Notes under the pieces: generated by a model
What the model was told of the DNA's origin: nothing
The model's input: only the letters and a program-made list of their open reading frames with translations
Databases searched by the model: none
Part shown: positions 1 to 64,000 of the stretch, piece after piece
Position numbering within the stretch: position 1 is the first letter of the stretch
Layout: each line of letters opens with the position of its first letter
Assembly (NCBI GenBank): GCA_965198235.1
Contig: OZ240248.1
Location: 3,840,001-3,904,000 of the forward strand
DNA: 64,000 nucleotides
Direction: 5' to 3'
Origin: Candidatus Poribacteria bacterium
GTDB taxonomy: Bacteria > Poribacteria > WGA-4E > WGA-3G
Program-made: the position numbers and the translations under genes

Positions 1-1
1 T

Positions 2-1159
2 AATATCGGTGCTACCGTCGCTGAGGCTCTTGAAAGGGTTGGAAACGACGGTGCTATCACTATTGAGGAAGGCAAAACCTCAGAGACGACTGTTGACATT
101 GTTGAAGGTATGCAGTTTGATCGCGGTTTTCTCTCACCCAATTTTGTAACTGACATGCAGGCACAGGTGGTCGAATTTGAGAATCCTTTTGTTCTCATCA
201 ATACCGAGAAAATTTCCACAGTGTCGGATCTTGTCCCGATTATGGAAAAGACGATGCAACTCGGCAGACCCTTGTTCATTATCGCTGAGGATGTTGAAGG
301 GGAGGCACTCTCTACATTGGTGGTCAATAAACTCCGTGGCAACCTTCAAATTGCTGCCGTGAAAGCCCCCGGTTTCGGTGATCGCCGTAAAGAGATGTTG
401 GAAGACATCGCAATCCTGACGGGTGGTCAAGTCATCTCTGAAGAGACGGGCATCCGTCTGGAAAACATCGTTGTGGGCATGCTCGGAACAGCTCGGCGCG
501 TCGTTGTTGACAAGGATAACACGACAATTGTTGGCGGTAGTGGTGTCAAAGAGGGCGTTGAAGGGAGAGTCGCACAGATTCGGACGCAAATAGAGGAAAC
601 GACTTCCGAGTATGACCAAGAGAAGTTGGAAGAACGGCTCGCTAAACTCGCAGGTGGCGTTGCTGTTGTCAATGTTGGTGCTGCTACGGAATTCGAGATG
701 AAAGAGAAAAAGGCTCGATTTGAAGATGCTCTCGCCGCAACGCGCGCCGCAGTTGAAGAAGGCATAGTCCCTGGGGGTGGTATAGCACTTTTACGCGCTG
801 CAGCATCAATTAGCGATTTGGAATTAGGCGGAGATCAGGACACAGGACTCAATATTATCCGCCGCAGCTTGCTCTCACCTGCGCGCGCCATCGCGGAGAA
901 TGCAGGCATGGAAGGTTCGGTTGTTGTTGCCAAAGTACAGGAAGGTGAAGGGAATTACGGTTTCAATGCCGCAACAACTGAGTATGGCGACATGCTTGAA
1001 GAAGGGGTTGTTGACCCAACGAAAGTTGTCCGATCCGCGCTACAAAACGCTTCCAGTATCGCAGGCTTGCTGTTGACGACGGAAACACTCATTACAGAGA
1101 TTGAAGAGCCACCAGGTGCTGCCGCAGCCGTTGATCCACACGCTGAACACTTCCATTAG
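2..1159 (+). CDS. groEL: Chaperonin GroEL (5' end outside window)
   Basis: Frame open from position 2; motifs [49 protein letters not shown]; atypical His-containing tail. Confidence 0.97.
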
Positions 1160-1172
1160 GTTCATTCATCGT

Positions 1173-1198
1173 TAGGCGCGCTTTCAAAGGCGCGCCTA
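1173..1198. terminator. GC-rich hairpin between convergent genes, likely terminator
   Basis: taggcgcgc-tttcaaag-gcgcgccta inverted repeat just after the groEL stop. Confidence 0.65.
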
Positions 1199-1245
1199 CC
1201 TACACAAATACACGACTTTATTTTCTATTCTATCCGTCACTGTCT

Positions 1246-1707
1246 CTAATACCGTGCCTCCATCCCGCTATCCCAATCGCAATCGAGACAAAACATCACC
1301 GTCGGTCCTAAGTACTGGATGTTTTTGCCACCACATTCCGGACACATTTTTATCGGCTTTTCGATTTCATCCGTCTCACCGTGTCGGAGAATGTTCAAAT
1401 AATACACCTTTAGCACACCCGGATAACGGTGTCCCATCGGACAGCGGATCAGATCGGAACTATCCTTCTCAAAACGTTCCATTGTTTCTCGAAGGAACGT
1501 CAATCGGCGGTGGCAGATCGGACACGGGTTAGGGGTCAGTTCCTTCAGGACGACCAAGTCCGTATTTTCTTGTTGGATAGAGACTGGCAAAGTGAGGTGA
1601 TGCGCGAGTTGCAAATGCGATATACTTTGACACCCAAGTTTTTCGGTGAGCTCAGAAACGAGTTTCGCGTAACTTTGTGGGCTCAGTACCACTTCTGTCG
1701 GAATCAT
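1246..1707 (-). CDS. Hypothetical Cys-rich protein with two putative zinc ribbons
   Basis: CPIC...CPMGH and CPEC...CLDC motifs. Confidence 0.7.
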   Translation of the reverse strand: MIPTEVVLSPQSYAKLVSELTEKLGCQSISHLQLAHHLTLPVSIQQENTDLVVLKELTPNPCPICHRRLTFLRETMERFEKDSSDLIRCPMGHRYPGVLKVYYLNILRHGETDEIEKPIKMCPECGGKNIQYLGPTVMFCLDCDWDSGMEARY

Positions 1708-1792
1708 CGTTCCGCCCTTTAAGCTGGAGAGAAGCTGATAGATGCGTTCTAAAATGGGCTGCCACCCCCTATACCTTCATAACAGAAAAGAA

Positions 1793-2173
1793 CTATACTG
1801 TCCTACCTTCGGTTGGTTCAGAAACTAATGTCCGTTCATTACCCCGCGCGAGTGGTGATGAGGATACACCCCTTTGGGAACGGTAAGCATCAGCTGGTTG
1901 GTTCCGAATCAGAATTAAGTCATCCCCGTCACGCTCAATAATATCGTCCTGCCTTAATGTTATTTCAAACTTTCGCATACTGGTCATGAAGTTGATGGTG
2001 ACGCGCGCTGTTGCCTCCAACTTAATCTGCCAGCCGGTTGCCGTTTTCGTCCGAGTGAACCGATCACTAATATCAAGGGACTGCATCTGCGCAGCATTGA
2101 CGATCACACCGCTTGTTGCCTGTGTTTGCTCTTGGGCTTCGACAGCACTCTCGTTATTATTTTGGTCAGCCAT
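1793..2173 (-). CDS. Hypothetical protein
   Basis: ORF; ATG at 2173 (MADQ...) preceded by GAGGTG RBS and a sigma70-like promoter. Confidence 0.65.
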   Translation of the reverse strand: MADQNNNESAVEAQEQTQATSGVIVNAAQMQSLDISDRFTRTKTATGWQIKLEATARVTINFMTSMRKFEITLRQDDIIERDGDDLILIRNQPADAYRSQRGVSSSPLARGNERTLVSEPTEGRTV

Positions 2174-2209
2174 GTTGCACTTCACCTCTACAAAATTTGA
2201 ATTGAGCAT

Positions 2210-2239
2210 ATTCTAACATAGAGAATCGTCTGTTGTCAA
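2210..2239 (-). promoter_or_regulatory. sigma70-like promoter TTGACA-N18-TAGAAT with extended -10 TG
   Basis: Sequence match upstream of the 1793..2173 gene. Confidence 0.6.
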
Positions 2240-2315
2240 ACCTATTTTTTCTATGTTACTGTTCGATACCCGATCTTAACCGAGAACCGATAGTGCTAAG
2301 AAAGCAGAAATCGGG

Positions 2316-2345
2316 TTGACATTGATCCCCTAATTCGACTATAAT
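2316..2345 (+). promoter_or_regulatory. sigma70 promoter TTGACA-N18-TATAAT
   Basis: Perfect hexamers upstream of the VWA gene, divergent from the previous promoter. Confidence 0.7.
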
Positions 2346-2350
2346 ATGTT

Positions 2351-4756
2351 GTGAAAGGAATTAATCCAGATATGCGATTCACCTATTTTTTGCCAGGGTG
2401 GATAGTTGTGCTCGGTATCGGTGTTGTCATCGGTATAACCCTATTTGTTTATTTGCGGATAGCGCGTCCATTGCACCCGAGGTATAGATTATTGCTCATT
2501 CTGCTGCGCATCGCTGCAGCGTCGATTCTGCTCGGTTGTCTCTTAGCCCCCGTTGTCATCGAAAAGAAAGACATCACACCACCGACGCACCTCTCCATCT
2601 TAGTGGATACTTCGCGAAGTATGCAGCTCGTCGATGTCCCTATGAGCGAGATACCTATATCGAGACTCAGTCAGATGAATCAACTGCTTTTCAATGTCCC
2701 GGGGCAGTTCCTGCAAACCTTGCGAGATAGGTTTGAAGTTCATCTCTATCCTTTCAATACGCGACTACAACAAAGTGTCCTGTTAGCACAAGAGAGTGAT
2801 TCTCCAACGCCACACTTAGAGGCGGAAGGAGCACTTACTGATATTGGAGGAGCAATACGAGAGGCTGCAGCAACATGGAAAGGGCAACAAACCGCTGGTA
2901 TTGTCCTTATTACAGACGGTGCACACAATTCTGGGCAGTTCCCTTTGGAGACGATCACTGCATTGGAAGTGCCGGTCTACCCGATAGGTGTCGGTGCTGT
3001 GGAACCCCCAAAAGACATTCAGATTCAGCGTGTCAATTACACGCCAATTGCTTACACAAACCATGAGAGTGTCATTCGTGTGAGCATTGTGCAAGCGGGC
3101 TACACCGGTAAAACGACCCAGTTGTCTTTGCGGGAAGTAGAGAGTAAAAGACTCGTGGATGCCGTAACGTTGACCTTCACCCCACATCAGAAGGTAAACT
3201 CTGCGGATTCCAGCACAAAACAGGTTATTGAGTTAAAGTTGACACCGCAATCAGAGGGGAATTTTCAATACACTGTTACGCTTCCAACGCTTGACGGTGA
3301 GCTCACGGAGGCGAACAATCAGAAGACGTTTTCGGTGAAGGTTGTGAAGGCAAAGCTGAACGTTTTCTATCTGGAAGGCAGACCCAGATGGGACTACGCC
3401 TTTTTGAAACGGACATTAGAACGAGACCCAGATATTGAGGCTACTTGTGCAATCCTATCGTCTAATAGATTAAAGCGGTTACCTGTAGATAGCGTGCTCA
3501 ATCGTTTAGACGGATATTATCCACAAACAACTCCGGCATCGGAAACTCCACGGTTCCCTGAAACGCTCGCCGAACTTTCTAAGTACGATGTGCTAATTTT
3601 AGGTGATTTGCGAGCTGAGCATCTTACCGTAACGCAACAACGCGCAATCGTTGATTTCGTTGAGACGCAAGGAAAACCGGTTATCTTTCTATCTTCTCGG
3701 AACATGCTCGGCGTGAATGGACTCGGAAATACAGAATTAGCGCAACTGCTGCCGATTGACATCCCGAAGAATGGATGTCGTATAGAGGATACAGAATTTA
3801 CTGTGCAGCTAACTCAATCCGGGGCGTTTCACCCAATGTTGCAGCTTGATGACACCCAGGTCATACAAACAGGTCAAACCGCAGTGCTGGACGGAAATAA
3901 CTTGAGCTTGTGGCGGAACATGCCAGCGTTGCCGCGAGCCTTCAGTGGATTCCGTCTCAGGGGTGGCGCAACTGCTTTGATGGAAAATGGGAAAGGCATG
4001 CCTATTCTGATTCTCCAAAGAGCAGGTTTAGGCAAAAGCCTGATGATTGCGGCGGAAGGCTTCTGGAATTGGGATTTTGGTGTTAGAACCTTTAAAGACA
4101 CGCGTTATCACGCAATCTATCCTCGCTTTTGGGCACAGGTGCTGCGGTGGATGGCAACAAACACCGATGACAAGAACGTATATCTTACTACGGATGCCTC
4201 TACTTATGCGATAGGGGATACAGTGAAGGTTACAGCGTATCTCTACTCTGAAACCTATCAACCGCAAGCGAATGCAACAGTTCAGATCGAAGTGGTGCCT
4301 CCTGATGGAGTCCCTTTCCAACTCCAGATTAGCGCAGCGACTGAAAACATGAACGGGCTGCTGTCGCAACAGAACACAACAGCGAATATGAGCAACCTCT
4401 ATACTGCCCAATTCGTGCTACTGCAAAAGGGACAGTACCGAATTCGCGCAACTGGCAGGAGCGGCAATCTGAAATTAGGTGAGGATCAAATCGATATTTA
4501 TGCCCATCCGCAGCTTGCTGAATTGGAGAACCCGCAGCTCAATGAAGACTTGCTGAAGCAACTTGCCGGACAAACCGGTGGTGCCTATTTTACGATGGCT
4601 GACGCGGAATCAGTCCCAGAAAACATTGCCAACGTCCAAAACCCGATATTCGTTGATGCAGAACGTGAACTCTGGGCACATCCTTTAATTCTCATCACCG
4701 TCGTCGGATTATTGGGTACTGAGTGGTTTTTGCGTAAACGGGTTGGACTGACTTAA
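2351..4756 (+). CDS. Membrane-anchored VWA-domain protein with glutamine-amidotransferase-like domain (start may be ATG 2372)
   Basis: MIDAS DTSRSM and LITDG; N-terminal TM helices; YDVLILGD; C-terminal TM ending EWFLRKR. Confidence 0.8.
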   Translation: MKGINPDMRFTYFLPGWIVVLGIGVVIGITLFVYLRIARPLHPRYRLLLILLRIAAASILLGCLLAPVVIEKKDITPPTHLSILVDTSRSMQLVDVPMSEIPISRLSQMNQLLFNVPGQFLQTLRDRFEVHLYPFNTRLQQSVLLAQESDSPTPHLEAEGALTDIGGAIREAAATWKGQQTAGIVLITDGAHNSGQFPLETITALEVPVYPIGVGAVEPPKDIQIQRVNYTPIAYTNHESVIRVSIVQAGYTGKTTQLSLREVESKRLVDAVTLTFTPHQKVNSADSSTKQVIELKLTPQSEGNFQYTVTLPTLDGELTEANNQKTFSVKVVKAKLNVFYLEGRPRWDYAFLKRTLERDPDIEATCAILSSNRLKRLPVDSVLNRLDGYYPQTTPASETPRFPETLAELSKYDVLILGDLRAEHLTVTQQRAIVDFVETQGKPVIFLSSRNMLGVNGLGNTELAQLLPIDIPKNGCRIEDTEFTVQLTQSGAFHPMLQLDDTQVIQTGQTAVLDGNNLSLWRNMPALPRAFSGFRLRGGATALMENGKGMPILILQRAGLGKSLMIAAEGFWNWDFGVRTFKDTRYHAIYPRFWAQVLRWMATNTDDKNVYLTTDASTYAIGDTVKVTAYLYSETYQPQANATVQIEVVPPDGVPFQLQISAATENMNGLLSQQNTTANMSNLYTAQFVLLQKGQYRIRATGRSGNLKLGEDQIDIYAHPQLAELENPQLNEDLLKQLAGQTGGAYFTMADAESVPENIANVQNPIFVDAERELWAHPLILITVVGLLGTEWFLRKRVGLT

Positions 4757-4903
4757 ATTGATTGCAGCGTCTCTTGATGATTGTTCATGTTCCTATTCCC
4801 GCTGGAATTAACCGAAAACCATCGTGGAACGTAGTGGAACGATGAGCAGATTTTAATAGCTTAAAAAATGGTTTTTGCGTAAACGGGTTGGACTGACTTA
4901 AAT
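4724..4903 (+). repeat. 35-bp exact direct repeat (4724-4758 and 4869-4903) flanking a 110-bp segment that contains a hairpin repeat
   Basis: tggtttttgcgtaaacgggttggactgacttaaat occurs twice. Confidence 0.95.
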
Positions 4904-4961
4904 GGCTATCGGAAACCGTCAGTCGTCAATAACAAGGATGGAAGGGTGAACGGGTGGAACG

Positions 4962-5654
4962 ATGAACAGAAACCCCATAGTTAAAAAATTTTGGATCGGT
5001 TGTTTCCTCTTTTGCGCCGTGACTGGTGTACAGGTGAAGCAGGGTTCGCAGGCTTCCGATGTCCCGATAACTATCGCCCAAATCCATTATAGTGGCGGTG
5101 GTGATTGGTATGGCGACGCGACAACTATCAAAAACTGGCTTCAACTCCTCCGAAATCGAACAGATATTGAGACCGCTGAGGACAGGGTGATTATTAAGTT
5201 GACGGATCATAGCCTTTATCAGTATCCAATACTCTATATGGTAGGACACGGGAATATCCAATTGACTGAAAGTGAGGTTGAGGCATTGCGGGATTATCTC
5301 AAGAGTGGTGGGTTTCTGTTCGCCAATGATGATTACGGGCTTGACAAAAGTTTTCGTCGTGAAATGCAGAGAGTATTTCCAGAGCAGGAACTACAGCCTA
5401 TCCCAAACATGCACCTGATTTATCGCTGTTTCTACGAGCTTCAAGGACTCCCCAAAATTCATGAACACGACGCTGAACCCGCACAAGGATTTGGGCTTTT
5501 TCATGATGGACGTATGGTCGTTTACTATGCCTACAGTGCTGACATCGGTGATGGGCTTGAGGATGCCGATGTACATCCAGACGATACACCCCAGGTCCGT
5601 GAACTTGCGTCGAAAATGGCAGTAAATATTGCTGTATATGCGCTGACGCATTAA
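4962..5654 (+). CDS. DUF4159-family protein
   Basis: GGGDWY, YPILYMVGHG, GGFLFANDDYG, DIGDG motifs; lies between VWA and DUF4175-like genes. Confidence 0.85.
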   Translation: MNRNPIVKKFWIGCFLFCAVTGVQVKQGSQASDVPITIAQIHYSGGGDWYGDATTIKNWLQLLRNRTDIETAEDRVIIKLTDHSLYQYPILYMVGHGNIQLTESEVEALRDYLKSGGFLFANDDYGLDKSFRREMQRVFPEQELQPIPNMHLIYRCFYELQGLPKIHEHDAEPAQGFGLFHDGRMVVYYAYSADIGDGLEDADVHPDDTPQVRELASKMAVNIAVYALTH

Positions 5655-5670
5655 GCAGTATGAGAAAATT

Positions 5671-5794
5671 TAGGACGGACGCACGCTGCTCTTTTGTAGC
5701 ATAACCTGTTAGGTTGTGCACGGGCACTGACTGCGTTGTTTATAGACTTCCTATCTCCCCGTGTGGGCTATGATCTGAAATTGCGTCCGTCCTG
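5671..5794. mobile_element. MITE with AGGACGGACGCA terminal inverted repeats and aaaatt target duplication
   Basis: TIRs at 5672-5683 and 5782-5793; aaaatt on both sides. Confidence 0.75.
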
Positions 5795-5901
5795 AAAATT
5801 AACTGAAGATCGCAAGTCCGAAATGTAATGGAGGACGACTCTACGGAAATTGAGGTCAGTTTCCTAAGCACGCCCATCAAACCGCAAGGTAAAATTAAAA
5901 A

Positions 5902-8900
5902 ATGCACAAACCTACTTCACCAAACCGCAAGGTAAAATTAAATGATGTGAACGCGGCTTACGGAAACCTTATTGATCGATTGCGTGCTATTCGGCGACAG
6001 TGGCGATGGCTCACTTTCTCTGAAGGACTCTTGAAGTGCATCGGTATTCTTGCCCTTGTAATGGCAGGGACACTTATCATTTTAGCGATGAGTTTCCAGT
6101 TATGGCAGTTCCCCTTCTCGCGCTGGATACGCATCGCGATCATCCTATTATCAATAGGTGGTGCCGTCTATGCAGTCATTCGGACATTCGTTCTACCGCT
6201 CTGCAATAAATTGACGGACGCTGCTGTCGCGTCGCGCCTTGAATCGACGCAGACAGAGGCAGCCTTCGCCGCTGAAAATCGGGTTCTCAGTGCCGTCCAG
6301 CTTTGGAAGACTTTGGAGAACAACCGGCTTGGGTATGCCCCAGAATTCGTTGAACATCTGATTGTCCAAGCCAGCCGGGATATGGAGCAGGTTCAGCACA
6401 GACGGGTATTTCAGCCCGAATTTCGGAAGATTAGACGAAATGCAGGTGTCGCTGTCGGCGGAGTCGTCCTGCTCCTCGTTATACATTTCCTTTTACCTAC
6501 CGCGTTTACAGGCTTCGCACAGGCTTTCCAGACCTTACCAAAAACGCTGCAAGACGATCAGGAATATCTAAAAAAGTCCATTCAGATTACAAAAATCCAG
6601 CCCGGTAATATCCAAATTGAACGAGGGACCGATGTTAACGTAACTGCTGAAGTAGGCGGACATCTTGGGGCTCCCGTCGTACTTTACTATCGCGTTGCGG
6701 ATGAATCGGAAACCATCGGTTTCCATCATCAACTTGTTAAAAAACCTTCCATCCTTGATAGCGGGTTGGACTTCACCGAAAACCACCGTGAAACAAAGTC
6801 GAACGGTGACCGGATTCAATCGTTTAAAAAATGGCAATCGCTATCTATGCCCCGTATGTCTACTGATGCCGGACGGAGTTTACAGGTTTCCGAGATTTCG
6901 CTGCCCTACAGCGCGACGCTTGAAAATGTGACACGTCCACTTCAATACTATATTTCGGTCAAAGAGGTAACATCGGAACAGTACCAAATAACAATCAGCA
7001 ATGAACCGATTGTCACGCAGTTCCAGTATCGACTCAATTACCCTGCCTACACGCAACTACAGTCCCAGACGCTTCCAGCAAACGTCGGGGACATCCAAGT
7101 GCTTTTTGGAACAGAGGTTGTGTTCACTGGGGAGAGCAACAAACCGCTTCAGAAGGCACACATCGCTTTTGATGCGTCAGGTGATGTTCCGTTGGAGATT
7201 AGGGAACGACAGTTACAGGGTGCTATTACACAATTAATGAAGGATGAACAGGAAGCCGCCTCCACACCGCAAATAATACAAGGATCTTTTGTTGCTCGAC
7301 AGAGTGAAAACTATCGTATCTACATTACCGACGTTGACGGATTCATGAATCGAGACCCCGTTAACCGGACGATTACCGTTCTCGAAGATGCCGCGCCCGA
7401 TGTTGCTATTGTCGCACCCGCACGCGATACCGTTTTAGACGATGCTATGTTGGTTAAACTTAAGGTAGAGGCAACAGATGACTACGGTATACAGGAACTC
7501 CAATTGGTATACCGCGTTGAGAGTGAAGGTGCCGAGGAGGTAAATGTGCCTTTAAAACGTTGGGAGGTCGAGGGCGCGCGCTCACATAGATCGGTTTTTG
7601 TGGCATACACGTGGGATGTCGATCGGATTGGTATTTTCCCCGGCGAAACGCTCGCGTATTACGTTCAAGCCTTGGATATTGACGATGTCTCAGGACCGAA
7701 TATCGGCAAGTCTCATACCTACACACTCCGCTTTCCATCCCTCTCCGAGTTATACGACGCGCTCGCTACAGAGCAGGAAACCGAACAACGCGGGCTTGAA
7801 GAACTCGTTGACGAACAGGCAGACGCGACCGGTCTGGTTGACACGCTTCTCGATAAAATCAGGAAAAGCCAGGAACTCACCCTTAATGACGAAAACCTGA
7901 TGCAACAGGTCCTTGAAAATCAGAAACAGATTGAGGAGACGGCGAAGCAGCTCATCGAAGACATGCAAGAGACAGCGGAAGAGATGGAACAGAATCAACT
8001 CTTTGACGCTGAGACCATCGAGAAGTATCAAGAACTGCAAGACCTGATGGAGAAAGCACTTTCTGAAGAACATAAGGAGCTTTTACGGAAGTTATCAGAG
8101 GCACTCGCAAAACAGGAGATAGATGAGCAAGAGCGGTCGATGGCGGAAGCGAATCTCAGTCAAGAACAGTTCTTACAACAATTGGAACGTGCCAAATCGC
8201 TCTATGAACAGATTCTCCTCCAACAGGAGCTCGAAGCTGCGGCGAAACAGGCGAAGGCACTCGCCGAACAGCAGAAGCAGTTGATGGATACGTTGGAGTC
8301 GTCGGAACAGTCCGCACCTACAAGCGACCTCGCACAAAAAGAGGACCGGGTGGCAGATGAATTCAAGCAGCTCAGCGGAAAGTTAGAGGAACTCGGCACA
8401 AAAATGGGGGAACTGGCGCAGAATAACGAGAACGCCCCACCGCAAATAGAACGACTTGCGGATGAAATCATTCGACTCAACCAGTTTGCGCACGAGCATA
8501 AACTGTCTGAAATGCTTGAAGCGACGAGTGAGAATCTCCGGGGTGGGCAGAATAGCGAGGCACTCGAATCGGGACGAGACGCGGAACAGACCCTCACAGA
8601 ACTCGCACAGGGCTTGGATAACGCGTTGGCGTTCATGGAAGGGGCAAACGCCAACGAAACCTTGACCGCACTGCAGGAAGCCGTTGAAAGTGGGCTCCAC
8701 CTCTCACATCTTCACGAGAAGGTCCTCACGCAAACGAACGACATCCTTGTCACTGGGCAGTCTGATGCTTACATTTCAAGTGAGATTGTGCGATTGCAAC
8801 AACTCGCCGCTGATGAACTTAGTACAGCAGAGAGTATCACACAGCTTTCCAGCAAACTTTGGGAGTTAGGGAACCGACAGATAGAAGTCCCACCTGAGGC

Positions 8901-9633
8901 TATATGGCACCTTAACGCCTCAAACGATGCTCTCTCCCGTGCCGCACGCGCCTTAGAAGATAGACAGCCAAGCCTCGCGGTCCCGATCCAAAGATCGGCA
9001 CTCGCTGATCTTAATCAGGCGATCTTTGAACTCCTTGAGGCGATGGGACAGATGAACCAACAGATGGGTGCCAGCGGATTTGAAAACATGATGGAGCAGT
9101 TGCAGCAGCTCGCCGAAAATCAAGAGCAGTTGAACGAGATGGCACAGAATCTGAACCGGCAGATGCGAGAACAGGGACGAACCCCAGGGCTTGAGCAGAT
9201 GATGCGTCAACTCGCCGCCCAACAGCAGCTAATCCGAGAGGCGACCGAACGGATCGCCGAGCGTGCAGAGCAGATGGCGCAGATGCTCGGTAGTCTTGAA
9301 GGTGTCGCTGAGGAGATGACTGAGGTTGAGAAGTCACTCCGCCAAGGTGAACTCGACGAGGATGTCCTCGATAGACAGGCACAAATATTGACGCGGATGC
9401 TTGACAGTTTAAAATCGTTGCAGAAACGGGATGTCGGTAAACAGCGCAAAGCAGAAGTGGCGAAAAAGCCGGAGACATCCGCACAGGAAATACCACCTTT
9501 GCATCCTGAACTCCTCGAAGTTGTTCGGAAATTAGAAACCACACCTAACGCAAAGGAATTTGAGGACATTCCGTTCCAGTATCGGAAACAACTTCTGCAG
9601 TATTTCAAGGCACTTTCACAGAAGACACAGTAA
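5902..9633 (+). CDS. DUF4175-like membrane protein with Ig-like region and long Gln-rich coiled coil
   Basis: N-terminal TMs, ATDDYG motif, Q/E-rich coiled coil, ends QYFKAL; start uncertain because of a duplicated repeat end at 5878-5942. Confidence 0.8.
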   Translation: MHKPTSPNRKVKLNDVNAAYGNLIDRLRAIRRQWRWLTFSEGLLKCIGILALVMAGTLIILAMSFQLWQFPFSRWIRIAIILLSIGGAVYAVIRTFVLPLCNKLTDAAVASRLESTQTEAAFAAENRVLSAVQLWKTLENNRLGYAPEFVEHLIVQASRDMEQVQHRRVFQPEFRKIRRNAGVAVGGVVLLLVIHFLLPTAFTGFAQAFQTLPKTLQDDQEYLKKSIQITKIQPGNIQIERGTDVNVTAEVGGHLGAPVVLYYRVADESETIGFHHQLVKKPSILDSGLDFTENHRETKSNGDRIQSFKKWQSLSMPRMSTDAGRSLQVSEISLPYSATLENVTRPLQYYISVKEVTSEQYQITISNEPIVTQFQYRLNYPAYTQLQSQTLPANVGDIQVLFGTEVVFTGESNKPLQKAHIAFDASGDVPLEIRERQLQGAITQLMKDEQEAASTPQIIQGSFVARQSENYRIYITDVDGFMNRDPVNRTITVLEDAAPDVAIVAPARDTVLDDAMLVKLKVEATDDYGIQELQLVYRVESEGAEEVNVPLKRWEVEGARSHRSVFVAYTWDVDRIGIFPGETLAYYVQALDIDDVSGPNIGKSHTYTLRFPSLSELYDALATEQETEQRGLEELVDEQADATGLVDTLLDKIRKSQELTLNDENLMQQVLENQKQIEETAKQLIEDMQETAEEMEQNQLFDAETIEKYQELQDLMEKALSEEHKELLRKLSEALAKQEIDEQERSMAEANLSQEQFLQQLERAKSLYEQILLQQELEAAAKQAKALAEQQKQLMDTLESSEQSAPTSDLAQKEDRVADEFKQLSGKLEELGTKMGELAQNNENAPPQIERLADEIIRLNQFAHEHKLSEMLEATSENLRGGQNSEALESGRDAEQTLTELAQGLDNALAFMEGANANETLTALQEAVESGLHLSHLHEKVLTQTNDILVTGQSDAYISSEIVRLQQLAADELSTAESITQLSSKLWELGNRQIEVPPEAIWHLNASNDALSRAARALEDRQPSLAVPIQRSALADLNQAIFELLEAMGQMNQQMGASGFENMMEQLQQLAENQEQLNEMAQNLNRQMREQGRTPGLEQMMRQLAAQQQLIREATERIAERAEQMAQMLGSLEGVAEEMTEVEKSLRQGELDEDVLDRQAQILTRMLDSLKSLQKRDVGKQRKAEVAKKPETSAQEIPPLHPELLEVVRKLETTPNAKEFEDIPFQYRKQLLQYFKALSQKTQ
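6772..6831 (+). repeat. Hairpin-repeat copy lying in frame inside a CDS
   Basis: ttcaccgaaaaccaccgt-gaaacaaagtcga-acggtg...tttaaaaaa matches the intergenic copy at 4808-4868. Confidence 0.75.
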
Positions 9634-9755
9634 CAGGACTTACGCAAACGCCTTTGCTTAGCGTTGTAAGCGAAACCTCGCCAGTGGCGCAAGGAGAGAA
9701 AAGAGAAACAGCACAAGTCCTCAATCTCAGTCGCAAATTAACCGGAAACCTGCCT

Positions 9756-11023
9756 GAAATGAAATTATGCCTTAAATGGCATAATTTTGCTTCGCAGTGT
9801 CCCACAAGTTTCCTATAGAGGCTTGCGCAGAATGCTTTACATTTGGAGGGGTTTTTGCTTGGGCGTTTCTTTAGCCCAGGAGCAATAAATTAAAAGATGA
9901 AAACAGCAATTAGTATTGTTGACGATGCGTTTTACATTAACGGAGAAATTACCTATCCGGGACGTGTCTACCAAGGAAATAAAGTTGAAGGGTTACTGCT
10001 CAACACCCGTATGGTGCAAGGCATCTTCGATGATCGGAACCCCGAAACAATACATCTCTGGGAATATCCAGATACCGGTGAATGGGATCCAGAGCGCAAT
10101 ACGCGTGAATTTCTATCCGCGATGCCGACATGGCGCGCACACGGCGTATTGGCGTTCACCATTAACCTCCAAGGCGGCAGCCCCGAAGGGTACTCCAAAG
10201 CGCAACCGTGGCACAACTCAGGGATAGAAGCCGATGGCAGCCTCAATTCAGATTATCTCTCGCGACTTGAACGCATCATTGGCTTTGCGGATACACTCGG
10301 TATGGTTGTTATCCTCGGTTACTTCTATTTTGGGCAGGACCGTCGGCTGACCGACGAAAACGCCGTCAAAAGTGCCGTTGACAACGCAACGGGTTGGCTC
10401 TTTGACAAGGGATACACACATGTTATCGTTGAGGTTAACAACGAGTGCAACGTGAGATACTCACATGAAATTCTGCAGCCTGAGCGGGTGCATGAGTTGA
10501 TCGAACGGGTGAAGGCGAGGACACGTGAGGGCGATAGATTCCTCGTCGGGACGAGTTACGGTGGGGGTAGAGTGCCACTCGAAAATGTCGTCCGTTCCTC
10601 CGATTTCCTACTCGTTCATGGAAACGGCGTGAGCGATCCCAACCGCATCATTGAGATGGTCCAACAGACGCGTGGAGTGCCGGGCTACCGCCCGATGCCA
10701 ATCCTTTTCAATGAAGACGACCATTTTGATTTCGATAAACCCTTAAACAACTGTGTCGCTGCTGTGAGCCAATATGCATCATGGGGTTACTTCGACCCAG
10801 GTGAGAATGACTATTGCAACGGTTACCAATCCGTGCCAGTGCAATGGCAAATCAACACGCCGCGCAAACGCGCCTTTTTTCAGAAGGCTCGCGACATCAC
10901 TGGCTGCTATTCTTGATAGCATCAGAAACTGAGCCTGAAATGTTTTTTAAATAATTGGTCTTTGGACACCGCTCCGAATGTAAGCAAGAACAAATTATGC
11001 CATTTAAGGCATAATTTCATTTC
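9756..11023. repeat. 32-bp exact inverted repeat pair (9756-9787 and 10992-11023) containing the dyad aaattatgcc-N6-ggcataattt
   Basis: Direct comparison; the pair flanks gene 9897..10916. Confidence 0.9.
9897..10916 (+). CDS. Putative glycoside-hydrolase-like TIM-barrel protein
   Basis: Clan GH-A-like NNE motif (VEVNNEC), LVHGN, PILFNED. Confidence 0.6.
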   Translation: MKTAISIVDDAFYINGEITYPGRVYQGNKVEGLLLNTRMVQGIFDDRNPETIHLWEYPDTGEWDPERNTREFLSAMPTWRAHGVLAFTINLQGGSPEGYSKAQPWHNSGIEADGSLNSDYLSRLERIIGFADTLGMVVILGYFYFGQDRRLTDENAVKSAVDNATGWLFDKGYTHVIVEVNNECNVRYSHEILQPERVHELIERVKARTREGDRFLVGTSYGGGRVPLENVVRSSDFLLVHGNGVSDPNRIIEMVQQTRGVPGYRPMPILFNEDDHFDFDKPLNNCVAAVSQYASWGYFDPGENDYCNGYQSVPVQWQINTPRKRAFFQKARDITGCYS

Positions 11024-11197
11024 GCGATGGTTTCTGGTGAAACTCACATCCGACTCTAAAAAGGGACGTGCGGTTCACCAAGAACCTGCCTGAAATGAAA
11101 TGGAAGGCAGCCCAGAGGCCCATAAATTAAAATCCTGCCCGAAACGAAGTGGAGGGCAGAGCGGAGACCCATAGTTAAAAAAAGGAAAATTAAAAAT

Positions 11198-11968
11198 ATG
11201 CCACAAGTTGACCCTATCTATTTTGCAATTGTAATTGCTATTGTTATTATGCTCACAACAAGCGTCCGGATTCTCAAAGAATACGAGCGCGCCGTTATTT
11301 TTCGTCTCGGACGCTTGACTGGGACCCGTGGTCCTGGACTTGTGTTTATGATACCGTTCTGGATTGAGCGGATGCAGCGTATCAGCCTACGGGTTATCGT
11401 CAACGATGTCACCCCACAAGATGTGATTACGAAAGACAACGTTTCCGTAAGCGTCAACGCTGTGCTCACCTTCAGGGTGACCGGACCGGATAGAGCGGTA
11501 ATCGAGGTGGAAGACTTCGGTTTTGCCATCGCTCAGATCGCACAGACGACGCTCCGCAGTGTGCTTGGACGTGCTGAACTCGATGACCTACTCTCAGAGC
11601 GCGAGAAGTTAAATCAGGACTTAGAGGAAATCATCAAGAAGCATTGTGAACCGTGGGGGGTCGAGGTGCTTGCGATGGAGATCAAACACGTGGATCTTCC
11701 TGTTGAGATGCAACGCGCCATGGCGAAACAGGCGGAAGCGGAACGGGAACGGCGTGCCAAAATCACACACGCTGAAGGTGAATTTGAGTCAGCCGAGGTT
11801 CTAACCAATGCCGCTGAAATCCTTAGTAGAACCCCGACCGCTGTGCAGCTCCGATTCCTTCAAGCGTTGGTAGAAGTCAGTGCAGAGAAAAACTCAACCG
11901 TCGTCTTCCCAATCCCGATTGACCTGCTCAGTCCGTTCCTTGAGAAAATAAAAGGTAAAGAAGAATAG
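11198..11968 (+). CDS. SPFH/band 7 (stomatin-like) protein
   Basis: [38 protein letters not shown]. Confidence 0.95.
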
Positions 11969-12031
11969 ACGTTTGCTGGTAGACGCGCGAGATGCGCGCA
12001 GAGAAAGCCAGAGAATAGGAATGGGATTAAA

Positions 12032-13003
12032 TCAATACCCCCAATTTCCATGTGCCAGTGGGGCGCGATTGAGTTCGTCCCGATAAGCACGCCATTGGGG
12101 TAGAAACTCGTCCATCAACGCGTAAAATCGATCGCTGTGCGCACGCTCCAGCAGATGAACCATCTCATGCACCAAGATATACACCAAGCATGATTGCGGT
12201 TTCTTTGCGAGTTCGAGATTCAGCCAGAAGAATTGATTGTGTCGGCAAATTTTCTTGGTATTTGCATCGAATACAATGAAGTTGTGCAGGATGTCGAGCA
12301 ATCGGGTTTTGTTGCAGATTTGACTGAGTTCTCGGAGCAACAGATTATCGCCTGCATCGGGGTGGGCATCTGCCTCTTTCCAGCGCAACCAGTGTTTCTC
12401 TGGCGTTTTGATGACACCGTAGTATAGCCCTTGGGTTTCGTTGCCTGCCATGACAAGTTGCACAGTGGCGAAAAACCATTCGATGAAATCTTCGCGTTGG
12501 TTGGTAAGGTTCTGACGGATGCCTTCGGAAACAGAGACAGTGGAACGTTTTAACTCGAGGACACCGATGGCGATGCCGTTGATGTATAGGACTAAATCGG
12601 GACGTTTGGTGTTCTCGCCTTTGAGGGTTACCTCTTCGGCGATACCGAAATCGTTATTGAACGGATGCTCCCAGTCGATCAGCATGACAGTGGTTCGGTG
12701 CTCGCCGGTGCTGGGTTGGACGTTGATGCCGTAGCGCAACAGCCCATAGACCTCTCGATTTACTTCGTAGAGTTTTCTGCTGCCGCCGAGTGCCGCCGCC
12801 TTTTTTAGTTCAAACAGCACTTTGGAGATGATGGCATCGTCATGTCGTCTGCTGCTCAGCCAATCGGTAAGCAGCCCTGTGTCAACGTTGCTATTCTCCT
12901 GACGCTCTTGCCAGTTGCCGAGGTAGGTATACCCCAACACCTTCTGGAAGAATGTGAGGACACGTGCCTGTGTGCCTGTTTCTCTGTCACCAACGGTGTT
13001 CAT
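12032..13003 (-). pseudogene. hsdR: Type I restriction HsdR N-terminal fragment fused in frame to an M48/YgjP metallopeptidase C-terminus
   Basis: RPDLVLYINGI..ELK nuclease motif; KKICRHNQFF joins WLNLELAKKP...HEMVH; helicase domains absent. Confidence 0.85.
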
Positions 13004-13117
13004 GGTAATAGTTATCAGTACGCTCACTGCGTTCGCTTTCAGCAGTCAGTACGGGTTGCTACGCAACCCTTTCAGTTAAAGCCTTGGCGCGGCGATAGGT
13101 GTATGAAAAGACTTGGG

Positions 13118-13149
13118 CTGCATCTTATACTGCATCTTATACTGCATCT
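13118..13149. repeat. 12-bp tandem repeat (ctgcatcttata, about 2.7 copies) spanning the stop codon of the adjacent gene fragment
   Basis: Direct reading. Confidence 0.9.
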
Positions 13150-13535
13150 CCTGATTTCAGATTCGCGAGTTCAGTCCTTCCTTTGTCTGTCAACCGGTAC
13201 TGCTGCCGTCGACTCCTGGGTTTATCTGGCAGTGTGTATTCAATCATCTGATCATCCAGAAGGTCTCGAACAACGTTGTAGAGTTGACCGGATGCCCTCC
13301 TTTGTCCTAATTTCTTGGACAATTCGGATCTTGACAGTGGACCATCAGCAAGTAAGTTTAGCACTTTCGATTTAAGATCTCCAGGGATTAACTCTGGCTG
13401 CACCTTAATCTGCTCTGGAGGTGTGGCACGCCAAATCGTTGTCTTGAATCCACTACTGTCGGTGAATTCCGGTTCGGATAAGTTAGCATCACTGCAACGG
13501 CGGATCATGTCTAACGTTCCTGTTTCCATCAGCGT
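13137..13535 (-). pseudogene. 3' fragment of an AlbA/HATPase_c_4-wHTH (RecG C-terminal-like) regulator gene, truncated at the REP boundary
   Basis: TGTLDMIRRC...EPEF and C-terminal IEYTLPDKPRSRRQQYRLT wHTH; the upstream part of the ORF is REP sequence. Confidence 0.7.
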
Positions 13536-14284
13536 TCCTTGCTCCAGCGGAGCAAGATGTCTATAGAAAAATATGCTGAAGACCGTTGCACTCCAGCGGA
13601 GTGCTATGTCCACAGAAAACTGTGGCCAGTAGGTTATTCTCCAGAGGCGGTATCTGCCACTGGATCAAAAACATACTTCAAATCATACGCGACCCCAAAA
13701 CGCTCTAAAAACGTAAGATATTCATCACGGAACGTCTGTTGCGAATGATGGGTCTCCTGATTTTCAATATATGTGGCCACTTTGGGTATCTGAGAGTGTG
13801 AATAACTGAAAGCACCGAACCCTGTCTGCCATGAAAATTGACCGACAGTCCAACGCTTCTGGTTGATAAAGCGCGTCGAATTTACCTTGATGTCTTTTAC
13901 TAAACCAGACAACGCGACATCCGGAGTCATCCCGATCAGGATATGGATATGATCCGGCATTGAATTGATTTGAATCAATTTTTGTTTTTTGTTGGTGATG
14001 ATGCCGGTGATATATTTGTGAAGTTCTGGCTTGTGCTGTTTGGGGATAAGCGCGTGTCTACCTTTCACAGAAAACACAATATGCACATAGAGTTGGGTAT
14101 AAGTATCTGCCATAGGTTTTTATATCTCTCCAGCATTTGCTATATCTATCGCGATAAGTCCACCCTATTATATCTGCATCGCCTATTGTGTGTCAAAAAG
14201 TTGTTAAGGTACATAGCACTCCGCTGGAGTGCAGCCGGTTCGCAACCAATATTCTATAGACATATTGCTCCTCTGGAGCAAGGA
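13536..14284. mobile_element. REPtron/IS200-like element: tnpA flanked by about 74-bp imperfect inverted repeats, each with two palindromes
   Basis: 13536-13609 is similar to the reverse complement of 14211-14284 (gctccagcggagc, gcactccagcggagtgc, atgtctatagaa). Confidence 0.85.
13634..14113 (-). CDS. tnpA: IS200/IS605-family (Y1 HUH) or REP-associated tyrosine transposase TnpA
   Basis: YVHIVFSVK, DHIH (HUH), WQTGFGAFS, YIENQETHH. Confidence 0.92.
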   Translation of the reverse strand: MADTYTQLYVHIVFSVKGRHALIPKQHKPELHKYITGIITNKKQKLIQINSMPDHIHILIGMTPDVALSGLVKDIKVNSTRFINQKRWTVGQFSWQTGFGAFSYSHSQIPKVATYIENQETHHSQQTFRDEYLTFLERFGVAYDLKYVFDPVADTASGE

Positions 14285-14404
14285 GACCGATTTTTGAGAT
14301 GCCCCCGATGCCTTTCGGATATGTGTTTATACGTCTTTTTCGGGGCTACCTCCTCACGCCAGATGAAGATTAAGAATTTAATCGGGTAATTTTGACCGAT
14401 GCCC

Positions 14405-14541
14405 GGTGCGGTTAGGAAACCGCACCTACCGGGTTTGGGGGAACATAGAATTACCCAAATATTTTATTGACAAACGGTTGGATTGCTAAGATGTAAATAG
14501 GTAGGAAAAAGAATAGGGCGGGTACCGGGACCCGCCCCTAC
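14405..14541 (-). repeat. GTAG-type REP palindromes (further copies near 32577, 34962, 35191, 38101, 43684, 51563, 53447)
   Basis: GTAG followed by an imperfect palindrome, e.g. gtaggtgcggtttcctaaccgcacc and gtaggggcgggtcccggtacccgccct. Confidence 0.75.
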
Positions 14542-14564
14542 AATGGACATAAATGTTTCTGAAT

Positions 14565-15620
14565 CTACCAATCTTCATCAAAGAACGGTGTGCTTGGGTA
14601 ACTATAGACGTTGCCTTCGTAGTTGCGGAGTTGTATCTCGTCGTCATCGAAGGCTACAATTGGATCGGGGATCAGCGCAATTTTTCCGCCGCCACCGGGG
14701 GCATCGACGACATAATGCGGCACACCCAGCCCAGATATATGTCCACGCAACGCGGCGACAATGTCTAAGCCCGTTTTTACGGCTGTCCGGAAATGATCGG
14801 TGCCGACGACAAGATCGGCTTGATAGATATAGTACGGCTTGACTCGAATGCGCAACAGTCCCTTCATCAGTTCCACCATCACGGCGGGATCGTCATTCAC
14901 ACCTTTCAGAAGCACTGCCTGGTTACCGAGGGGTATACCTGCATCAGCTAACATGCCGCATGCCTTCTCGGTTTCGGGTGTAATCTCACGTGGATGGTTG
15001 AAATGGGTGTTGATATAGAAAGGGTGGTGCCGTTTCAGGATAGCACACAATTCTGGTGTGATGCGTTGCGGCAACGTTACCGGGACGCGCGAACCGATCC
15101 GAATGATTTCCAAGTGTTCAATCGCTCGTAATCCCCCGACGATCATATCGATTTTCTTATCCGTCAACATGAGCGGGTCACCACCGGAGATAATCACGTC
15201 ACGGATTTCTGGATGCGCCTGAATGTAGGCAAGTCCCGTCTCAATGTTATCTTCAGAAATAGAGTGTGGGTCACCGACTTTCCGTTTACGGGTACAGAAA
15301 CGGCAATAGATTGGACACATATAATTGACGTAGAAGAGTGCCCTATCGGGGTATCGATGCGTTACGTTTGGCACTTCACTATCGTCTTCTTCGTGCAGTG
15401 GATCCTCTACGCCGGTGCTTATCAGTTCTCTTGGATCAGGAACGACCTGTTTCCAAATTGGATCACCAGGTTCTTCTATGAGACTCAGATAATAGGGATT
15501 GATGCGGATCGGGAATTCTTTGTGAATACGCCGCATCTCCTCTAAGTCAATATCAAAGGTAGCGGCAAGTTTTTCTGGGGTGTTGACAGTGTCTCTCACG
15601 AGACGTTTCCATTCTTCCAT
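14565..15620 (-). CDS. KamA-family radical SAM protein (lysine 2,3-aminomutase-like)
   Basis: HRYPDR, CPIYCRFCTRKR, SGGDPL, HFNHPRE, YVVDAPGGGGK. Confidence 0.92.
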   Translation of the reverse strand: MEEWKRLVRDTVNTPEKLAATFDIDLEEMRRIHKEFPIRINPYYLSLIEEPGDPIWKQVVPDPRELISTGVEDPLHEEDDSEVPNVTHRYPDRALFYVNYMCPIYCRFCTRKRKVGDPHSISEDNIETGLAYIQAHPEIRDVIISGGDPLMLTDKKIDMIVGGLRAIEHLEIIRIGSRVPVTLPQRITPELCAILKRHHPFYINTHFNHPREITPETEKACGMLADAGIPLGNQAVLLKGVNDDPAVMVELMKGLLRIRVKPYYIYQADLVVGTDHFRTAVKTGLDIVAALRGHISGLGVPHYVVDAPGGGGKIALIPDPIVAFDDDEIQLRNYEGNVYSYPSTPFFDEDW

Positions 15621-15748
15621 TTATTATGTCCATCCTTTCCGAATTTCCGCGCGAATACGTGTTGCGCTGTCGGCGCGATACCTTCTATAAAAACTCGCGA
15701 GCAACGTCCTACATTAAGGACTATGGGACGTAGAATTGATTAGAGATA

Positions 15749-16282
15749 CTACGGTGCAACTGTGTAATTTTCGATCATCACTCTGTTCATGACATCACGT
15801 TCACGGAGTGCGTCTACCACATCCAGTCCTTCAATAACTTTGCCAAACGTGGTGTAGCTACCGTTAAGATGCTCGTAACGGGTTGGGTCGGTGCTGAGAC
15901 AGATATAAAACTGACTTCCCGCTGAGTCGGGATTTTGTGTCCGAGCCATCGCAACAACACCCTTTTCGTGCACCGGCATCTTGTCACGAAGTTCTGGGTC
16001 TTGGAACTCACCCCGAATCGTCCATCCAGGTCCGCCTCTACCGGTTCCCTCTGGATCGCCCCCTTGGATAACGAAGTCAGGGACAAATCGGTGGAAGATC
16101 ACACCATCGTAATATCCTGCTTCGATCAGTCTCGCAAAATTCTCTACTGTGGTTGGAGCAGCCTCTGGGTAAAGTTCAATAAGGATGTTTCCTTTTTCAG
16201 TTTCAATCGTTACATAAGGCAATTGATTGTTGTTGCAGGAAATAATTGCGGCGCAAAACGTGCCTAATAAACTAAATCGCAT
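15749..16282 (-). CDS. Cyclophilin-type peptidyl-prolyl isomerase, possibly a lipoprotein
   Basis: FHRFVPDFVIQGGDP, AMAR, SAGSQFYI, YTTFGKV. Confidence 0.95.
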   Translation of the reverse strand: MRFSLLGTFCAAIISCNNNQLPYVTIETEKGNILIELYPEAAPTTVENFARLIEAGYYDGVIFHRFVPDFVIQGGDPEGTGRGGPGWTIRGEFQDPELRDKMPVHEKGVVAMARTQNPDSAGSQFYICLSTDPTRYEHLNGSYTTFGKVIEGLDVVDALRERDVMNRVMIENYTVAP

Positions 16283-16613
16283 AATTTTAGTGTGAAAATT
16301 TGGGTATCTTCACGAATTCCTTTTTGGGTTTCATCAAAAATTTCCGACGAGTGTCCGCTTAACAAATAGATTCGGCATAAACTACACTCTCGTTGAAGGT
16401 GCAGAGTTGATATACATTATACACTTATTTGCGTGTGAAGTCAAGCAGAATTTTGAAGGTATTCGGTTTCCGTGTTCTATTCGATTTCTGTAGACTTTGT
16501 GTTTTTTTGAGGAAAAACGGAACGGTTTGCAACAGATTTGCGTATCAGGTGTGCGGAGTAACCTAATATCTCGTGGATAAAAGCAAGGAATTTCTGACGA
16601 CACGGTGTTCACC

Positions 16614-16642
16614 TTGACACCGCCCGTTAGACATGGTATTCT
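16614..16642 (+). promoter_or_regulatory. sigma70 promoter TTGACA-N17-TATTCT with extended -10
   Basis: Immediately upstream of disA. Confidence 0.6.
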
Positions 16643-16655
16643 ATTAATATAGGAA

Positions 16656-17765
16656 GTGATTGCAGTGCAAAGCATCTCAACAGAAAATCAAAAAACACGC
16701 GAACTCTTTGCAGCACTGAAGCTGCTATCGCCAGGGACTTATCTGAGGGAAGGTATTGATTATATCATCCAAAGTAAAACCGGTGGGCTCATCGTCTTGG
16801 GTGATACGCCAGAGATTCTGGATTTGACAGAAGGCGGCTTCCGGATTAATTGCCCATATACGCCGACAAGCTTATATGAGTTGGCGAAAATGGATGGCGC
16901 GATTATTCTTTCTGAAGATATGAAACATATAGCGCGCGCGAATGTAACGTTGAGAACAAGCCCGACTATTCCCTCTAATGAAACAGGACTCCGCCACCGC
17001 TCGGCGGATAAATTTGCGAGAGAGACTGATCATATTGTCCTCGCGGTCTCACGAAGCCGAAATACGCTCACCCTGTATCTCAAAGATCAGCGTTATATTT
17101 TCCGAGAAGGTCCTACATTGCTTTCCGGTGCGAATCAAACGATGCTCGTACTGACACAGCACCTCAAAGCACTCCGAAATGCCGTTACCATTCTGAATTG
17201 GGCTGAATTAAGTGGAAATGTCGCCTTAGCGGAGGTCGTCGCTGCTATCCAATTGTGTGAACGCGTTCGCCGCGCTGAACAGGAATTGGACCGCTATAGG
17301 ATTGAGTTAGGCACACAAGCGCAATCTCTACAGTATGTTATTCCCGAACTCACAACTGAAATTGAGAGTGGACTTCTGATTATAAAAGATTATTATCATG
17401 AGTGTCTACGTGACGCGTCTGAAGCGTTTGAAGCAATTTTGGGTCTGGATGCACACAGCCTCGCAGACCAGAGCAACATTAGTGAAGCTTTAGGGTATTC
17501 GCGTGATGTGCACAACACTTTCGAGGTGCTCGAACCACGCGGGTATCGAATGCTTAGCCAAGTGCCTCGTATTCCCTTCAGTATTGTTGAAAATATCGTT
17601 CACACATTCAAAACATTGGATCGGGTTAACACAGCTGCCGTTGGTGAACTCCAGGCAGTTGATGGAGTGGGTAAGGCACGGGCATCGACAATCAAGAACA
17701 CACTCGCGCACATGAAGTCAACATCTGTTCAACCTGAAGTTCTGGCTTTGTCTGTATATGAATGA
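16656..17765 (+). CDS. disA: DNA integrity scanning diadenylate cyclase DisA
   Basis: ELAKMDGA and ETGLRHRSA DAC motifs; PRGYRML linker; C-terminal HhH VDGVGKARA. Confidence 0.92.
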   Translation: MIAVQSISTENQKTRELFAALKLLSPGTYLREGIDYIIQSKTGGLIVLGDTPEILDLTEGGFRINCPYTPTSLYELAKMDGAIILSEDMKHIARANVTLRTSPTIPSNETGLRHRSADKFARETDHIVLAVSRSRNTLTLYLKDQRYIFREGPTLLSGANQTMLVLTQHLKALRNAVTILNWAELSGNVALAEVVAAIQLCERVRRAEQELDRYRIELGTQAQSLQYVIPELTTEIESGLLIIKDYYHECLRDASEAFEAILGLDAHSLADQSNISEALGYSRDVHNTFEVLEPRGYRMLSQVPRIPFSIVENIVHTFKTLDRVNTAAVGELQAVDGVGKARASTIKNTLAHMKSTSVQPEVLALSVYE

Positions 17766-17969
17766 TGAAAAGAGAAATTTACTTTTTTAAGGGTGTTGAG
17801 TTTAGAAAATAATCGTGAATTGGAGGCACATCGCGCACCTCAATTTTTGCGTATTGTAACCCAAGTTGCTACTTAATAGGTCTTAGGGGTTTAAACGCAG
17901 ATTTTTCAAGGAAAAGTGTATCTTCACACCCCGTAGGGGTGTTATGTTTATAGAAAAAGGAGTTAGAAA

Positions 17970-19298
17970 ATGAAACGGTTCATCGCTTTATCGCGGAAGG
18001 GTAACGTCGCACCCAGTGGGCTTTTCTTCATTGGGATGCTTCTCGTTTCGTTCGGTTTAGTAGGATGTGGCGGAAAACTCGGAAAAATAGAAGCATCAGC
18101 AGTTGACACGGCGATCGCGGACGCTGAAGCAGCTATTGCAGCGGCAGTAGCGGTTGATGCACCGACACTCGCATCGGATGTGTTTGAAGCTGCGAAAGCC
18201 AACCTTGAGGCTGCAAAAACAGCACTCGACGAGAAAAAAGGAAACGATGCGCTCCGCCTCGCATATCAAGCGATGGCTAATGCCACACTTGCTCGAACGA
18301 ATTCTATCAATATCACTAAAAATTCGGAATTGAATGCATCTATACTCCAGAAGGAAGCTGAAGCAGAATCACTTCGCGAGACTGTTAGTAGTAAAAAGGA
18401 AGAACTCGCAGGGCTTCACTCCGAGATTCAAGACGTTCAGAGCAAGGGAACGCAACTGAAACAGACCGTTCGCGACCTCCAGAAAGAGAATCGTGAGTTG
18501 GGCGATACACGGGCAGCCTACGGGGAACAGGTCGCACAACTCTCTGAAACTTTAGGAGAGATTCAGAGACGTGCTCGACGGGCGGAAACCGAGATTCGCA
18601 ATTACGGTAGAGAGGTTGCAGCACTCCGTCGGAAACTTGAAGTTGCTGACAGAATGGTGAAAGAGGAAGGGTATCAGAAACGGTCGGTTATCGCTGAGAT
18701 AGATTCTCTTAAGAGACAACTCCGTGAACAGGCGCAAATTTATACCGAGAAACTTGCAGAAGCCAACCAGCAAAATGCAGGCGCGAAGCATGCGGAATAT
18801 CTCAAACAGAAAGCACAAGAGGCGCGGGCGTATGTTGACAGTCAACCGGCACTCCATCCTGCTAAGACCGGGCGCATTACGCTTTCTACTGAACAGATTG
18901 CAGCTGGCAAGATGGCACTTAGTAATTGGGAGCGCGCATGGCATGCGAAGAACTTCAATGGACACCTTGCCTACTATGAACCTAATATTATTGCCGACAA
19001 AGTCGTGATTCACGAGAGTAAAGAACATCGAAGTAAAATCGATCTCCAGCAACTCGAAGCAGATCTTCACCAGATGAGCACCCACGCGTGGAACAAAGCC
19101 AAAGCCGATACCGAGGTCGAGGGAGAAAGTGTTATCGGTATCCATCGACTGACCCGGTTGGCGACTCCAGCAGCAGACGAGAACGCTACGGAGCTCTACA
19201 ATATTTGGATTCGCGAAGTCTGGATGCATCAAGTTGGTAACGACTGGAAAATTCATCACGAAATCTGGCAAATCTATGAGAACGTACCAAATTTTTAA
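17970..19298 (+). CDS. Putative lipoprotein: DUF4398-like N-terminus, coiled coil, C-terminal NTF2-like domain
   Basis: Lipobox LVGC; Ala-rich helices; WERAW..K...Y and WKIHHE motifs. Confidence 0.6.
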   Translation: MKRFIALSRKGNVAPSGLFFIGMLLVSFGLVGCGGKLGKIEASAVDTAIADAEAAIAAAVAVDAPTLASDVFEAAKANLEAAKTALDEKKGNDALRLAYQAMANATLARTNSINITKNSELNASILQKEAEAESLRETVSSKKEELAGLHSEIQDVQSKGTQLKQTVRDLQKENRELGDTRAAYGEQVAQLSETLGEIQRRARRAETEIRNYGREVAALRRKLEVADRMVKEEGYQKRSVIAEIDSLKRQLREQAQIYTEKLAEANQQNAGAKHAEYLKQKAQEARAYVDSQPALHPAKTGRITLSTEQIAAGKMALSNWERAWHAKNFNGHLAYYEPNIIADKVVIHESKEHRSKIDLQQLEADLHQMSTHAWNKAKADTEVEGESVIGIHRLTRLATPAADENATELYNIWIREVWMHQVGNDWKIHHEIWQIYENVPNF

Positions 19299-19466
19299 TT
19301 TTTTAATTATGGACTCTTGGGCTACACGACTACAGACAGGTTCTGCCTCACGGTAGAAAATACGCCAGCAGAGCAAAATGTCTGTAGGTTCTGCCTCACG
19401 GCAGAAAATACAATGCCCCTTCTTGCTCCAGCGGAGCAAAATGTCTGTAGAAGCGGAGGTTAAATC

Positions 19467-20870
19467 GTGAACGACGCACAGAACCGGCAAAACAGTCAAA
19501 AGAAATTCACTATACCCCGGAACCTACTGTGGGGTGGTGCGATTGCAGCAATCGTCATCGCTTTTGTTCTATTCCTTGTGATCTTCATGAGTTCCAGTGA
19601 GACCCCTACAGCCTTTTTGGTGAAATGGAAAAGTGCACTCGAATCTGGCGATCCGAAAAGGTATGAAGCACTTTGGGTGAAAAGTGCACGCCAACGTCCT
19701 GATACGGGCTATCAGAGGACTGTGAAACTCCTTAGGGATAGCGTAAATTTTGAGGTTGACCTTGGAGGCGCCAGTCAACCCTATCGAGTTCCTCGCTATA
19801 CGAACCGCTTCCGGATTGAAGGGATTCCTCTCACGGCTTATTATCCAGGCGAAGCGCAACAGCAGTTGCGGAATCTTGTTATTGAAAAGAAAGGTATTAT
19901 TCAACAACGGTGGAAAATTGTCCAGGAGGAGATAGTCGGTAGTGAATTCGCTCCTACACTGTCAACCCCTCCCAGGCAGCAACCTGGGATTACAGAACAG
20001 CCCAATAGCCCTGTAGTTCCCCTCGTGATGGCTTGGAAGGCTGCCTTAGAGACCCAGAATTTAAAGGCGTATACCGACCTATGGGATAAATCCGCTCGGA
20101 AAAAACGAGCCGCAAGTTTTGGGCGTGCTAAGGACCTGATGTCGCAAACCCACGTCGTTGATCTCGCTGGAGCTACTTATACTGCTGTTCCACGACGCAA
20201 AAACCGGCACGTGGTTGACAACATTCAGGTAACTTTGCAAAATGGCGGTGATACCATTGAGACCCACACCCGCACACTCACGGTTGAGAAAAAGGGGTTT
20301 TTCAGACGAAGATGGAAACTCATGAACGATCAAATCAATGTGATGTCTGATGCTATCGCACTCGCACCAGATATGCCTGGGGTGGACACTGTCTCTGGTG
20401 AAGAGTCCGGGGGCACTTTCGACGGAAATGCGCCATTGGATACACACCTCAAAGTGAGACAGGTGTTAGGGAAATGGCAGGCGGCTTGGGAAGAAAAGAA
20501 CCTGAATACCTATATGTCCATCTATTCCGATGAAGCACAAATTACCCGTGTGAGTGTCCGAGGCGGAAGGGAAACTTCGGTTTATCTTACAAAAGGACAG
20601 CTCCGCGCCAAGATGAAGAAACTCAATACTCTGTACGCTGACATCCAGGTCTCTATCTCCAATTTACAGGTTAACGGAGATCGGGCGGTTGCAGATGTCA
20701 AGTTTCTACAAAAATTCACTGGCACTCCGGCGAGTGGTAGCCGACCCGCTTACTCCGATTACGGCACTAAAAAACTCAATCTCATGGTAGATCCAACTGA
20801 CGGACATTGGCGCATTTACGGTGAGACGTGGAGTCGATACGAGGATGTACCGGATTTTCCGAAAATGTAG
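19467..20870 (+). CDS. Membrane-anchored protein with three NTF2-like repeats
   Basis: One TM; three repeats of WK.A.E....Y..LW/Y ... W(K/R)(I/L). Confidence 0.6.
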   Translation: MNDAQNRQNSQKKFTIPRNLLWGGAIAAIVIAFVLFLVIFMSSSETPTAFLVKWKSALESGDPKRYEALWVKSARQRPDTGYQRTVKLLRDSVNFEVDLGGASQPYRVPRYTNRFRIEGIPLTAYYPGEAQQQLRNLVIEKKGIIQQRWKIVQEEIVGSEFAPTLSTPPRQQPGITEQPNSPVVPLVMAWKAALETQNLKAYTDLWDKSARKKRAASFGRAKDLMSQTHVVDLAGATYTAVPRRKNRHVVDNIQVTLQNGGDTIETHTRTLTVEKKGFFRRRWKLMNDQINVMSDAIALAPDMPGVDTVSGEESGGTFDGNAPLDTHLKVRQVLGKWQAAWEEKNLNTYMSIYSDEAQITRVSVRGGRETSVYLTKGQLRAKMKKLNTLYADIQVSISNLQVNGDRAVADVKFLQKFTGTPASGSRPAYSDYGTKKLNLMVDPTDGHWRIYGETWSRYEDVPDFPKM

Positions 20871-20924
20871 ATGAATGGCTGTCGGTTTCCGACGGCTGAC
20901 AGCCAATAGCCATATACCCCCAAA

Positions 20925-21341
20925 ATGCACACCGAGTACCGAACCAAACGCAAAATCGAGTTTGCTGATACCGATATGGCGGGTATCGTCCATTTTACAC
21001 GGTTTTTTGTCTTTATGGAGACGGCGGAACACGAATTCCTCCGTAGTTTAGGTACAAGTGTCGCCACCGAATGGAACGGAGATAAGATCGGATGGCCCCG
21101 ACTCGCTGCTTCGTGTGAATACTTAAGCCCCCTCCGATTTGAGGATGAGGTGGACATCCGCCTCCGAGTTACCAAAAAGGGGACGAAATCCCTCACCTAC
21201 CAATTCCATTTTACGCATCAAGGAAGGGACATCGCACATGGGCAGATCACCACAGTTTGTTGTATAACGAACCCCGGTGAAAAACTACGCGCGATTCCTA
21301 TCCCAGATTTCATCGCAGATCAAATACACTGTCCATCATAG
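20925..21341 (+). CDS. Acyl-CoA thioesterase (4HBT/YbgC family)
   Basis: FADTDMAGIVHF motif. Confidence 0.9.
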   Translation: MHTEYRTKRKIEFADTDMAGIVHFTRFFVFMETAEHEFLRSLGTSVATEWNGDKIGWPRLAASCEYLSPLRFEDEVDIRLRVTKKGTKSLTYQFHFTHQGRDIAHGQITTVCCITNPGEKLRAIPIPDFIADQIHCPS

Positions 21342-21408
21342 AGGCAGTTTGCGACCTTCATTTATTGCTGAATGGCATGTACCCTTATATAACGGAGTAT
21401 TATAGAGT

Positions 21409-22098
21409 ATGAACCAAGCCGATACGAACACCCCCTTGCTGAAAGTATCCAATATATCTAAAGATTTTGGGGCAGTCGAGGTCCTACGGGATATTTCGTT
21501 TAGTTTCACGGGTGGAACGTCTGTCGCCATTACGGGGCCTTCTGGCTCCGGTAAAAGCACACTTCTGCACATCATCGGCACCTTAGAAAAGCCCTCCGGC
21601 GGGCAGGTTGAGATTAACAACACCGATCCATTTACGCTCTCTGAGCCTGAACTTGCGCGATATCGAAACGCTGTCATCGGGTTCGTATTTCAAGAGCATT
21701 ATCTACTTCCACAATATTCCGTACTTGAAAATATCCTCGTACCTACATTCGCTTTCAAGCAGAAACCTGACGCGACCCAGCGGGCACATGAACTCCTCAA
21801 ACGGGTTGGGCTTACGCATCGGACATCGCACCGACCCCCTGAACTTTCGGGGGGTGAACGACAACGCGTTGCGATCGCTCGTGCACTTATCAATCAACCC
21901 GGCATTCTTCTCTGCGATGAGCCGACCGGAAATTTGGATACTGCTACTTCCGAAACTATCGCGGATCTACTCTTTGAGCTGCACGGCGTAGAGCAGAATA
22001 TACTCATCGTTGTCACGCACAACCTCGCACTCGCCTCGAGCTTTCAGCAACACCTGCAGCTTTCAGATGGAACTTTCACCCGCAACGGAGATACCTAA
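21409..22098 (+). CDS. ABC ATP-binding protein (LolD/MacB-like)
   Basis: GPSGSGKST, LSGGERQRVAIARA, DEPTGNLD. Confidence 0.95.
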   Translation: MNQADTNTPLLKVSNISKDFGAVEVLRDISFSFTGGTSVAITGPSGSGKSTLLHIIGTLEKPSGGQVEINNTDPFTLSEPELARYRNAVIGFVFQEHYLLPQYSVLENILVPTFAFKQKPDATQRAHELLKRVGLTHRTSHRPPELSGGERQRVAIARALINQPGILLCDEPTGNLDTATSETIADLLFELHGVEQNILIVVTHNLALASSFQQHLQLSDGTFTRNGDT

Positions 22099-22133
22099 CA
22101 CCCGCAACACCATAAGAGGGTTATCGGTGAATT

Positions 22134-22220
22134 GGCTATCGGCTGTCGGCTATCGGCTTTCAGCAAAGAGGTTTCTGATGAACCAGACTCTTCTTGCTGA
22201 CCGCTGATGGCTGACGACTA
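22134..22220. repeat. Hairpin element with heptamer-repeat arms (inverted copy at about 45098-45182; related arrays near 20875, 26415, 28750, 32461, 33810)
   Basis: ggctatc/ggctgtc arms versus gctgacc/gctgatg arms; core tcagcaaagaggtttctgatgaa shared with the reverse complement of 45129-45169. Confidence 0.75.
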
Positions 22221-22222
22221 TC

Positions 22223-25200
22223 TTGCTGACAACTATCAAACAGATTATGCGCGAATTTTCTTGGAGTTCTTTCAAGTATTTTTGGCAGATACACCTTATC
22301 GTCGCGCTTTGCACTGCTGTGGCGACGGGTGTGCTTGCGGGAGCGTTGATTGTCGGAGATTCTGTGCGAGGAAGCCTGCAGAGCTTAACACAGGAACGAC
22401 TCGGCACAATCCAACATGCCCTCCTCGCTGACCGTTTTTTCCCGCCAGACATCCTATACCGACAGAACACAGTCTCAGCAATCTTGCTGAACGGGACAAT
22501 CGTTGCGCCACAAACGCAGACGCGGGCATCGAGAGTCAACATCCTCGGTGTCCAAGATAGTTTCTTCGCATTTTGGGAAGGAAACGCCGCGCCAAGTCTG
22601 AACAAAACAGATGAACAACCCTTCAATGCCATCGTCATCAACGAGGCACTACAGAACGAACTGAACGTCCAAGTAGGCGACACGCTCCTCGTAAATGTCC
22701 CCCAAGCCGCTGACATCCATCCAGAATTCCTTCTCGGCGAGCGCGACGCATCCGAGGCTATCCAAAGCCTACGCTTGATTATTAGTGAAGTTGTTCCCAT
22801 TGAGAATGCTGGGAGATTTAGTCTTCGCGCACATCAAAGTCTTCCGTTGAACGCTTTCATCGCGCTCCCGGTTTTACAAAGAGTACTTGGGCAACGGAAT
22901 AGGGTAAACGCTCTGTTTACGGCGGAAACAGTCCCAATTTCGTCTGACGATCTCGCGTTGCGCATAGACGCACTCGACTTGGACGTTCAAGAGCACGGCA
23001 CTCACTTTGATGTCCAAAGTCAGCAGTATCTCCTTAAGCCGATTTTTTCTGACCTCGCGCTAACGATCGCTGCTGAAAACCGAATTCCAACGCTCCCGAC
23101 ACTCACCTATCTCGCAAATACGATCTCTGCAAATGGCAAAACCGTTCCGTATTCGACAATCGTCGCACTCCCCACTGATGAAGGGGAGTTTTCTGAACTT
23201 CTTAGCAAAAACACTACAGAGAAACCGCAGATAAACAACGAAAACCAAGCCCGAAATGAAATGGAGGGGTTTTTGCCTGAGCGTTTCTTCAACTCGAACA
23301 CGGAAGACCCTCAAACTTCAAATCCCGTTGTTTATCCGCAAGGAAAATTAGAAAATCCTGAAATTATCCTCAATACATGGACGGCGACCGACCTCGGCGT
23401 GGAAGTCGGTGACGAGATCAGCGTCACATACTATCGCGTTGGGGCGGGAGAAGAATACATCACGGAAACGGCTCTGTTCCGCCTGAAGGGGGTTCTGCCA
23501 ATTGAAGGCATCGCCGCCGATAGAGACCTCATCCCTACTTTTCCCGGTATCCATGATACCGCTGATATGTCTGAGTGGGAATCCCCATTTCCGATCGATT
23601 ACTCACTTATTCGTGGTAAAGACGAAGCGTATTGGGATGAATACGGTGCGACACCGAAAGCGTTTATTCCACTGGAAACCGGTAAGCAACTTTGGAAAAA
23701 CCGATTCGGGGACCTCACCGCCATTCGGTTGGGTATTGCGCTAGACGCAGACTTGCAAGCAACACGCACGCTTTTTGAAACCGAATTCCTCAAAAAGATT
23801 CAACCGGAACAGGTTGGATTCCGATTCTTGGCACTTCAATCTGACGGACTTCAAGCCTCCGCCGGTGCAACAGATTTCGGAATGCTCTTTAGCAGTCTGA
23901 GTGCCTTTATCATTATTGCTGTCGCTTTGTTAGTGGGGATGCTTTTCCGCATCGGTGTAGAGCAACGGTCGCGTGAGATCGGTGTATTACAAGCGATCGG
24001 TTATCCCCTCACCAAAATCCGTCGCCGGTTCCTCTATGAAGGAGGTATCATCGTCGGTATCGGTAGTTTATGGGGTTGTCTGCTTGCGGTCGGGTATGCG
24101 CAATTGATGATATTCGGTTTACAAACGTGGTGGCTCCCTGCTATCGGGACCCCGTTTATGGAACTTCATGTCAGCGTATGGAGCTTGCTAATTGGCGCAC
24201 TTATTTCGTTGGCTGTGGTAATGCTCTCTATCCGCCTGACTGTCCACAAAGTGGGAAAAACTTCCACCGTGTCCCTCCTCGCGGGTAAAACCGATTTTGT
24301 TGAGGCAGCTGTAGGAGACAAACCCAAAAATAGGTGGATGGGACCCCTGAGCTGGTTGGCCGCCGCGATTGGGTTCGGGATAGGTATATGGGTAGAACAG
24401 CCTGTGGTGAGTCTACTGTTTGTAGCACTGTTGGTTATCGGCATCGGGTCGGAGGTATTCAATAAATGGTTAAAATCACAGAATGTACCGAAACAGTTGA
24501 ACAGAGTGCGGTTCGCCATCAGAAACGCTGCGCGACAACCGGGACGGAGCAAGACCTGTGTTACCACAATCGGTATAGCGTGCTGTATCATCGTTGCGGT
24601 GGGGGCAAATCGACACGATGCGCCACCAGAAACGGAATACGCCTTTGTCGCTGAATCCGTGCTCCCTTTGCACCATAACCTGAATACACCGGACGGTAGG
24701 TTTGAACTCGGTTTTTCTGATAAAGCCTCTGAGCTGCTTAGTGCGTCGGAGGTAATTCCGTTTCGTGTGTTGCCGGGTGAAGATGTCAGTTGTCTGAATC
24801 TCTACCAGCCCCAGAAACCGCAAATTTTGGGTGCTTCTGATGCGATGTTAGACGGAGCTCCTTGGATCAGCCTGAATCTGATGTCCACTGAAAACGGTAA
24901 AGTTCCTGCTATCGGCGATGAAAAGTCGCTCCGTTGGATTTTGCATCACAATCCGGACGATGATTTTATCGTCCAAGATGAATTTGGAAAGCCGCTCCGT
25001 CTCGAACTTGAGACGATTGTGAACAGTCTTTTCCAAAGCCAATTAATCATCTCTGAATCCAATTTCACGAAATACTTTCCCAGTCAAAGCGGATACCAAT
25101 TTTTTCTCATCAAAACGCCGCCTGCTTTGCGGGAAGAGACGGCGCAAGTCTTAGAGAAAACATTAGGGGATTACGGTTTTGACCTTGCGTCTGCATCCGC

Positions 25201-25609
25201 ACGTTTGGCGAGTTATCGGGCGGTTGAAAATACTTATATCTCTACTTTTCAAAGCCTCGGTGGTTTAGGGGTGCTGCTCGGTACTTTCGGGTTAGCACTG
25301 GTGCTGTTTAGAAATATCATTGAACGCCGTGGCGAATTAGCGACTCTGCGTGCCTTCGGTTTCAGACGGCGACTTCTCTCGTGGATGCTTTTCCTCGAAA
25401 GTTGTTTCCTCCTCGTTATTGGAATGCTTATCGGGATTGTCGCCGGACTTGCCTCGATTTTTGCTTCGCAGGGACATCTCCCGTCCTTTCCGTGGTTTTC
25501 CCTTACAATTACCTTGCTTTTCATCTTCGGTTTTGGTATAATTGCAAATGCCGTTGCCGTTGCTGTGGCACTTCGAAGCCCGCTCTTGACAACGCTCAAG
25601 TCTGAGTGA
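22223..25609 (+). CDS. ABC transporter permease, duplicated FtsX/MacB type
   Basis: GALIVGDS; two FtsX motifs (RSREIGVLQAIG, RRGELATLRAFG). Confidence 0.9.
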   Translation: MLTTIKQIMREFSWSSFKYFWQIHLIVALCTAVATGVLAGALIVGDSVRGSLQSLTQERLGTIQHALLADRFFPPDILYRQNTVSAILLNGTIVAPQTQTRASRVNILGVQDSFFAFWEGNAAPSLNKTDEQPFNAIVINEALQNELNVQVGDTLLVNVPQAADIHPEFLLGERDASEAIQSLRLIISEVVPIENAGRFSLRAHQSLPLNAFIALPVLQRVLGQRNRVNALFTAETVPISSDDLALRIDALDLDVQEHGTHFDVQSQQYLLKPIFSDLALTIAAENRIPTLPTLTYLANTISANGKTVPYSTIVALPTDEGEFSELLSKNTTEKPQINNENQARNEMEGFLPERFFNSNTEDPQTSNPVVYPQGKLENPEIILNTWTATDLGVEVGDEISVTYYRVGAGEEYITETALFRLKGVLPIEGIAADRDLIPTFPGIHDTADMSEWESPFPIDYSLIRGKDEAYWDEYGATPKAFIPLETGKQLWKNRFGDLTAIRLGIALDADLQATRTLFETEFLKKIQPEQVGFRFLALQSDGLQASAGATDFGMLFSSLSAFIIIAVALLVGMLFRIGVEQRSREIGVLQAIGYPLTKIRRRFLYEGGIIVGIGSLWGCLLAVGYAQLMIFGLQTWWLPAIGTPFMELHVSVWSLLIGALISLAVVMLSIRLTVHKVGKTSTVSLLAGKTDFVEAAVGDKPKNRWMGPLSWLAAAIGFGIGIWVEQPVVSLLFVALLVIGIGSEVFNKWLKSQNVPKQLNRVRFAIRNAARQPGRSKTCVTTIGIACCIIVAVGANRHDAPPETEYAFVAESVLPLHHNLNTPDGRFELGFSDKASELLSASEVIPFRVLPGEDVSCLNLYQPQKPQILGASDAMLDGAPWISLNLMSTENGKVPAIGDEKSLRWILHHNPDDDFIVQDEFGKPLRLELETIVNSLFQSQLIISESNFTKYFPSQSGYQFFLIKTPPALREETAQVLEKTLGDYGFDLASASARLASYRAVENTYISTFQSLGGLGVLLGTFGLALVLFRNIIERRGELATLRAFGFRRRLLSWMLFLESCFLLVIGMLIGIVAGLASIFASQGHLPSFPWFSLTITLLFIFGFGIIANAVAVAVALRSPLLTTLKSE
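23237..23355 (+). repeat. Hairpin-repeat copy lying in frame inside the permease CDS
   Basis: gcccgaaatgaaatggagggg; ggaggggtttttgcctgagcgtttctt matches intergenic 9845-9871; ends ccgcaaggaaaattagaaaa. Confidence 0.75.
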
Positions 25610-25833
25610 TGGATCCAAGTCTAAAGACTTGGGAAACTTCCGCAACCGAACGCGGAAGTCCTTTGGAATTAACCGAAAATTGGGGTCTCTGCCCATCACT
25701 GGGGCGGAGCGTGAAACGAAGAGTCATAAAATTAGTACAAAGATTTAGCTTGGAACGAAGTGGAAAGCGGAACCCATGAAAAAACTGTGAAGTACCAAAC
25801 CACGTGCCTTAACCGACAGGAATAGTTAGAAAA

Positions 25834-26412
25834 ATGTCTCGCATTGTATATGCAATCCTACTTGCCTCTTGCCTCCTGATGCAGAGCGGGTGTTCCGATG
25901 ATCCCGATCCAAATACGTCAAGTGCGCTGAATCACATGGAACGGGGATGGCGTTCCTACGAATCAAGGGACTATGCACAGGCATTACTCAGTTTTGAGCG
26001 TGCAATCAACTTCGATGAAGATCTTGCCGATGCACATAACGGCGTGGGATGGAGTCATCTCAGCCTATCGCTAAATCCACCACTGGTACAAGAAGCGTTC
26101 CAGAACGCCGTGCAACTCGATCCGTCAAATGCGGATGCATGGGTCGGACTTGCGAATCTGCTTTTTTTGCGCCACAAAGATACAAACGATTTCCGATCTG
26201 CTATCCGAGCGATTGATAATGCGCTACAAGGTGATGCCCAATATCTCTTCCGGCACGACTATCGTTCCAAAGCCGAACTCTATGTGCTTAAGGCGGCGTG
26301 CTATTACTATCTCGGTGAAGATGCGTCTGCAAAACAGGAAGTAGACAAGGCACTCCAAATTGAAACTACAAATAGGACAGCCATTGTGCTACGAGACCTA
26401 CTCAAAGAATAA
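25834..26412 (+). CDS. TPR-repeat lipoprotein
   Basis: Lipobox QSGC; TPR motifs (ADAHNGVGW, DPSNADAWVGLA). Confidence 0.8.
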   Translation: MSRIVYAILLASCLLMQSGCSDDPDPNTSSALNHMERGWRSYESRDYAQALLSFERAINFDEDLADAHNGVGWSHLSLSLNPPLVQEAFQNAVQLDPSNADAWVGLANLLFLRHKDTNDFRSAIRAIDNALQGDAQYLFRHDYRSKAELYVLKAACYYYLGEDASAKQEVDKALQIETTNRTAIVLRDLLKE

Positions 26413-26530
26413 AGGGTTATCAGTACGCCTGCTGCACAGGCTTTCGGTTAACGGTTATCGTTCCAAAAGGCTTGTGTTAAACGAATACCTCTGAACCGAC
26501 AACCGACAACCAATATAAGGAAAAATAAAT

Positions 26531-27424
26531 ATGTCTCAGAACGTTATCACGTCTACAGACTTAACGAATTATACACCCGCCCACCGTGGAAAAGTCCGAG
26601 ATCTCTATGACCTCGGGGACGAACTGCTGATCATTTCCACAGATCGTATTTCCGCCTTTGATGTTGTTCTACCGAACGGCATTCCAGATAAGGGCGGAGT
26701 CTTAACCGGTTTATCCAAATTCTGGTTCAAGCACACTGAATCCGTTGCCGACAATCACCTCATTTCAACGGAGGTCAAAGAGTATCCCAACGCTTTGCAA
26801 CCGGATGCAGAACTTCTAAAAGGACGCTCCATGCTTGTCCACAAAGCGGATAGGGTTGATGTTGAGTGTGTCGTGCGTGGGTACCTCGCAGGTTCCGGTT
26901 GGTCCTCCTATCAGAAGACGGGAGAAATCTGTGGTCAGAAACTTCCAGACGGACTGCAGGAATCTGACCTGCTTCCAGAACTTCTGTTCACGCCAACAAC
27001 CAAAGCCGAGCAGGGTGAGCATGACGAACCGATCTCCATTGAGGAGATGCGTAACGAGGTCGGCAGCGAACTTACAGATCAGTTGATTGATACCAGTTTC
27101 GCACTTTTCAGAGCCGCCAGTGAACACGCCGAAAGTGCTGGGATTATCCTCTGCGATACCAAGTTTGAATTCGGACAACGCGACGGAAAACTCATCGTTA
27201 TTGATGAAGTCTTCACGCCGGATTCCTCTCGGTTCTGGCCCGCGGATCTCTATGAGCCCGGTAAACCGCAGCAGAGTTTTGACAAGCAGTTCGTGAGAGA
27301 TTACCTTTCCGAAATCGGTTGGAACAAACAACCCCCCGCACCTGAACTGCCGGAGACTGTTATCTCCAAAACAAGCGAGAAATACCGAGAGGCATATCGC
27401 CTCATCGTTGGTGAAGAACTGTAG
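26531..27424 (+). CDS. purC: SAICAR synthase
   Basis: GKVRDLY, TDRISAFD, ECVVRGYLAGSGW, DTKFEFG, TPDSSRFW. Confidence 0.97.
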   Translation: MSQNVITSTDLTNYTPAHRGKVRDLYDLGDELLIISTDRISAFDVVLPNGIPDKGGVLTGLSKFWFKHTESVADNHLISTEVKEYPNALQPDAELLKGRSMLVHKADRVDVECVVRGYLAGSGWSSYQKTGEICGQKLPDGLQESDLLPELLFTPTTKAEQGEHDEPISIEEMRNEVGSELTDQLIDTSFALFRAASEHAESAGIILCDTKFEFGQRDGKLIVIDEVFTPDSSRFWPADLYEPGKPQQSFDKQFVRDYLSEIGWNKQPPAPELPETVISKTSEKYREAYRLIVGEEL

Positions 27425-27443
27425 CACACGGGAGAGATAGCAA

Positions 27444-28631
27444 ATGGCAGGACCCCTCGATGGAATAAAGGTTTTGGATTTGACACGGGTGCTCGCAGGT
27501 CCGTATGCAACCATGCTCCTCGGCGACCTCGGAGCAGAGGTAATCAAGATTGAACAGCCCGGCACAGGAGACGAATCTCGAAATTTTGGTCCCTTCAAAA
27601 ACGGGTTCAGCCTCTATTTCATGAGCGTGAATCGTGGAAAGCAGAGCGTGACGCTCAACCTTAAAACCGAGCGTGGGCAGGCAATATTCAAGCGATTATT
27701 GGAGCAGACCGATATTCTTGTTGAGAATTTCCGTCCGGGGGCGATGCAAAAACTGGGGTTGGATTACGACACGTTGAAAGTCGAGCATCCATCACTTATC
27801 TACGCCGCGTGCTCCGGTTTCGGGCAAACGGGTCCCTATGCACAGCAAGGTGCCTACGACATGATCATCCAAGGCATGGGCGGTATCATCAGTATCACAG
27901 GGGAGCCAGACGGACCACCGGTGCGTGTCGGCACCTCTATTAGTGACATCACCGCTGCCCTTTTCACGACAATCGGTGTCCTCTCCGCATTGCACCATCG
28001 TAATCGGACAGGTAGTGGACAGTTTGTCGATGTTGCCATGTTAGATAGTCTCGTTGCTGTCTTGGAAAATGCCGTTGTCCGCTATTTTGCTACGGGCGAA
28101 CCGCCTAAACCCTTGGGTGCAAGGCACCCCGCAATTACACCGTTTGAGGCATTTGCTTCTGCGGATGGACACGTCATTATCGCACTCGGAAATGATACTC
28201 TCTGGGCAAAATTCTGTGAACACGTCAATCGGCGGGAACTCATCACAGATAAACGGTTCCGAACCAACGCTGACCGAACGGAGAACCACGGTGAATTGTT
28301 TCCTATTCTCTCGGAGATCATGGCACAACGGAAGACTGATGACTGGATCGATGCACTTGGTGCCATTGGTGTACCGTGTGGTCCCATCAATGCGATGGAC
28401 AAAGTCGTCAGTCATCCACAGGTGCAAGCACGGGAAATGATTACGCGCATCGCACATCACATCACAGGCGAAGTGGAAGTGCCGGGGATGCCAATTAAAC
28501 TTTCGGAAACACCTGGGAGCGTAGATGCCCCCGCACCGAGTCTCGGAGAACATACGACCGAGGTCCTAACTGGCTTGTTGAAAATGCATCCAGATGAAGT
28601 GGAACAGTTAAGGCGAGATGGAGTTATTTGA
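27444..28631 (+). CDS. Class III CoA-transferase (CaiB/BaiF family)
   Basis: LDLTRVLAGP, GAEVIKIE, NRGKQS, ENFRPG, AYD. Confidence 0.95.
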   Translation: MAGPLDGIKVLDLTRVLAGPYATMLLGDLGAEVIKIEQPGTGDESRNFGPFKNGFSLYFMSVNRGKQSVTLNLKTERGQAIFKRLLEQTDILVENFRPGAMQKLGLDYDTLKVEHPSLIYAACSGFGQTGPYAQQGAYDMIIQGMGGIISITGEPDGPPVRVGTSISDITAALFTTIGVLSALHHRNRTGSGQFVDVAMLDSLVAVLENAVVRYFATGEPPKPLGARHPAITPFEAFASADGHVIIALGNDTLWAKFCEHVNRRELITDKRFRTNADRTENHGELFPILSEIMAQRKTDDWIDALGAIGVPCGPINAMDKVVSHPQVQAREMITRIAHHITGEVEVPGMPIKLSETPGSVDAPAPSLGEHTTEVLTGLLKMHPDEVEQLRRDGVI

Positions 28632-28798
28632 AGGTAATTCATAAATCGGAATAGTGAAATGTAAGAGTCACAGCGCATTGGAAACTTTCAGTGCACACCC
28701 TTGGACAGTTTACCTTTATTAAAAAACGGAAACTCTTGACAATGGGATACTGATGACTGACGGCTAATGGCTGACGGCTATTCCCGAAAGGAGTTCAG

Positions 28799-31057
28799 AT
28801 GTCAAATGAAACCGCTCAAACGTTACAGGGAACGACCCCTTTAACGTTAGACGGCGATCTTGCCGCCCAGATGGTTGAGGCTCTTGATGATTATGTTTCG
28901 CTCGCGATAACTGATTCCATCGGAGGTCGGACAGGGTTGTGGAACCGCGATTATAGTTCACACAATGCGTATACCGAATCTGTCGAACCGAACCGCGCCC
29001 GGCTTCGAAAGCGGATCGGTTGCCTCGATCCACGGCTACCAATTGAGGATCTCGCCTATATTGCCACGACAAAAACCTCGGTGCATCTCACAGAAGATGA
29101 GGATTACACTGTATCCCGCGTTCGATGGCAGGTTTTTGATGAGGTGGAGGGCGAAGGACTTTTGTTGGAACCGGAGCACAACGTCCCAATTACTGCCCAG
29201 ATTGTTGCCCTGCCCGATGCCGATTGGACACCGGAGATGATAGCAGGAATAACAGATGAGTTGCCAGCGAACGCCCAATTTGCGAGACGTTTGGCGAAGG
29301 CAGGATGTCGTGTTGTTGTCCCACTTCTGATTAACCGTGACGATACCTATTCAGGAAACCCGACCCTCGGCGCGATGACGAATCAACCGCACCGCGAATT
29401 CATCTATCGAATGGCGTTTGAACTCGGAAGACATATCATCGGGTATGAAGTCCAGAAGGTGTTGTCGTTAGTGGACTGGATGTCTCTTTCCGATGCTCCG
29501 ATTGGGGTAATAGGTTATGGTGAAGGTGGATTGATTGCACTCTACAGTGCGGCAGTCGATACACGGATTCAGGCGACGGCTGTTAGTGGGTATTTCCAAT
29601 CTCGGCAGGAGGTCTGGCGAGAACCGATCTATCGAAATGTGTGGGGACTGCTACACGAATTCGGCGATGCTGAAATTGCGAGTCTTATTGCGCCGCGTCC
29701 GTTGGTTATCGACACAAGTCGAGGACCTGAAGTCGCCGGTCCGCCACCCGTTCGTGATGGGCGTGGGGGTGCTGCACCGGGACAGTTGGTATCACCACCG
29801 ATCCGTGCCGCGGAAGCGGAGTTTGAACGGGCCCGTGATTTTTATCAGCAGTTGGACAGTCCCGACACCTTGTGCCTCGTTTCTCCTGTAGATGGATTGC
29901 CGGGTTCTGAAGAGACCTTAACCGCGCTGCTTACCCGACTCGGTGTTGAAAACGCGCATATTGATAGCCACTATCTCCTCTCCTCGACCACGGTTAACAA
30001 TTTTGATTACGAGGCACGTCAGCAGCGGCAGTTTATGCAACTGGTGAACCTATCGCAACGCTTTTTGAGAGAAGCCGCATCGCGACGGCAGCAGCTCTTC
30101 TGGGAGAAAACCGATACCTCTTCGCTCACGCGGTGGGAGGAAACGTGTACAGATGCCAAAGCCTATTTCTGGGACGAAGTTATCGGTAGGTGTCCACCAC
30201 CCGATGTCCACGCCAATCCAAGGACGCGGCTCCTCTATGATGAACCCCTCTGGAAAGGCTACGAAGTCGTCCTTGATGTTTGGGATGGTGTTTTCGCTTA
30301 CGGTATCTTGCTGCTTCCGAACGACCTCCAGCCGGGTGAACAGCGTCCCGTTGTCGTCTGTCAGCACGGCTTAGAGGGACGACCGCAGGATACCGCCGAT
30401 CCGAGAATAGAATCGGTTTATCACTCTTACGCCGCAAGCTTGGCGGACAGAGGGTTTATCACCTACGCGCCACAAAATCCGTATATCGGTTTGGATGCCT
30501 TCCGCGTCATTCAACGCAAGGCGAATCCGGTAAAATGGTCGCTCTTTTCGTTTATCATTCGCCAACATGAGCGAACACTTGATTGGCTCGCCGAACAACC
30601 TTTCGTTGATGCCGATCGGATTGGCTTTTACGGGTTATCTTACGGCGGCAAAACAGCAATGCGCGTCCCTGCCCTGCTTGAACGCTACGCCTGCTCAATC
30701 TGTTCCGCGGATTTCAACGAATGGATCGTCAAAAATGCGACCTATCATTCTCGGTACAGTTATATGTTCACGGGCGAGTATGAGATGCCAGAATTCGATT
30801 TAGGAAATACCTTTAACTACGGTGAGATGGCGGGATTGATTGCGCCGCGTCCATTTATGGTGGAGCGTGGACATGATGACGGGGTTGCACCAGATGAATG
30901 GGTTGCGCACGAATTCGCGGTCGTTCGTCGGCTTTACGTTCAGTTGGGAATTGCTGATAGAACAGAGATCGAATTCTTTGATGGTGGACATCAGATTAAT
31001 TCCGATGGGACGTTCCGGTTCCTGCATCGCCACTTGAATTGGCCCGAACCGCAATAG
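28799..31057 (+). CDS. Two-domain alpha/beta-hydrolase (dienelactone hydrolase-like)
   Basis: GYGEGG (degenerate) and GLSYGG nucleophile elbows; C-terminal GGH. Confidence 0.75.
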   Translation: MSNETAQTLQGTTPLTLDGDLAAQMVEALDDYVSLAITDSIGGRTGLWNRDYSSHNAYTESVEPNRARLRKRIGCLDPRLPIEDLAYIATTKTSVHLTEDEDYTVSRVRWQVFDEVEGEGLLLEPEHNVPITAQIVALPDADWTPEMIAGITDELPANAQFARRLAKAGCRVVVPLLINRDDTYSGNPTLGAMTNQPHREFIYRMAFELGRHIIGYEVQKVLSLVDWMSLSDAPIGVIGYGEGGLIALYSAAVDTRIQATAVSGYFQSRQEVWREPIYRNVWGLLHEFGDAEIASLIAPRPLVIDTSRGPEVAGPPPVRDGRGGAAPGQLVSPPIRAAEAEFERARDFYQQLDSPDTLCLVSPVDGLPGSEETLTALLTRLGVENAHIDSHYLLSSTTVNNFDYEARQQRQFMQLVNLSQRFLREAASRRQQLFWEKTDTSSLTRWEETCTDAKAYFWDEVIGRCPPPDVHANPRTRLLYDEPLWKGYEVVLDVWDGVFAYGILLLPNDLQPGEQRPVVVCQHGLEGRPQDTADPRIESVYHSYAASLADRGFITYAPQNPYIGLDAFRVIQRKANPVKWSLFSFIIRQHERTLDWLAEQPFVDADRIGFYGLSYGGKTAMRVPALLERYACSICSADFNEWIVKNATYHSRYSYMFTGEYEMPEFDLGNTFNYGEMAGLIAPRPFMVERGHDDGVAPDEWVAHEFAVVRRLYVQLGIADRTEIEFFDGGHQINSDGTFRFLHRHLNWPEPQ

Positions 31058-31378
31058 GCACCTTAACTGAGGGTGGTTCATAAATCATCACAACTGCAAC
31101 GGTAGCAATCAATACCTTACTTCATAAGAACTACACGATGCGACTCCCTTTGTACCATAATCTGTTAGATTGTGGTCTTTGCGGTATCTGATTTATTAGA
31201 TAACATCTATCGGTCCGCAAACTAAATGAAGATCCAGAATTTAATTCGGTAATTTCCTAACGATGCCCGGTGCGGTTTCATGAAAATTAAAAAATAAAGC
31301 CCCAGAGGGGCGACAGGTGTATATCGTTAAATTCACGCGTATGGAGCGATGTGAAACCGTACACCGAGAAAGAAAAAC

Positions 31379-32437
31379 ATGCTTTACGCAATCACTGTAA
31401 GCGCAGGGCTCGAAACCCTCGCACGCGAGGAGTTATCCGAACGCTTTGCCGACACAGGACATCTGAAAATCCTTGAACGGAAACCTCAGCGGATCCTTTT
31501 CCAATATGCTGGGAACCCGCGTGAACTGCTATCGCTACGGACAGCCGAGCATCTCTTTCTCATTCTAAAGCGGATGCCGAAGATGACACGCTCACGCAGT
31601 TCCTTAACGGCATTTAGCGGTTCCCTCTCGCGCTTCAATTTCAAGGAGGCGTTTGAGTGCTGTCGGCAGGTCGGTATCAATGCGCGGAAACGGGTGTCGT
31701 TTCGGGTGACAAGTCGGCTCTCAGGAAAACGCAATTTCCGTCGGGTTGATCTCCAGCGCGTGGTTGAACGCGCGTTGTTAGAGCGAGAATGGTATGCGGG
31801 GTCATCAAAATCGGCTTTAGATATTTGGGCAGAGATACATGGAGACGACGGCTATATCAGCATCAAACTTTCCCCAAACGATATGGCACAACGTCCGTAT
31901 AAACAGGCACATATCCCCGCATCTCTCAAACCGACATTGGCATACAGTATGGTACGCCTTTCACGACCACATCCAGACGATGTCTTTTTGGACGCGATGT
32001 GTGGTGCCGGGACTATCCTTCTGGAACGCGCACTTATCAAGCGGTATCGTTACCTAATCGGAGGTGATGTCTCTACAGACGCTTTAGACGCTACCGTGAC
32101 GAATTTTGGGAGGAAACATCAACCGCGTCAATTTTTTCACTGGGATGCTCGGCGTTTGCCGTTAGGATCGAACACTGTTGATAAAATCGTCTGTAATCTC
32201 CCATTCGGTGAGACGAACGGAAATGTGCCGCAGCTTACGAATCTATATCGCCAATGTCTCAGAGAATACGAGCGCGTCCTGAAACCGAGAGGCAGGATGG
32301 TGCTACTCACTTCGCAAAACAGGCTACTTGATGATGAGTTGAAACAACGGCGTTCTCTCAGAGTTACCCAGAAATTGACGGTGGATGTGCGAGGGATGCG
32401 GGCATGGATGTGCGTTGTCCGTCCGAAAACAAGATAG
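31379..32437 (+). CDS. THUMP-domain RNA methyltransferase (Trm14/RlmL-like)
   Basis: LRTAEH, ASLKPTLA, DAMCGAGT, NLPFG. Confidence 0.85.
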   Translation: MLYAITVSAGLETLAREELSERFADTGHLKILERKPQRILFQYAGNPRELLSLRTAEHLFLILKRMPKMTRSRSSLTAFSGSLSRFNFKEAFECCRQVGINARKRVSFRVTSRLSGKRNFRRVDLQRVVERALLEREWYAGSSKSALDIWAEIHGDDGYISIKLSPNDMAQRPYKQAHIPASLKPTLAYSMVRLSRPHPDDVFLDAMCGAGTILLERALIKRYRYLIGGDVSTDALDATVTNFGRKHQPRQFFHWDARRLPLGSNTVDKIVCNLPFGETNGNVPQLTNLYRQCLREYERVLKPRGRMVLLTSQNRLLDDELKQRRSLRVTQKLTVDVRGMRAWMCVVRPKTR

Positions 32438-32654
32438 GTGCGATTTGAAAATAGCACTCGGCAATCAGCAATCAGCAGTCAGGAGTCGGTAGGTACGGCT
32501 TTATGAAAAATAAAAAATAAATTCGGTAATCGACGGGAGACCATGAATGGTTTCCCTACTACAAACGGGACTGCTCGTAGTAGTGCGATTTATCGCACGT
32601 TCGGAAGTTCCCCAATTAAACTCTTAAACTTCATGAAACCGCACCGAATAATAC

Positions 32655-33740
32655 CTAAATCTCTGGCACTCTCACTGCTACCTCTTTCCCCGCCGCGTGC
32701 GAACGGAAAATACCGTCCATAATCACGTTCGTGAGGAGAACACCCTCCGGCGGTATCGGCGACGGCGCGTCCGCTTTAATGGCTTCCCGGAACGCAATCA
32801 TCTGTGCCGCCCAGTTATCTTCCTCTGGGAATCCTGAGAACTGGATCGTGGTCATCCCTTCCGGCGGATTCGGTTCCACTGTTAATCCTTCCGATTCCAC
32901 AAATTTCTTGAGATCACCGGCATACGCATCGGCGTAAATAACCGGTCCATTCAACGAGAACCCCGCCTTCGTCCCAAGGTGGAAGTTGCCACCGAGAGAG
33001 TCCTGATGTACTGCCCAAGAAATTTTGAACACCATTACACCACCATTTTCAAAGCGCACCCACGCCGCACCGAACTCTTCAACATCCATAATACCACGGA
33101 ACCTCGGATCTTGCTGTGAGATATAATCCTCGGTGATTGCGGAAACCCGCACGGGTTTCGGATACCCCATCGCATACATCGAGGCATGCATATTATAGAC
33201 ACCGATATCGACGGTTGCCCCTGCCCCCGCCGTCTTCTTGTAGATGAACGTATGTCCCGGGTTTCCGCGTCGCCTGCACCCTGCGGATTCAGAGTAGTAG
33301 ATATCGCCGAATAATCCCGCGTCAAACGCCTTTCTTATGAATTGGAGTCTCGGACTAAACGTCGGATTGAGACCGATTTGTAAGATTTTGCCGGATGCTT
33401 TCGCTGCCCGGACCATCGCCGTCGCATCCGGAAGGGTCGCCGCCATCGGTTTTTCACAGAGGACGTGTTTACCTGCGTTCAACGCCGCGACCGTCGGTCG
33501 CCGATGCCCCTGATTGTAAGTGCAAACACTCACCCCATCAATCTCGTCCATTTCGAGCATCTTGTTGTAACTTGAAAATGCGTTCTTTTTCGGGACACCC
33601 CACTCTTCGGCGGCTTGGTTCGCCTTACTTTTGATGATGTCGCAGACCGCGACGATCTCAAAACCGCCTACTTTCTCATAGGTGCTCTGGTGCGCACGTG
33701 AAATGCCACCTGTACCAATAATACCAACCCGGACAGTCAT
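32655..33740 (-). CDS. Gfo/Idh/MocA oxidoreductase (paralog 1)
   Basis: GIIGTGGIS, GKHVLCEKP, DIGVY. Confidence 0.93.
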   Translation of the reverse strand: MTVRVGIIGTGGISRAHQSTYEKVGGFEIVAVCDIIKSKANQAAEEWGVPKKNAFSSYNKMLEMDEIDGVSVCTYNQGHRRPTVAALNAGKHVLCEKPMAATLPDATAMVRAAKASGKILQIGLNPTFSPRLQFIRKAFDAGLFGDIYYSESAGCRRRGNPGHTFIYKKTAGAGATVDIGVYNMHASMYAMGYPKPVRVSAITEDYISQQDPRFRGIMDVEEFGAAWVRFENGGVMVFKISWAVHQDSLGGNFHLGTKAGFSLNGPVIYADAYAGDLKKFVESEGLTVEPNPPEGMTTIQFSGFPEEDNWAAQMIAFREAIKADAPSPIPPEGVLLTNVIMDGIFRSHAAGKEVAVRVPEI

Positions 33741-33841
33741 ATTGCTATCTCCTCATAATCAATTTATGGTAAAACCGAAAAATATGTAGGCACTAAATAT
33801 GTCCTCTCCGCTGACGACTGATTGCTGACCGCTGATCGCTA

Positions 33842-34927
33842 TTAAATCTCCGGCACTCTCACCGCAACCTCTTTTCCCGATTCATGTGAGCGGAAAATAC
33901 CGTCCATAATTACGTTCGTGAGCAGCACCCCGTCTGGCGGTATCGGGGATGGTGCGTCTGCTTTAACGACTTCGCGGAACGCCGTCATCTGTGCTTCCCA
34001 AACATCGACCTCTGGGAATCCTGAAAAACGGATCGTTGTCATCCCTTCCGGTGGGTTCGGCTCTGCTGTCAATCCTTCCGATTTTACCAGTTTCTTGAGA
34101 TCGTCTGTATAAGCATCGGCATAGACAACCGGTCCATCCAAGGAGATACCCATTTCTTTACCGAGACAGAAACTCGGACCGAGCGAATCCTGATGAATTG
34201 CCCAAGAGATTTTGAACACCATCACGCCACCGTTTTCAAACCGCACCCACGCTACACCGAACTCTTCGACATCCATGATACCACGGAATTGTGGGTCTTG
34301 CTGCGAGATGTAATCCTCGGTGATAGCGGAAACCCGCACGGGTTTCGGGTAGCCCATCGCATACAGCGAGTTGTGCATATTATAGACACCGATGTCTACA
34401 ATCGCACCCGCGCCCGCCGTCTTTTTGTAGATGAACGTGCGTCCAGGGTTCCCGCGTCGTCTGCCTCCCGAAGACTCGGAATAGTAAATATCGCCGAGCA
34501 ACCCTTCATCAATGACCCTCTTAGCAAATTGGAGTCTCGGATTAAACGTGCTGTGGAGACCGATCTGCAGAATTTTGCCTGATGCTTTCGCTGCCCAGAC
34601 CATCGCCGTCGCATCTGCGAGCGTCGCCGCCATCGGTTTTTCACAGAAGACGTGTTTGCCAGCGTTCAGTGCTGCCACTGTCGGACGCCGATGTCCTTGG
34701 TTGTAAGTACAAACACTCACAGTATCGATCTCATCCATTTCAAGCATCTTGTTGTAGCTTGAAAAGACGTGCTTTTTCGGGACACCCCACTGTGCAGCAG
34801 CTTCATTTGCCTTGCTTTTGATGATGTCGCAGACCGCGACGATCTCGAAACCGCCTACCCTCGCGTAAGCCCGCTGATGCGCACGTGAAATGCCGCCCGT
34901 ACCCACAATACCGACTCGGATAGTCAT
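33842..34927 (-). CDS. Gfo/Idh/MocA oxidoreductase (paralog 2, tandem duplicate)
   Basis: Same length (361 aa) and highly similar to paralog 1. Confidence 0.93.
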   Translation of the reverse strand: MTIRVGIVGTGGISRAHQRAYARVGGFEIVAVCDIIKSKANEAAAQWGVPKKHVFSSYNKMLEMDEIDTVSVCTYNQGHRRPTVAALNAGKHVFCEKPMAATLADATAMVWAAKASGKILQIGLHSTFNPRLQFAKRVIDEGLLGDIYYSESSGGRRRGNPGRTFIYKKTAGAGAIVDIGVYNMHNSLYAMGYPKPVRVSAITEDYISQQDPQFRGIMDVEEFGVAWVRFENGGVMVFKISWAIHQDSLGPSFCLGKEMGISLDGPVVYADAYTDDLKKLVKSEGLTAEPNPPEGMTTIRFSGFPEVDVWEAQMTAFREVVKADAPSPIPPDGVLLTNVIMDGIFRSHESGKEVAVRVPEI

Positions 34928-35313
34928 GTTCTGATCTCCTCATAGGTCATTCAGTTTTCCTGTAGGAGGGATCTCCGAATCCCGACTCCTTCCCTAAAAT
35001 GGTCACGAAAAACCGAGAACTCAATAACCCTAATTTTCTCATAAGCAGAGTTGAAATTGTTGTATGAGTTTAGATGAAATCGGTTTGCAATGCAAGGAAA
35101 AAATCATACCTATCGATTGGGCATTTTGCAAGCATGGCACTTCGCCTTCAAACCGCACCGGACAATAGAGATCCAAGGCATCCTCTTCCTGTAGGAGCGA
35201 GCTGTGCTTGTGATCTCGACAATACACGATGTTTATTCCATAGATGTGGCGTGTGGGAGGAGACAGATTAGGAGTGTTCAATTTGTTATCTAATAATAAA
35301 ATCAATTTTTTGT

Positions 35314-35374
35314 TTGACAAATTTCTGGAAAAAATGTAAGATGCATGCAAGTTGTAGACATTGCTTGCAATGTC
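35314..35374 (+). promoter_or_regulatory. sigma70 promoter TTGACA-N17-TAAGAT plus downstream palindrome GACATTGC-TT-GCAATGTC
   Basis: Direct reading; palindrome at 35357-35374. Confidence 0.6.
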
Positions 35375-35447
35375 CATATTTCACCCCCTGAGGTTTGACA
35401 CTAAACCTCTTAAACTACGATCTAACCTATTAGGAGGATCTTTTCAC

Positions 35448-36281
35448 ATGAGATTTTTTATGGTTGTTGCTGGCGTGTTATGCGCCGCGACCCTCGCGCT
35501 CTGGGCACCCACAGTTGATGCCGCTCCGAAAGTCGATATCTTTATCTACACGGAGATAACGCAGTGGATCGGTCAGGCACAGGCACAAGAACAAGCCGAG
35601 ATATTCATGAAAGAAATTGATGGCAAAAAAGGTATCGGCGATGTTGTCAATGAAAACTCCAAGAAAATTGAAGCTTGGACGAAGAAACACACCAAGGAAA
35701 AAGGCTATCACATTATTAGCCTGTACGGTGATTTTCCGCCTGAAATCTATGCACAGGGCAATAAAGATGAGGATGGTTCTGTTGCTGAAGAATTCCTTGA
35801 TGCCGGCAATACCTATTCAAACAGTGCTGACTATTTCTTCTGGGGACTCCAAGGGAGAAACCGTGAAGGTGGACTCCAGAACATGATGGATATCCCCGGT
35901 ATACTCCAATGGGACGATGACACAGCAATGAAGGTCACAAAGGAAGGGAAAAAGATCACACCGACTCTGAAGGATTATGCCACCGATCGTCCGTTCCACG
36001 TCGATCAGCTCAAAGGCACCGATTGGGAAGTGGAGGTCGCATTTGCTACGGAAACAGGGAAGTCGAGCGGTGTGAACCGGTGTGACCCGTGCATCATCCG
36101 GAATACGAAAACCGACGCACGTCTCATCCAGGTCTATCAGACTGCAGGCCAAGCAGACCCGAAAGGTAAAGTCCTCTCGGAAATTATCCTCAACTATTAT
36201 CTTGAGGTTGTTGGGGCACTTGATGTTGATCCGCAAGATAAACTACCCACATTGTGGGCTGATATTAAATCCAGGAGATAA
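35448..36281 (+). CDS. Secreted protein of unknown function with C-terminal VDPQDKLPTLWADIK tail
   Basis: AGGAGG RBS, signal peptide ending VDA, paralogous to the next gene. Confidence 0.8.
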   Translation: MRFFMVVAGVLCAATLALWAPTVDAAPKVDIFIYTEITQWIGQAQAQEQAEIFMKEIDGKKGIGDVVNENSKKIEAWTKKHTKEKGYHIISLYGDFPPEIYAQGNKDEDGSVAEEFLDAGNTYSNSADYFFWGLQGRNREGGLQNMMDIPGILQWDDDTAMKVTKEGKKITPTLKDYATDRPFHVDQLKGTDWEVEVAFATETGKSSGVNRCDPCIIRNTKTDARLIQVYQTAGQADPKGKVLSEIILNYYLEVVGALDVDPQDKLPTLWADIKSRR

Positions 36282-36287
36282 AATTTA

Positions 36288-37091
36288 ATGCGAAATATTT
36301 TTCTTTCGCTCACTCTTATTACGTTGATGGCACTCCCTTTAACGTCCGTATTTGCTGCCGGTGAAGTCGCTATCTATACCGGAATCACACAGTGGATTAC
36401 TAAGGCGGCGGCTGACGAAGAGGCAGAAATTTGTGTTGGTATGCTCGACGACGCAGATATCGCGAATACGTGGTATGATAGCGATGGCCAAGCCGGGGAC
36501 TTAGCCGATTGGATGGAAAGTGTCACCGGCGACGATGGCTTGGATATCTGTGTCCTCTATGGTGATTTCCCACCCGAAATCTATCCGCAAGGTAATTCAC
36601 AGACCGAAGGCTCTATCGCCGAGACCTTCATCGAAACTACCGATGGCGACGTTTTCATTAACCACGCCGATTATATGTTCTGGGGTTTGGCCGGTAGAAA
36701 TAGAGAAGGTGGGCTACAGAACATGATGGATATCGACGGCATTGTGATGTGGGATGACAATACGCCTATGAAAGTCACACCTGAAGGCAAAGCCATTTCC
36801 CCAAGTTTAACCGACTATGCATCCGACCGTCCGTTCCACATCGATCAACTTGATGGCGATTGGGAAATTGAGGTTTCACTCGCACAAAACGATGCCGGCA
36901 CCCGTGCCGATCCGATTATTGTTCGAGATGGGAACCTCGGTAGGTTAATTCCAGCGATACAGACCAATGGTGGCGATGAACCGAAAGGTGCTATCGCAGC
37001 TGAAATTATCATCTGGCTCATGTCCACAACACCGGTTGAACCTGTTGGTAAACTCTCCACAACGTGGGGTGATTTGAAAGCAGTTCAGTAG
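36288..37091 (+). CDS. Secreted paralog with C-terminal VEPVGKLSTTWGDLK tail
   Basis: Signal peptide ending VFA; shared LYGDFPPEIY, NREGGLQNMMDI, DRPFH.DQL. Confidence 0.8.
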   Translation: MRNIFLSLTLITLMALPLTSVFAAGEVAIYTGITQWITKAAADEEAEICVGMLDDADIANTWYDSDGQAGDLADWMESVTGDDGLDICVLYGDFPPEIYPQGNSQTEGSIAETFIETTDGDVFINHADYMFWGLAGRNREGGLQNMMDIDGIVMWDDNTPMKVTPEGKAISPSLTDYASDRPFHIDQLDGDWEIEVSLAQNDAGTRADPIIVRDGNLGRLIPAIQTNGGDEPKGAIAAEIIIWLMSTTPVEPVGKLSTTWGDLKAVQ

Positions 37092-37173
37092 GATGGAAGA
37101 AAAGACGGAAGAGTGGAAGGATAGCAGTATGCTTCCATCTTCCACCCTTCCAGTCTTGTAATCTTTGTTAGAG

Positions 37174-38046
37174 ATGAAATTTAGCGAAGTCAGAATTCTG
37201 TTTGTTCTCTTGATTTTCACGCTTGCAGCGTTCGCTTGCCGAGAGAGATCAAGTTCCCCCCTTGTTGGTCCCCTTCCCATTCAAACGATCACAACCCCTA
37301 AAGATGGAGCCGTGATGGTTTACGTACCTGCTGGCGAATTCTTGATGGGAACCAGCGACGCGGATATTGAACGCTTCAAAGAGATTTTTCCGCTCCGCGA
37401 CATTGCTCGATTTGACAATGAACGTCCCCAACGCACCGTCTTTGTCGATGCCTTCTACATCGACAAGTATGAAGTAACAAACAAACAGTACAAGCGATTC
37501 CTCGCTGAAACCGGCTATGATCCCAAGCAGTATTTGGATTATCCACCTTATGATACACCTGACTTCCCTGCCGCTGCCTTGGCGTGGGAAGATGCTGTCG
37601 CCTACGCAAAATGGGCGGGCAAAAGGCTGCCAACGGAGGCAGAATGGGAGAAAGCCGCTCGCGGTACAGATGGACGCTTTTGGCCCTGGGGAAATGAATG
37701 GGACGGAACAAGACTCAGCGGAAATGACGGCACGGGACTTAAAGATGGATATAAAGAGACCGCACCTGTTGGACAGTTTCCACAAGGGGCGAGTCCTTAC
37801 GGCGCACACGATATGGCGGGCAATTTTTGGGAATGGGTCTCGGACTGGTACGATCCAGACTATTACCGTAGTGCGCCACCCAATATCAATCCGAAGGGAC
37901 CTGAGATCGGCGATGGACATGTCTTAAAAGGTGGGGGTTGGGCAGAGAATTTGGATTTCACCCGATGTGCCAGTCGGCTTGGCGGAAACCCCGGATCTCT
38001 GTTGCGCGGGTTCCGGTGTGCAATAGACGCACCATCTGGAGAGTAA
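37174..38046 (+). CDS. Formylglycine-generating enzyme (SUMF1)-domain lipoprotein
   Basis: KYEVTN, RLPTEAEWEKAARG, DMAGN.WEW, GFRC; lipobox AFAC. Confidence 0.9.
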   Translation: MKFSEVRILFVLLIFTLAAFACRERSSSPLVGPLPIQTITTPKDGAVMVYVPAGEFLMGTSDADIERFKEIFPLRDIARFDNERPQRTVFVDAFYIDKYEVTNKQYKRFLAETGYDPKQYLDYPPYDTPDFPAAALAWEDAVAYAKWAGKRLPTEAEWEKAARGTDGRFWPWGNEWDGTRLSGNDGTGLKDGYKETAPVGQFPQGASPYGAHDMAGNFWEWVSDWYDPDYYRSAPPNINPKGPEIGDGHVLKGGGWAENLDFTRCASRLGGNPGSLLRGFRCAIDAPSGE

Positions 38047-38317
38047 GCAATATTAGGTTCATCACCGCTAAAAAGAGACGTAACTTACGCACGAAAATCT
38101 GTAGGAGGGATCTCCGAATCCTGACTTCTGATTTATCTTCCTCATAAAATTTCAGAGTAAACTTCCCATGAACCTTCAGACGAAACCCCTCAAAATCCAG
38201 TGATGATATAGAGGCATGCCCTTTTTCTAATTCTATCACTTTTTGGATTTACTCTGAATACTCTGAAATTCGCGCGATTTCGTTTTCTGATTTACATACC
38301 TCTAACCCTTCGCGAAT

Positions 38318-38347
38318 TTGACATCTATTCCTGTGCTGTGCTATACT
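38318..38347 (+). promoter_or_regulatory. sigma70 promoter TTGACA-N18-TATACT with extended -10
   Basis: Direct reading. Confidence 0.6.
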
Positions 38348-38523
38348 TTATAATGGATAGACAAAAGAGGACTATGAAGTGGCTTTCTGCTTGTGAGCTA
38401 AACAACGCAGCTTGGAACATTGTCCTGCAAGCCTCTATAGGCTTGCACCAGGAAAGCGGATTTGAGCAAGGAACGTCAAAGTCTCATTTCCGGTCGTTTA
38501 ACCGCAAGGAATAATTAAAAAAT

Positions 38524-38997
38524 TTGAAACAGATTATCACACACGCAGATCCAGATCTCGATGCTATCGTTAGCGCATGGATCGCCCAAGATTTTCTCTT
38601 CAAGGAACACGCGTCAGAGGTCCTGTTTGTGAGCCGAAAAGTGCCAGAGAAACTCATGTTGCATGCCGATTGTGTGGTGGATGTCGGAAACACATACATC
38701 CCTGAAAACTACCGATTCGATCACAAGCCTCCCGCATTTCAGAATAGAAATACCACCTGTGCGACTCGGCTCATCTGGGAATATCTACGCGACACCGGTG
38801 CCGATATAGTACACCTTGAACCTTTAGTGCAGATAACATATCAAGGCGATACACATCGGAACTCAGAAGCACTCAAACAGAGCCGAATCGATGGACCGCA
38901 TGCCGAATTAGTCAAACTAAAAGCAGAACATAAAGAAACGACAGAGGTCTATCGACAGATGGTTCTCTGGCTGAGGAGTTATACAAAAAACTTATGA
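38524..38997 (+). CDS. Short MYG1/DHH-like hydrolase
   Basis: THADPDLDA, VDVG, RFDH motifs. Confidence 0.55.
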   Translation: MKQIITHADPDLDAIVSAWIAQDFLFKEHASEVLFVSRKVPEKLMLHADCVVDVGNTYIPENYRFDHKPPAFQNRNTTCATRLIWEYLRDTGADIVHLEPLVQITYQGDTHRNSEALKQSRIDGPHAELVKLKAEHKETTEVYRQMVLWLRSYTKNL

Positions 38998-40304
38998 AGC
39001 AGCTTACATGCTTACTCATTGCCCTATTTGCTGTGGCAGCAGTGCCAGCGAAATTCGCAAGTGCCGATGAATGGCACCAGTGGCGTGGTGAAAACCGAGA
39101 AGGTGTTTGGAACGAAACGGGTATCCTTGAAAAATTTGAAGGAGAGCAGATTCCGCTTCGTTGGCGGGTCCCTATCGGAAGTGGCTACAGCGGACCGAGT
39201 GTTGCTGATGGGCGCGTATACGTCACAGATAGACTCACAAAACCGAAACAGGTTGAACGCGTTCACTGCTTCGATTGGGAAACAGGCGAATCCATCTGGT
39301 CCTACACCTACGATTGCGAGTACAGGATTGACTATACAGCAGGTCCCCGTGCGACTGTGACGGTGCATGACGGACTCGCTTATGCCTTAGGCGCGATGGG
39401 GCATCTGCACTGTTTTGACGCTGCCACGGGTGACATCGTCTGGAAAAGAGATCTCAATACCGAATATAATATTAATATGCCTATCTGGGGCATCGCAAGC
39501 GCGCCTATTGTTGAAGCGGAAAACCTAATCGTTCAAATCGGCGGTAAGCCGAATGCCTGTATAGTCGCATTTGACCGAAAAACCGGTGAGGAAAAGTGGA
39601 AAGCATTGGACGATAACGCCTCTTATTCGGCACCAATCGTCATTACGCAGGCAGGTGAACGGGTTTTAATCTGCTGGACGGGTGCCAATATCGCAGCACT
39701 TGATCCGCAAACAGGTGCAGTGCACTGGCTCTATCCGTTTCTACCGGAAGGCTTTGAGATAGCAATTGCTACCCCTATTTTCGATCAGAACGAATTATTC
39801 GTCACTGATTTCCGTCAGGGATCTCTTCTTCTGAAGGTGCCACAAGATAAGTTGGCAGTAGAACTCGGCTGGCATCGTAAGGGCAAAGACGAGCAGCACA
39901 CCGATGCACTTCAGACGACAATGGCGACACCTGTGCGTCTTGGTGGTTACATTTACGGTGTGGATAGTTATGGCGAACTCCGGTGTTTAGATGCGCGAAA
40001 CGGTGATCGGATTTGGGAAGACCTCTCCGCCGTACGGAAAGCGCGCTGGAGCAACATCCATTTAATCAAGCATCCTGCGTCATCAGAAAACCGAATCTGG
40101 ATGTTCAACGAACAGGGCGAACTTCTCATCACGGAACTCTCTCCCGAAGGACTGAATATTATCAGTCGCGCCAAATTAATCGAACCGACACGCGATCAGC
40201 TGAACCAAAGAGGCGGTGTTACGTGGGCACATCCTGCATTTGCCTATAAGCACGTCTTCATTCGGAACGACAAAGAACTCGTTTGTGCCAATTTAGAAAA
40301 ATAG
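38994..40304 (+). CDS. PQQ-binding-like beta-propeller protein, secreted
   Basis: Signal peptide, WHQWRG, repeated D..TG...W motifs. Confidence 0.88.
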   Translation: MKQLTCLLIALFAVAAVPAKFASADEWHQWRGENREGVWNETGILEKFEGEQIPLRWRVPIGSGYSGPSVADGRVYVTDRLTKPKQVERVHCFDWETGESIWSYTYDCEYRIDYTAGPRATVTVHDGLAYALGAMGHLHCFDAATGDIVWKRDLNTEYNINMPIWGIASAPIVEAENLIVQIGGKPNACIVAFDRKTGEEKWKALDDNASYSAPIVITQAGERVLICWTGANIAALDPQTGAVHWLYPFLPEGFEIAIATPIFDQNELFVTDFRQGSLLLKVPQDKLAVELGWHRKGKDEQHTDALQTTMATPVRLGGYIYGVDSYGELRCLDARNGDRIWEDLSAVRKARWSNIHLIKHPASSENRIWMFNEQGELLITELSPEGLNIISRAKLIEPTRDQLNQRGGVTWAHPAFAYKHVFIRNDKELVCANLEK

Positions 40305-40305
40305 C

Positions 40306-40660
40306 GGATTTCTTCTTTTTAGCCAAAGATGACAAACCTGAAACGTTTTTTAATGATTGGCCTTTGATCACCGTTCTACTACGTTTCGCGGTGGTTTCTG
40401 GTTAAGTACAGAAGGGTTTCATGAGAAAAACGTTTTTTTTTCAGCCCCGTAGGGGCGATATCTGTGTAGAGGAAGGCGGATCTACGGAAGAGAACGTCAA
40501 CCCTCACAGCATGCCAACCGAACCACAAGGAATAATTAGAAATGGATTTCTTCTTTTTCGCCAAAGATCGTAAGCCTGAAACGAAGTGGAAGGCGGATCT
40601 ACGGAAGAGAACGTCAACCCTCACAGCATGCCAACCGAACCGCAAGGAATAATTAAAATA
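40306..40660. repeat. Composite repeat cluster: about 70-bp direct repeat (40470-40540 and 40588-40658), inverted hairpin repeat (40346-40404), REP at 40444
   Basis: ggaaggcggatctacggaagagaacgtcaaccctcacagcatgccaaccgaacc occurs twice. Confidence 0.9.
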
Positions 40661-43654
40661 ATGGAAACGACCCGAATGCCGGATGTAGAGTTGCGCCCCG
40701 GCGAACAACTTCACGGCTTTGAGGTAAAAGCCGTCACACCGATCGACGAATTGCGAGCGGTGACGATTGAATTAGCACATCAACAGAGCGGCGCACGTTT
40801 GCTACACCTCTACACAAACGACACAGAGAATCTCTTCTCCATTAATTTTCCGACCCCACCATCAGACGATACAGGTGTCCCGCATATTCTTGAACACGCC
40901 GTCTTAGCAGGCTCACAAAAATATCCGGTCAAAGAACCGTTTTTTGAAATGATTAAGATGAGCATGGCAACCTTTATCAACGCCATGACGAGTTCGGATC
41001 ATACCTACTATCCCGTAGCGAGCAATGTAAAGAAGGATCTCTTCAACTTGGCAGAAGTCTACTTCGATGCGGTATTCCACCCTCTCCTTACAGAGGAGAC
41101 CTTCAAACGCGAAGGGCACCATCTCGCACCCGTCGATCCCGAAGATCCGACGGGCGATTTAAAGGTAACCGGCATCGTCTATAACGAGATGAAAGGGGTC
41201 TTCTCGGATCCAGAATCACTGTTGTATCGCTCAATGACAAGCCGGCTCCTTCCAGATACGCTTTATGCATGCGAGTCTGGTGGAGATCCTGATGCTATTC
41301 CGGAATTGACGTACGAGCAGCTCAAAAAATTCCACGAAACCTATTATCATCCCAGTAACAGTTACTTCTTTCTCTATGGTGATATTCCGACCAGCGATTA
41401 CCTTTCCTTTCTTGCGGATAAGTTAGATAAGATTCCGAGAAACGAGGCAGGTGATGCCTTACGACCCCTCAGTCCAGAAGTCACCCATCAGCCGAGATGG
41501 AAATCACCACAAGTTGTGATCGATATCTATCCCGTTGGCGCAGATGAACCGCTCACAGAGAAGACGTACCTCATGCTGAGTTGGTTCATCGGGGATGCGA
41601 CCGATCCGGAAGAGATTGTTTTGGGACGTATTTTAAGTCTCATTCTTCTGGGCAATGAAGCCGCACCGCTCCGAAAAGCGATTATCGATTCTAAACTCGG
41701 TGCGGATCTCGTCTACTCCGGTGCCGGTTCTATCGGGGCAGCAGCAACTTTTTACCTTTTACTCAAAGGGAGTGAAACGGATCGCGTCGAGGCGTTTACC
41801 GAACTGGTTACCGATACCCTAACTCAGATTGCGGATTCAGAGATTGATAGTGAGAAGGTGGAAGCGGCGTTCCAGCAAGCAACCTATCACTACCAAGAGG
41901 TCGCGTCGATGTTCCCGCTCCGCATGCTCCAACGTGTCATTGAGGGTTGGATATATGAGAAGGATTCAAACACCTTCCTAAATATGGGTAAAACGCTCGC
42001 TGATGTCCGTCAGCAGTGGCAGGAAAATCCAGCGATTTTCAATGAACTCATCTGTGAACAGCTTATTGAAAATCCACACCGCTTGACAAGCGTGCTATCT
42101 CCAGATAGAGACATGCAGGCGAAAACCGATGCTGAACTCGCTGGACGGATGAAGGAAATACGGGCACAACTGACTGATGAGCAGGTGAAACATATTGCCG
42201 CTGATGCCGCTGAACTCGAACGTCTCAACGAACAGCCTAATTCACCGGAGGCATTGGCGAGACTGCCGCAACTTCAGGTCAGCGATCTACCCGAAAAACC
42301 GAGACATATCCCGACAACGGTCGAGAACGTTGGTGGACGCGCCCTTCTCCGCAATGATGTCTTTGCCAATGGGGTCAACTATCTCGTGCTAAACTTCGAT
42401 TTGCAAGGGTTGCCGGAGCATCTTTGGACCTATCTGCCGAGATACACCGATGCTATTAGCAAACTCGGTGCCGCCGATATGGACTATGCAGAGATAGCGC
42501 ATCGGACATCGGCAGTCACCGGCGGAATAGGATGTTCACCGGGGTTCAGCACACATGCTCTTGACGCAAATCGTTCCTTGCAAAGCATGCGATTTCACCT
42601 CAAAGCACTTGATGGCAAAACGGACGCTGCGCTTGACGTGCTCCATGACCTTATCTTTGATGTAAACCCGCGCGATACCGAACGCCTTCGCGATGTCTTG
42701 GTGCAAGCTGTTGCTGAATACCGCACGGAAATGATTCAGGAGGGGTTGAATACGGCGATTCATCACGCTTCGCGAGGTCTTTCGCCAGAAGCGCATCTCT
42801 CGGAGATTGTTTTCGGTCTCCCGCAACTCCACAACAGCGAAACATTGCTCAGCAGTTTTGACGAACTTAACACCGATCTCATGTGTCATATAGAAGCGAT
42901 TCGCGACTTCCTACTAACCCGCGGGCGGGTGACCGCGAGTTTCACTGGTTCCGACACCACTTTTGAGCAGACGCACACCAGACTCGGTGAATGGCTCAGC
43001 ACGATGCGAGATGAACCGATCCCTTCGGAATCAATTGTGTTTCAACCGTTTGGAACGCCGCCGAGAGAAGGGTTAGCCGGTCCTATTCAGATTGCGTACT
43101 GTGCGCACGTGATGCCGGCACCGCACTATTCGCACCCTGATTCGACATTGCTCAGTATCGGGGCGCATATTTTGCGATTGGATTACATCATGAGCGAGAT
43201 CCGCTTTAAAGGCAACGCTTACGGGGCATATTTCACCTATAGTCCGTTTGATGCTCAACTGTATCAAGCCTCATATCGCGATCCGCACGTCGCGCGGACC
43301 CTCAACGTCTTCGCACAGGCAGCCGACTACGTTAAACAGGTGGAATGGACGCAGACAGATATTGATCGAGCAATTATCGCGACTGCGAAAAGTGCTGAAA
43401 AGCCGATTCGCCCAAGTCAGGCTGCCAGCGACGCACTGGGTCAATACCTCATAGGTCAGACACGCGAAATGCGAGAGGATCGCTACGCACAACTCCGACG
43501 GGCAACGCCTGCTGAGGTAAAACGGGCACTTCTCGAACTCTTAGAAGGAAATCAAGATAAAGCCGCGGTATGTGTCGTTTCAAGTCGTGAAAAACTGGAA
43601 GCCGCAAATCGTGAATTGGCACAACCTCTTGTCATTGAGGACATTATAGCCTAA
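40661..43654 (+). CDS. M16C metallopeptidase (presequence protease/PreP-like)
   Basis: HILEH inverted zinc motif, FINAMT, GIVYNEMKG, YHPSN, NAYGA, SYRDP. Confidence 0.93.
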   Translation: METTRMPDVELRPGEQLHGFEVKAVTPIDELRAVTIELAHQQSGARLLHLYTNDTENLFSINFPTPPSDDTGVPHILEHAVLAGSQKYPVKEPFFEMIKMSMATFINAMTSSDHTYYPVASNVKKDLFNLAEVYFDAVFHPLLTEETFKREGHHLAPVDPEDPTGDLKVTGIVYNEMKGVFSDPESLLYRSMTSRLLPDTLYACESGGDPDAIPELTYEQLKKFHETYYHPSNSYFFLYGDIPTSDYLSFLADKLDKIPRNEAGDALRPLSPEVTHQPRWKSPQVVIDIYPVGADEPLTEKTYLMLSWFIGDATDPEEIVLGRILSLILLGNEAAPLRKAIIDSKLGADLVYSGAGSIGAAATFYLLLKGSETDRVEAFTELVTDTLTQIADSEIDSEKVEAAFQQATYHYQEVASMFPLRMLQRVIEGWIYEKDSNTFLNMGKTLADVRQQWQENPAIFNELICEQLIENPHRLTSVLSPDRDMQAKTDAELAGRMKEIRAQLTDEQVKHIAADAAELERLNEQPNSPEALARLPQLQVSDLPEKPRHIPTTVENVGGRALLRNDVFANGVNYLVLNFDLQGLPEHLWTYLPRYTDAISKLGAADMDYAEIAHRTSAVTGGIGCSPGFSTHALDANRSLQSMRFHLKALDGKTDAALDVLHDLIFDVNPRDTERLRDVLVQAVAEYRTEMIQEGLNTAIHHASRGLSPEAHLSEIVFGLPQLHNSETLLSSFDELNTDLMCHIEAIRDFLLTRGRVTASFTGSDTTFEQTHTRLGEWLSTMRDEPIPSESIVFQPFGTPPREGLAGPIQIAYCAHVMPAPHYSHPDSTLLSIGAHILRLDYIMSEIRFKGNAYGAYFTYSPFDAQLYQASYRDPHVARTLNVFAQAADYVKQVEWTQTDIDRAIIATAKSAEKPIRPSQAASDALGQYLIGQTREMREDRYAQLRRATPAEVKRALLELLEGNQDKAAVCVVSSREKLEAANRELAQPLVIEDIIA

Positions 43655-43739
43655 ACCTATTTAGGCGCGTATACTTTTCCTTGGTAGGTGCGGTTTCTAA
43701 CCGCATCACGCTTACTATAAAAAATGAAAGGAATTAGAG

Positions 43740-45089
43740 ATGAAGAGAATCGCAATTCTGATGATATTTACGCTTGTTTTGGCAGTGATTGCAGCAAGCG
43801 CATCACAACCTGTTGGTTTCGAGAAAAACTGGCATCATTGGCGCGGACCACACGCAACCGGTGCCGCTGTCGAAGCCAATCCGCCCACGACATGGAGCGA
43901 AACTGAAAACATCCGTTGGAAAATTGCTATTCCGGGTACGGGACACGCCTCGCCGATTATCTGGGAGGACAAAATCTTTATCCAGACTGCAATTAAAGGC
44001 GAAGCATCCAAAGTGGAAGCCGAGGAATCAGGAGGTGATAATCCGTTTAGCGGCCTCTTTAACCAGAGGCGTGGACGGGAGGCAATTGAAAACTCTTACA
44101 AGTTTGATCTTATCGCCATCAATCGAAATGATGGCAGTATTCTGTGGCAAAAGACACTGCAAGAGTTAAATCCTCATGAAGGGACGCACCAAGATGGCAC
44201 TTTCGCTTCAAACTCGCCGGTCACCGATGGTGAGTACATCTATGCTTATTTTGGTTCGCGCGGACTCTACTGCGTTGATATGATGGGCAATGTGAAGTGG
44301 GAAAAGGACATCGGGACGATGTATAAGAACCTCACCTTCGGTGAAGGGAGTTCTCCTGTTCTTCACGGCAACACGCTTGTTATCGTTCAGGACCATGAGA
44401 GGGACTCTTTTATCACCGCACTCGACAAGCGGACAGGAGATGTTCTATGGAAGACCGACCGCAACGAAGGGACGACGTGGTTTTCACCGATTGTTGTTAA
44501 ACAGGACGGAAAACCTCAGGTGATCACTGCCGGCACAAATCGTGTCCGTAGTTATGATTTGGAAACCGGCAAACTTCTATGGGAAGGCGACGGGTTGACT
44601 GCGAATAGTATTCCTTCCCCTGTTGCTGCTGATGGGTTCGTATACCTGATGAGTGGTTTCCGAGGCAATGACTTGAAGGCAGTCCACCTTGCAAAAGCAA
44701 TGGGTGATATTACTGGATCGGATGCAGTCGTCTGGCAACACGGTCGGGATACACCTTATGTGCCATCGCCGCTCCTCTATGGAGAAACACTCTATTTCTT
44801 GAAAAGCAACGACGGTATCCTTTCTGCCTTCGATGTTAAAACCGGACAGGCGCACTATGGACCGAAACGGTTACAAGGCGTTTCTGGGGTCTATGCATCC
44901 ATTGTTGGTGCAGCCGATCGCGTCTATATCACTGGACGTAACGGGACAGTGAACGTTCTTCAACACGGTCCCGAATTTACAATCATAGCGGAAAATACGC
45001 TCGACGATAGTTTCAACGCATCGCCTGCAGTTGTCGGTTCGGAGTTATATCTCCGCGGCGGCCAGTATCTCTACTGCATTGCGGAATAA
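43740..45089 (+). CDS. PQQ-binding-like beta-propeller protein, secreted
   Basis: Signal peptide, NWHHWRGP, repeated SP.. and TG...W motifs. Confidence 0.88.
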   Translation: MKRIAILMIFTLVLAVIAASASQPVGFEKNWHHWRGPHATGAAVEANPPTTWSETENIRWKIAIPGTGHASPIIWEDKIFIQTAIKGEASKVEAEESGGDNPFSGLFNQRRGREAIENSYKFDLIAINRNDGSILWQKTLQELNPHEGTHQDGTFASNSPVTDGEYIYAYFGSRGLYCVDMMGNVKWEKDIGTMYKNLTFGEGSSPVLHGNTLVIVQDHERDSFITALDKRTGDVLWKTDRNEGTTWFSPIVVKQDGKPQVITAGTNRVRSYDLETGKLLWEGDGLTANSIPSPVAADGFVYLMSGFRGNDLKAVHLAKAMGDITGSDAVVWQHGRDTPYVPSPLLYGETLYFLKSNDGILSAFDVKTGQAHYGPKRLQGVSGVYASIVGAADRVYITGRNGTVNVLQHGPEFTIIAENTLDDSFNASPAVVGSELYLRGGQYLYCIAE

Positions 45090-45184
45090 GTGGATTAATG
45101 GCTGTCAGCAGTTGGTTCCGTCAGTTGTCAGCAAGAGGATGTTCATTCATCAGAAAACCTCTTTGCTGATGGCTGACGGCTATT

Positions 45185-45934
45185 CTAATACGTTGCTCTT
45201 CCGCCGCTGACATCGTAGCACTGTCCTGTCACAAAACTCGCCTCATCCGAAGCCAAGAAATTCACCACAGCGGCAACTTCCTCCGGTTTCCCAACACGTC
45301 CCAACGGAATCTTACCGACCATATAATCGATGGTTGATTGTGCCATGCCTTCTAAGAGCGGTGTTTCGATGACCGCTGGGGACACCGCATTCACACGGAT
45401 GTTATAGTCGGTTACCTCTTTCGCCAGTGCTTTCGTCAGACAGATAACACCAGCCTTAGATACCGAATATGGTATAAGTGTCGGATTGCCCTCTTTGCCG
45501 GCAATTGAGGCGATGTTCACAATCCTGCCGTAGTCCTGTGCAATCATTGGACCAATCACTGCCTTACAACAGAGAAAGACACCCGTCAGGTTTACACCCA
45601 TCACGGCATCCCAATCCGCTTCTTCCAAGTCGGTTAATGGCAGTGTCCGCCCTGCAATACCGGCGTTGTTGACGAGGATGTCAACACGGTCTAAAGTTGA
45701 AATAATTTTCTCAACGGCGGCATTGACATCAGTGGATTGTGAAACATCTGCCTGAACAGGCAGCGCGCTGCGTCCGATGGAAACCTCAATTTCCTGTGCT
45801 ACCGCTTCCGCTGCTGCCATGTTTAAATCCATGATGGCGACATCTGCCCCAGCGTTCGCGAGTCTAATGGCAATCGCTTTGCCAATACCTTGTCCTGCGC
45901 CTGTCACAATCGCAATTTTATCCGTTAGATTCAT
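45185..45934 (-). CDS. SDR oxidoreductase (FabG-like)
   Basis: TGAGQGIG, NNAG, YSVSK. Confidence 0.93.
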   Translation of the reverse strand: MNLTDKIAIVTGAGQGIGKAIAIRLANAGADVAIMDLNMAAAEAVAQEIEVSIGRSALPVQADVSQSTDVNAAVEKIISTLDRVDILVNNAGIAGRTLPLTDLEEADWDAVMGVNLTGVFLCCKAVIGPMIAQDYGRIVNIASIAGKEGNPTLIPYSVSKAGVICLTKALAKEVTDYNIRVNAVSPAVIETPLLEGMAQSTIDYMVGKIPLGRVGKPEEVAAVVNFLASDEASFVTGQCYDVSGGRATY

Positions 45935-46487
45935 TAAAATCTCTCCCTTCCAGAAAATCGTCTAATTCTATTCCAAAGGCATCCGCTATCCGGTTGACGT
46001 AGTTGAAAAAGCCAACGACCTCCACAATAGCGAAAAGTGCCTCGTCAGTGAGCCCATAACTGCGGAGGTGTTCCAAGTCTGCAGGTGTAACTGTAGGTGC
46101 TGCTTTTGTCACCTTAACGGCAAATTCAAGGATCGCTTTTGTGGCTTCGTCAATATCAGATGTCTGAAAATTCGCCACTATCTGTGAAATCTGTTCGTCT
46201 GTGAGTTGTTCCCGCAACTCATCGGCATGCGCTATTATTCAGTAATGGCATTCGTTCACTTTCGAGACAACGGTGGCGATCATTTCCCGTTGCATCCGAC
46301 TCAATGGAGAGTCCGGGTCGTGCATCACGATTTTGTAGAGTTCAACGAAAGCGCGCATACTTTTCGGTCGCACGCTGAAAAGTTTGACGATATTGTAAAG
46401 TTGACCCGCCCGCGCCATCGCCGCGTCGTATTCCTCTTTCACGATACCGGTCGCATCTGCCTCATCTACGGTTTGAATCCACGCCAT
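45918..46487 (-). CDS. AhpD/CMD-type peroxidase-related protein, probable selenoprotein (UGA=Sec at codon 83, CHYU)
   Basis: Two in-frame ORFs joined across the TGA at 46239-46241: REMIATVVSKVNECHY-U-IIAHADELR...FNYVNRIADAFG. Confidence 0.85.
46202..46221 (-). promoter_or_regulatory. Candidate bacterial SECIS hairpin UGAGUUG-CGGGAA-CAACUCA
   Basis: 7-bp stem starting 18 nt after the UGA, with G in the apical loop. Confidence 0.6.
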
Positions 46488-46490
46488 ATT

Positions 46491-47720
46491 TTATTCTCCA
46501 ATCACAACGCCGTATTCACCAACGACCGCGCCTTTGTGTCCGGTTTGATAATGTAGGTGTCTCTCACCGACAATAGGTTGTGTGCTCTGGACCTCAACGG
46601 TGCCGCGCACTTTCCCCATTGCACCTTCATCCATATCTACGCAGCAGAGTGGCTTAATTTGGCGATGCACTTGCCGACGAATCTCACCTTGCCGGTTGCG
46701 GACGATGACGTTAACGAAGGCATCTGCTTCTCCAACGTTAAGGAATCGGAACCAATCCCATGCGCCACCCGCAATTTCAGGGAAAAAGAGTCGAATCCCC
46801 ACCTGTCCGCCCTCCACCGATGCACCGGGTAGATCGATAATGGCTGTCCCACTTTGCATGTGTCGTTCCGCGACAACCGGCTGATTGCTGCGGACCTCTA
46901 CGGAGGATTTCACTGTAATATCGTCCATGGGCGGTGTCCAACACTCAAAAGGTCTCAGTCGATCGCGTTTTTTTGTCCATGTCGATTGCGCGTCGTCATC
47001 TTTACGTGCGACCATCGTTACTTCTGCATCTTCTCTTCCGACATTGACGATCACAACCCAGTCTTCCCATGCCGGTCCGACCTCTGGAAAAAAGAGGGTA
47101 CGGGGTGCATCCGCAATCACCTGTCCAAATTGCCCGACACTGGTCTTGCCACCTTGATAGTGGAGATGCCGTTCACCGACGATCGGTTGTGAACTTTGCA
47201 TCTCAACTGTGCCAGTGACATTGCCCATAACACCTTCATTGAGATCCCAACAACAGAGCGGTTTGATGACGTGGTGGCGTTGCCGCAGTACATCGCCGTT
47301 CCTGTTTCGGACGGTGATGTTGACGTGCGCGTCTGCCTCACCGACATTGAGAACCCGAAACCAATCGTGAGCACCGGAGACCAATTCTGGGAAAAAGAGT
47401 CGCTGCCCAACTGTCCCATATTCTGGAGCCGCGCCAACAAAATCAAGCACGTTCGTGTCCTTGTGCATGTGTCGTTCTGCCACAATCGGTTGGTCCGCAG
47501 TGAACTGCATTGAGGAGTTCGTTTTAATCTCTTCAACGTTCGGTATCCAGGACTCGAAGGAACTTATTGTTTTCTCCGCAGACCAGGTGGGTTGCCCGTT
47601 GTTGGCGTGCCTCGCGATTGCAGTCACTCGGGTATCTTCAGTCCCCACATTCGTAACTTGGACCCAGTCTTGCCATTCGGGTCCCACTTCTGGAAAATAA
47701 AGGGTTGTCGCGCCTGCCAT
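46491..47720 (-). CDS. Protein with four internal repeats of about 100 aa (ABAB), function unknown
   Basis: Four copies of L(Y/F)FPE...DW...NVG...QP(I/V)V.ERH. Confidence 0.8.
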   Translation of the reverse strand: MAGATTLYFPEVGPEWQDWVQVTNVGTEDTRVTAIARHANNGQPTWSAEKTISSFESWIPNVEEIKTNSSMQFTADQPIVAERHMHKDTNVLDFVGAAPEYGTVGQRLFFPELVSGAHDWFRVLNVGEADAHVNITVRNRNGDVLRQRHHVIKPLCCWDLNEGVMGNVTGTVEMQSSQPIVGERHLHYQGGKTSVGQFGQVIADAPRTLFFPEVGPAWEDWVVIVNVGREDAEVTMVARKDDDAQSTWTKKRDRLRPFECWTPPMDDITVKSSVEVRSNQPVVAERHMQSGTAIIDLPGASVEGGQVGIRLFFPEIAGGAWDWFRFLNVGEADAFVNVIVRNRQGEIRRQVHRQIKPLCCVDMDEGAMGKVRGTVEVQSTQPIVGERHLHYQTGHKGAVVGEYGVVIGE

Positions 47721-47978
47721 TACTGCCTCCTATTTAAAGTCTGTTTTATTACGCTACATGCTCACATAGTGTGATTATTGGAAAATTAGGAGCTTCATGA
47801 TTGAGATTACTGTTACTATTTTAACTTGCATTTATTTATATTTTCCACTATAATTTCGGTCGATGTCATTTGGTTCGCACTTATATTAGGAAACTTGTCC
47901 GATTTCAAAAGGCTTTATGACGACGCATCACTAAATGCCTCTCGCAATTCCACTACACATCTTGAGGAGAAATATTTA

Positions 47979-48266
47979 ATGGCAGCGAAGAAACTCTCAG
48001 ACGCTGAAATTCAGGAAAACTTGGGACAACTCAACGGTTGGATCGTGGAAGACGGTAAGTTACATAAGGAATTCCAGTTTGATACTTTCGTTACGGCGTT
48101 CGGTTTCATGGCGCAACTCGCCTTAATCGCCGAATCGATGAATCACCATCCTGAATGGTTTAACGTCTATAACCGCGTGACAATTGACCTGATGACCCAC
48201 GACGCAGGTGGCATCAGCGATCTTGATTTTCAGTGGGCAAAACACGCAGATTCGATTAGCGGTTAA
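47979..48266 (+). CDS. phhB: Pterin-4-alpha-carbinolamine dehydratase
   Basis: NHHPEWFNVYN, THDAGG; GAGGAG RBS. Confidence 0.92.
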   Translation: MAAKKLSDAEIQENLGQLNGWIVEDGKLHKEFQFDTFVTAFGFMAQLALIAESMNHHPEWFNVYNRVTIDLMTHDAGGISDLDFQWAKHADSISG

Positions 48267-48314
48267 ACCGGTTTTCTGTAGGCGGAAATGACATAACCCG
48301 CCCTGGAGAGACGT

Positions 48315-49262
48315 ATGGATACACCTAAAGTCTTGATTGGCAGTCGGCAGGCTCCAGAAATTGAAGCGATGCTATCGGATGTTCCACCGGGCGTTGAGGT
48401 TCGCTTTTTGCCTCACGGTGAACCTTTGCATGAGCATATCGCCGATGTTGATATTTTGTTTGGACGCATTGGCGAAGATGCGATGTCAAAAGCAGCCGCA
48501 TTGCGTTGGGTGCACCAACCGCATGCAGGGGTTGAGGGGTTTATGTACCCCGCTTTCAAGGCGAGCGATGTTATACTCACTAACTGCCGAGGCTTGTACG
48601 GCACACAGATTGCCGAACACGCCTTTGCCCTCCTTTTATCCATCACCCGTCGGATTCCCGATCAGTTGGAATTTATGAAAACGAAGCATTGGGAGCGTGT
48701 TCCATGCGTTGAACTGGCGGGTATGACAATGGGAATCCTCGGGCTGGGTGGAATCGGACGAGCGATTGCGGCACGCGCACAAGCGTTTGAATTTAATGTC
48801 ATTGCTGCTGATGTAGAACCAATTGATAAGCCTGATACCATCTCAGAACTTTACGGTTTGGATGGATTGATGGAATTCTTAGCGAAATCGAACATTCTCA
48901 TGGTGTGTTGTCCAAGTACCCCCGAAACGCATAAACTCCTATCAGATGCACAATTTAATCAGATACCCGATGCGAGTTACCTCGTGAATGTTAGTCGAGG
49001 CAAGGTTATTGACGAAACGGCATTGGTAACCGCACTGCAAAGTGGGCAATTAGCAGGTGCGGGGTTGGACGTAACTTACATGGAACCGTGTCCACCGGAA
49101 AGTCCGCTGTGGGAACAGCAGAATGTGATTCTGACCTCGCACAGTGCAGGCTCCTCGCAGCACGTTCGGAGACGTGCCATGCAACTTTTTATAGACAACC
49201 TACACCGTTACGTGAAAGGTGATCCCTTAGTCAACGTCGTTGACAAGCAGAAGGGATATTAA
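48315..49262 (+). CDS. D-isomer-specific 2-hydroxyacid dehydrogenase
   Basis: GLGGIG, VNVSRG, GAGLDV, EP, TSHSA. Confidence 0.92.
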   Translation: MDTPKVLIGSRQAPEIEAMLSDVPPGVEVRFLPHGEPLHEHIADVDILFGRIGEDAMSKAAALRWVHQPHAGVEGFMYPAFKASDVILTNCRGLYGTQIAEHAFALLLSITRRIPDQLEFMKTKHWERVPCVELAGMTMGILGLGGIGRAIAARAQAFEFNVIAADVEPIDKPDTISELYGLDGLMEFLAKSNILMVCCPSTPETHKLLSDAQFNQIPDASYLVNVSRGKVIDETALVTALQSGQLAGAGLDVTYMEPCPPESPLWEQQNVILTSHSAGSSQHVRRRAMQLFIDNLHRYVKGDPLVNVVDKQKGY

Positions 49263-49365
49263 TAGGACTTACGCAGTTGCTTCATCAAGTCCCCCTGATA
49301 AGGGGGATTTAGGGGGTTTAAAAATCAGAAATTTCCTGTTACATGCTAAATTTGTGTAAGTCCTG
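49263..49365. mobile_element. MITE with AGGACTTAC(G/A)CA terminal inverted repeats and attaa duplication (degenerate copy at 9634-9721)
   Basis: taggacttacgca ... tgtgtaagtcctg; attaa on both sides. Confidence 0.7.
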
Positions 49366-49394
49366 ATTAAGTTAAAACATAGACTGGAGGAAAA

Positions 49395-50468
49395 ATGAGC
49401 CAGAAAACGTATCGTGCCGCGGCAATTGGGCATACAGGTGCCGGCAACTTTGGGCACGGACTCCACACCCCATATAAAGATATAGAGAACGTTGAATTTA
49501 TCGCTGTCTCTGATCCGAACGAAGAGGGTAGAGAAAAAGCCGCCGCAGAAGCAGGTGCCTTGCGCAGTTACGCCGATTATCGAGATATGCTTGAGAAAGA
49601 GGATCTTGATATTGTGAGTGTCTGCCCCCGTTGGACCGCGGATCACGTTGCTATGGTAACTGCGTGCCTTGAGGCAGGGTGCAGTGTTTACAGCGAGAAG
49701 CCGATGACGAGTACGCTCGCAGATGGTGATATAATCGTTGGGACAGCGAAAAAACACGGATTAAAGGTCGCAGTGGCGCATCAGGCAGTCTATCTCCCAG
49801 CGACACACGCGATTAAAAAGATGATCGACGATGGAAAGATCGGCACGATCCAAGCCATCCATGCCAGCGGTAAGCAGGACCATCGGGGTGGCGGTGAGGA
49901 TATGATTGTTCTTGGCACCCACACGTTTAATATGATGCGTTTCTTCGTCGGTGATGTCGCGTGGATGCAGTCCCACGTTACGACAAACGGAAAAGAAGTA
50001 ACGTCCGGTGGCGACCATAAACCGACAGAGCCAGTTGGACCCGTCGCGGGTGATTGCATCAACAGCTACTTCGCTTTCAAGAACGGTGTTTCTGGCTTTT
50101 TTGAGTCTCGGAGAGATCAGGCTGGCTCCGGCAGATACGGCATGGAAATTGTCGGAAGCGAAGGCATTTTCTCGCTCCGAGGTGATGTTGCAAACCGCCT
50201 CATGGTCTACCCGCATCCAGTGCTGCTCCCTTCAAATCCAGACCAAGAGTGGGAGGCGATCGACTTAGACCAGACACCTTTTTCCAGCGGCAATGAACTC
50301 GCTATTCGCGATTTGATTGATGCGATTGAGAACGACCGGAAACCGATTTCCGCTGCGGAAGACGCTGTTGCAGCCTTGGAAATGATCCTCGGTGCCTACG
50401 AATCTCAACTGTCAGGACAACGCGTTCCCTTCCCAATCGCAAACCGCGAACATCCTTTGAACAGATAA
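49395..50468 (+). CDS. Gfo/Idh/MocA oxidoreductase
   Basis: YSEKPM, LGTH; Rossmann-like N-terminus. Confidence 0.88.
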   Translation: MSQKTYRAAAIGHTGAGNFGHGLHTPYKDIENVEFIAVSDPNEEGREKAAAEAGALRSYADYRDMLEKEDLDIVSVCPRWTADHVAMVTACLEAGCSVYSEKPMTSTLADGDIIVGTAKKHGLKVAVAHQAVYLPATHAIKKMIDDGKIGTIQAIHASGKQDHRGGGEDMIVLGTHTFNMMRFFVGDVAWMQSHVTTNGKEVTSGGDHKPTEPVGPVAGDCINSYFAFKNGVSGFFESRRDQAGSGRYGMEIVGSEGIFSLRGDVANRLMVYPHPVLLPSNPDQEWEAIDLDQTPFSSGNELAIRDLIDAIENDRKPISAAEDAVAALEMILGAYESQLSGQRVPFPIANREHPLNR

Positions 50469-50575
50469 CCCCACAACCCTTCGCTGGCGGGGTTTATAAC
50501 CCCGCCATTCTATGGACACCTCATTCCAAAACCAATATATGTCGGGCGAGATTTCTATGCCTCGCCAATACCTTC

Positions 50576-51292
50576 CTATACCGGTATCGTCTTCCGAACA
50601 CTATTTTCATAACGCACCTGATAATCGGAATCTGGCACGTCCATTGCCCGGACAGCAAGCTCGCCGAACGTAATCAGTGGCTCGGAAAGTAGAAGCAGTT
50701 CATCGAGCGATTCGGTCGGTGTCTTATCTGTTGTATCCAACACAATCTTACGTCCTTTTTGCGTAAACAGAGACCTGTCAATCTCTTCCTGAAAAAGGCG
50801 GTTGAGCGTTGGGATATCGGCTTCCTTAATGATCTGATATTCGTGTGGATCTGTTGCCATCCGTTCCTTAATCGCGTCATCGCTGGCAGTGACGTGGATC
50901 ATCACCACATCTGGTAGGCGTGCTTCAATCACCTGTGTTTCATAGCCGCGTTGCGCGTTGATGTGATATTTCGAGTAGTATAGGCTTTCTGGATCATCCC
51001 CATAGAAGGATGAGTAAACAAGTTCCTCAATATGCCATCCCGCGATCAGGGTGTTCGGATAGTTTCTAATTACCTCTACGTGATACTGAAGCTGCATCCG
51101 CTGCATCCGTTCCTTCACATCGTCTGGGAAATTTACGTACGCCGCTCTCGATTCTGGACTGAGCGATGAATCGGGGATAGTGAAGTGATCGTCAACGTGA
51201 ACAACCAATTTTCGGTGCCGATAATAGTCCGTCATCAGGTCTACCAATGTCGTTTTTCCGGCATATTCGATACCTACAAAAATACATCTCAT
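50576..51292 (-). CDS. P-loop nucleotide-kinase-like protein
   Basis: Walker A GIEYAGKTT; lid-like IKERM. Confidence 0.65.
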   Translation of the reverse strand: MRCIFVGIEYAGKTTLVDLMTDYYRHRKLVVHVDDHFTIPDSSLSPESRAAYVNFPDDVKERMQRMQLQYHVEVIRNYPNTLIAGWHIEELVYSSFYGDDPESLYYSKYHINAQRGYETQVIEARLPDVVMIHVTASDDAIKERMATDPHEYQIIKEADIPTLNRLFQEEIDRSLFTQKGRKIVLDTTDKTPTESLDELLLLSEPLITFGELAVRAMDVPDSDYQVRYENSVRKTIPV

Positions 51293-51402
51293 AAGAAATA
51301 CCTCGCTATAACTTCATGAATAGATAACCTTCCACATCTTGTCCTTATATTTATCACGAAACAGGAAAAGTGTCAAGCATCAAGGGCATTTGGTAGAGCA
51401 TT

Positions 51403-51521
51403 TATAGTAAACCCTCAAAACCAGTAAACATTTCCAGAGCCTTGAAAACGCTCCGCCCCGCTGGCGAGGTTTCCTAATCTCGCCCGTTCACAATGTATCG
51501 TTAATTGTAAACTTTACTATA
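51403..51521. mobile_element. Possible TA-ended MITE (tatagtaaa...tttactata) carrying a REP-like palindrome
   Basis: 9-bp TIRs; internal gctggcgaggtttcctaatctcgcc resembles 50483-50507. Confidence 0.45.
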
Positions 51522-51792
51522 GTTCCCTGATAAGAATGAACATTGACTCGCAACATGCCGCTGTAGGAGCGACCTCCCGGTCGCGACTCTCCAAAGTCGT
51601 TGCTACAACCAAGAGACTTCGAGGAGATTGAAAGGACAGATGTCGCCCCTACGGGGCTTTATTTTTTGGTATGAACTCTGTTCTCCACAGATGCTGAAGA
51701 AATCTGCAAGCAAATAAACCCTACGGGACTCAGGATAGCGAAAAACCGAAATGACGCGAGAACTAAATGTCCCTAATGCAATTTCTGTTTCC

Positions 51793-51821
51793 TTGACAAT
51801 AGCGCATTTGCGAGGTATAAT
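51793..51821 (+). promoter_or_regulatory. Consensus sigma70 promoter TTGACA-N17-TATAAT of the TA operon
   Basis: Perfect match. Confidence 0.8.
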
Positions 51822-51859
51822 AACTTTGTCTTAAACAGATTGAACCCAAGGAGGCACAC

Positions 51860-52162
51860 ATGGAAAAAATTCAGACCGTCAAAATCTACGATTCGGAATA
51901 TGAGACAACCTATACTGCCCAGATTCAAAAAAACGGCGACGGATGGATAGGATGGATACAGGAACATCCGAAGGTGAAATGCGAAGATAGTACACAGAAA
52001 GCGTTGCTGAAGACCCTTGAAAGGACGCTTTATGAAACTTTAGAAGCCGACTGGGAGGCATGGGATAAGCAGATCGAGGAAGACATAAAAGCCGGAAGGC
52101 TTGATCGACTTCGCAAGGAAACCCTTGAGGATTTGCGGGCAGGTAGGTGCAAAGATCTATAA
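51860..52162 (+). CDS. Type II antitoxin: HicB-like N-domain plus WDKQIEED..AGRLD C-terminal segment
   Basis: YTAQI..NGDGWIGWI.E.P.V HicB-like pattern; overlaps the toxin gene; AGGAGG RBS. Confidence 0.7.
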   Translation: MEKIQTVKIYDSEYETTYTAQIQKNGDGWIGWIQEHPKVKCEDSTQKALLKTLERTLYETLEADWEAWDKQIEEDIKAGRLDRLRKETLEDLRAGRCKDL

Positions 52163-52406
52163 AACGCGCAGAGAATTTTGGGAGCATTATCAAAATCTGC
52201 CCCAAGAGATCCAACGACAAGCCGACAAGTGTTTTCAATTGCTGCAGCGAGACCCGAAACATCCCTCTCTGAATTTCAAGCAAGTTGGAAAAACGGATTG
52301 GTCGGTGAGAATTAACAGGTCCTATCGCGCTTTGGCATTTGAGGAGGAAGGGACTTTCGTCTGGTTTTGGATCGGCAAACACGATGAATACATGCGGCGA
52401 ATCTAA
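52101..52406 (+). CDS. RelE/ParE-like toxin (start uncertain)
   Basis: FWEHYQNLP, DPKHPSLNFK, WSVRI..SYRAL, WFWIG.HDEY. Confidence 0.85.
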   Translation: MIDFARKPLRICGQVGAKIYKTRREFWEHYQNLPQEIQRQADKCFQLLQRDPKHPSLNFKQVGKTDWSVRINRSYRALAFEEEGTFVWFWIGKHDEYMRRI

Positions 52407-52447
52407 TAATCAAAGTTTCTACGAAATTGCTTCACTGATAACATACC

Positions 52448-53440
52448 ATGTTGACAATCGGCAACCTCAACATTTCAGATTTCCCACTACTGCTCGCACC
52501 GATGGAAGATGTGAGCGATCCGCCGTTCCGCGCCGTCTGCAAAGAGAACGGAGCGGATCTCATGTACACGGAATTCATCTCCTCCGAGGCACTCATCCGT
52601 GATGCCGCACCGAGTGTTGCCAAGCTGGACATTTTTGAAACGGAGAGACCGATTGGCATCCAAATTTTTGGTCACAACATCGATTCTATGCGCGCCTCTG
52701 TGGAAATCACTGAAAAGGTCCAACCCGACATCATCGATATTAATTATGGGTGTCCCGTTAAGAAGGTCACCTGTAAAGGTGCAGGTGCCGGTATCCTACA
52801 AGACATCCCCAAAATGGTGAAAATGACTGCCGAGATGGTAAAAACTACAGATCTGCCTGTCACCGTCAAAACGCGACTCGGATGGGACGATAAAACGAAA
52901 TATGTCGTTGAAGTCGCGGAGCGGCTGCAGGATGTCGGTATCCGCGCGATTGCTATTCACGGCAGAACCCGGCGGCAGATGTATAAGGGGGACGCCGACT
53001 GGACACTTATCGGTAGGATCAAAGACAACCCGCGCATGACAATCCCTGTCTTCGGCAACGGTGATGTTGATAGTCCACAAAAAGCGGCGCAGATGCGGCA
53101 CCAATACGGCGTTGACGGTATCATGATTGGGCGCGCCGCGATCGGGTACCCGTGGATTTTCAACGAGGTAAAACACTATTTCGCTACGGGTGAGTCGCTC
53201 CCACCACCTTCAATAGATGAACGGATTGCTGTTTTTAGAAAGCACCTTGATTTCTCCATTAAATGGAAAGGATTAAAACTCGGTCTCGTTGAAATGCGCC
53301 GACACTATAGCAACTATTTTAAAGGCATTCCACATGTTAAGTCCTTTCGCTACCGGCTCGTCACATGCGATAGTTACGACGGTGTTTTGGACATTGTGAC
53401 GGAACTCCGGACGCATGCTCTGATGTTAGCTGCTGCGTAG
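52448..53440 (+). CDS. dusB: tRNA-dihydrouridine synthase B
   Basis: LAPME, DINYGCPVKKV, HGRT, GNGD, MIGRA. Confidence 0.93.
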   Translation: MLTIGNLNISDFPLLLAPMEDVSDPPFRAVCKENGADLMYTEFISSEALIRDAAPSVAKLDIFETERPIGIQIFGHNIDSMRASVEITEKVQPDIIDINYGCPVKKVTCKGAGAGILQDIPKMVKMTAEMVKTTDLPVTVKTRLGWDDKTKYVVEVAERLQDVGIRAIAIHGRTRRQMYKGDADWTLIGRIKDNPRMTIPVFGNGDVDSPQKAAQMRHQYGVDGIMIGRAAIGYPWIFNEVKHYFATGESLPPPSIDERIAVFRKHLDFSIKWKGLKLGLVEMRRHYSNYFKGIPHVKSFRYRLVTCDSYDGVLDIVTELRTHALMLAAA

Positions 53441-53536
53441 CAGAGAGTCAGGATTCGGCGATCTCTCCTCCCAATAACAGGTCAGGATCCTTCCTACGGA
53501 AGAACTAAATGCTTTTAAGAAGCGTCCAAAAAATAC

Positions 53537-53565
53537 TTGACTCAAAAGCCAAATAATATTATCAT
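53537..53565 (+). promoter_or_regulatory. Promoter TTGACT-N17-TATCAT upstream of dapF
   Basis: Direct reading. Confidence 0.5.
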
Positions 53566-53600
53566 GTAACAAATTATATCTCCGCAGTAAAGGACCTGGA

Positions 53601-54425
53601 ATGGACAAAATACCCTTTATGAAACTCAGCGGTGCAGGCAATGACTTCGTCATCATCAATAATTTGGCGGGAATCGTTGATAGCACCGATACAGATTTTG
53701 TGAAAAAACTCTGCCAACGCCGTATGTCGGTCGGGGCTGACGGTGTTCTCCTCGTCGAAAAGGCGGACGGTGTCGACTTTCGCATGCGCTACTTCAATGC
53801 TGACGGCGGCGAGGTGGAAACTTGCGGGAACGGCGCGCGATGTATCTCCAAATTCGCCTATTTGAACGGGCTCGCGTCTGAACAGATGCGATTTCTGACG
53901 AACGCCGGAATTTATGAATCCGAAATAGTCGGTCAGGACGTTAAAGTACGTATGAGCGATCCTACGGATATCCGGCTCAATGTTCCACTCCAATTGGAAG
54001 ATGGGATGCACACGGTCGGATTCGCGAATAGCGGCGTGCCTCACGTTATCTTCTTCGTCGAGGACTTGGAAGAAACGGATGTCTTTGATTTAGGACAGCA
54101 AACGCGTTATCACGACGATTTCAAGCCCGCTGGCACGAACGCGAATTTTATCCGCATTCAATCGTCGGGGTTGATTGATATCCGGACGTATGAGCGCGGT
54201 GTTGAAGATGAAACGCTCGCTTGTGGCACCGGGTCAATTGCTTCTGCTATTGTTGCTGCGACGTTAGGAAAAGTAGAATCCCCGGTTGCTGTCAAAACGG
54301 CGAGTGGGGTCGAATTGAAGATTCATTTCGATGTAGAGAATGGCGAAGCGCGAGACGTTTATCTTGAAGGCGATGCTCGCGTTATCTTCGTCGGTGAACT
54401 CACAACAGACGCATGGAATTATTAA
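53601..54425 (+). CDS. dapF: Diaminopimelate epimerase
   Basis: GAGNDF, CGNGARC, GVPH, ERGVEDETLACGTG. Confidence 0.96.
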   Translation: MDKIPFMKLSGAGNDFVIINNLAGIVDSTDTDFVKKLCQRRMSVGADGVLLVEKADGVDFRMRYFNADGGEVETCGNGARCISKFAYLNGLASEQMRFLTNAGIYESEIVGQDVKVRMSDPTDIRLNVPLQLEDGMHTVGFANSGVPHVIFFVEDLEETDVFDLGQQTRYHDDFKPAGTNANFIRIQSSGLIDIRTYERGVEDETLACGTGSIASAIVAATLGKVESPVAVKTASGVELKIHFDVENGEARDVYLEGDARVIFVGELTTDAWNY

Positions 54426-54483
54426 GCACACTTGTAGCCTCGCTATACTGAGTGAGATGCCTACAGATATAAGGAGGGTTTAC

Positions 54484-55359
54484 ATGTTTCAAGGCTCTTA
54501 TGTTGCACTCGTCACACCATTTAAGGACGATGAATCGCTTGACGAAGCGAAACTCAAGGAACTGATTCAATTTCAGCTTGACGGCGGCACACACGGCATC
54601 GTCCCGTGTGGCACAACAGGTGAATCCCCCGCGCTGTCTGAGGCTGAACATGATAGGGTGATAGAACTCACTGTTGAAACTGTAAATGGGAAGGTGCCTA
54701 TTATCGCGGGGACTGGCTCCAACTCAACAACACGCACCTTGCGTGCAACGCAACATGCCAAAGATGCCGGTGCGGATGCTGCCCTGATTGTTACCCCTTA
54801 TTATAACAAGCCTACCCAAGAGGGTTTGTATGCCCACTATATGAAAGTCGCTGACACAGTGGATATCCCGATTGTCATCTACAACGTTCCGGGACGTTGC
54901 GGTACCGACATCCTTTCACCCACGATTGCCCGGCTTGCCGAACATCCAAACATCGTCGCACTCAAGGAAGCGACTGGCGAACTCAAACGCGCCAGTGAGG
55001 TCGTCAACCTATGTCCCGATGATTTCGTTGTGCTTTCGGGGGATGATGTGAATACGCTGCCGATGCTGGCGGTCGGAGGGAAAGGCGTGATTTCAGTTGT
55101 GGCGAACATTGCGCCTGCGGATGTCGCGGAGATGTGCAACGCTTTCCACGCCGGAAATCTTGAACTTGCCCGCAAACTTCACTATAAAGCGTTGCCACTG
55201 GCGGTCGATCTCTTTATTGAGACGAACCCGATTCCTGCGAAAACCGCGCTCCAACTGATGGGGAAACTCAATGGGAAGTTGCGGTTGCCGCTCGTACCGA
55301 TGGTTCCTGAGAACCTTGAATCCTTACGCAACACGCTTTCGGAAACAGGGTTGATTTAA
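54484..55359 (+). CDS. dapA: 4-hydroxy-tetrahydrodipicolinate synthase
   Basis: GTTGE, TPYYNKP, YNVPGR, LKEA, SGDD; AGGAGG RBS. Confidence 0.96.
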   Translation: MFQGSYVALVTPFKDDESLDEAKLKELIQFQLDGGTHGIVPCGTTGESPALSEAEHDRVIELTVETVNGKVPIIAGTGSNSTTRTLRATQHAKDAGADAALIVTPYYNKPTQEGLYAHYMKVADTVDIPIVIYNVPGRCGTDILSPTIARLAEHPNIVALKEATGELKRASEVVNLCPDDFVVLSGDDVNTLPMLAVGGKGVISVVANIAPADVAEMCNAFHAGNLELARKLHYKALPLAVDLFIETNPIPAKTALQLMGKLNGKLRLPLVPMVPENLESLRNTLSETGLI

Positions 55360-55451
55360 CGGAGAACAGACTCCAACCCCTTGTAGCCTCCAAGAGAAAT
55401 GTTCATGGATGCTCGAACGTGTTTCGGGCATCTTTCCCAGGGAAATCAGAT

Positions 55452-56540
55452 ATGAAAAGAAGCATAAAAATTGTGCTGATAGGGATTGCAGGGGTCGTTA
55501 TCTTAGGAGGTATTGCTGCGGGATATATGTTTTGGAAAATGAGCCAACCGCTCTATACATTCGGTTCTGTCAGTAAAAGTGAAAACTTACGCGCGCCGTT
55601 GGAGCCGCCCTCGCAAATTGATTCTTCGGTATGGCAGGTGGAGTCTGATATATCCCTGCATTTTGACGTATACGGAAAAGGTCGCCCTGTTGTTGTTGTG
55701 CATGGCGGCCCGGGCATCCCTTATGCAAACGCCTGGAAAGGGTTCAAGCTATTGGAAGCTCGCTTTGCCTTCTACTATTACCACCAGCGGGGTGCTGGTA
55801 AGTCTACAAGACCGATTGACCGTTTTAAGTCAAAAAACTATCCTAAAAATGTAGCACAACTTGACCAGACGCTTGGCATAGGTGCACAAATAGCCGACAT
55901 TGAACGCATCCGCCGTATCCTTAAAGAGAGAAAATTATTGCTGGTTGGACATTCGTTTGGAGGCTTTATCGCGGCACTTTACGCAGCGGAATTCCCGGAT
56001 CAGGTTGAGAAACTCATTCTTGTCGCACCCGCGGCAGTACTCACGCCACCGGAAAAGGGAAACGATCTCTTTGAAGCAGTTCGGCGCAAGATTCCGCAAG
56101 CGGCACAAACCAAATATAATGCATTGCTCAAAGAATACTTCAACTTCGGCGATATTTTCTCAAAATCGGATGCTGACCTTGTGGATTTACACACACAAGT
56201 CGGTCGATATATTCTCATCGGCATGGGATACGATGCTTCGGCTATGGATATAATGGCATCGCCCCCCGGTGGATGGAGTTCCTTTGCGGTATATTTCAGC
56301 AGTGGCAGGTCGCCCGATTATCGTGCAGCGGTTGGACACATCACCGCACCCACGCTCATTTTGCATGGGGAGGACGATACTATCGCGCTAAAGGGTAGCC
56401 GAGATTACGAGAGGGTTATTCCGAACGCGAAGTTTGTCTCTATCGGTTGTTCTGATACAGATTCGGTGGCTGGACACTTTATCTATGATGATTGCCCTGC
56501 TGAGTTCGCCGCAGCCGTGCGCGCTTTTCTCGACCTCTGA
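55452..56540 (+). CDS. Alpha/beta hydrolase (proline-iminopeptidase-like) with N-terminal TM
   Basis: HGGPG, QRGAGKS, GHSFGG, HGEDD, GH. Confidence 0.88.
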   Translation: MKRSIKIVLIGIAGVVILGGIAAGYMFWKMSQPLYTFGSVSKSENLRAPLEPPSQIDSSVWQVESDISLHFDVYGKGRPVVVVHGGPGIPYANAWKGFKLLEARFAFYYYHQRGAGKSTRPIDRFKSKNYPKNVAQLDQTLGIGAQIADIERIRRILKERKLLLVGHSFGGFIAALYAAEFPDQVEKLILVAPAAVLTPPEKGNDLFEAVRRKIPQAAQTKYNALLKEYFNFGDIFSKSDADLVDLHTQVGRYILIGMGYDASAMDIMASPPGGWSSFAVYFSSGRSPDYRAAVGHITAPTLILHGEDDTIALKGSRDYERVIPNAKFVSIGCSDTDSVAGHFIYDDCPAEFAAAVRAFLDL

Positions 56541-56555
56541 CCAAGGGAATAGAAA

Positions 56556-57194
56556 GTGAGCGAAGATGTATTTGAAGGTTGTGTCATAATGAGTGACAGC
56601 AATTTCACCTTAGAATCAGCGTTAGCGGCGTTTCAACTGGAAAAGGTTGAATCCGCAGGTACCTTTTCTGAAATAGACCCGATTGCTCCAAGTGCCTACC
56701 TCACAACAGGGTTGGCGAAAAAGGTGCCTTTGGCAGCTGCCATTGGGACTGAGAAGGCGCGCTCCGAACTCATTGTCGCTGACGTACTGGTTGAACTCCG
56801 AGAAAAGTTCAACTACCGCATTAGCTTCTTTTCAGGGATTGACTTCAGCGTCGATGTTGAAAGTGGATTAGTGGGCATCTGCGATTTTTTAGTGAGCCTG
56901 TCCCCCGGCCAGCTGTTGTTAGAGGCACCTCTCATCATCCTTGTTGAGACAAAGAAGGATGACCCAAAACTCGGACTCGGGCAGTGTGTCGCCGAAATGC
57001 TCGCCGCACAACGTTTTAATGCTGAAAAGGGAAATAGTATCCCCGCCGTTTACGGGGCTACCACGACGGGGACAGAGTGGCAATTTCTCAGATTGGCGGA
57101 AAAGAGGTTACAGATCGATATGGACATCTACCCGATTCAGCAGTGTGCCAAAATCCTCGGTATCCTCTCGAGCATGGTAAACCAAAAAGCCTGA
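56556..57194 (+). CDS. PD-(D/E)XK-like hypothetical protein (start may be 56589)
   Basis: EKARSE, GICDF...VETKK...GQCVAEM, TTGTEWQFL. Confidence 0.65.
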   Translation: MSEDVFEGCVIMSDSNFTLESALAAFQLEKVESAGTFSEIDPIAPSAYLTTGLAKKVPLAAAIGTEKARSELIVADVLVELREKFNYRISFFSGIDFSVDVESGLVGICDFLVSLSPGQLLLEAPLIILVETKKDDPKLGLGQCVAEMLAAQRFNAEKGNSIPAVYGATTTGTEWQFLRLAEKRLQIDMDIYPIQQCAKILGILSSMVNQKA

Positions 57195-57206
57195 AGAGCG
57201 TCCGGC

Positions 57207-58538
57207 TTAGGATTGATACACGGCTGGTAACAATCTGTGCACGGTATCAATCACTAATTGCTCAACCCCAGGGGCAAATCGAGTCGGCGGACCGAAATAG
57301 AGCATCGCACCTCCACCTTCATAACCCCCCTCGGCTAATACCCGCTCCGACGGAATATAGCACGGAAACGCGTTTGAATACGCACCTACCCAGAGTCGAT
57401 CGGCATCTAACTCACTTTTCAAACGGAGTGAATAATCGACGACCACCTCACTCGCAAGGAAAACAATGGCGAGTTCCTCGCCGAATCTCCACGCTTGTAC
57501 CGGATATGAAAGTTCCGCCTGCAACGGCAGTCCTTTCTGCAAGCGTTCGAGGTGCTTTTGGGCGTGATAGGCATCGGAACCACCTGCTGCTACGCGTGCT
57601 TCCCATTCCTCACGGGTCGGTAGTGTATCAAAGGGCAGATTAACCCTCTCAAACACGCCAGTAGGAACATTGGTGAGTGACTTAGCCTCTCCTTTCAGGA
57701 GACGTTGGATCTCCTCCGAGAGTGCTTCTCCATGTGCTTTCGCATACGCAAGACGGGTGCTGAAAACCTCTTCTTGCCCATCCGGCATCGGCATCATCCG
57801 CGATTCAGGATTCGCATCGGCACCACATCCAATGGAGATTAAAGCGGTTACACCGGGTAAAGTGTTTTGGATGGCATCTTGGGCAAATCCTGCCCAATCT
57901 CCGCAGATATGATTATCTGTGCCTGCCAACGTCGTGCAATGGCAGGCGTAACTTGCCCATACGGCGCGTAGTGTGCCATCCAGACTTGTTATTTGCATAC
58001 ACGGTAAAGAATGGTCTACCGGACCACCTTCAGTACGCCGATTTTTTGCGAAACCGAGTTCTCCGATGCTCCAACTCAAACGTGATGGCTCACGGTTTGC
58101 AAGTGCCTCCAATGCAACGGCTTCCATCCAGTCCTTAAATTGAGCCGTGTACCGATCTATCGTTTCCTGTTGTGCGGGAGGTATATCCGAACTAAACAGG
58201 AAAGGTGCGGCGTTTGTTAGGCACGGTGCACTGTGTGTATGTGTGAAGCACGCCACGAAATGGGCACGCGAGATTCCCGTTTTCTCCTTGATTCGGTGGG
58301 ACACTTCCTCGGTCAACTCATCCGGTAAGCCGCAGTTTTCGACCGTTACTAAAACAACGGGTTCATCTGCATCACCGCCAATAGCGAGTGCCTTCGCCCA
58401 TATGCGCTGGATGATACCGTCGGATTCCGTGCGACGACTACCGTAACCACTCAGTCGAATCGGATAATCTGGAGTAATATCTACTTCGGCAACACCAACC
58501 TGAATAATACTATTCTTCCTTGTCATGTTGTTCTCCAT
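57207..58538 (-). CDS. Neutral/alkaline ceramidase-like hydrolase
   Basis: DITP, THTHSAP, YACH, G..GAD.NP, YIP....EGGYE. Confidence 0.8.
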   Translation of the reverse strand: MENNMTRKNSIIQVGVAEVDITPDYPIRLSGYGSRRTESDGIIQRIWAKALAIGGDADEPVVLVTVENCGLPDELTEEVSHRIKEKTGISRAHFVACFTHTHSAPCLTNAAPFLFSSDIPPAQQETIDRYTAQFKDWMEAVALEALANREPSRLSWSIGELGFAKNRRTEGGPVDHSLPCMQITSLDGTLRAVWASYACHCTTLAGTDNHICGDWAGFAQDAIQNTLPGVTALISIGCGADANPESRMMPMPDGQEEVFSTRLAYAKAHGEALSEEIQRLLKGEAKSLTNVPTGVFERVNLPFDTLPTREEWEARVAAGGSDAYHAQKHLERLQKGLPLQAELSYPVQAWRFGEELAIVFLASEVVVDYSLRLKSELDADRLWVGAYSNAFPCYIPSERVLAEGGYEGGGAMLYFGPPTRFAPGVEQLVIDTVHRLLPAVYQS

Positions 58539-59016
58539 TATCGGTGTCCACTTCTTCGCTTAGGAAAAGCATTTGAAGTGTGTCTCTGGGATGTTCTCGG
58601 AAGTCGGCTGAATGGACTCGCCACAGCTGAATTCCCTCCGGAATGTCGTTATATCTGGTGTCGCTGCTTGGTAGTGTGTCAATACAGGTGACTTCCAGTT
58701 CTAAATGCGCAAGAATCGGGATGTCAACGAGAGTAGTGGCGAATTCATATTCGTCCACAAGAATGTCAAACTTGACTTGAATCTCGCCCATATCAGCACT
58801 AATTGACAACAGGAGCAACTGGTCAGCGAAGTGCCAACAAGTTTCCCAAGTATCGCCCGTAAACGTCTGTTCTTTGAGCGGATCCTCTATTTCAAGTGGC
58901 ATAGGACGTAGTCCTTGTTCAGCCATATCAAAAGCAGTCGCAGTCGCTTCTATAACGCGTGATACATGTGCATCGGGCGGCTGACCGCGTTTTCGACGGT
59001 ATTTCTTCTTCTTCAT
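58510..59016 (-). CDS. Hypothetical protein
   Basis: ORF with GGAG RBS, overlapping the downstream gene in an operon-like layout. Confidence 0.6.
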   Translation of the reverse strand: MKKKKYRRKRGQPPDAHVSRVIEATATAFDMAEQGLRPMPLEIEDPLKEQTFTGDTWETCWHFADQLLLLSISADMGEIQVKFDILVDEYEFATTLVDIPILAHLELEVTCIDTLPSSDTRYNDIPEGIQLWRVHSADFREHPRDTLQMLFLSEEVDTDNGEQHDKEE

Positions 59017-59096
59017 CTATTTTCTCCATATTCCTTGCTTTTGCAGGTGCTGTTTACAACTACATTGTTCAGACGATAAAGTGAGAATGCCTTACC

Positions 59097-60260
59097 TTAC
59101 AGACGCAGCGTAAGTGCCAAGAGATGACGCGCTTCCGCTATGGTTAGGCGTGTCAACGGACGAACCAAGGTATACTCTGTAGATAGTGTGCCGAGTGCTA
59201 AGGCGATACCGGTACTAAAATGCGTGTGGGAGGTAGTATGCCGGAGCCCAATTCGGAGCCCAATGGCATAACCGCTTTTCCATGTTTTCTGAAATTCGCT
59301 GCCAACAGCAAAGCTCACTCCTCTTTGCCCAAAATCCCGCCAAAGATCCGCTGCGACTGTAATCCATTCCTGAGGTTCATAAGCGGCACCGATACCGACT
59401 CGGAAAGGCAGAGGTTCCACCAAGTCTGCACGCAGGAGATTTTCAAAGAGGACACCTACCAGCAGCGGTGGATTCGTCTGCTTTGTGTCAAACCATATCG
59501 GACGTTGAAACCCGATGTCCAGTTCTAATCGGTTGACTGTTCTCTCAAGCACCGGCTGTCGTTCGTGGACGATGTCCCGGACTCTATTCCCGAATTGCAA
59601 TTCTTCAACGATTGCCTCAATCAATTCTTCAGGTACATCTACATCTACTTCAGGTCCGTGGCGTGCTTCCAAATTTAAAGTCGAGATCGCCGTTCCTCGG
59701 TTTACAACTTGCCTCAACAGTCTAAGACGCAGACCTGCTGCTGATTTTCCGAGTTCGCGACTGAATCCTATGACCCAACTCCTTTCTTGGAGTAAGTTGT
59801 AGTCTGTGAACAGATCTGTTGTGGCGGAAAATTGACGCGAGTTTCGATTATACTCGGCACGTGTGCTTTCAAATGTGAAGTTCGCAAAATTTGTAAATCT
59901 TGCGGCATACCCAGCACTCGCCCCCCACTTACCAAACGCGTGCGAATAGTAGAGTGCTGGCGAAATGTCAATATTGGCTTCGGCGACAAATTGCACAGTT
60001 CCGTGTTTCGGTAGTTCTGCCCAATGGATATTTTCAGCCGCAGTGCCGAACACAAGGTTGTGGTGTTTTACATGCACAAGCGATGCTGGATTCCCAAATA
60101 TGCCTGCGTCTTCTGCATACGTCGCGATACGGGTGCCACCCATTCCAGCAATGCGGAGCATCTCATTCGCCATACTAAGTGGTGGTATCACAGCGGCTAA
60201 GATGCAAAGTGCTAAGAGAGTCGTAAAATGTCGGACGTTAAAAAACCTCAATAACGCCAT
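59097..60260 (-). CDS. Putative outer-membrane beta-barrel (PorV/FadL/TraF-like)
   Basis: Signal peptide; AGMGG......D..IFGNPASL hatch motif; amphipathic strands. Confidence 0.6.
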   Translation of the reverse strand: MALLRFFNVRHFTTLLALCILAAVIPPLSMANEMLRIAGMGGTRIATYAEDAGIFGNPASLVHVKHHNLVFGTAAENIHWAELPKHGTVQFVAEANIDISPALYYSHAFGKWGASAGYAARFTNFANFTFESTRAEYNRNSRQFSATTDLFTDYNLLQERSWVIGFSRELGKSAAGLRLRLLRQVVNRGTAISTLNLEARHGPEVDVDVPEELIEAIVEELQFGNRVRDIVHERQPVLERTVNRLELDIGFQRPIWFDTKQTNPPLLVGVLFENLLRADLVEPLPFRVGIGAAYEPQEWITVAADLWRDFGQRGVSFAVGSEFQKTWKSGYAIGLRIGLRHTTSHTHFSTGIALALGTLSTEYTLVRPLTRLTIAEARHLLALTLRL

Positions 60261-60324
60261 ATCGCTGTCCTATAAAAGACATTTGCATTCTCACTGCAAA
60301 GCAAACGTCCGCAGCAGCTCAGAT

Positions 60325-61260
60325 TTAATCGTTAAGAAATTGTGAATCCACACTCATCACCTCAGCGAAAATATCCTCTAACGTATGTTTCACCCCACGG
60401 AGCTGGCGAAGCTGGACACCTGTATCATAAGCGATTTTGAAGAAGAATGTTGTTTCCGTCTGTTCCCGACTTCCGGACGTAACCCGCAGGCGTTTATCGG
60501 GATGTAGTTCAACCTGAAAGTTATGGCGTTCCAAAGCGGTGATATAAGCCTCGCTGTCACCTACAATCTTCAGATCGAAAGATTGTCCCTTGTTCTTTTT
60601 GAGTGCTTGTATCTGTCCTTGGATAGCAACACTACCGTGTGATAGGGCAACAATCTCTTGACATGCGAACTCCACATCGGGGAGCAGATGCGAGGATAAG
60701 ATGACGTTGATGTTTTTGTCGGTTGCTATGTCTTTGACGAGTTCGAGCATCTCTTCTCTACCACTTGTATCCATCCCGTTTGTGGGTTCGTCGAGAAGTA
60801 GCAGCTTCGGATCGTGTACTAATGCCTGTGCTAACTTTACACGCTGTTTCATACCTGTGGAGTATCCGTCCACTGGTCGATATCGTTCTTCATCTAAGCC
60901 GACGTAATAGAGGACCTCGTGTGCGCGTTGCAACGCATCTCGCCTCGGCATTCCACAGAGTTCTCCGGCATAAGAGACGAGTTGGACAGCGTTCATACCC
61001 GGAATTAAACATTCATCTTCCGGCATGTACCCAACCTGCTTCCGAATTTCCATTGGGTTCGCCTGCACATCCAGCCCGAACACAGTGGCTGTGCCTTGAT
61101 TCGGTTTAAGGAACCCGAGTAGTGTTTTAATCAAAGTACTTTTCCCAGCTCCATTCGGTCCGAGTAAACCGACAGCCCCTCCTTGTACCTGCAGTGAGAG
61201 GTTGTCCAATGCAGTTATCGTGCCAAATAAAAGTGATACATTCTTTAATTCAATCAACAT
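60325..61260 (-). CDS. ABC ATP-binding protein (ABC-2/GldA-like)
   Basis: GPNGAGKST, YSTGMKQR, LDEPT, SSH. Confidence 0.93.
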   Translation of the reverse strand: MLIELKNVSLLFGTITALDNLSLQVQGGAVGLLGPNGAGKSTLIKTLLGFLKPNQGTATVFGLDVQANPMEIRKQVGYMPEDECLIPGMNAVQLVSYAGELCGMPRRDALQRAHEVLYYVGLDEERYRPVDGYSTGMKQRVKLAQALVHDPKLLLLDEPTNGMDTSGREEMLELVKDIATDKNINVILSSHLLPDVEFACQEIVALSHGSVAIQGQIQALKKNKGQSFDLKIVGDSEAYITALERHNFQVELHPDKRLRVTSGSREQTETTFFFKIAYDTGVQLRQLRGVKHTLEDIFAEVMSVDSQFLND

Positions 61261-61429
61261 TTTTTAATTATGGTAACTCGTTCTGGTCTTTCCGTTGTCA
61301 AGACCAGCGATTTTTGATGAGATTTGTACCTCTTCGCGAACGGGTACGTGATTTATTGAGTTAACGATAAGAACTTAACAGAGACCGTTTTCGGTTCTCA
61401 CTGCAAAGCAGAACGAAAACGAACGAGCG

Positions 61430-62515
61430 TTAATGGTTAAAATATCTTTTTACACGGGTGCCTATCTGCGTTAAGATTTCATAAGAAATAGTTCCAGCGC
61501 GCTGGGCAATTTCGTCAACCGTGATTTCCGCGTCCCCTTGTTTCCCTACCAGCACGACTTCATCACCAATGGCTACTTTATCAGCAGGTTCCAACTGCAC
61601 CACGCTCACGTCCATGCAAACCCTTCCGATTATCGGGCGGCACATCCCACCAATCAACACTTCACCGATACCGGAGAGTGAGCGAGGATAACCGTCACCG
61701 TAGCCTATCTGCACCATTGCCACGTGGGTTTGATAGAGGGCTTTGTATGTCAATCCGTAACTTACACCCTCCCCCCCTGAAATAGAGCCTGTCCAACCAA
61801 TACGCGCCTTCCATGTAAGAGCCGGTTGTAGTGGGATGGGTTTTTCAGTTCCGGGATAGATACCGTACAGACTCAAACCGGGACGGACTGCGTCGAAATG
61901 GGATTCAGGAACCGCCAGCGATGCTGCGCTGTTCGCCACATGAACCATTTTCCCGCTATTGTTCGCAAGTACAGACGAAAACCGCTTCAACTGAACAGAA
62001 ACAAAACTTTTATCAACCTCATCCGCAGTAGCAAGATGTGTGAAAAGCCCCTCGACTTCAAGTCGCTGCAGCGTCTTCAATCTACTCAGAAACTGAGGTG
62101 CTTCTGTATAGCACACACCACTCCGATTCATTCCGGTGTTGACATTGACGTGAACCTTTGTAGGTGCGGCCTCTGAAGCGACCTTATTCAATGTCGTTGC
62201 AAATTCCCAGTCCCCGATCGTTGGCGTTAGGCTGGATTCAACGATTTGTTCAACCTGCGTAGGTAAGCAACTAAAGAGAATCAGAATCGGTTTGCGAATC
62301 CCCGCTTGACGCAGCGCAATTCCTTCTTCAACCGTTGCGACTGCAAACATATCAGCGACTGGACGCAGCGTTTCTGCTACAGGCACCGCTCCATGTCCAT
62401 AAGCATCTGCTTTCACGACCGCAATCAACTGTTTACCCGTGTGTCTCTTTATTGCTTCAGCATTATGTTTGATTGCCAGCAGATCGATTTCTGTGTGTGT
62501 TCGGAAATAGGGCAT
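61430..62515 (-). CDS. alr: Alanine racemase
   Basis: AVVKADAYGHG, NTGMNRSG, RPGLSLYG, GYGDG, GRVCMD, TISYE. Confidence 0.97.
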   Translation of the reverse strand: MPYFRTHTEIDLLAIKHNAEAIKRHTGKQLIAVVKADAYGHGAVPVAETLRPVADMFAVATVEEGIALRQAGIRKPILILFSCLPTQVEQIVESSLTPTIGDWEFATTLNKVASEAAPTKVHVNVNTGMNRSGVCYTEAPQFLSRLKTLQRLEVEGLFTHLATADEVDKSFVSVQLKRFSSVLANNSGKMVHVANSAASLAVPESHFDAVRPGLSLYGIYPGTEKPIPLQPALTWKARIGWTGSISGGEGVSYGLTYKALYQTHVAMVQIGYGDGYPRSLSGIGEVLIGGMCRPIIGRVCMDVSVVQLEPADKVAIGDEVVLVGKQGDAEITVDEIAQRAGTISYEILTQIGTRVKRYFNH

Positions 62516-62719
62516 CTCGTTTTCTAACTTTTTAAACTATGGGCTCCTGGGCATCACTTCGCTTCGCGATGGTTTTCGGTTAATTCCGACGCGACTGGAG
62601 ATATGTACGATTCTTAAAATTCTGCTTCCGATACACATTCGTTTTTGCATAAGTTCTAAAAATTATACCACAACTTACACAAATTTACGAATGGTTTCAA
62701 ATCTTCGCTAATAGCCGTG

Positions 62720-63508
62720 CTATTGTGCCTCCTGTTTTTGGGAGGAGGTAGCATCCCCTTGGAACCACAAGAATAGCAGGATAAATACAATTGAGTTCGC
62801 CAACAGCATCGTTGAGATAGCGTTAATCTTCGGCGTAATCCCGAACTTCAGTAGCGAATAGATATGTACAGACAGCGTCGTGTAACCAACACCAGCGGTA
62901 AAGAAGGTGATAACAAAATCATCAATGGAGAGCGTAAATGCGAGCAAAGCGCCACCGATAATTCCCGGGGCAATGAGCGGAAGTGTTATCTGCCAAAATG
63001 TCTGCCATTCGTTCGCACCGAGGTCACGGGCTGCCTCTTCTAATGTGTTATCGTAACCTTGTAGGCGCGCCCGCACGACAATAGTAACATAAGCGATGTT
63101 GAAAACACCGTGTGCGATAATTACAGTGATTAAGCCGAGTGGAATACGCACTTGCACGTAAAAGGTCAACAATGCAATCGCCAACACGATGTCTGGAATA
63201 ATAATAGGGAGATAGAGCACTCGAACAAGAGCGGTTCGGAAGCGGAAGCGGTGTCGTTCTATAGCAAGTGCCGCCGCCGTACCGATAACGGTAGCGATAA
63301 CAGTTGCAACACCTGCCACCATCAAGCTATTTCGACAAGCGCGCCACAACGCTGCATCCTCAAACAGCCTCGCATACCAACCGAACGTAAAACCTTCCCA
63401 CACAGAGATATGCTCTCCGCTGTTGAATGAGAACACCACAACCGCTAAAATCGGCATATATAAAAAGAGGTAAACCAATCCTATGTTGGCTTCAAGAACC
63501 CGTTTCAT
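62720..63508 (-). CDS. potC: Spermidine/putrescine ABC permease, PotC-like
   Basis: FLYMPI, EEAARDLGA, FTLSIDDF. Confidence 0.88.
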   Translation of the reverse strand: MKRVLEANIGLVYLFLYMPILAVVVFSFNSGEHISVWEGFTFGWYARLFEDAALWRACRNSLMVAGVATVIATVIGTAAALAIERHRFRFRTALVRVLYLPIIIPDIVLAIALLTFYVQVRIPLGLITVIIAHGVFNIAYVTIVVRARLQGYDNTLEEAARDLGANEWQTFWQITLPLIAPGIIGGALLAFTLSIDDFVITFFTAGVGYTTLSVHIYSLLKFGITPKINAISTMLLANSIVFILLFLWFQGDATSSQKQEAQ

Positions 63509-63628
63509 ATTTTAATTTTGCCCTAACGGGAGTTGTCAGGTTGCCTTAGGCAGTGAACAATGCCTTCAAATATCCGCCTTCGCTTTCGGCTACAGGCTAT
63601 AGTCCTTGGTTAAGTTTTTTAGTTTGTC

Positions 63629-64000
63629 CTAACCGGGGCTGTCAGGTTGCCCTTCATTCTGTTGTAAAGAGCGAAAGTATAACACAGTTCCGACCAGAAC
63701 GATGCCCATCAGCATGAACGAGAGTGCAGAGCCAAAGGGCCAATCTCGCGATGTTTTGAATTGTCTCTCAATAACGTTCCCGATATAACTCACTTTTCCG
63801 CCGCCGAGAAGATCAGGCGTTAGAAATGCACCTACCGTCGGAATAAAAACCAGCATCGATCCAGCAAGGATACCGGGTAGGCTGAGCGGCACGGTTACGT
63901 GCCAAAACGCGCGCCTCGGCGATGCGCCTAAGTCTTGTGCGGCTTCTAACAACGACAAATCTAATTGCTCCAAAGCCGCATATAGTGGGAGTATCATAAA
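63629..64000 (-). CDS. potB: Spermidine/putrescine ABC permease, PotB-like (5' end outside window)
   Basis: MILPLY, EAAQDLGA, TPDLLGG, DWPFGSA. Confidence 0.88.
   Translation of the reverse strand, partial: FMILPLYAALEQLDLSLLEAAQDLGASPRRAFWHVTVPLSLPGILAGSMLVFIPTVGAFLTPDLLGGGKVSYIGNVIERQFKTSRDWPFGSALSFMLMGIVLVGTVLYFRSLQQNEGQPDSPG

Follow-up and report, generated by a model that had tools for sequence, protein, structure and literature searches.

We characterized a dispersed hairpin element in a 64,000-nt stretch of Candidatus Poribacteria DNA (the window) and found that it is one of a family of short hairpin repeats, non-coding, oriented and conserved in shape, that extends across the Poribacteria. 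The family, hosted by sponge-associated Poribacteria, appears to be related to the small mobile repeats of other bacteria and not to have been described before. A sequence-only reading of the window had described a dispersed structured element with covarying stems and a conserved loop, and this description held. All eight plus-strand hairpins that it listed stand at the coordinates given, each with its loop enclosed by a paired stem of 3-6 bp, and the ends TT(A/C)ACC and CCCATA.TTAAAAA or CCGCAAGG...TTAAAAA are as it gave them. At its minus-strand sites, full copies were found at 40336-40417 and 62519-62595, while 19289-19342 and 61250-61333 match at the level of the tail only. The site near 63580 gives no match to our covariance model (R1, E<=10) but can be recognized by eye as a diverged type II copy. 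That reading did not include two variants with a long loop, at 9738 (+) and 10942-11041 (-).

The type I unit is about 70 nt long and oriented, consisting of TTMACCRRRAAC, a 6-bp stem of free sequence, the loop, the second stem arm and a tail. The loop follows G(A/G)A-A(C/T)-G(A/T)A-(G/A)T-GGA, in the middle of which two base pairs and a GNA triloop make up a mini-hairpin, and the tail is an AT-rich segment of about 25 nt terminating in (A/C)ATA(G/A)TTAAAAAA. Type II units are about 100 nt long and have the loop in common with type I. They carry GTAG directly 5' of the hairpin and, in many copies, CTAC 3' of it, whereas type I has no conserved GTAG and shows it only within the loop (GTA triloop, 26 of 79 copies). 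In the long variant the basal stem is kept and the apex alone is expanded. Read from the tail side, GUUUUCGGUU comes after the hairpin. Single units have no terminal inverted repeats. The copies in the window are the following.

4808..4870, plus strand: type I copy with TTAACCGAAAAC, stem CATCGT/ACGATG, loop GGAACGTAGTGGA and tail ...AATAGCTTAAAAAATG (R1 match 4796-4877, 85.1 bits); in the ORF search its terminal ATG opens no long ORF.
4910..4998, plus strand: partial copy made of the 3' stem half and the tail CCCCATAGTTAAAAAA (R1 15.7 bits, E 1.2); a DUF4159 gene has its start codon (4962) and its first codons within it.
5800..5904, plus strand: type II copy with hairpin GTCC-GAAATGTAATGGA-GGAC at 5816-5836 (R1 local match), then ...CCGCAAGGTAAAATTAAAAA, running to the ATG at 5902 of a DUF4175 gene.
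6760..6840, plus strand: type I copy, in frame and open inside ORF 5902-9633; its hairpin at 6784 is missed by the loop motif because of the deviant loop GAAACAAAGTCGA, yet scores 78.7 bits with R1.
9738..9899, plus strand: long-loop variant (pattern match) with apical module ATTATGCCTTAAATGGCATAAT in place of the mini-hairpin and a nested GGTTTTTGCTTGGGCGTTTCT module, ending in AATAAATTAAAAG and the ATG at 9897; it shares inverted repeat I1 with 10992-11041.
10942..11041, minus strand: long-loop variant (R1 24.6 bits), its tail facing, at a distance of 25 nt, the stop codon of gene 9897-10916.
11062..11200, plus strand: two tandem sense copies with stems CTGCCT/AGGCAG and CTGCCC/GGGCAG (R1 64 bits for 11062-11143, 16 bits for 11144-11192), running to the ATG at 11198 of an SPFH/band-7 gene.
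19289..19342, minus strand: tail-like fragment only (CCATAATTAAAAAATTAAAAATT; R1 15.3 bits, E 1.4); the hairpins beside it belong to another repeat family (D7).
23238..23363, plus strand: type II copy with nested module inside an FtsX-like permease ORF, translated as …NQARNEMEG…YPQGKLENPE.
25657..25836, plus strand: degenerate type I copy (25657-25741), then a type II-like hairpin GCTT-GGAACGAAGTGGA-AAGC (25748-25768; R1 18.6 and 17.5 bits), with the tail running to the start of a TPR gene (ATG at 25834).
38440..38526, plus strand: hairpin-less type II tail (...CCGCAAGGAATAATTAAAAAAT) up to the TTG at 38524 (repeats D4 and D16; R1 12.9 bits).
40336..40417, minus strand: type I copy (R1 70.8 bits), its tail facing, at a distance of 31 nt, the stop of gene 38994-40304.
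40468..40663, plus strand: duplicated type II unit (repeats D3 and D19), partial at 40468-40545 and then full with GCCT-GAAACGAAGTGGA-AGGC (40574-40594), running to the ATG at 40661 of an M16 peptidase gene.
61261..61333, minus strand: tail-only fragment (…CCATAATTAAAAA) up to the ATG at 61260 of an ABC ATPase gene (R1 match 61250-61333, 16.2 bits, E 0.93).
62516..62595, minus strand: type I copy with shortened loop, leading an alanine racemase gene with ATG at 62515 (R1 match 62519-62595, 58.2 bits).
63509..63610, minus strand: diverged type II-like copy, identified by eye (GTAGCC-GAAAGCGAA-GGC…GGGCAAAATTAAAAT), leading a permease gene with ATG at 63508.

Allowing at most one mismatch, the 13-nt loop motif GRAAYGWARTGGA has 8 matches in the window compared with 1.41 expected, a number reached in 0 of 100 shuffles, and a 28-nt pattern has 6 exact matches compared with 0.00 expected. 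Public genomes were searched with a pattern covering the 5' half of the element only. At least 98 stretches matched; among the matches listed, 88 are labeled Poribacteria (30 assemblies), the rest being three labeled 'uncultured bacterium' and seven chance matches. By extrapolation from these at least 98 listed matches, a genome probably carries hundreds of copies. In 741 kb of fetched loci, the covariance model gave 121 matches at E<1e-3, none of them in the seven non-Poribacteria loci. In at least 30 Poribacteria genomes, assembled independently of one another, copies precede housekeeping genes that are unrelated to each other.

That differing stems pair around one loop was borne out in a set of 73 copies, drawn from the window and 69 further loci and pre-filtered to have 5 or more of the 6 stem pairs: pairing is seen in 98.8% of stem cells compared with 75.3% in shuffles (0 of 500 reach 98.8%), with 148 double-sided changes compared with 41. 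Sliding the partner by 1-3 columns lowers pairing to 15-56%. A less filtered count, in which at least 4 of 6 stem pairs were demanded (79 of 106 pattern matches), gave 449 Watson-Crick and 12 G-T pairs out of 474. The proposed covariation within the loop, AC-GWA-GT versus AT-GWA-AT, was likewise seen in the 73 copies: the inner pair, both positions of which were left free in the search pattern, is CG in 62, UA in 10, UG in one and unpaired in none. A compensatory A-T to G-C change separates two of the loci (L037 and L072). Stem mismatches of the G-T and A-C kind number 7 and 7 in sense-start copies and 6 and 4 in the others; the missing excess of G-U over A-C would fit a DNA-level constraint without proving one.

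The strongest regularity that we observed, absent from the sequence-only reading, is that the element is oriented and that, in 120 of 127 copies, its tail lies flush against a start or a stop codon. In 90 copies a sense start lies at the tail and in 30 (antisense) the stop of a convergent gene lies within it; one further copy has a more distant start and six have neither start nor stop. As the tail abuts the start codon, the TTAAAAA 'end' is the sequence immediately before the ATG. An earlier count found an ORF start at the tail in 96 of 127 copies compared with 19 of 127 in the reverse direction, outward from the 5' end, and a tail-free pattern led to the same result (68 of 99). The downstream proteins (72 of 94 ORFs found) were scanned with Pfam, and in many of the 72 domains begin at residues 1-10, so that the terminal ATG is the real start. 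The downstream genes are unrelated and encode, for example, ProRS, PGK, DapB, RibBA, RibH, ATP synthase gamma, UvrA, DXR and AcrB. Many co-directional gene pairs show the order stop, antisense copy, sense copy, ATG. In divergent back-to-back pairs only about 14 nt separate the 5' ends, and any promoter must therefore sit within the elements.

Signs of the mobile-type spread suggested by the sequence-only reading were found at several levels. Orthologous sites are filled in one locus and empty in another (L011/L047, L048/L042, L073/L093 and L084/L093), and before the same gene a short copy is swapped for a long-loop copy with a different stem (L030 versus L042/L075). Two window copies, 6760..6840 and 23238..23363, are translated in-frame insertions missing from other orthologues. 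The former is an insertion of about 35 residues, with 15 of 22 aligned orthologues lacking an insertion there and six carrying a different one; the latter segment is kept in close orthologues and missing from distant ones (23 proteins aligned). No clean target-site duplication, including a TA duplication, could be defined at the filled and empty sites compared and TTAAAA-like sequence lies on both sides of the element, so that its boundary is uncertain. Some of the empty sites already contain the A-rich tail. Retained orthologous copies evolve far slower than synonymous sites: of 16 informative orthologous pairs that share an element type, 15 have identities of 0.87-0.98 in the element compared with 0.51-0.80 at third codon positions, while the 100 nt upstream are often unalignable, with about 0.5 identity. 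Gene conversion among copies could be a partial source of this conservation besides selection on each copy.

We think that the family is probably a REP/MITE-like hairpin repeat that spreads at the DNA level and is kept through polar effects on expression. During such DNA-level spread, a trans-acting protein would read hairpin shape and the conserved loop, leaving stem sequence free, and insertion would be aimed at, or tolerated only in, A/T-rich TTAAAA-type sequence beside ORF boundaries. Polar effects on expression would then fix element orientation, and because of this individual copies may be held by selection as gene punctuation. An antisense copy just past a stop codon could serve as a terminator or 3'-end stabilizer. 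Transcription would pass a sense copy, which would put an unstructured, A-rich tract with a -10-like hexamer and no Shine-Dalgarno sequence directly before the ATG. In a terminator consensus scan of 4000-12000, no type I copy was terminator-like, in contrast to the apical hairpin of the long variant (10942..11041), the sole one to qualify; a reading of the hairpin as terminator would be a weak one.

Alternatively, the copies could be regulatory leaders rather than mobile DNA, namely a structured 5'-UTR RNA whose loop is bound by a global RNA-binding protein or the ribosome (S1/standby site), setting translation or stability for a very large mixed regulon. Element-led genes have no Shine-Dalgarno sequence at working distance whereas other window genes carry AGGAG-type sites, which, together with the strict sense orientation and fixed distance to real starts of the 90 sense-start copies, the conservation beyond synonymous sites, the covarying stem with its conserved loop and the apex-only growth of the long variant, resembling RNA expansion segments, would suit such leaders. 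We nevertheless regard them as unlikely: 30 of 127 copies lie antisense to the adjoining gene on its stop codon, others lie inside ORFs, G-U does not exceed A-C even in sense-start copies, the downstream genes have no common function, there is no Rfam match and folding energies are ordinary (z-scores of -1.1 to +1.3 for most copies).

That the element is a portable promoter of leaderless mRNAs seems equally doubtful. Here (A/C)ATA(G/A)T would be a -10 box with its end 7 nt upstream of the ATG, with the loop at the -35/activator place and an upstream antisense copy terminating the preceding gene. Of 104 short copies, 77 indeed have a -10-like hexamer at -13 to -8 relative to the ATG (minimum 4 of 6 matches, with A in position 2 and T in position 6), and the corresponding alignment positions, A62, T63 and T67, vary hardly or not at all. 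The narrow divergent spacing leaves room for promoters inside elements only. Leaderless starts are also plausible in this host, since a canonical TTGACA-18-TATAAT in the window ends 5 nt before the GTG at 2351. However, none of the 104 short copies has a -35 partner at 16-18 nt, a promoter scan found nothing on the elements and no higher total than in shuffles, antisense copies put the same tail against stop codons, and the -10 likeness may be mere AT-rich consensus. Covarying stems would be left unexplained.

The third alternative, a classical REP family mobilized by its own RAYT (REP-associated Y1 HUH transposase), the gene for which would lie elsewhere in each genome, is no more probable in our estimate. 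The sequence-only reading saw no cognate enzyme in the window and suggested looking for copies next to, among others, an HUH gene. The window does encode an IS200-like Y1 (HUH) transposase matching PF01797 (13634-14113), as does a second locus (RAYT at L066:212-739, PF01797), and Poribacteria thus carry hairpin-flanked systems of this sort; each of the two genes, the only HUH transposases seen, is flanked by repeats of a family other than the focal one, and no mobilizing enzyme for the focal hairpin was found. For the window RAYT-linked repeat, the core matched 5 times in the 64 kb of the window and once in 741 kb of other Poribacteria loci, where the focal loop has 91 matches. GTAG and CTAC around type II hairpins, inverted back-to-back pairs that look like REPINs and the mismatch statistics would fit such a family, but type I lacks the conserved GTAG. 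REP families are usually species-specific, and we know of none with copies flush against start codons. Chance, low complexity or an assembly artefact is, to near certainty, ruled out by the shuffles, the 28-nt pattern, the 30 assemblies and the stem covariation.

The comparison with Rfam raised by the sequence-only reading gave no match: no Rfam 15 model fits the element, neither at gathering threshold nor at E<=10. Our literature search found no paper describing the Poribacteria hairpin repeat. Weinberg et al. 2017 reportedly described a 'Poribacteria-1' structured RNA motif, and Rfam motifs of this type resemble the element as phylum-restricted hairpins, often upstream of genes without common function. 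The main text of that paper does not mention Poribacteria, and for this reason and the missing Rfam 15 match identity with the motif is unlikely. The phrase 'undescribed system' overstates the distance from known repeats, as the family belongs to the same general kind as REP/REPIN, MITE, BOX, Correia and RPE elements.

The REP/BIME/REPIN repeats and RAYTs of Enterobacteria, Pseudomonas and Stenotrophomonas are alike in being short extragenic hairpin repeats, probably in the hundreds per genome, with subfamilies and often in inverted pairs, and the focal host phylum has RAYT genes as well. REPs have polar effects on termination and mRNA stability. The focal family differs in its conserved loop and free stems, type I units without 5' GTAG, a span of a phylum instead of one species, tails flush with starts or stops and no RAYT flanked by it. 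Neisseria Correia, pneumococcal BOX/RUP, enterobacterial ERIC and mycobacterial MIRU elements are modular and have orientation-dependent effects on expression, and MIRUs lie between operon genes in one orientation. They share with the focal family abundant repeats of about 50-150 nt near or within transcription units, while focal units lack terminal inverted repeats or a definable TA duplication, and have stems covarying around one invariant loop and an exact position relative to ATG or stop. Rickettsia palindromic elements (RPE) are small palindromes able to enter protein-coding genes in frame and be translated. The two translated in-frame insertions are RPE-like in this respect, whereas most focal copies are intergenic and at gene boundaries, and the host taxa are unrelated.

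The window contains no fewer than 13 copies of the focal element, full or partial, and at least 10 of the roughly 50 window genes carry it, whole or in part. The plus-strand hairpins described in the sequence-only reading were recovered at their positions, each with a paired stem of 3–6 bp around the loop. The loop motif GRAAYGWARTGGA matched 8 times with at most one mismatch compared with 1.41 matches expected, and 0 of 100 shuffles reached 8. A 28-nt pattern, TTMACCRRRAACCNNNNNGRAAYRWART, which extends from the 5' flank across five free stem positions and no further than the tenth loop base, yielded 6 window matches (0.00 expected) and caught long-loop variants at 9738 (plus strand) and 11014–11041 (minus strand) that the earlier reading had overlooked. 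R1, a covariance model of the ~70-nt type I form, identified five full copies.

Full type I copies found with R1 in the window
4796–4877, plus strand, full type I copy
6760–6840, plus strand, full type I copy
11062–11143, plus strand, full type I copy
40336–40417, minus strand, full type I copy
62519–62595, minus strand, full type I copy

Besides these, R1 gave ca. 10 partial or hairpin-only matches. At the minus-strand sites previously suggested near 19300 and 61265, R1 finds tail fragments only. The proposed site near 63580 has no R1 match and looks by eye like a diverged copy of type II, the ~100-nt second family with the same loop.

The consensus of a 73-sequence alignment reads AGRCGGTTGGAM TTAACCGAAAAC CACCGT GAA AC GAA GT GGA ACGGTG ACCAGATT-TAATAGTTAAAAAAATG. 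In these copies, which were pre-selected for at least 5 of 6 stem pairs, five of the six stem positions alternate among two to four Watson-Crick pair types. Pairing was observed in 98.8% of cells and double-sided changes in 148 cells, compared with 75.3% and 41, respectively, in column shuffles, while shifting the stem partner by 1 to 3 columns lowered pairing to 15–56%. In a looser set of 79 short-form copies, taken from 106 pattern matches, 449 of 474 stem cells held Watson-Crick pairs and 12 held G-T. The additional inner-loop pair proposed from the sequence alone is borne out as well (C-G 62, U-A 10, U-G 1, unpaired 0), so that the apex forms a 2-bp stem with a G(A/T)A triloop on top, and GAA lies opposite GGA underneath. 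A closing helix TTAAC/GTTAA could be ruled out because GTTAA is kept in TTCACC copies and thus does not covary. Judged by eye, the GAA/GGA internal loop fits neither a k-turn nor a sarcin-ricin motif.

Three architectural variants of the element were found. In the long form, the mini-hairpin gives way to ~40 nt that include a T-rich run as well as a 10-bp hairpin (AAATTATGCC/GGCATAATTT), and the nested form has a GGTTTTTGCTTGGGYGTTTCT module after the loop. Type II is laid out as GTAG, a 3–4-bp stem around the same loop, CGGATCTACGG, ~35 nt and CCGCAAGGAAAATTAAAAAATG, with 35 matches in the fetched loci and the window. In the window, the GGTTTTTGCTTGGGYGTTTCT module is located at 9830–9870 and 23268–23295, inside focal elements just past the loop; tandem arrays of it are found in two fetched loci, L054 (about 3000–3200) and L024. 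In the FtsX-like gene of the window, it accounts for 8 extra residues (FLPERFFN) relative to close orthologues.

A search of a species-representative genome collection with the 28-nt pattern returned at least 98 matching stretches. Among the matches listed, 88 came from Poribacteria-labelled records representing 30 assemblies and 3 from 'uncultured bacterium' MAGs, the latter being genuine copies. The remaining 7 listed matches came from other phyla, none with an R1 match, and correspond to about the number roughly estimated by chance for the information content of the pattern. At E<1e-3, R1 detected 121 copies in the 741 kb of fetched loci.

The main regularity of the focal element, absent from the sequence-only reading, is its placement at gene boundaries.

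Tail context of 127 R1 matches
Same-strand ORF of ≥70 codons with its start at the tail: 90 of 127
Stop codon of a convergent ORF within the tail: 30 of 127
Sense start 13–45 nt off: 1 of 127
Neither start nor stop: 6 of 127

In the convergent case, the TTA of the tail is TAA on the opposite strand. An earlier count had given a sense start at the tail for 96 of 127 matches and an ORF running in the opposite direction from the 5' end for 19 of 127. Because R1 itself includes the tail and the ATG, the count was redone on 99 pattern-only matches from Poribacteria, 'uncultured bacterium' loci and the window. Here, an ORF started within 12 nt of the A-run in 68 of 99 cases, and at −1 to +2 nt in 51 of 99. 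That the start codons at tails are real is further indicated by a Pfam scan of the downstream proteins (72 of 94 ORFs, orthologous duplicates excluded), in which many domains begin at residues 1–10 (DapB_N, PGK, ATP-synt, DXP_reductoisom, UDPG_MGDP_dh_N, Pup_ligase). The 72 proteins belong to mutually unrelated housekeeping families. Between the upstream ORF and the 5' end of the element there are usually 50–130 nt. In many co-directional gene pairs, an antisense copy follows the stop codon of the first gene and, after a short centre, a sense copy leads up to the ATG of the second. Since genes generally have sense copies at their starts and antisense copies at their stops, the 50-nt inverted copies (I1) on either side of ORF 9897–10916 are explained as well; this ORF was considered as a transposase and ruled out, as it has no Pfam match.

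Comparison of orthologous loci indicates that the focal element moves or is exchanged at the DNA level. The spacer between ribH and the next gene consists of just CCTAAGTTAAAAGTATG in L047 and measures ~180 nt with one copy in L011, and further filled and empty orthologous pairs are L048/L042, L073/L093 and L084/L093. In the prolyl-tRNA synthetase leader, a short copy with stem CACCGT in L042 and L075 is replaced in L030 by a long-loop copy with stem CATTGC and another tail. Two window copies are translated. The copy at 6760–6840 lies in frame within a DUF4175 protein as a ~35-residue insertion, which is missing in 15 of 22 aligned orthologues, one of them 78% identical, while 6 of 22 have an unrelated insertion at the same place. 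The copy at 23238–23363 lies inside an FtsX-like permease; across 23 aligned orthologues, close relatives conserve this segment, distant ones lack it, and still others have different insertions in its place. Some DUF4175 orthologues carry a different insertion (…QLTTDNHTS) in the loop that holds the focal element in the window. A TTAAAA-like sequence is found ~40 nt upstream of the element and at its tail, and neither flanks nor empty sites revealed a clean target-site duplication. A CTGACNGCTGATGGCTGACG-type repeat (family D5) is located near gene ends at 22197, 28757, 33811, 33825 and 45159.

Copies that are retained are constrained. In 15 of 16 informative same-type orthologous pairs, the element is 0.87–0.98 identical compared with 0.51–0.80 for third codon positions of the downstream gene, and the 100 nt upstream of the element are often unalignable. 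Between L037 and L072, the stem has undergone a compensatory change from A-T to G-C.

To account for the observed anatomy, distribution, boundary rule, turnover and constraint, we favor the interpretation that the focal element is probably a hairpin repeat specific to the phylum and of the same kind as REP, MITE, BOX, Correia and RPE elements. Recognition of its shape and loop would allow it to spread as DNA. It would be found solely where its tail can abut an ORF boundary, and would persist in whichever orientation has a harmless or useful polar effect on expression. After a stop codon, it would provide a hairpin followed by a U-rich tract; before a start codon, it would offer an open tract that is rich in A, lacks a Shine-Dalgarno sequence and contains a −10-like hexamer.

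Similar to REPs, the element has a palindromic hairpin of 25–31 nt and many extragenic copies (the per-genome number being extrapolated). In contrast to REPs, type I has no GTAG directly 5' of the hairpin, its 5' flank being TTMACCRRRAAC; GTAG occurs in type I solely within the loop (26 of 79 copies), while many type II copies do have a 5' GTAG. Ca. 20 back-to-back pairs among the 121 R1 matches may correspond to the inverted doublets of REPINs; their partners can differ in stem subfamily (L042), so that they need not fold on each other. The single unit is without the terminal inverted repeats of MITEs, its ends TTMACC... and ...ATAGTTAAAAA not being complementary. Unlike integron attC sites, which form one-way arrays beside an integrase, focal copies are scattered over either strand between housekeeping genes, and none of the 51 window proteins scanned is an integrase. 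The lack of relatedness among the 72 downstream proteins likewise differs from a riboswitch or specific cis-regulatory leader, where a common pathway would be found downstream. The general class of the focal element is already familiar. As to its combination of features, we know of no described family that unites a phylum-wide invariant loop, freely covarying stems, nucleotide-exact placement at starts and stops, and translated in-frame copies.

None of the 4227 models of Rfam 15 matched the element, whether the gathering threshold was applied or the cutoff was relaxed to E≤10 for the window as a whole and for 10980–11210, a 231-nt stretch containing three copies. Weinberg et al. (2017) reportedly described a 'Poribacteria-1' motif. 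Their main text does not mention Poribacteria, and identity of the focal element with this motif is unlikely because of the missing Rfam match. Our search of the literature on Poribacteria repeats, RNA motifs and hairpins found no description of the focal element; in the accessible part of PMC12985086, Poribacteria appear just in the genome table.

The sequence-only reading had seen no cognate enzyme in the window. A Y1 transposase gene is in fact present there, but the repeats that flank it are not focal ones.

Y1 transposase gene of the window and associated repeats
13634–14113, minus strand, IS200-like Y1 (HUH) transposase of 159 residues (PF01797, 1.4e-27)
13536–13568 and 13587–13617 versus 14211–14233 and 14252–14285, hairpin repeats around this gene
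19359–19389 and 19422–19452, more copies of the same repeat

The protein contains HIH and YIENQETHH motifs, and its gene has two hairpin repeats per side that belong to another family (CTTGCTCCAGCGGAGCAAG ATGTCTATAGAA). In RAYT-REP systems, the gene of a REP-associated Y1 HUH transposase (RAYT) is typically bracketed by hairpin repeats, and 13536–14285 appears to be arranged in a similar way. A tblastn search with the window RAYT against the 98 loci returned one more gene, L066:212–739 (PF01797, 4.4e-14), which is bracketed by its own GTAGGAGGGCTTTGTAAGCCCGATC repeats. A RAYT-driven REP would be compatible with our interpretation, yet the focal hairpin flanks neither of the two RAYT genes in the window and 98 loci, which makes this origin unlikely. 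Further, the core of the repeat linked to the window RAYT has 5 matches in the 64-kb window and a single one in other Poribacteria DNA (741 kb), where the focal loop has 91; conservation of the focal family therefore extends far beyond that of a typical species-level REP. Neither the window nor the loci showed a parent IS, 504 long ORFs of the loci falling outside the Pfam scan. The GTAGGAGGGCTTTGTAAGCCCGATC repeats of L066 resemble a window repeat, family D12 (CTGTAGGAGGGATCTCCGAATCC at 34960, 38099 and 51561). Beside the window transposase, two minus-strand ORFs may form a small mobile or defence islet at 12032–13613: one has HSDR_N and YgjP-like metallopeptidase domains (12032–13027), the other a Fic-like C-terminal domain (13137–13613).

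Another, rather improbable explanation, also compatible with the repeat interpretation, is that the element acts purely at the RNA level as a leader. RNA from one strand should tolerate G-U far more readily than A-C. Stem mismatches were G-T in 7 and A-C in 7 cases for sense-start copies, and 6 and 4 for other copies; this lack of strand preference, based on small numbers, points weakly towards a constraint that affects both strands alike. Folding energies are ordinary, most z-scores lying between −1.1 and +1.3, with the antisense strand of the copy at 40340–40405 (−2.7) and the long variant (−2.4) as outliers. An intrinsic terminator would have a G+C-rich stem, a short loop and a U-run; on the antisense strand, the hairpin is followed by GTTTTCGGTT, but its loop measures 13 nt. 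Antisense copies show a GUUUUCGGUU tract after the hairpin. A terminator scan of 4000–12000 flagged no type I copy, its sole match being the apical hairpin of the long variant. This apical module (AAATTATGCC TTAAAT GGCATAATTT, then GTCTTTGCTTT) itself resembles a terminator when the element is read in sense, and would thus fall within the leader of the downstream gene.

Long-variant copies with the apical module
10992–11017, window
L007, L030, L073, L076, L081 and L083, fetched loci

Other hairpins of the type GCCCC(N)GGGGC (AGCCCCGTAGGGGC…TTTATTTTTT) adjoin T- or A-runs at 31289–31320, 40443–40465 and 51636–51667, and look like ordinary intrinsic terminators forming a small repeat family (I9, I22).

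Before start codons, 77 of 104 short copies have a −10-like hexamer (positions −13 to −8 relative to the ATG). This favors a leaderless-promoter cassette, which could likewise coexist with the repeat interpretation. However, a −35 partner at 16–18 nt was found in 0 of 104 copies, so that such a cassette is doubtful; together with a consensus scan that revealed no promoter-like site on any element, this rules out a sigma-70 promoter. The consensus sequences of sigma-54, ECF and sigma-32 promoters do not fit either, as judged by eye. Element-led window genes are without a Shine-Dalgarno sequence at working distance, and many other window genes have AGGAG-type sites. Canonical promoters exist elsewhere in the window: a TTGACA-18-TATAAT within 2313–2353 has its end 5 nt ahead of the GTG at 2351, suggesting a leaderless or near-leaderless mRNA, and other TTGACA/TATAAT-type sites precede 16656 and 35361.

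A far-reaching and quite improbable possibility is a copy-and-paste 'gene punctuation' cassette, in which a dedicated protein would read the hairpin and set it exactly at ORF boundaries, one orientation ending transcripts and the other starting them through a −35-less leaderless promoter or a Shine-Dalgarno-independent leader. If this were true, one mobile module would supply expression signals to a sizeable share of genes across a whole phylum, and its insertion would depend on machinery able to sense starts and stops of ORFs.

For the phylum-specific hairpin repeat that we favor, several implications can be outlined. Since Poribacteria live as sponge symbionts and are uncultivated, sequence is the sole source of knowledge on their gene-expression signals, and here a single repeat adjoins a large share of their genes, before or after. 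It would be a practical aid for annotating starts, stops and transcription units, and could mark genomes for binning and strain typing. The two translated insertions are a possible source of protein-loop variation. With regard to mobile-DNA biology, the hairpin would be recognized by loop and shape, not stem sequence, and a protein reading it could reveal a new targeting mechanism.

Two repeats of other kinds were also seen within window genes. The GFO/IDH/MocA oxidoreductase genes at 32655–33740 and 33842–34927, both on the minus strand, are tandem paralogues with 81% identity over 300 nt. In ORF 46491–47720 (409 residues, no Pfam match), a DNA periodicity of ~303–306 nt (repeat family D8; D15 spacing 606) suggests a protein built of ~101-residue repeats.
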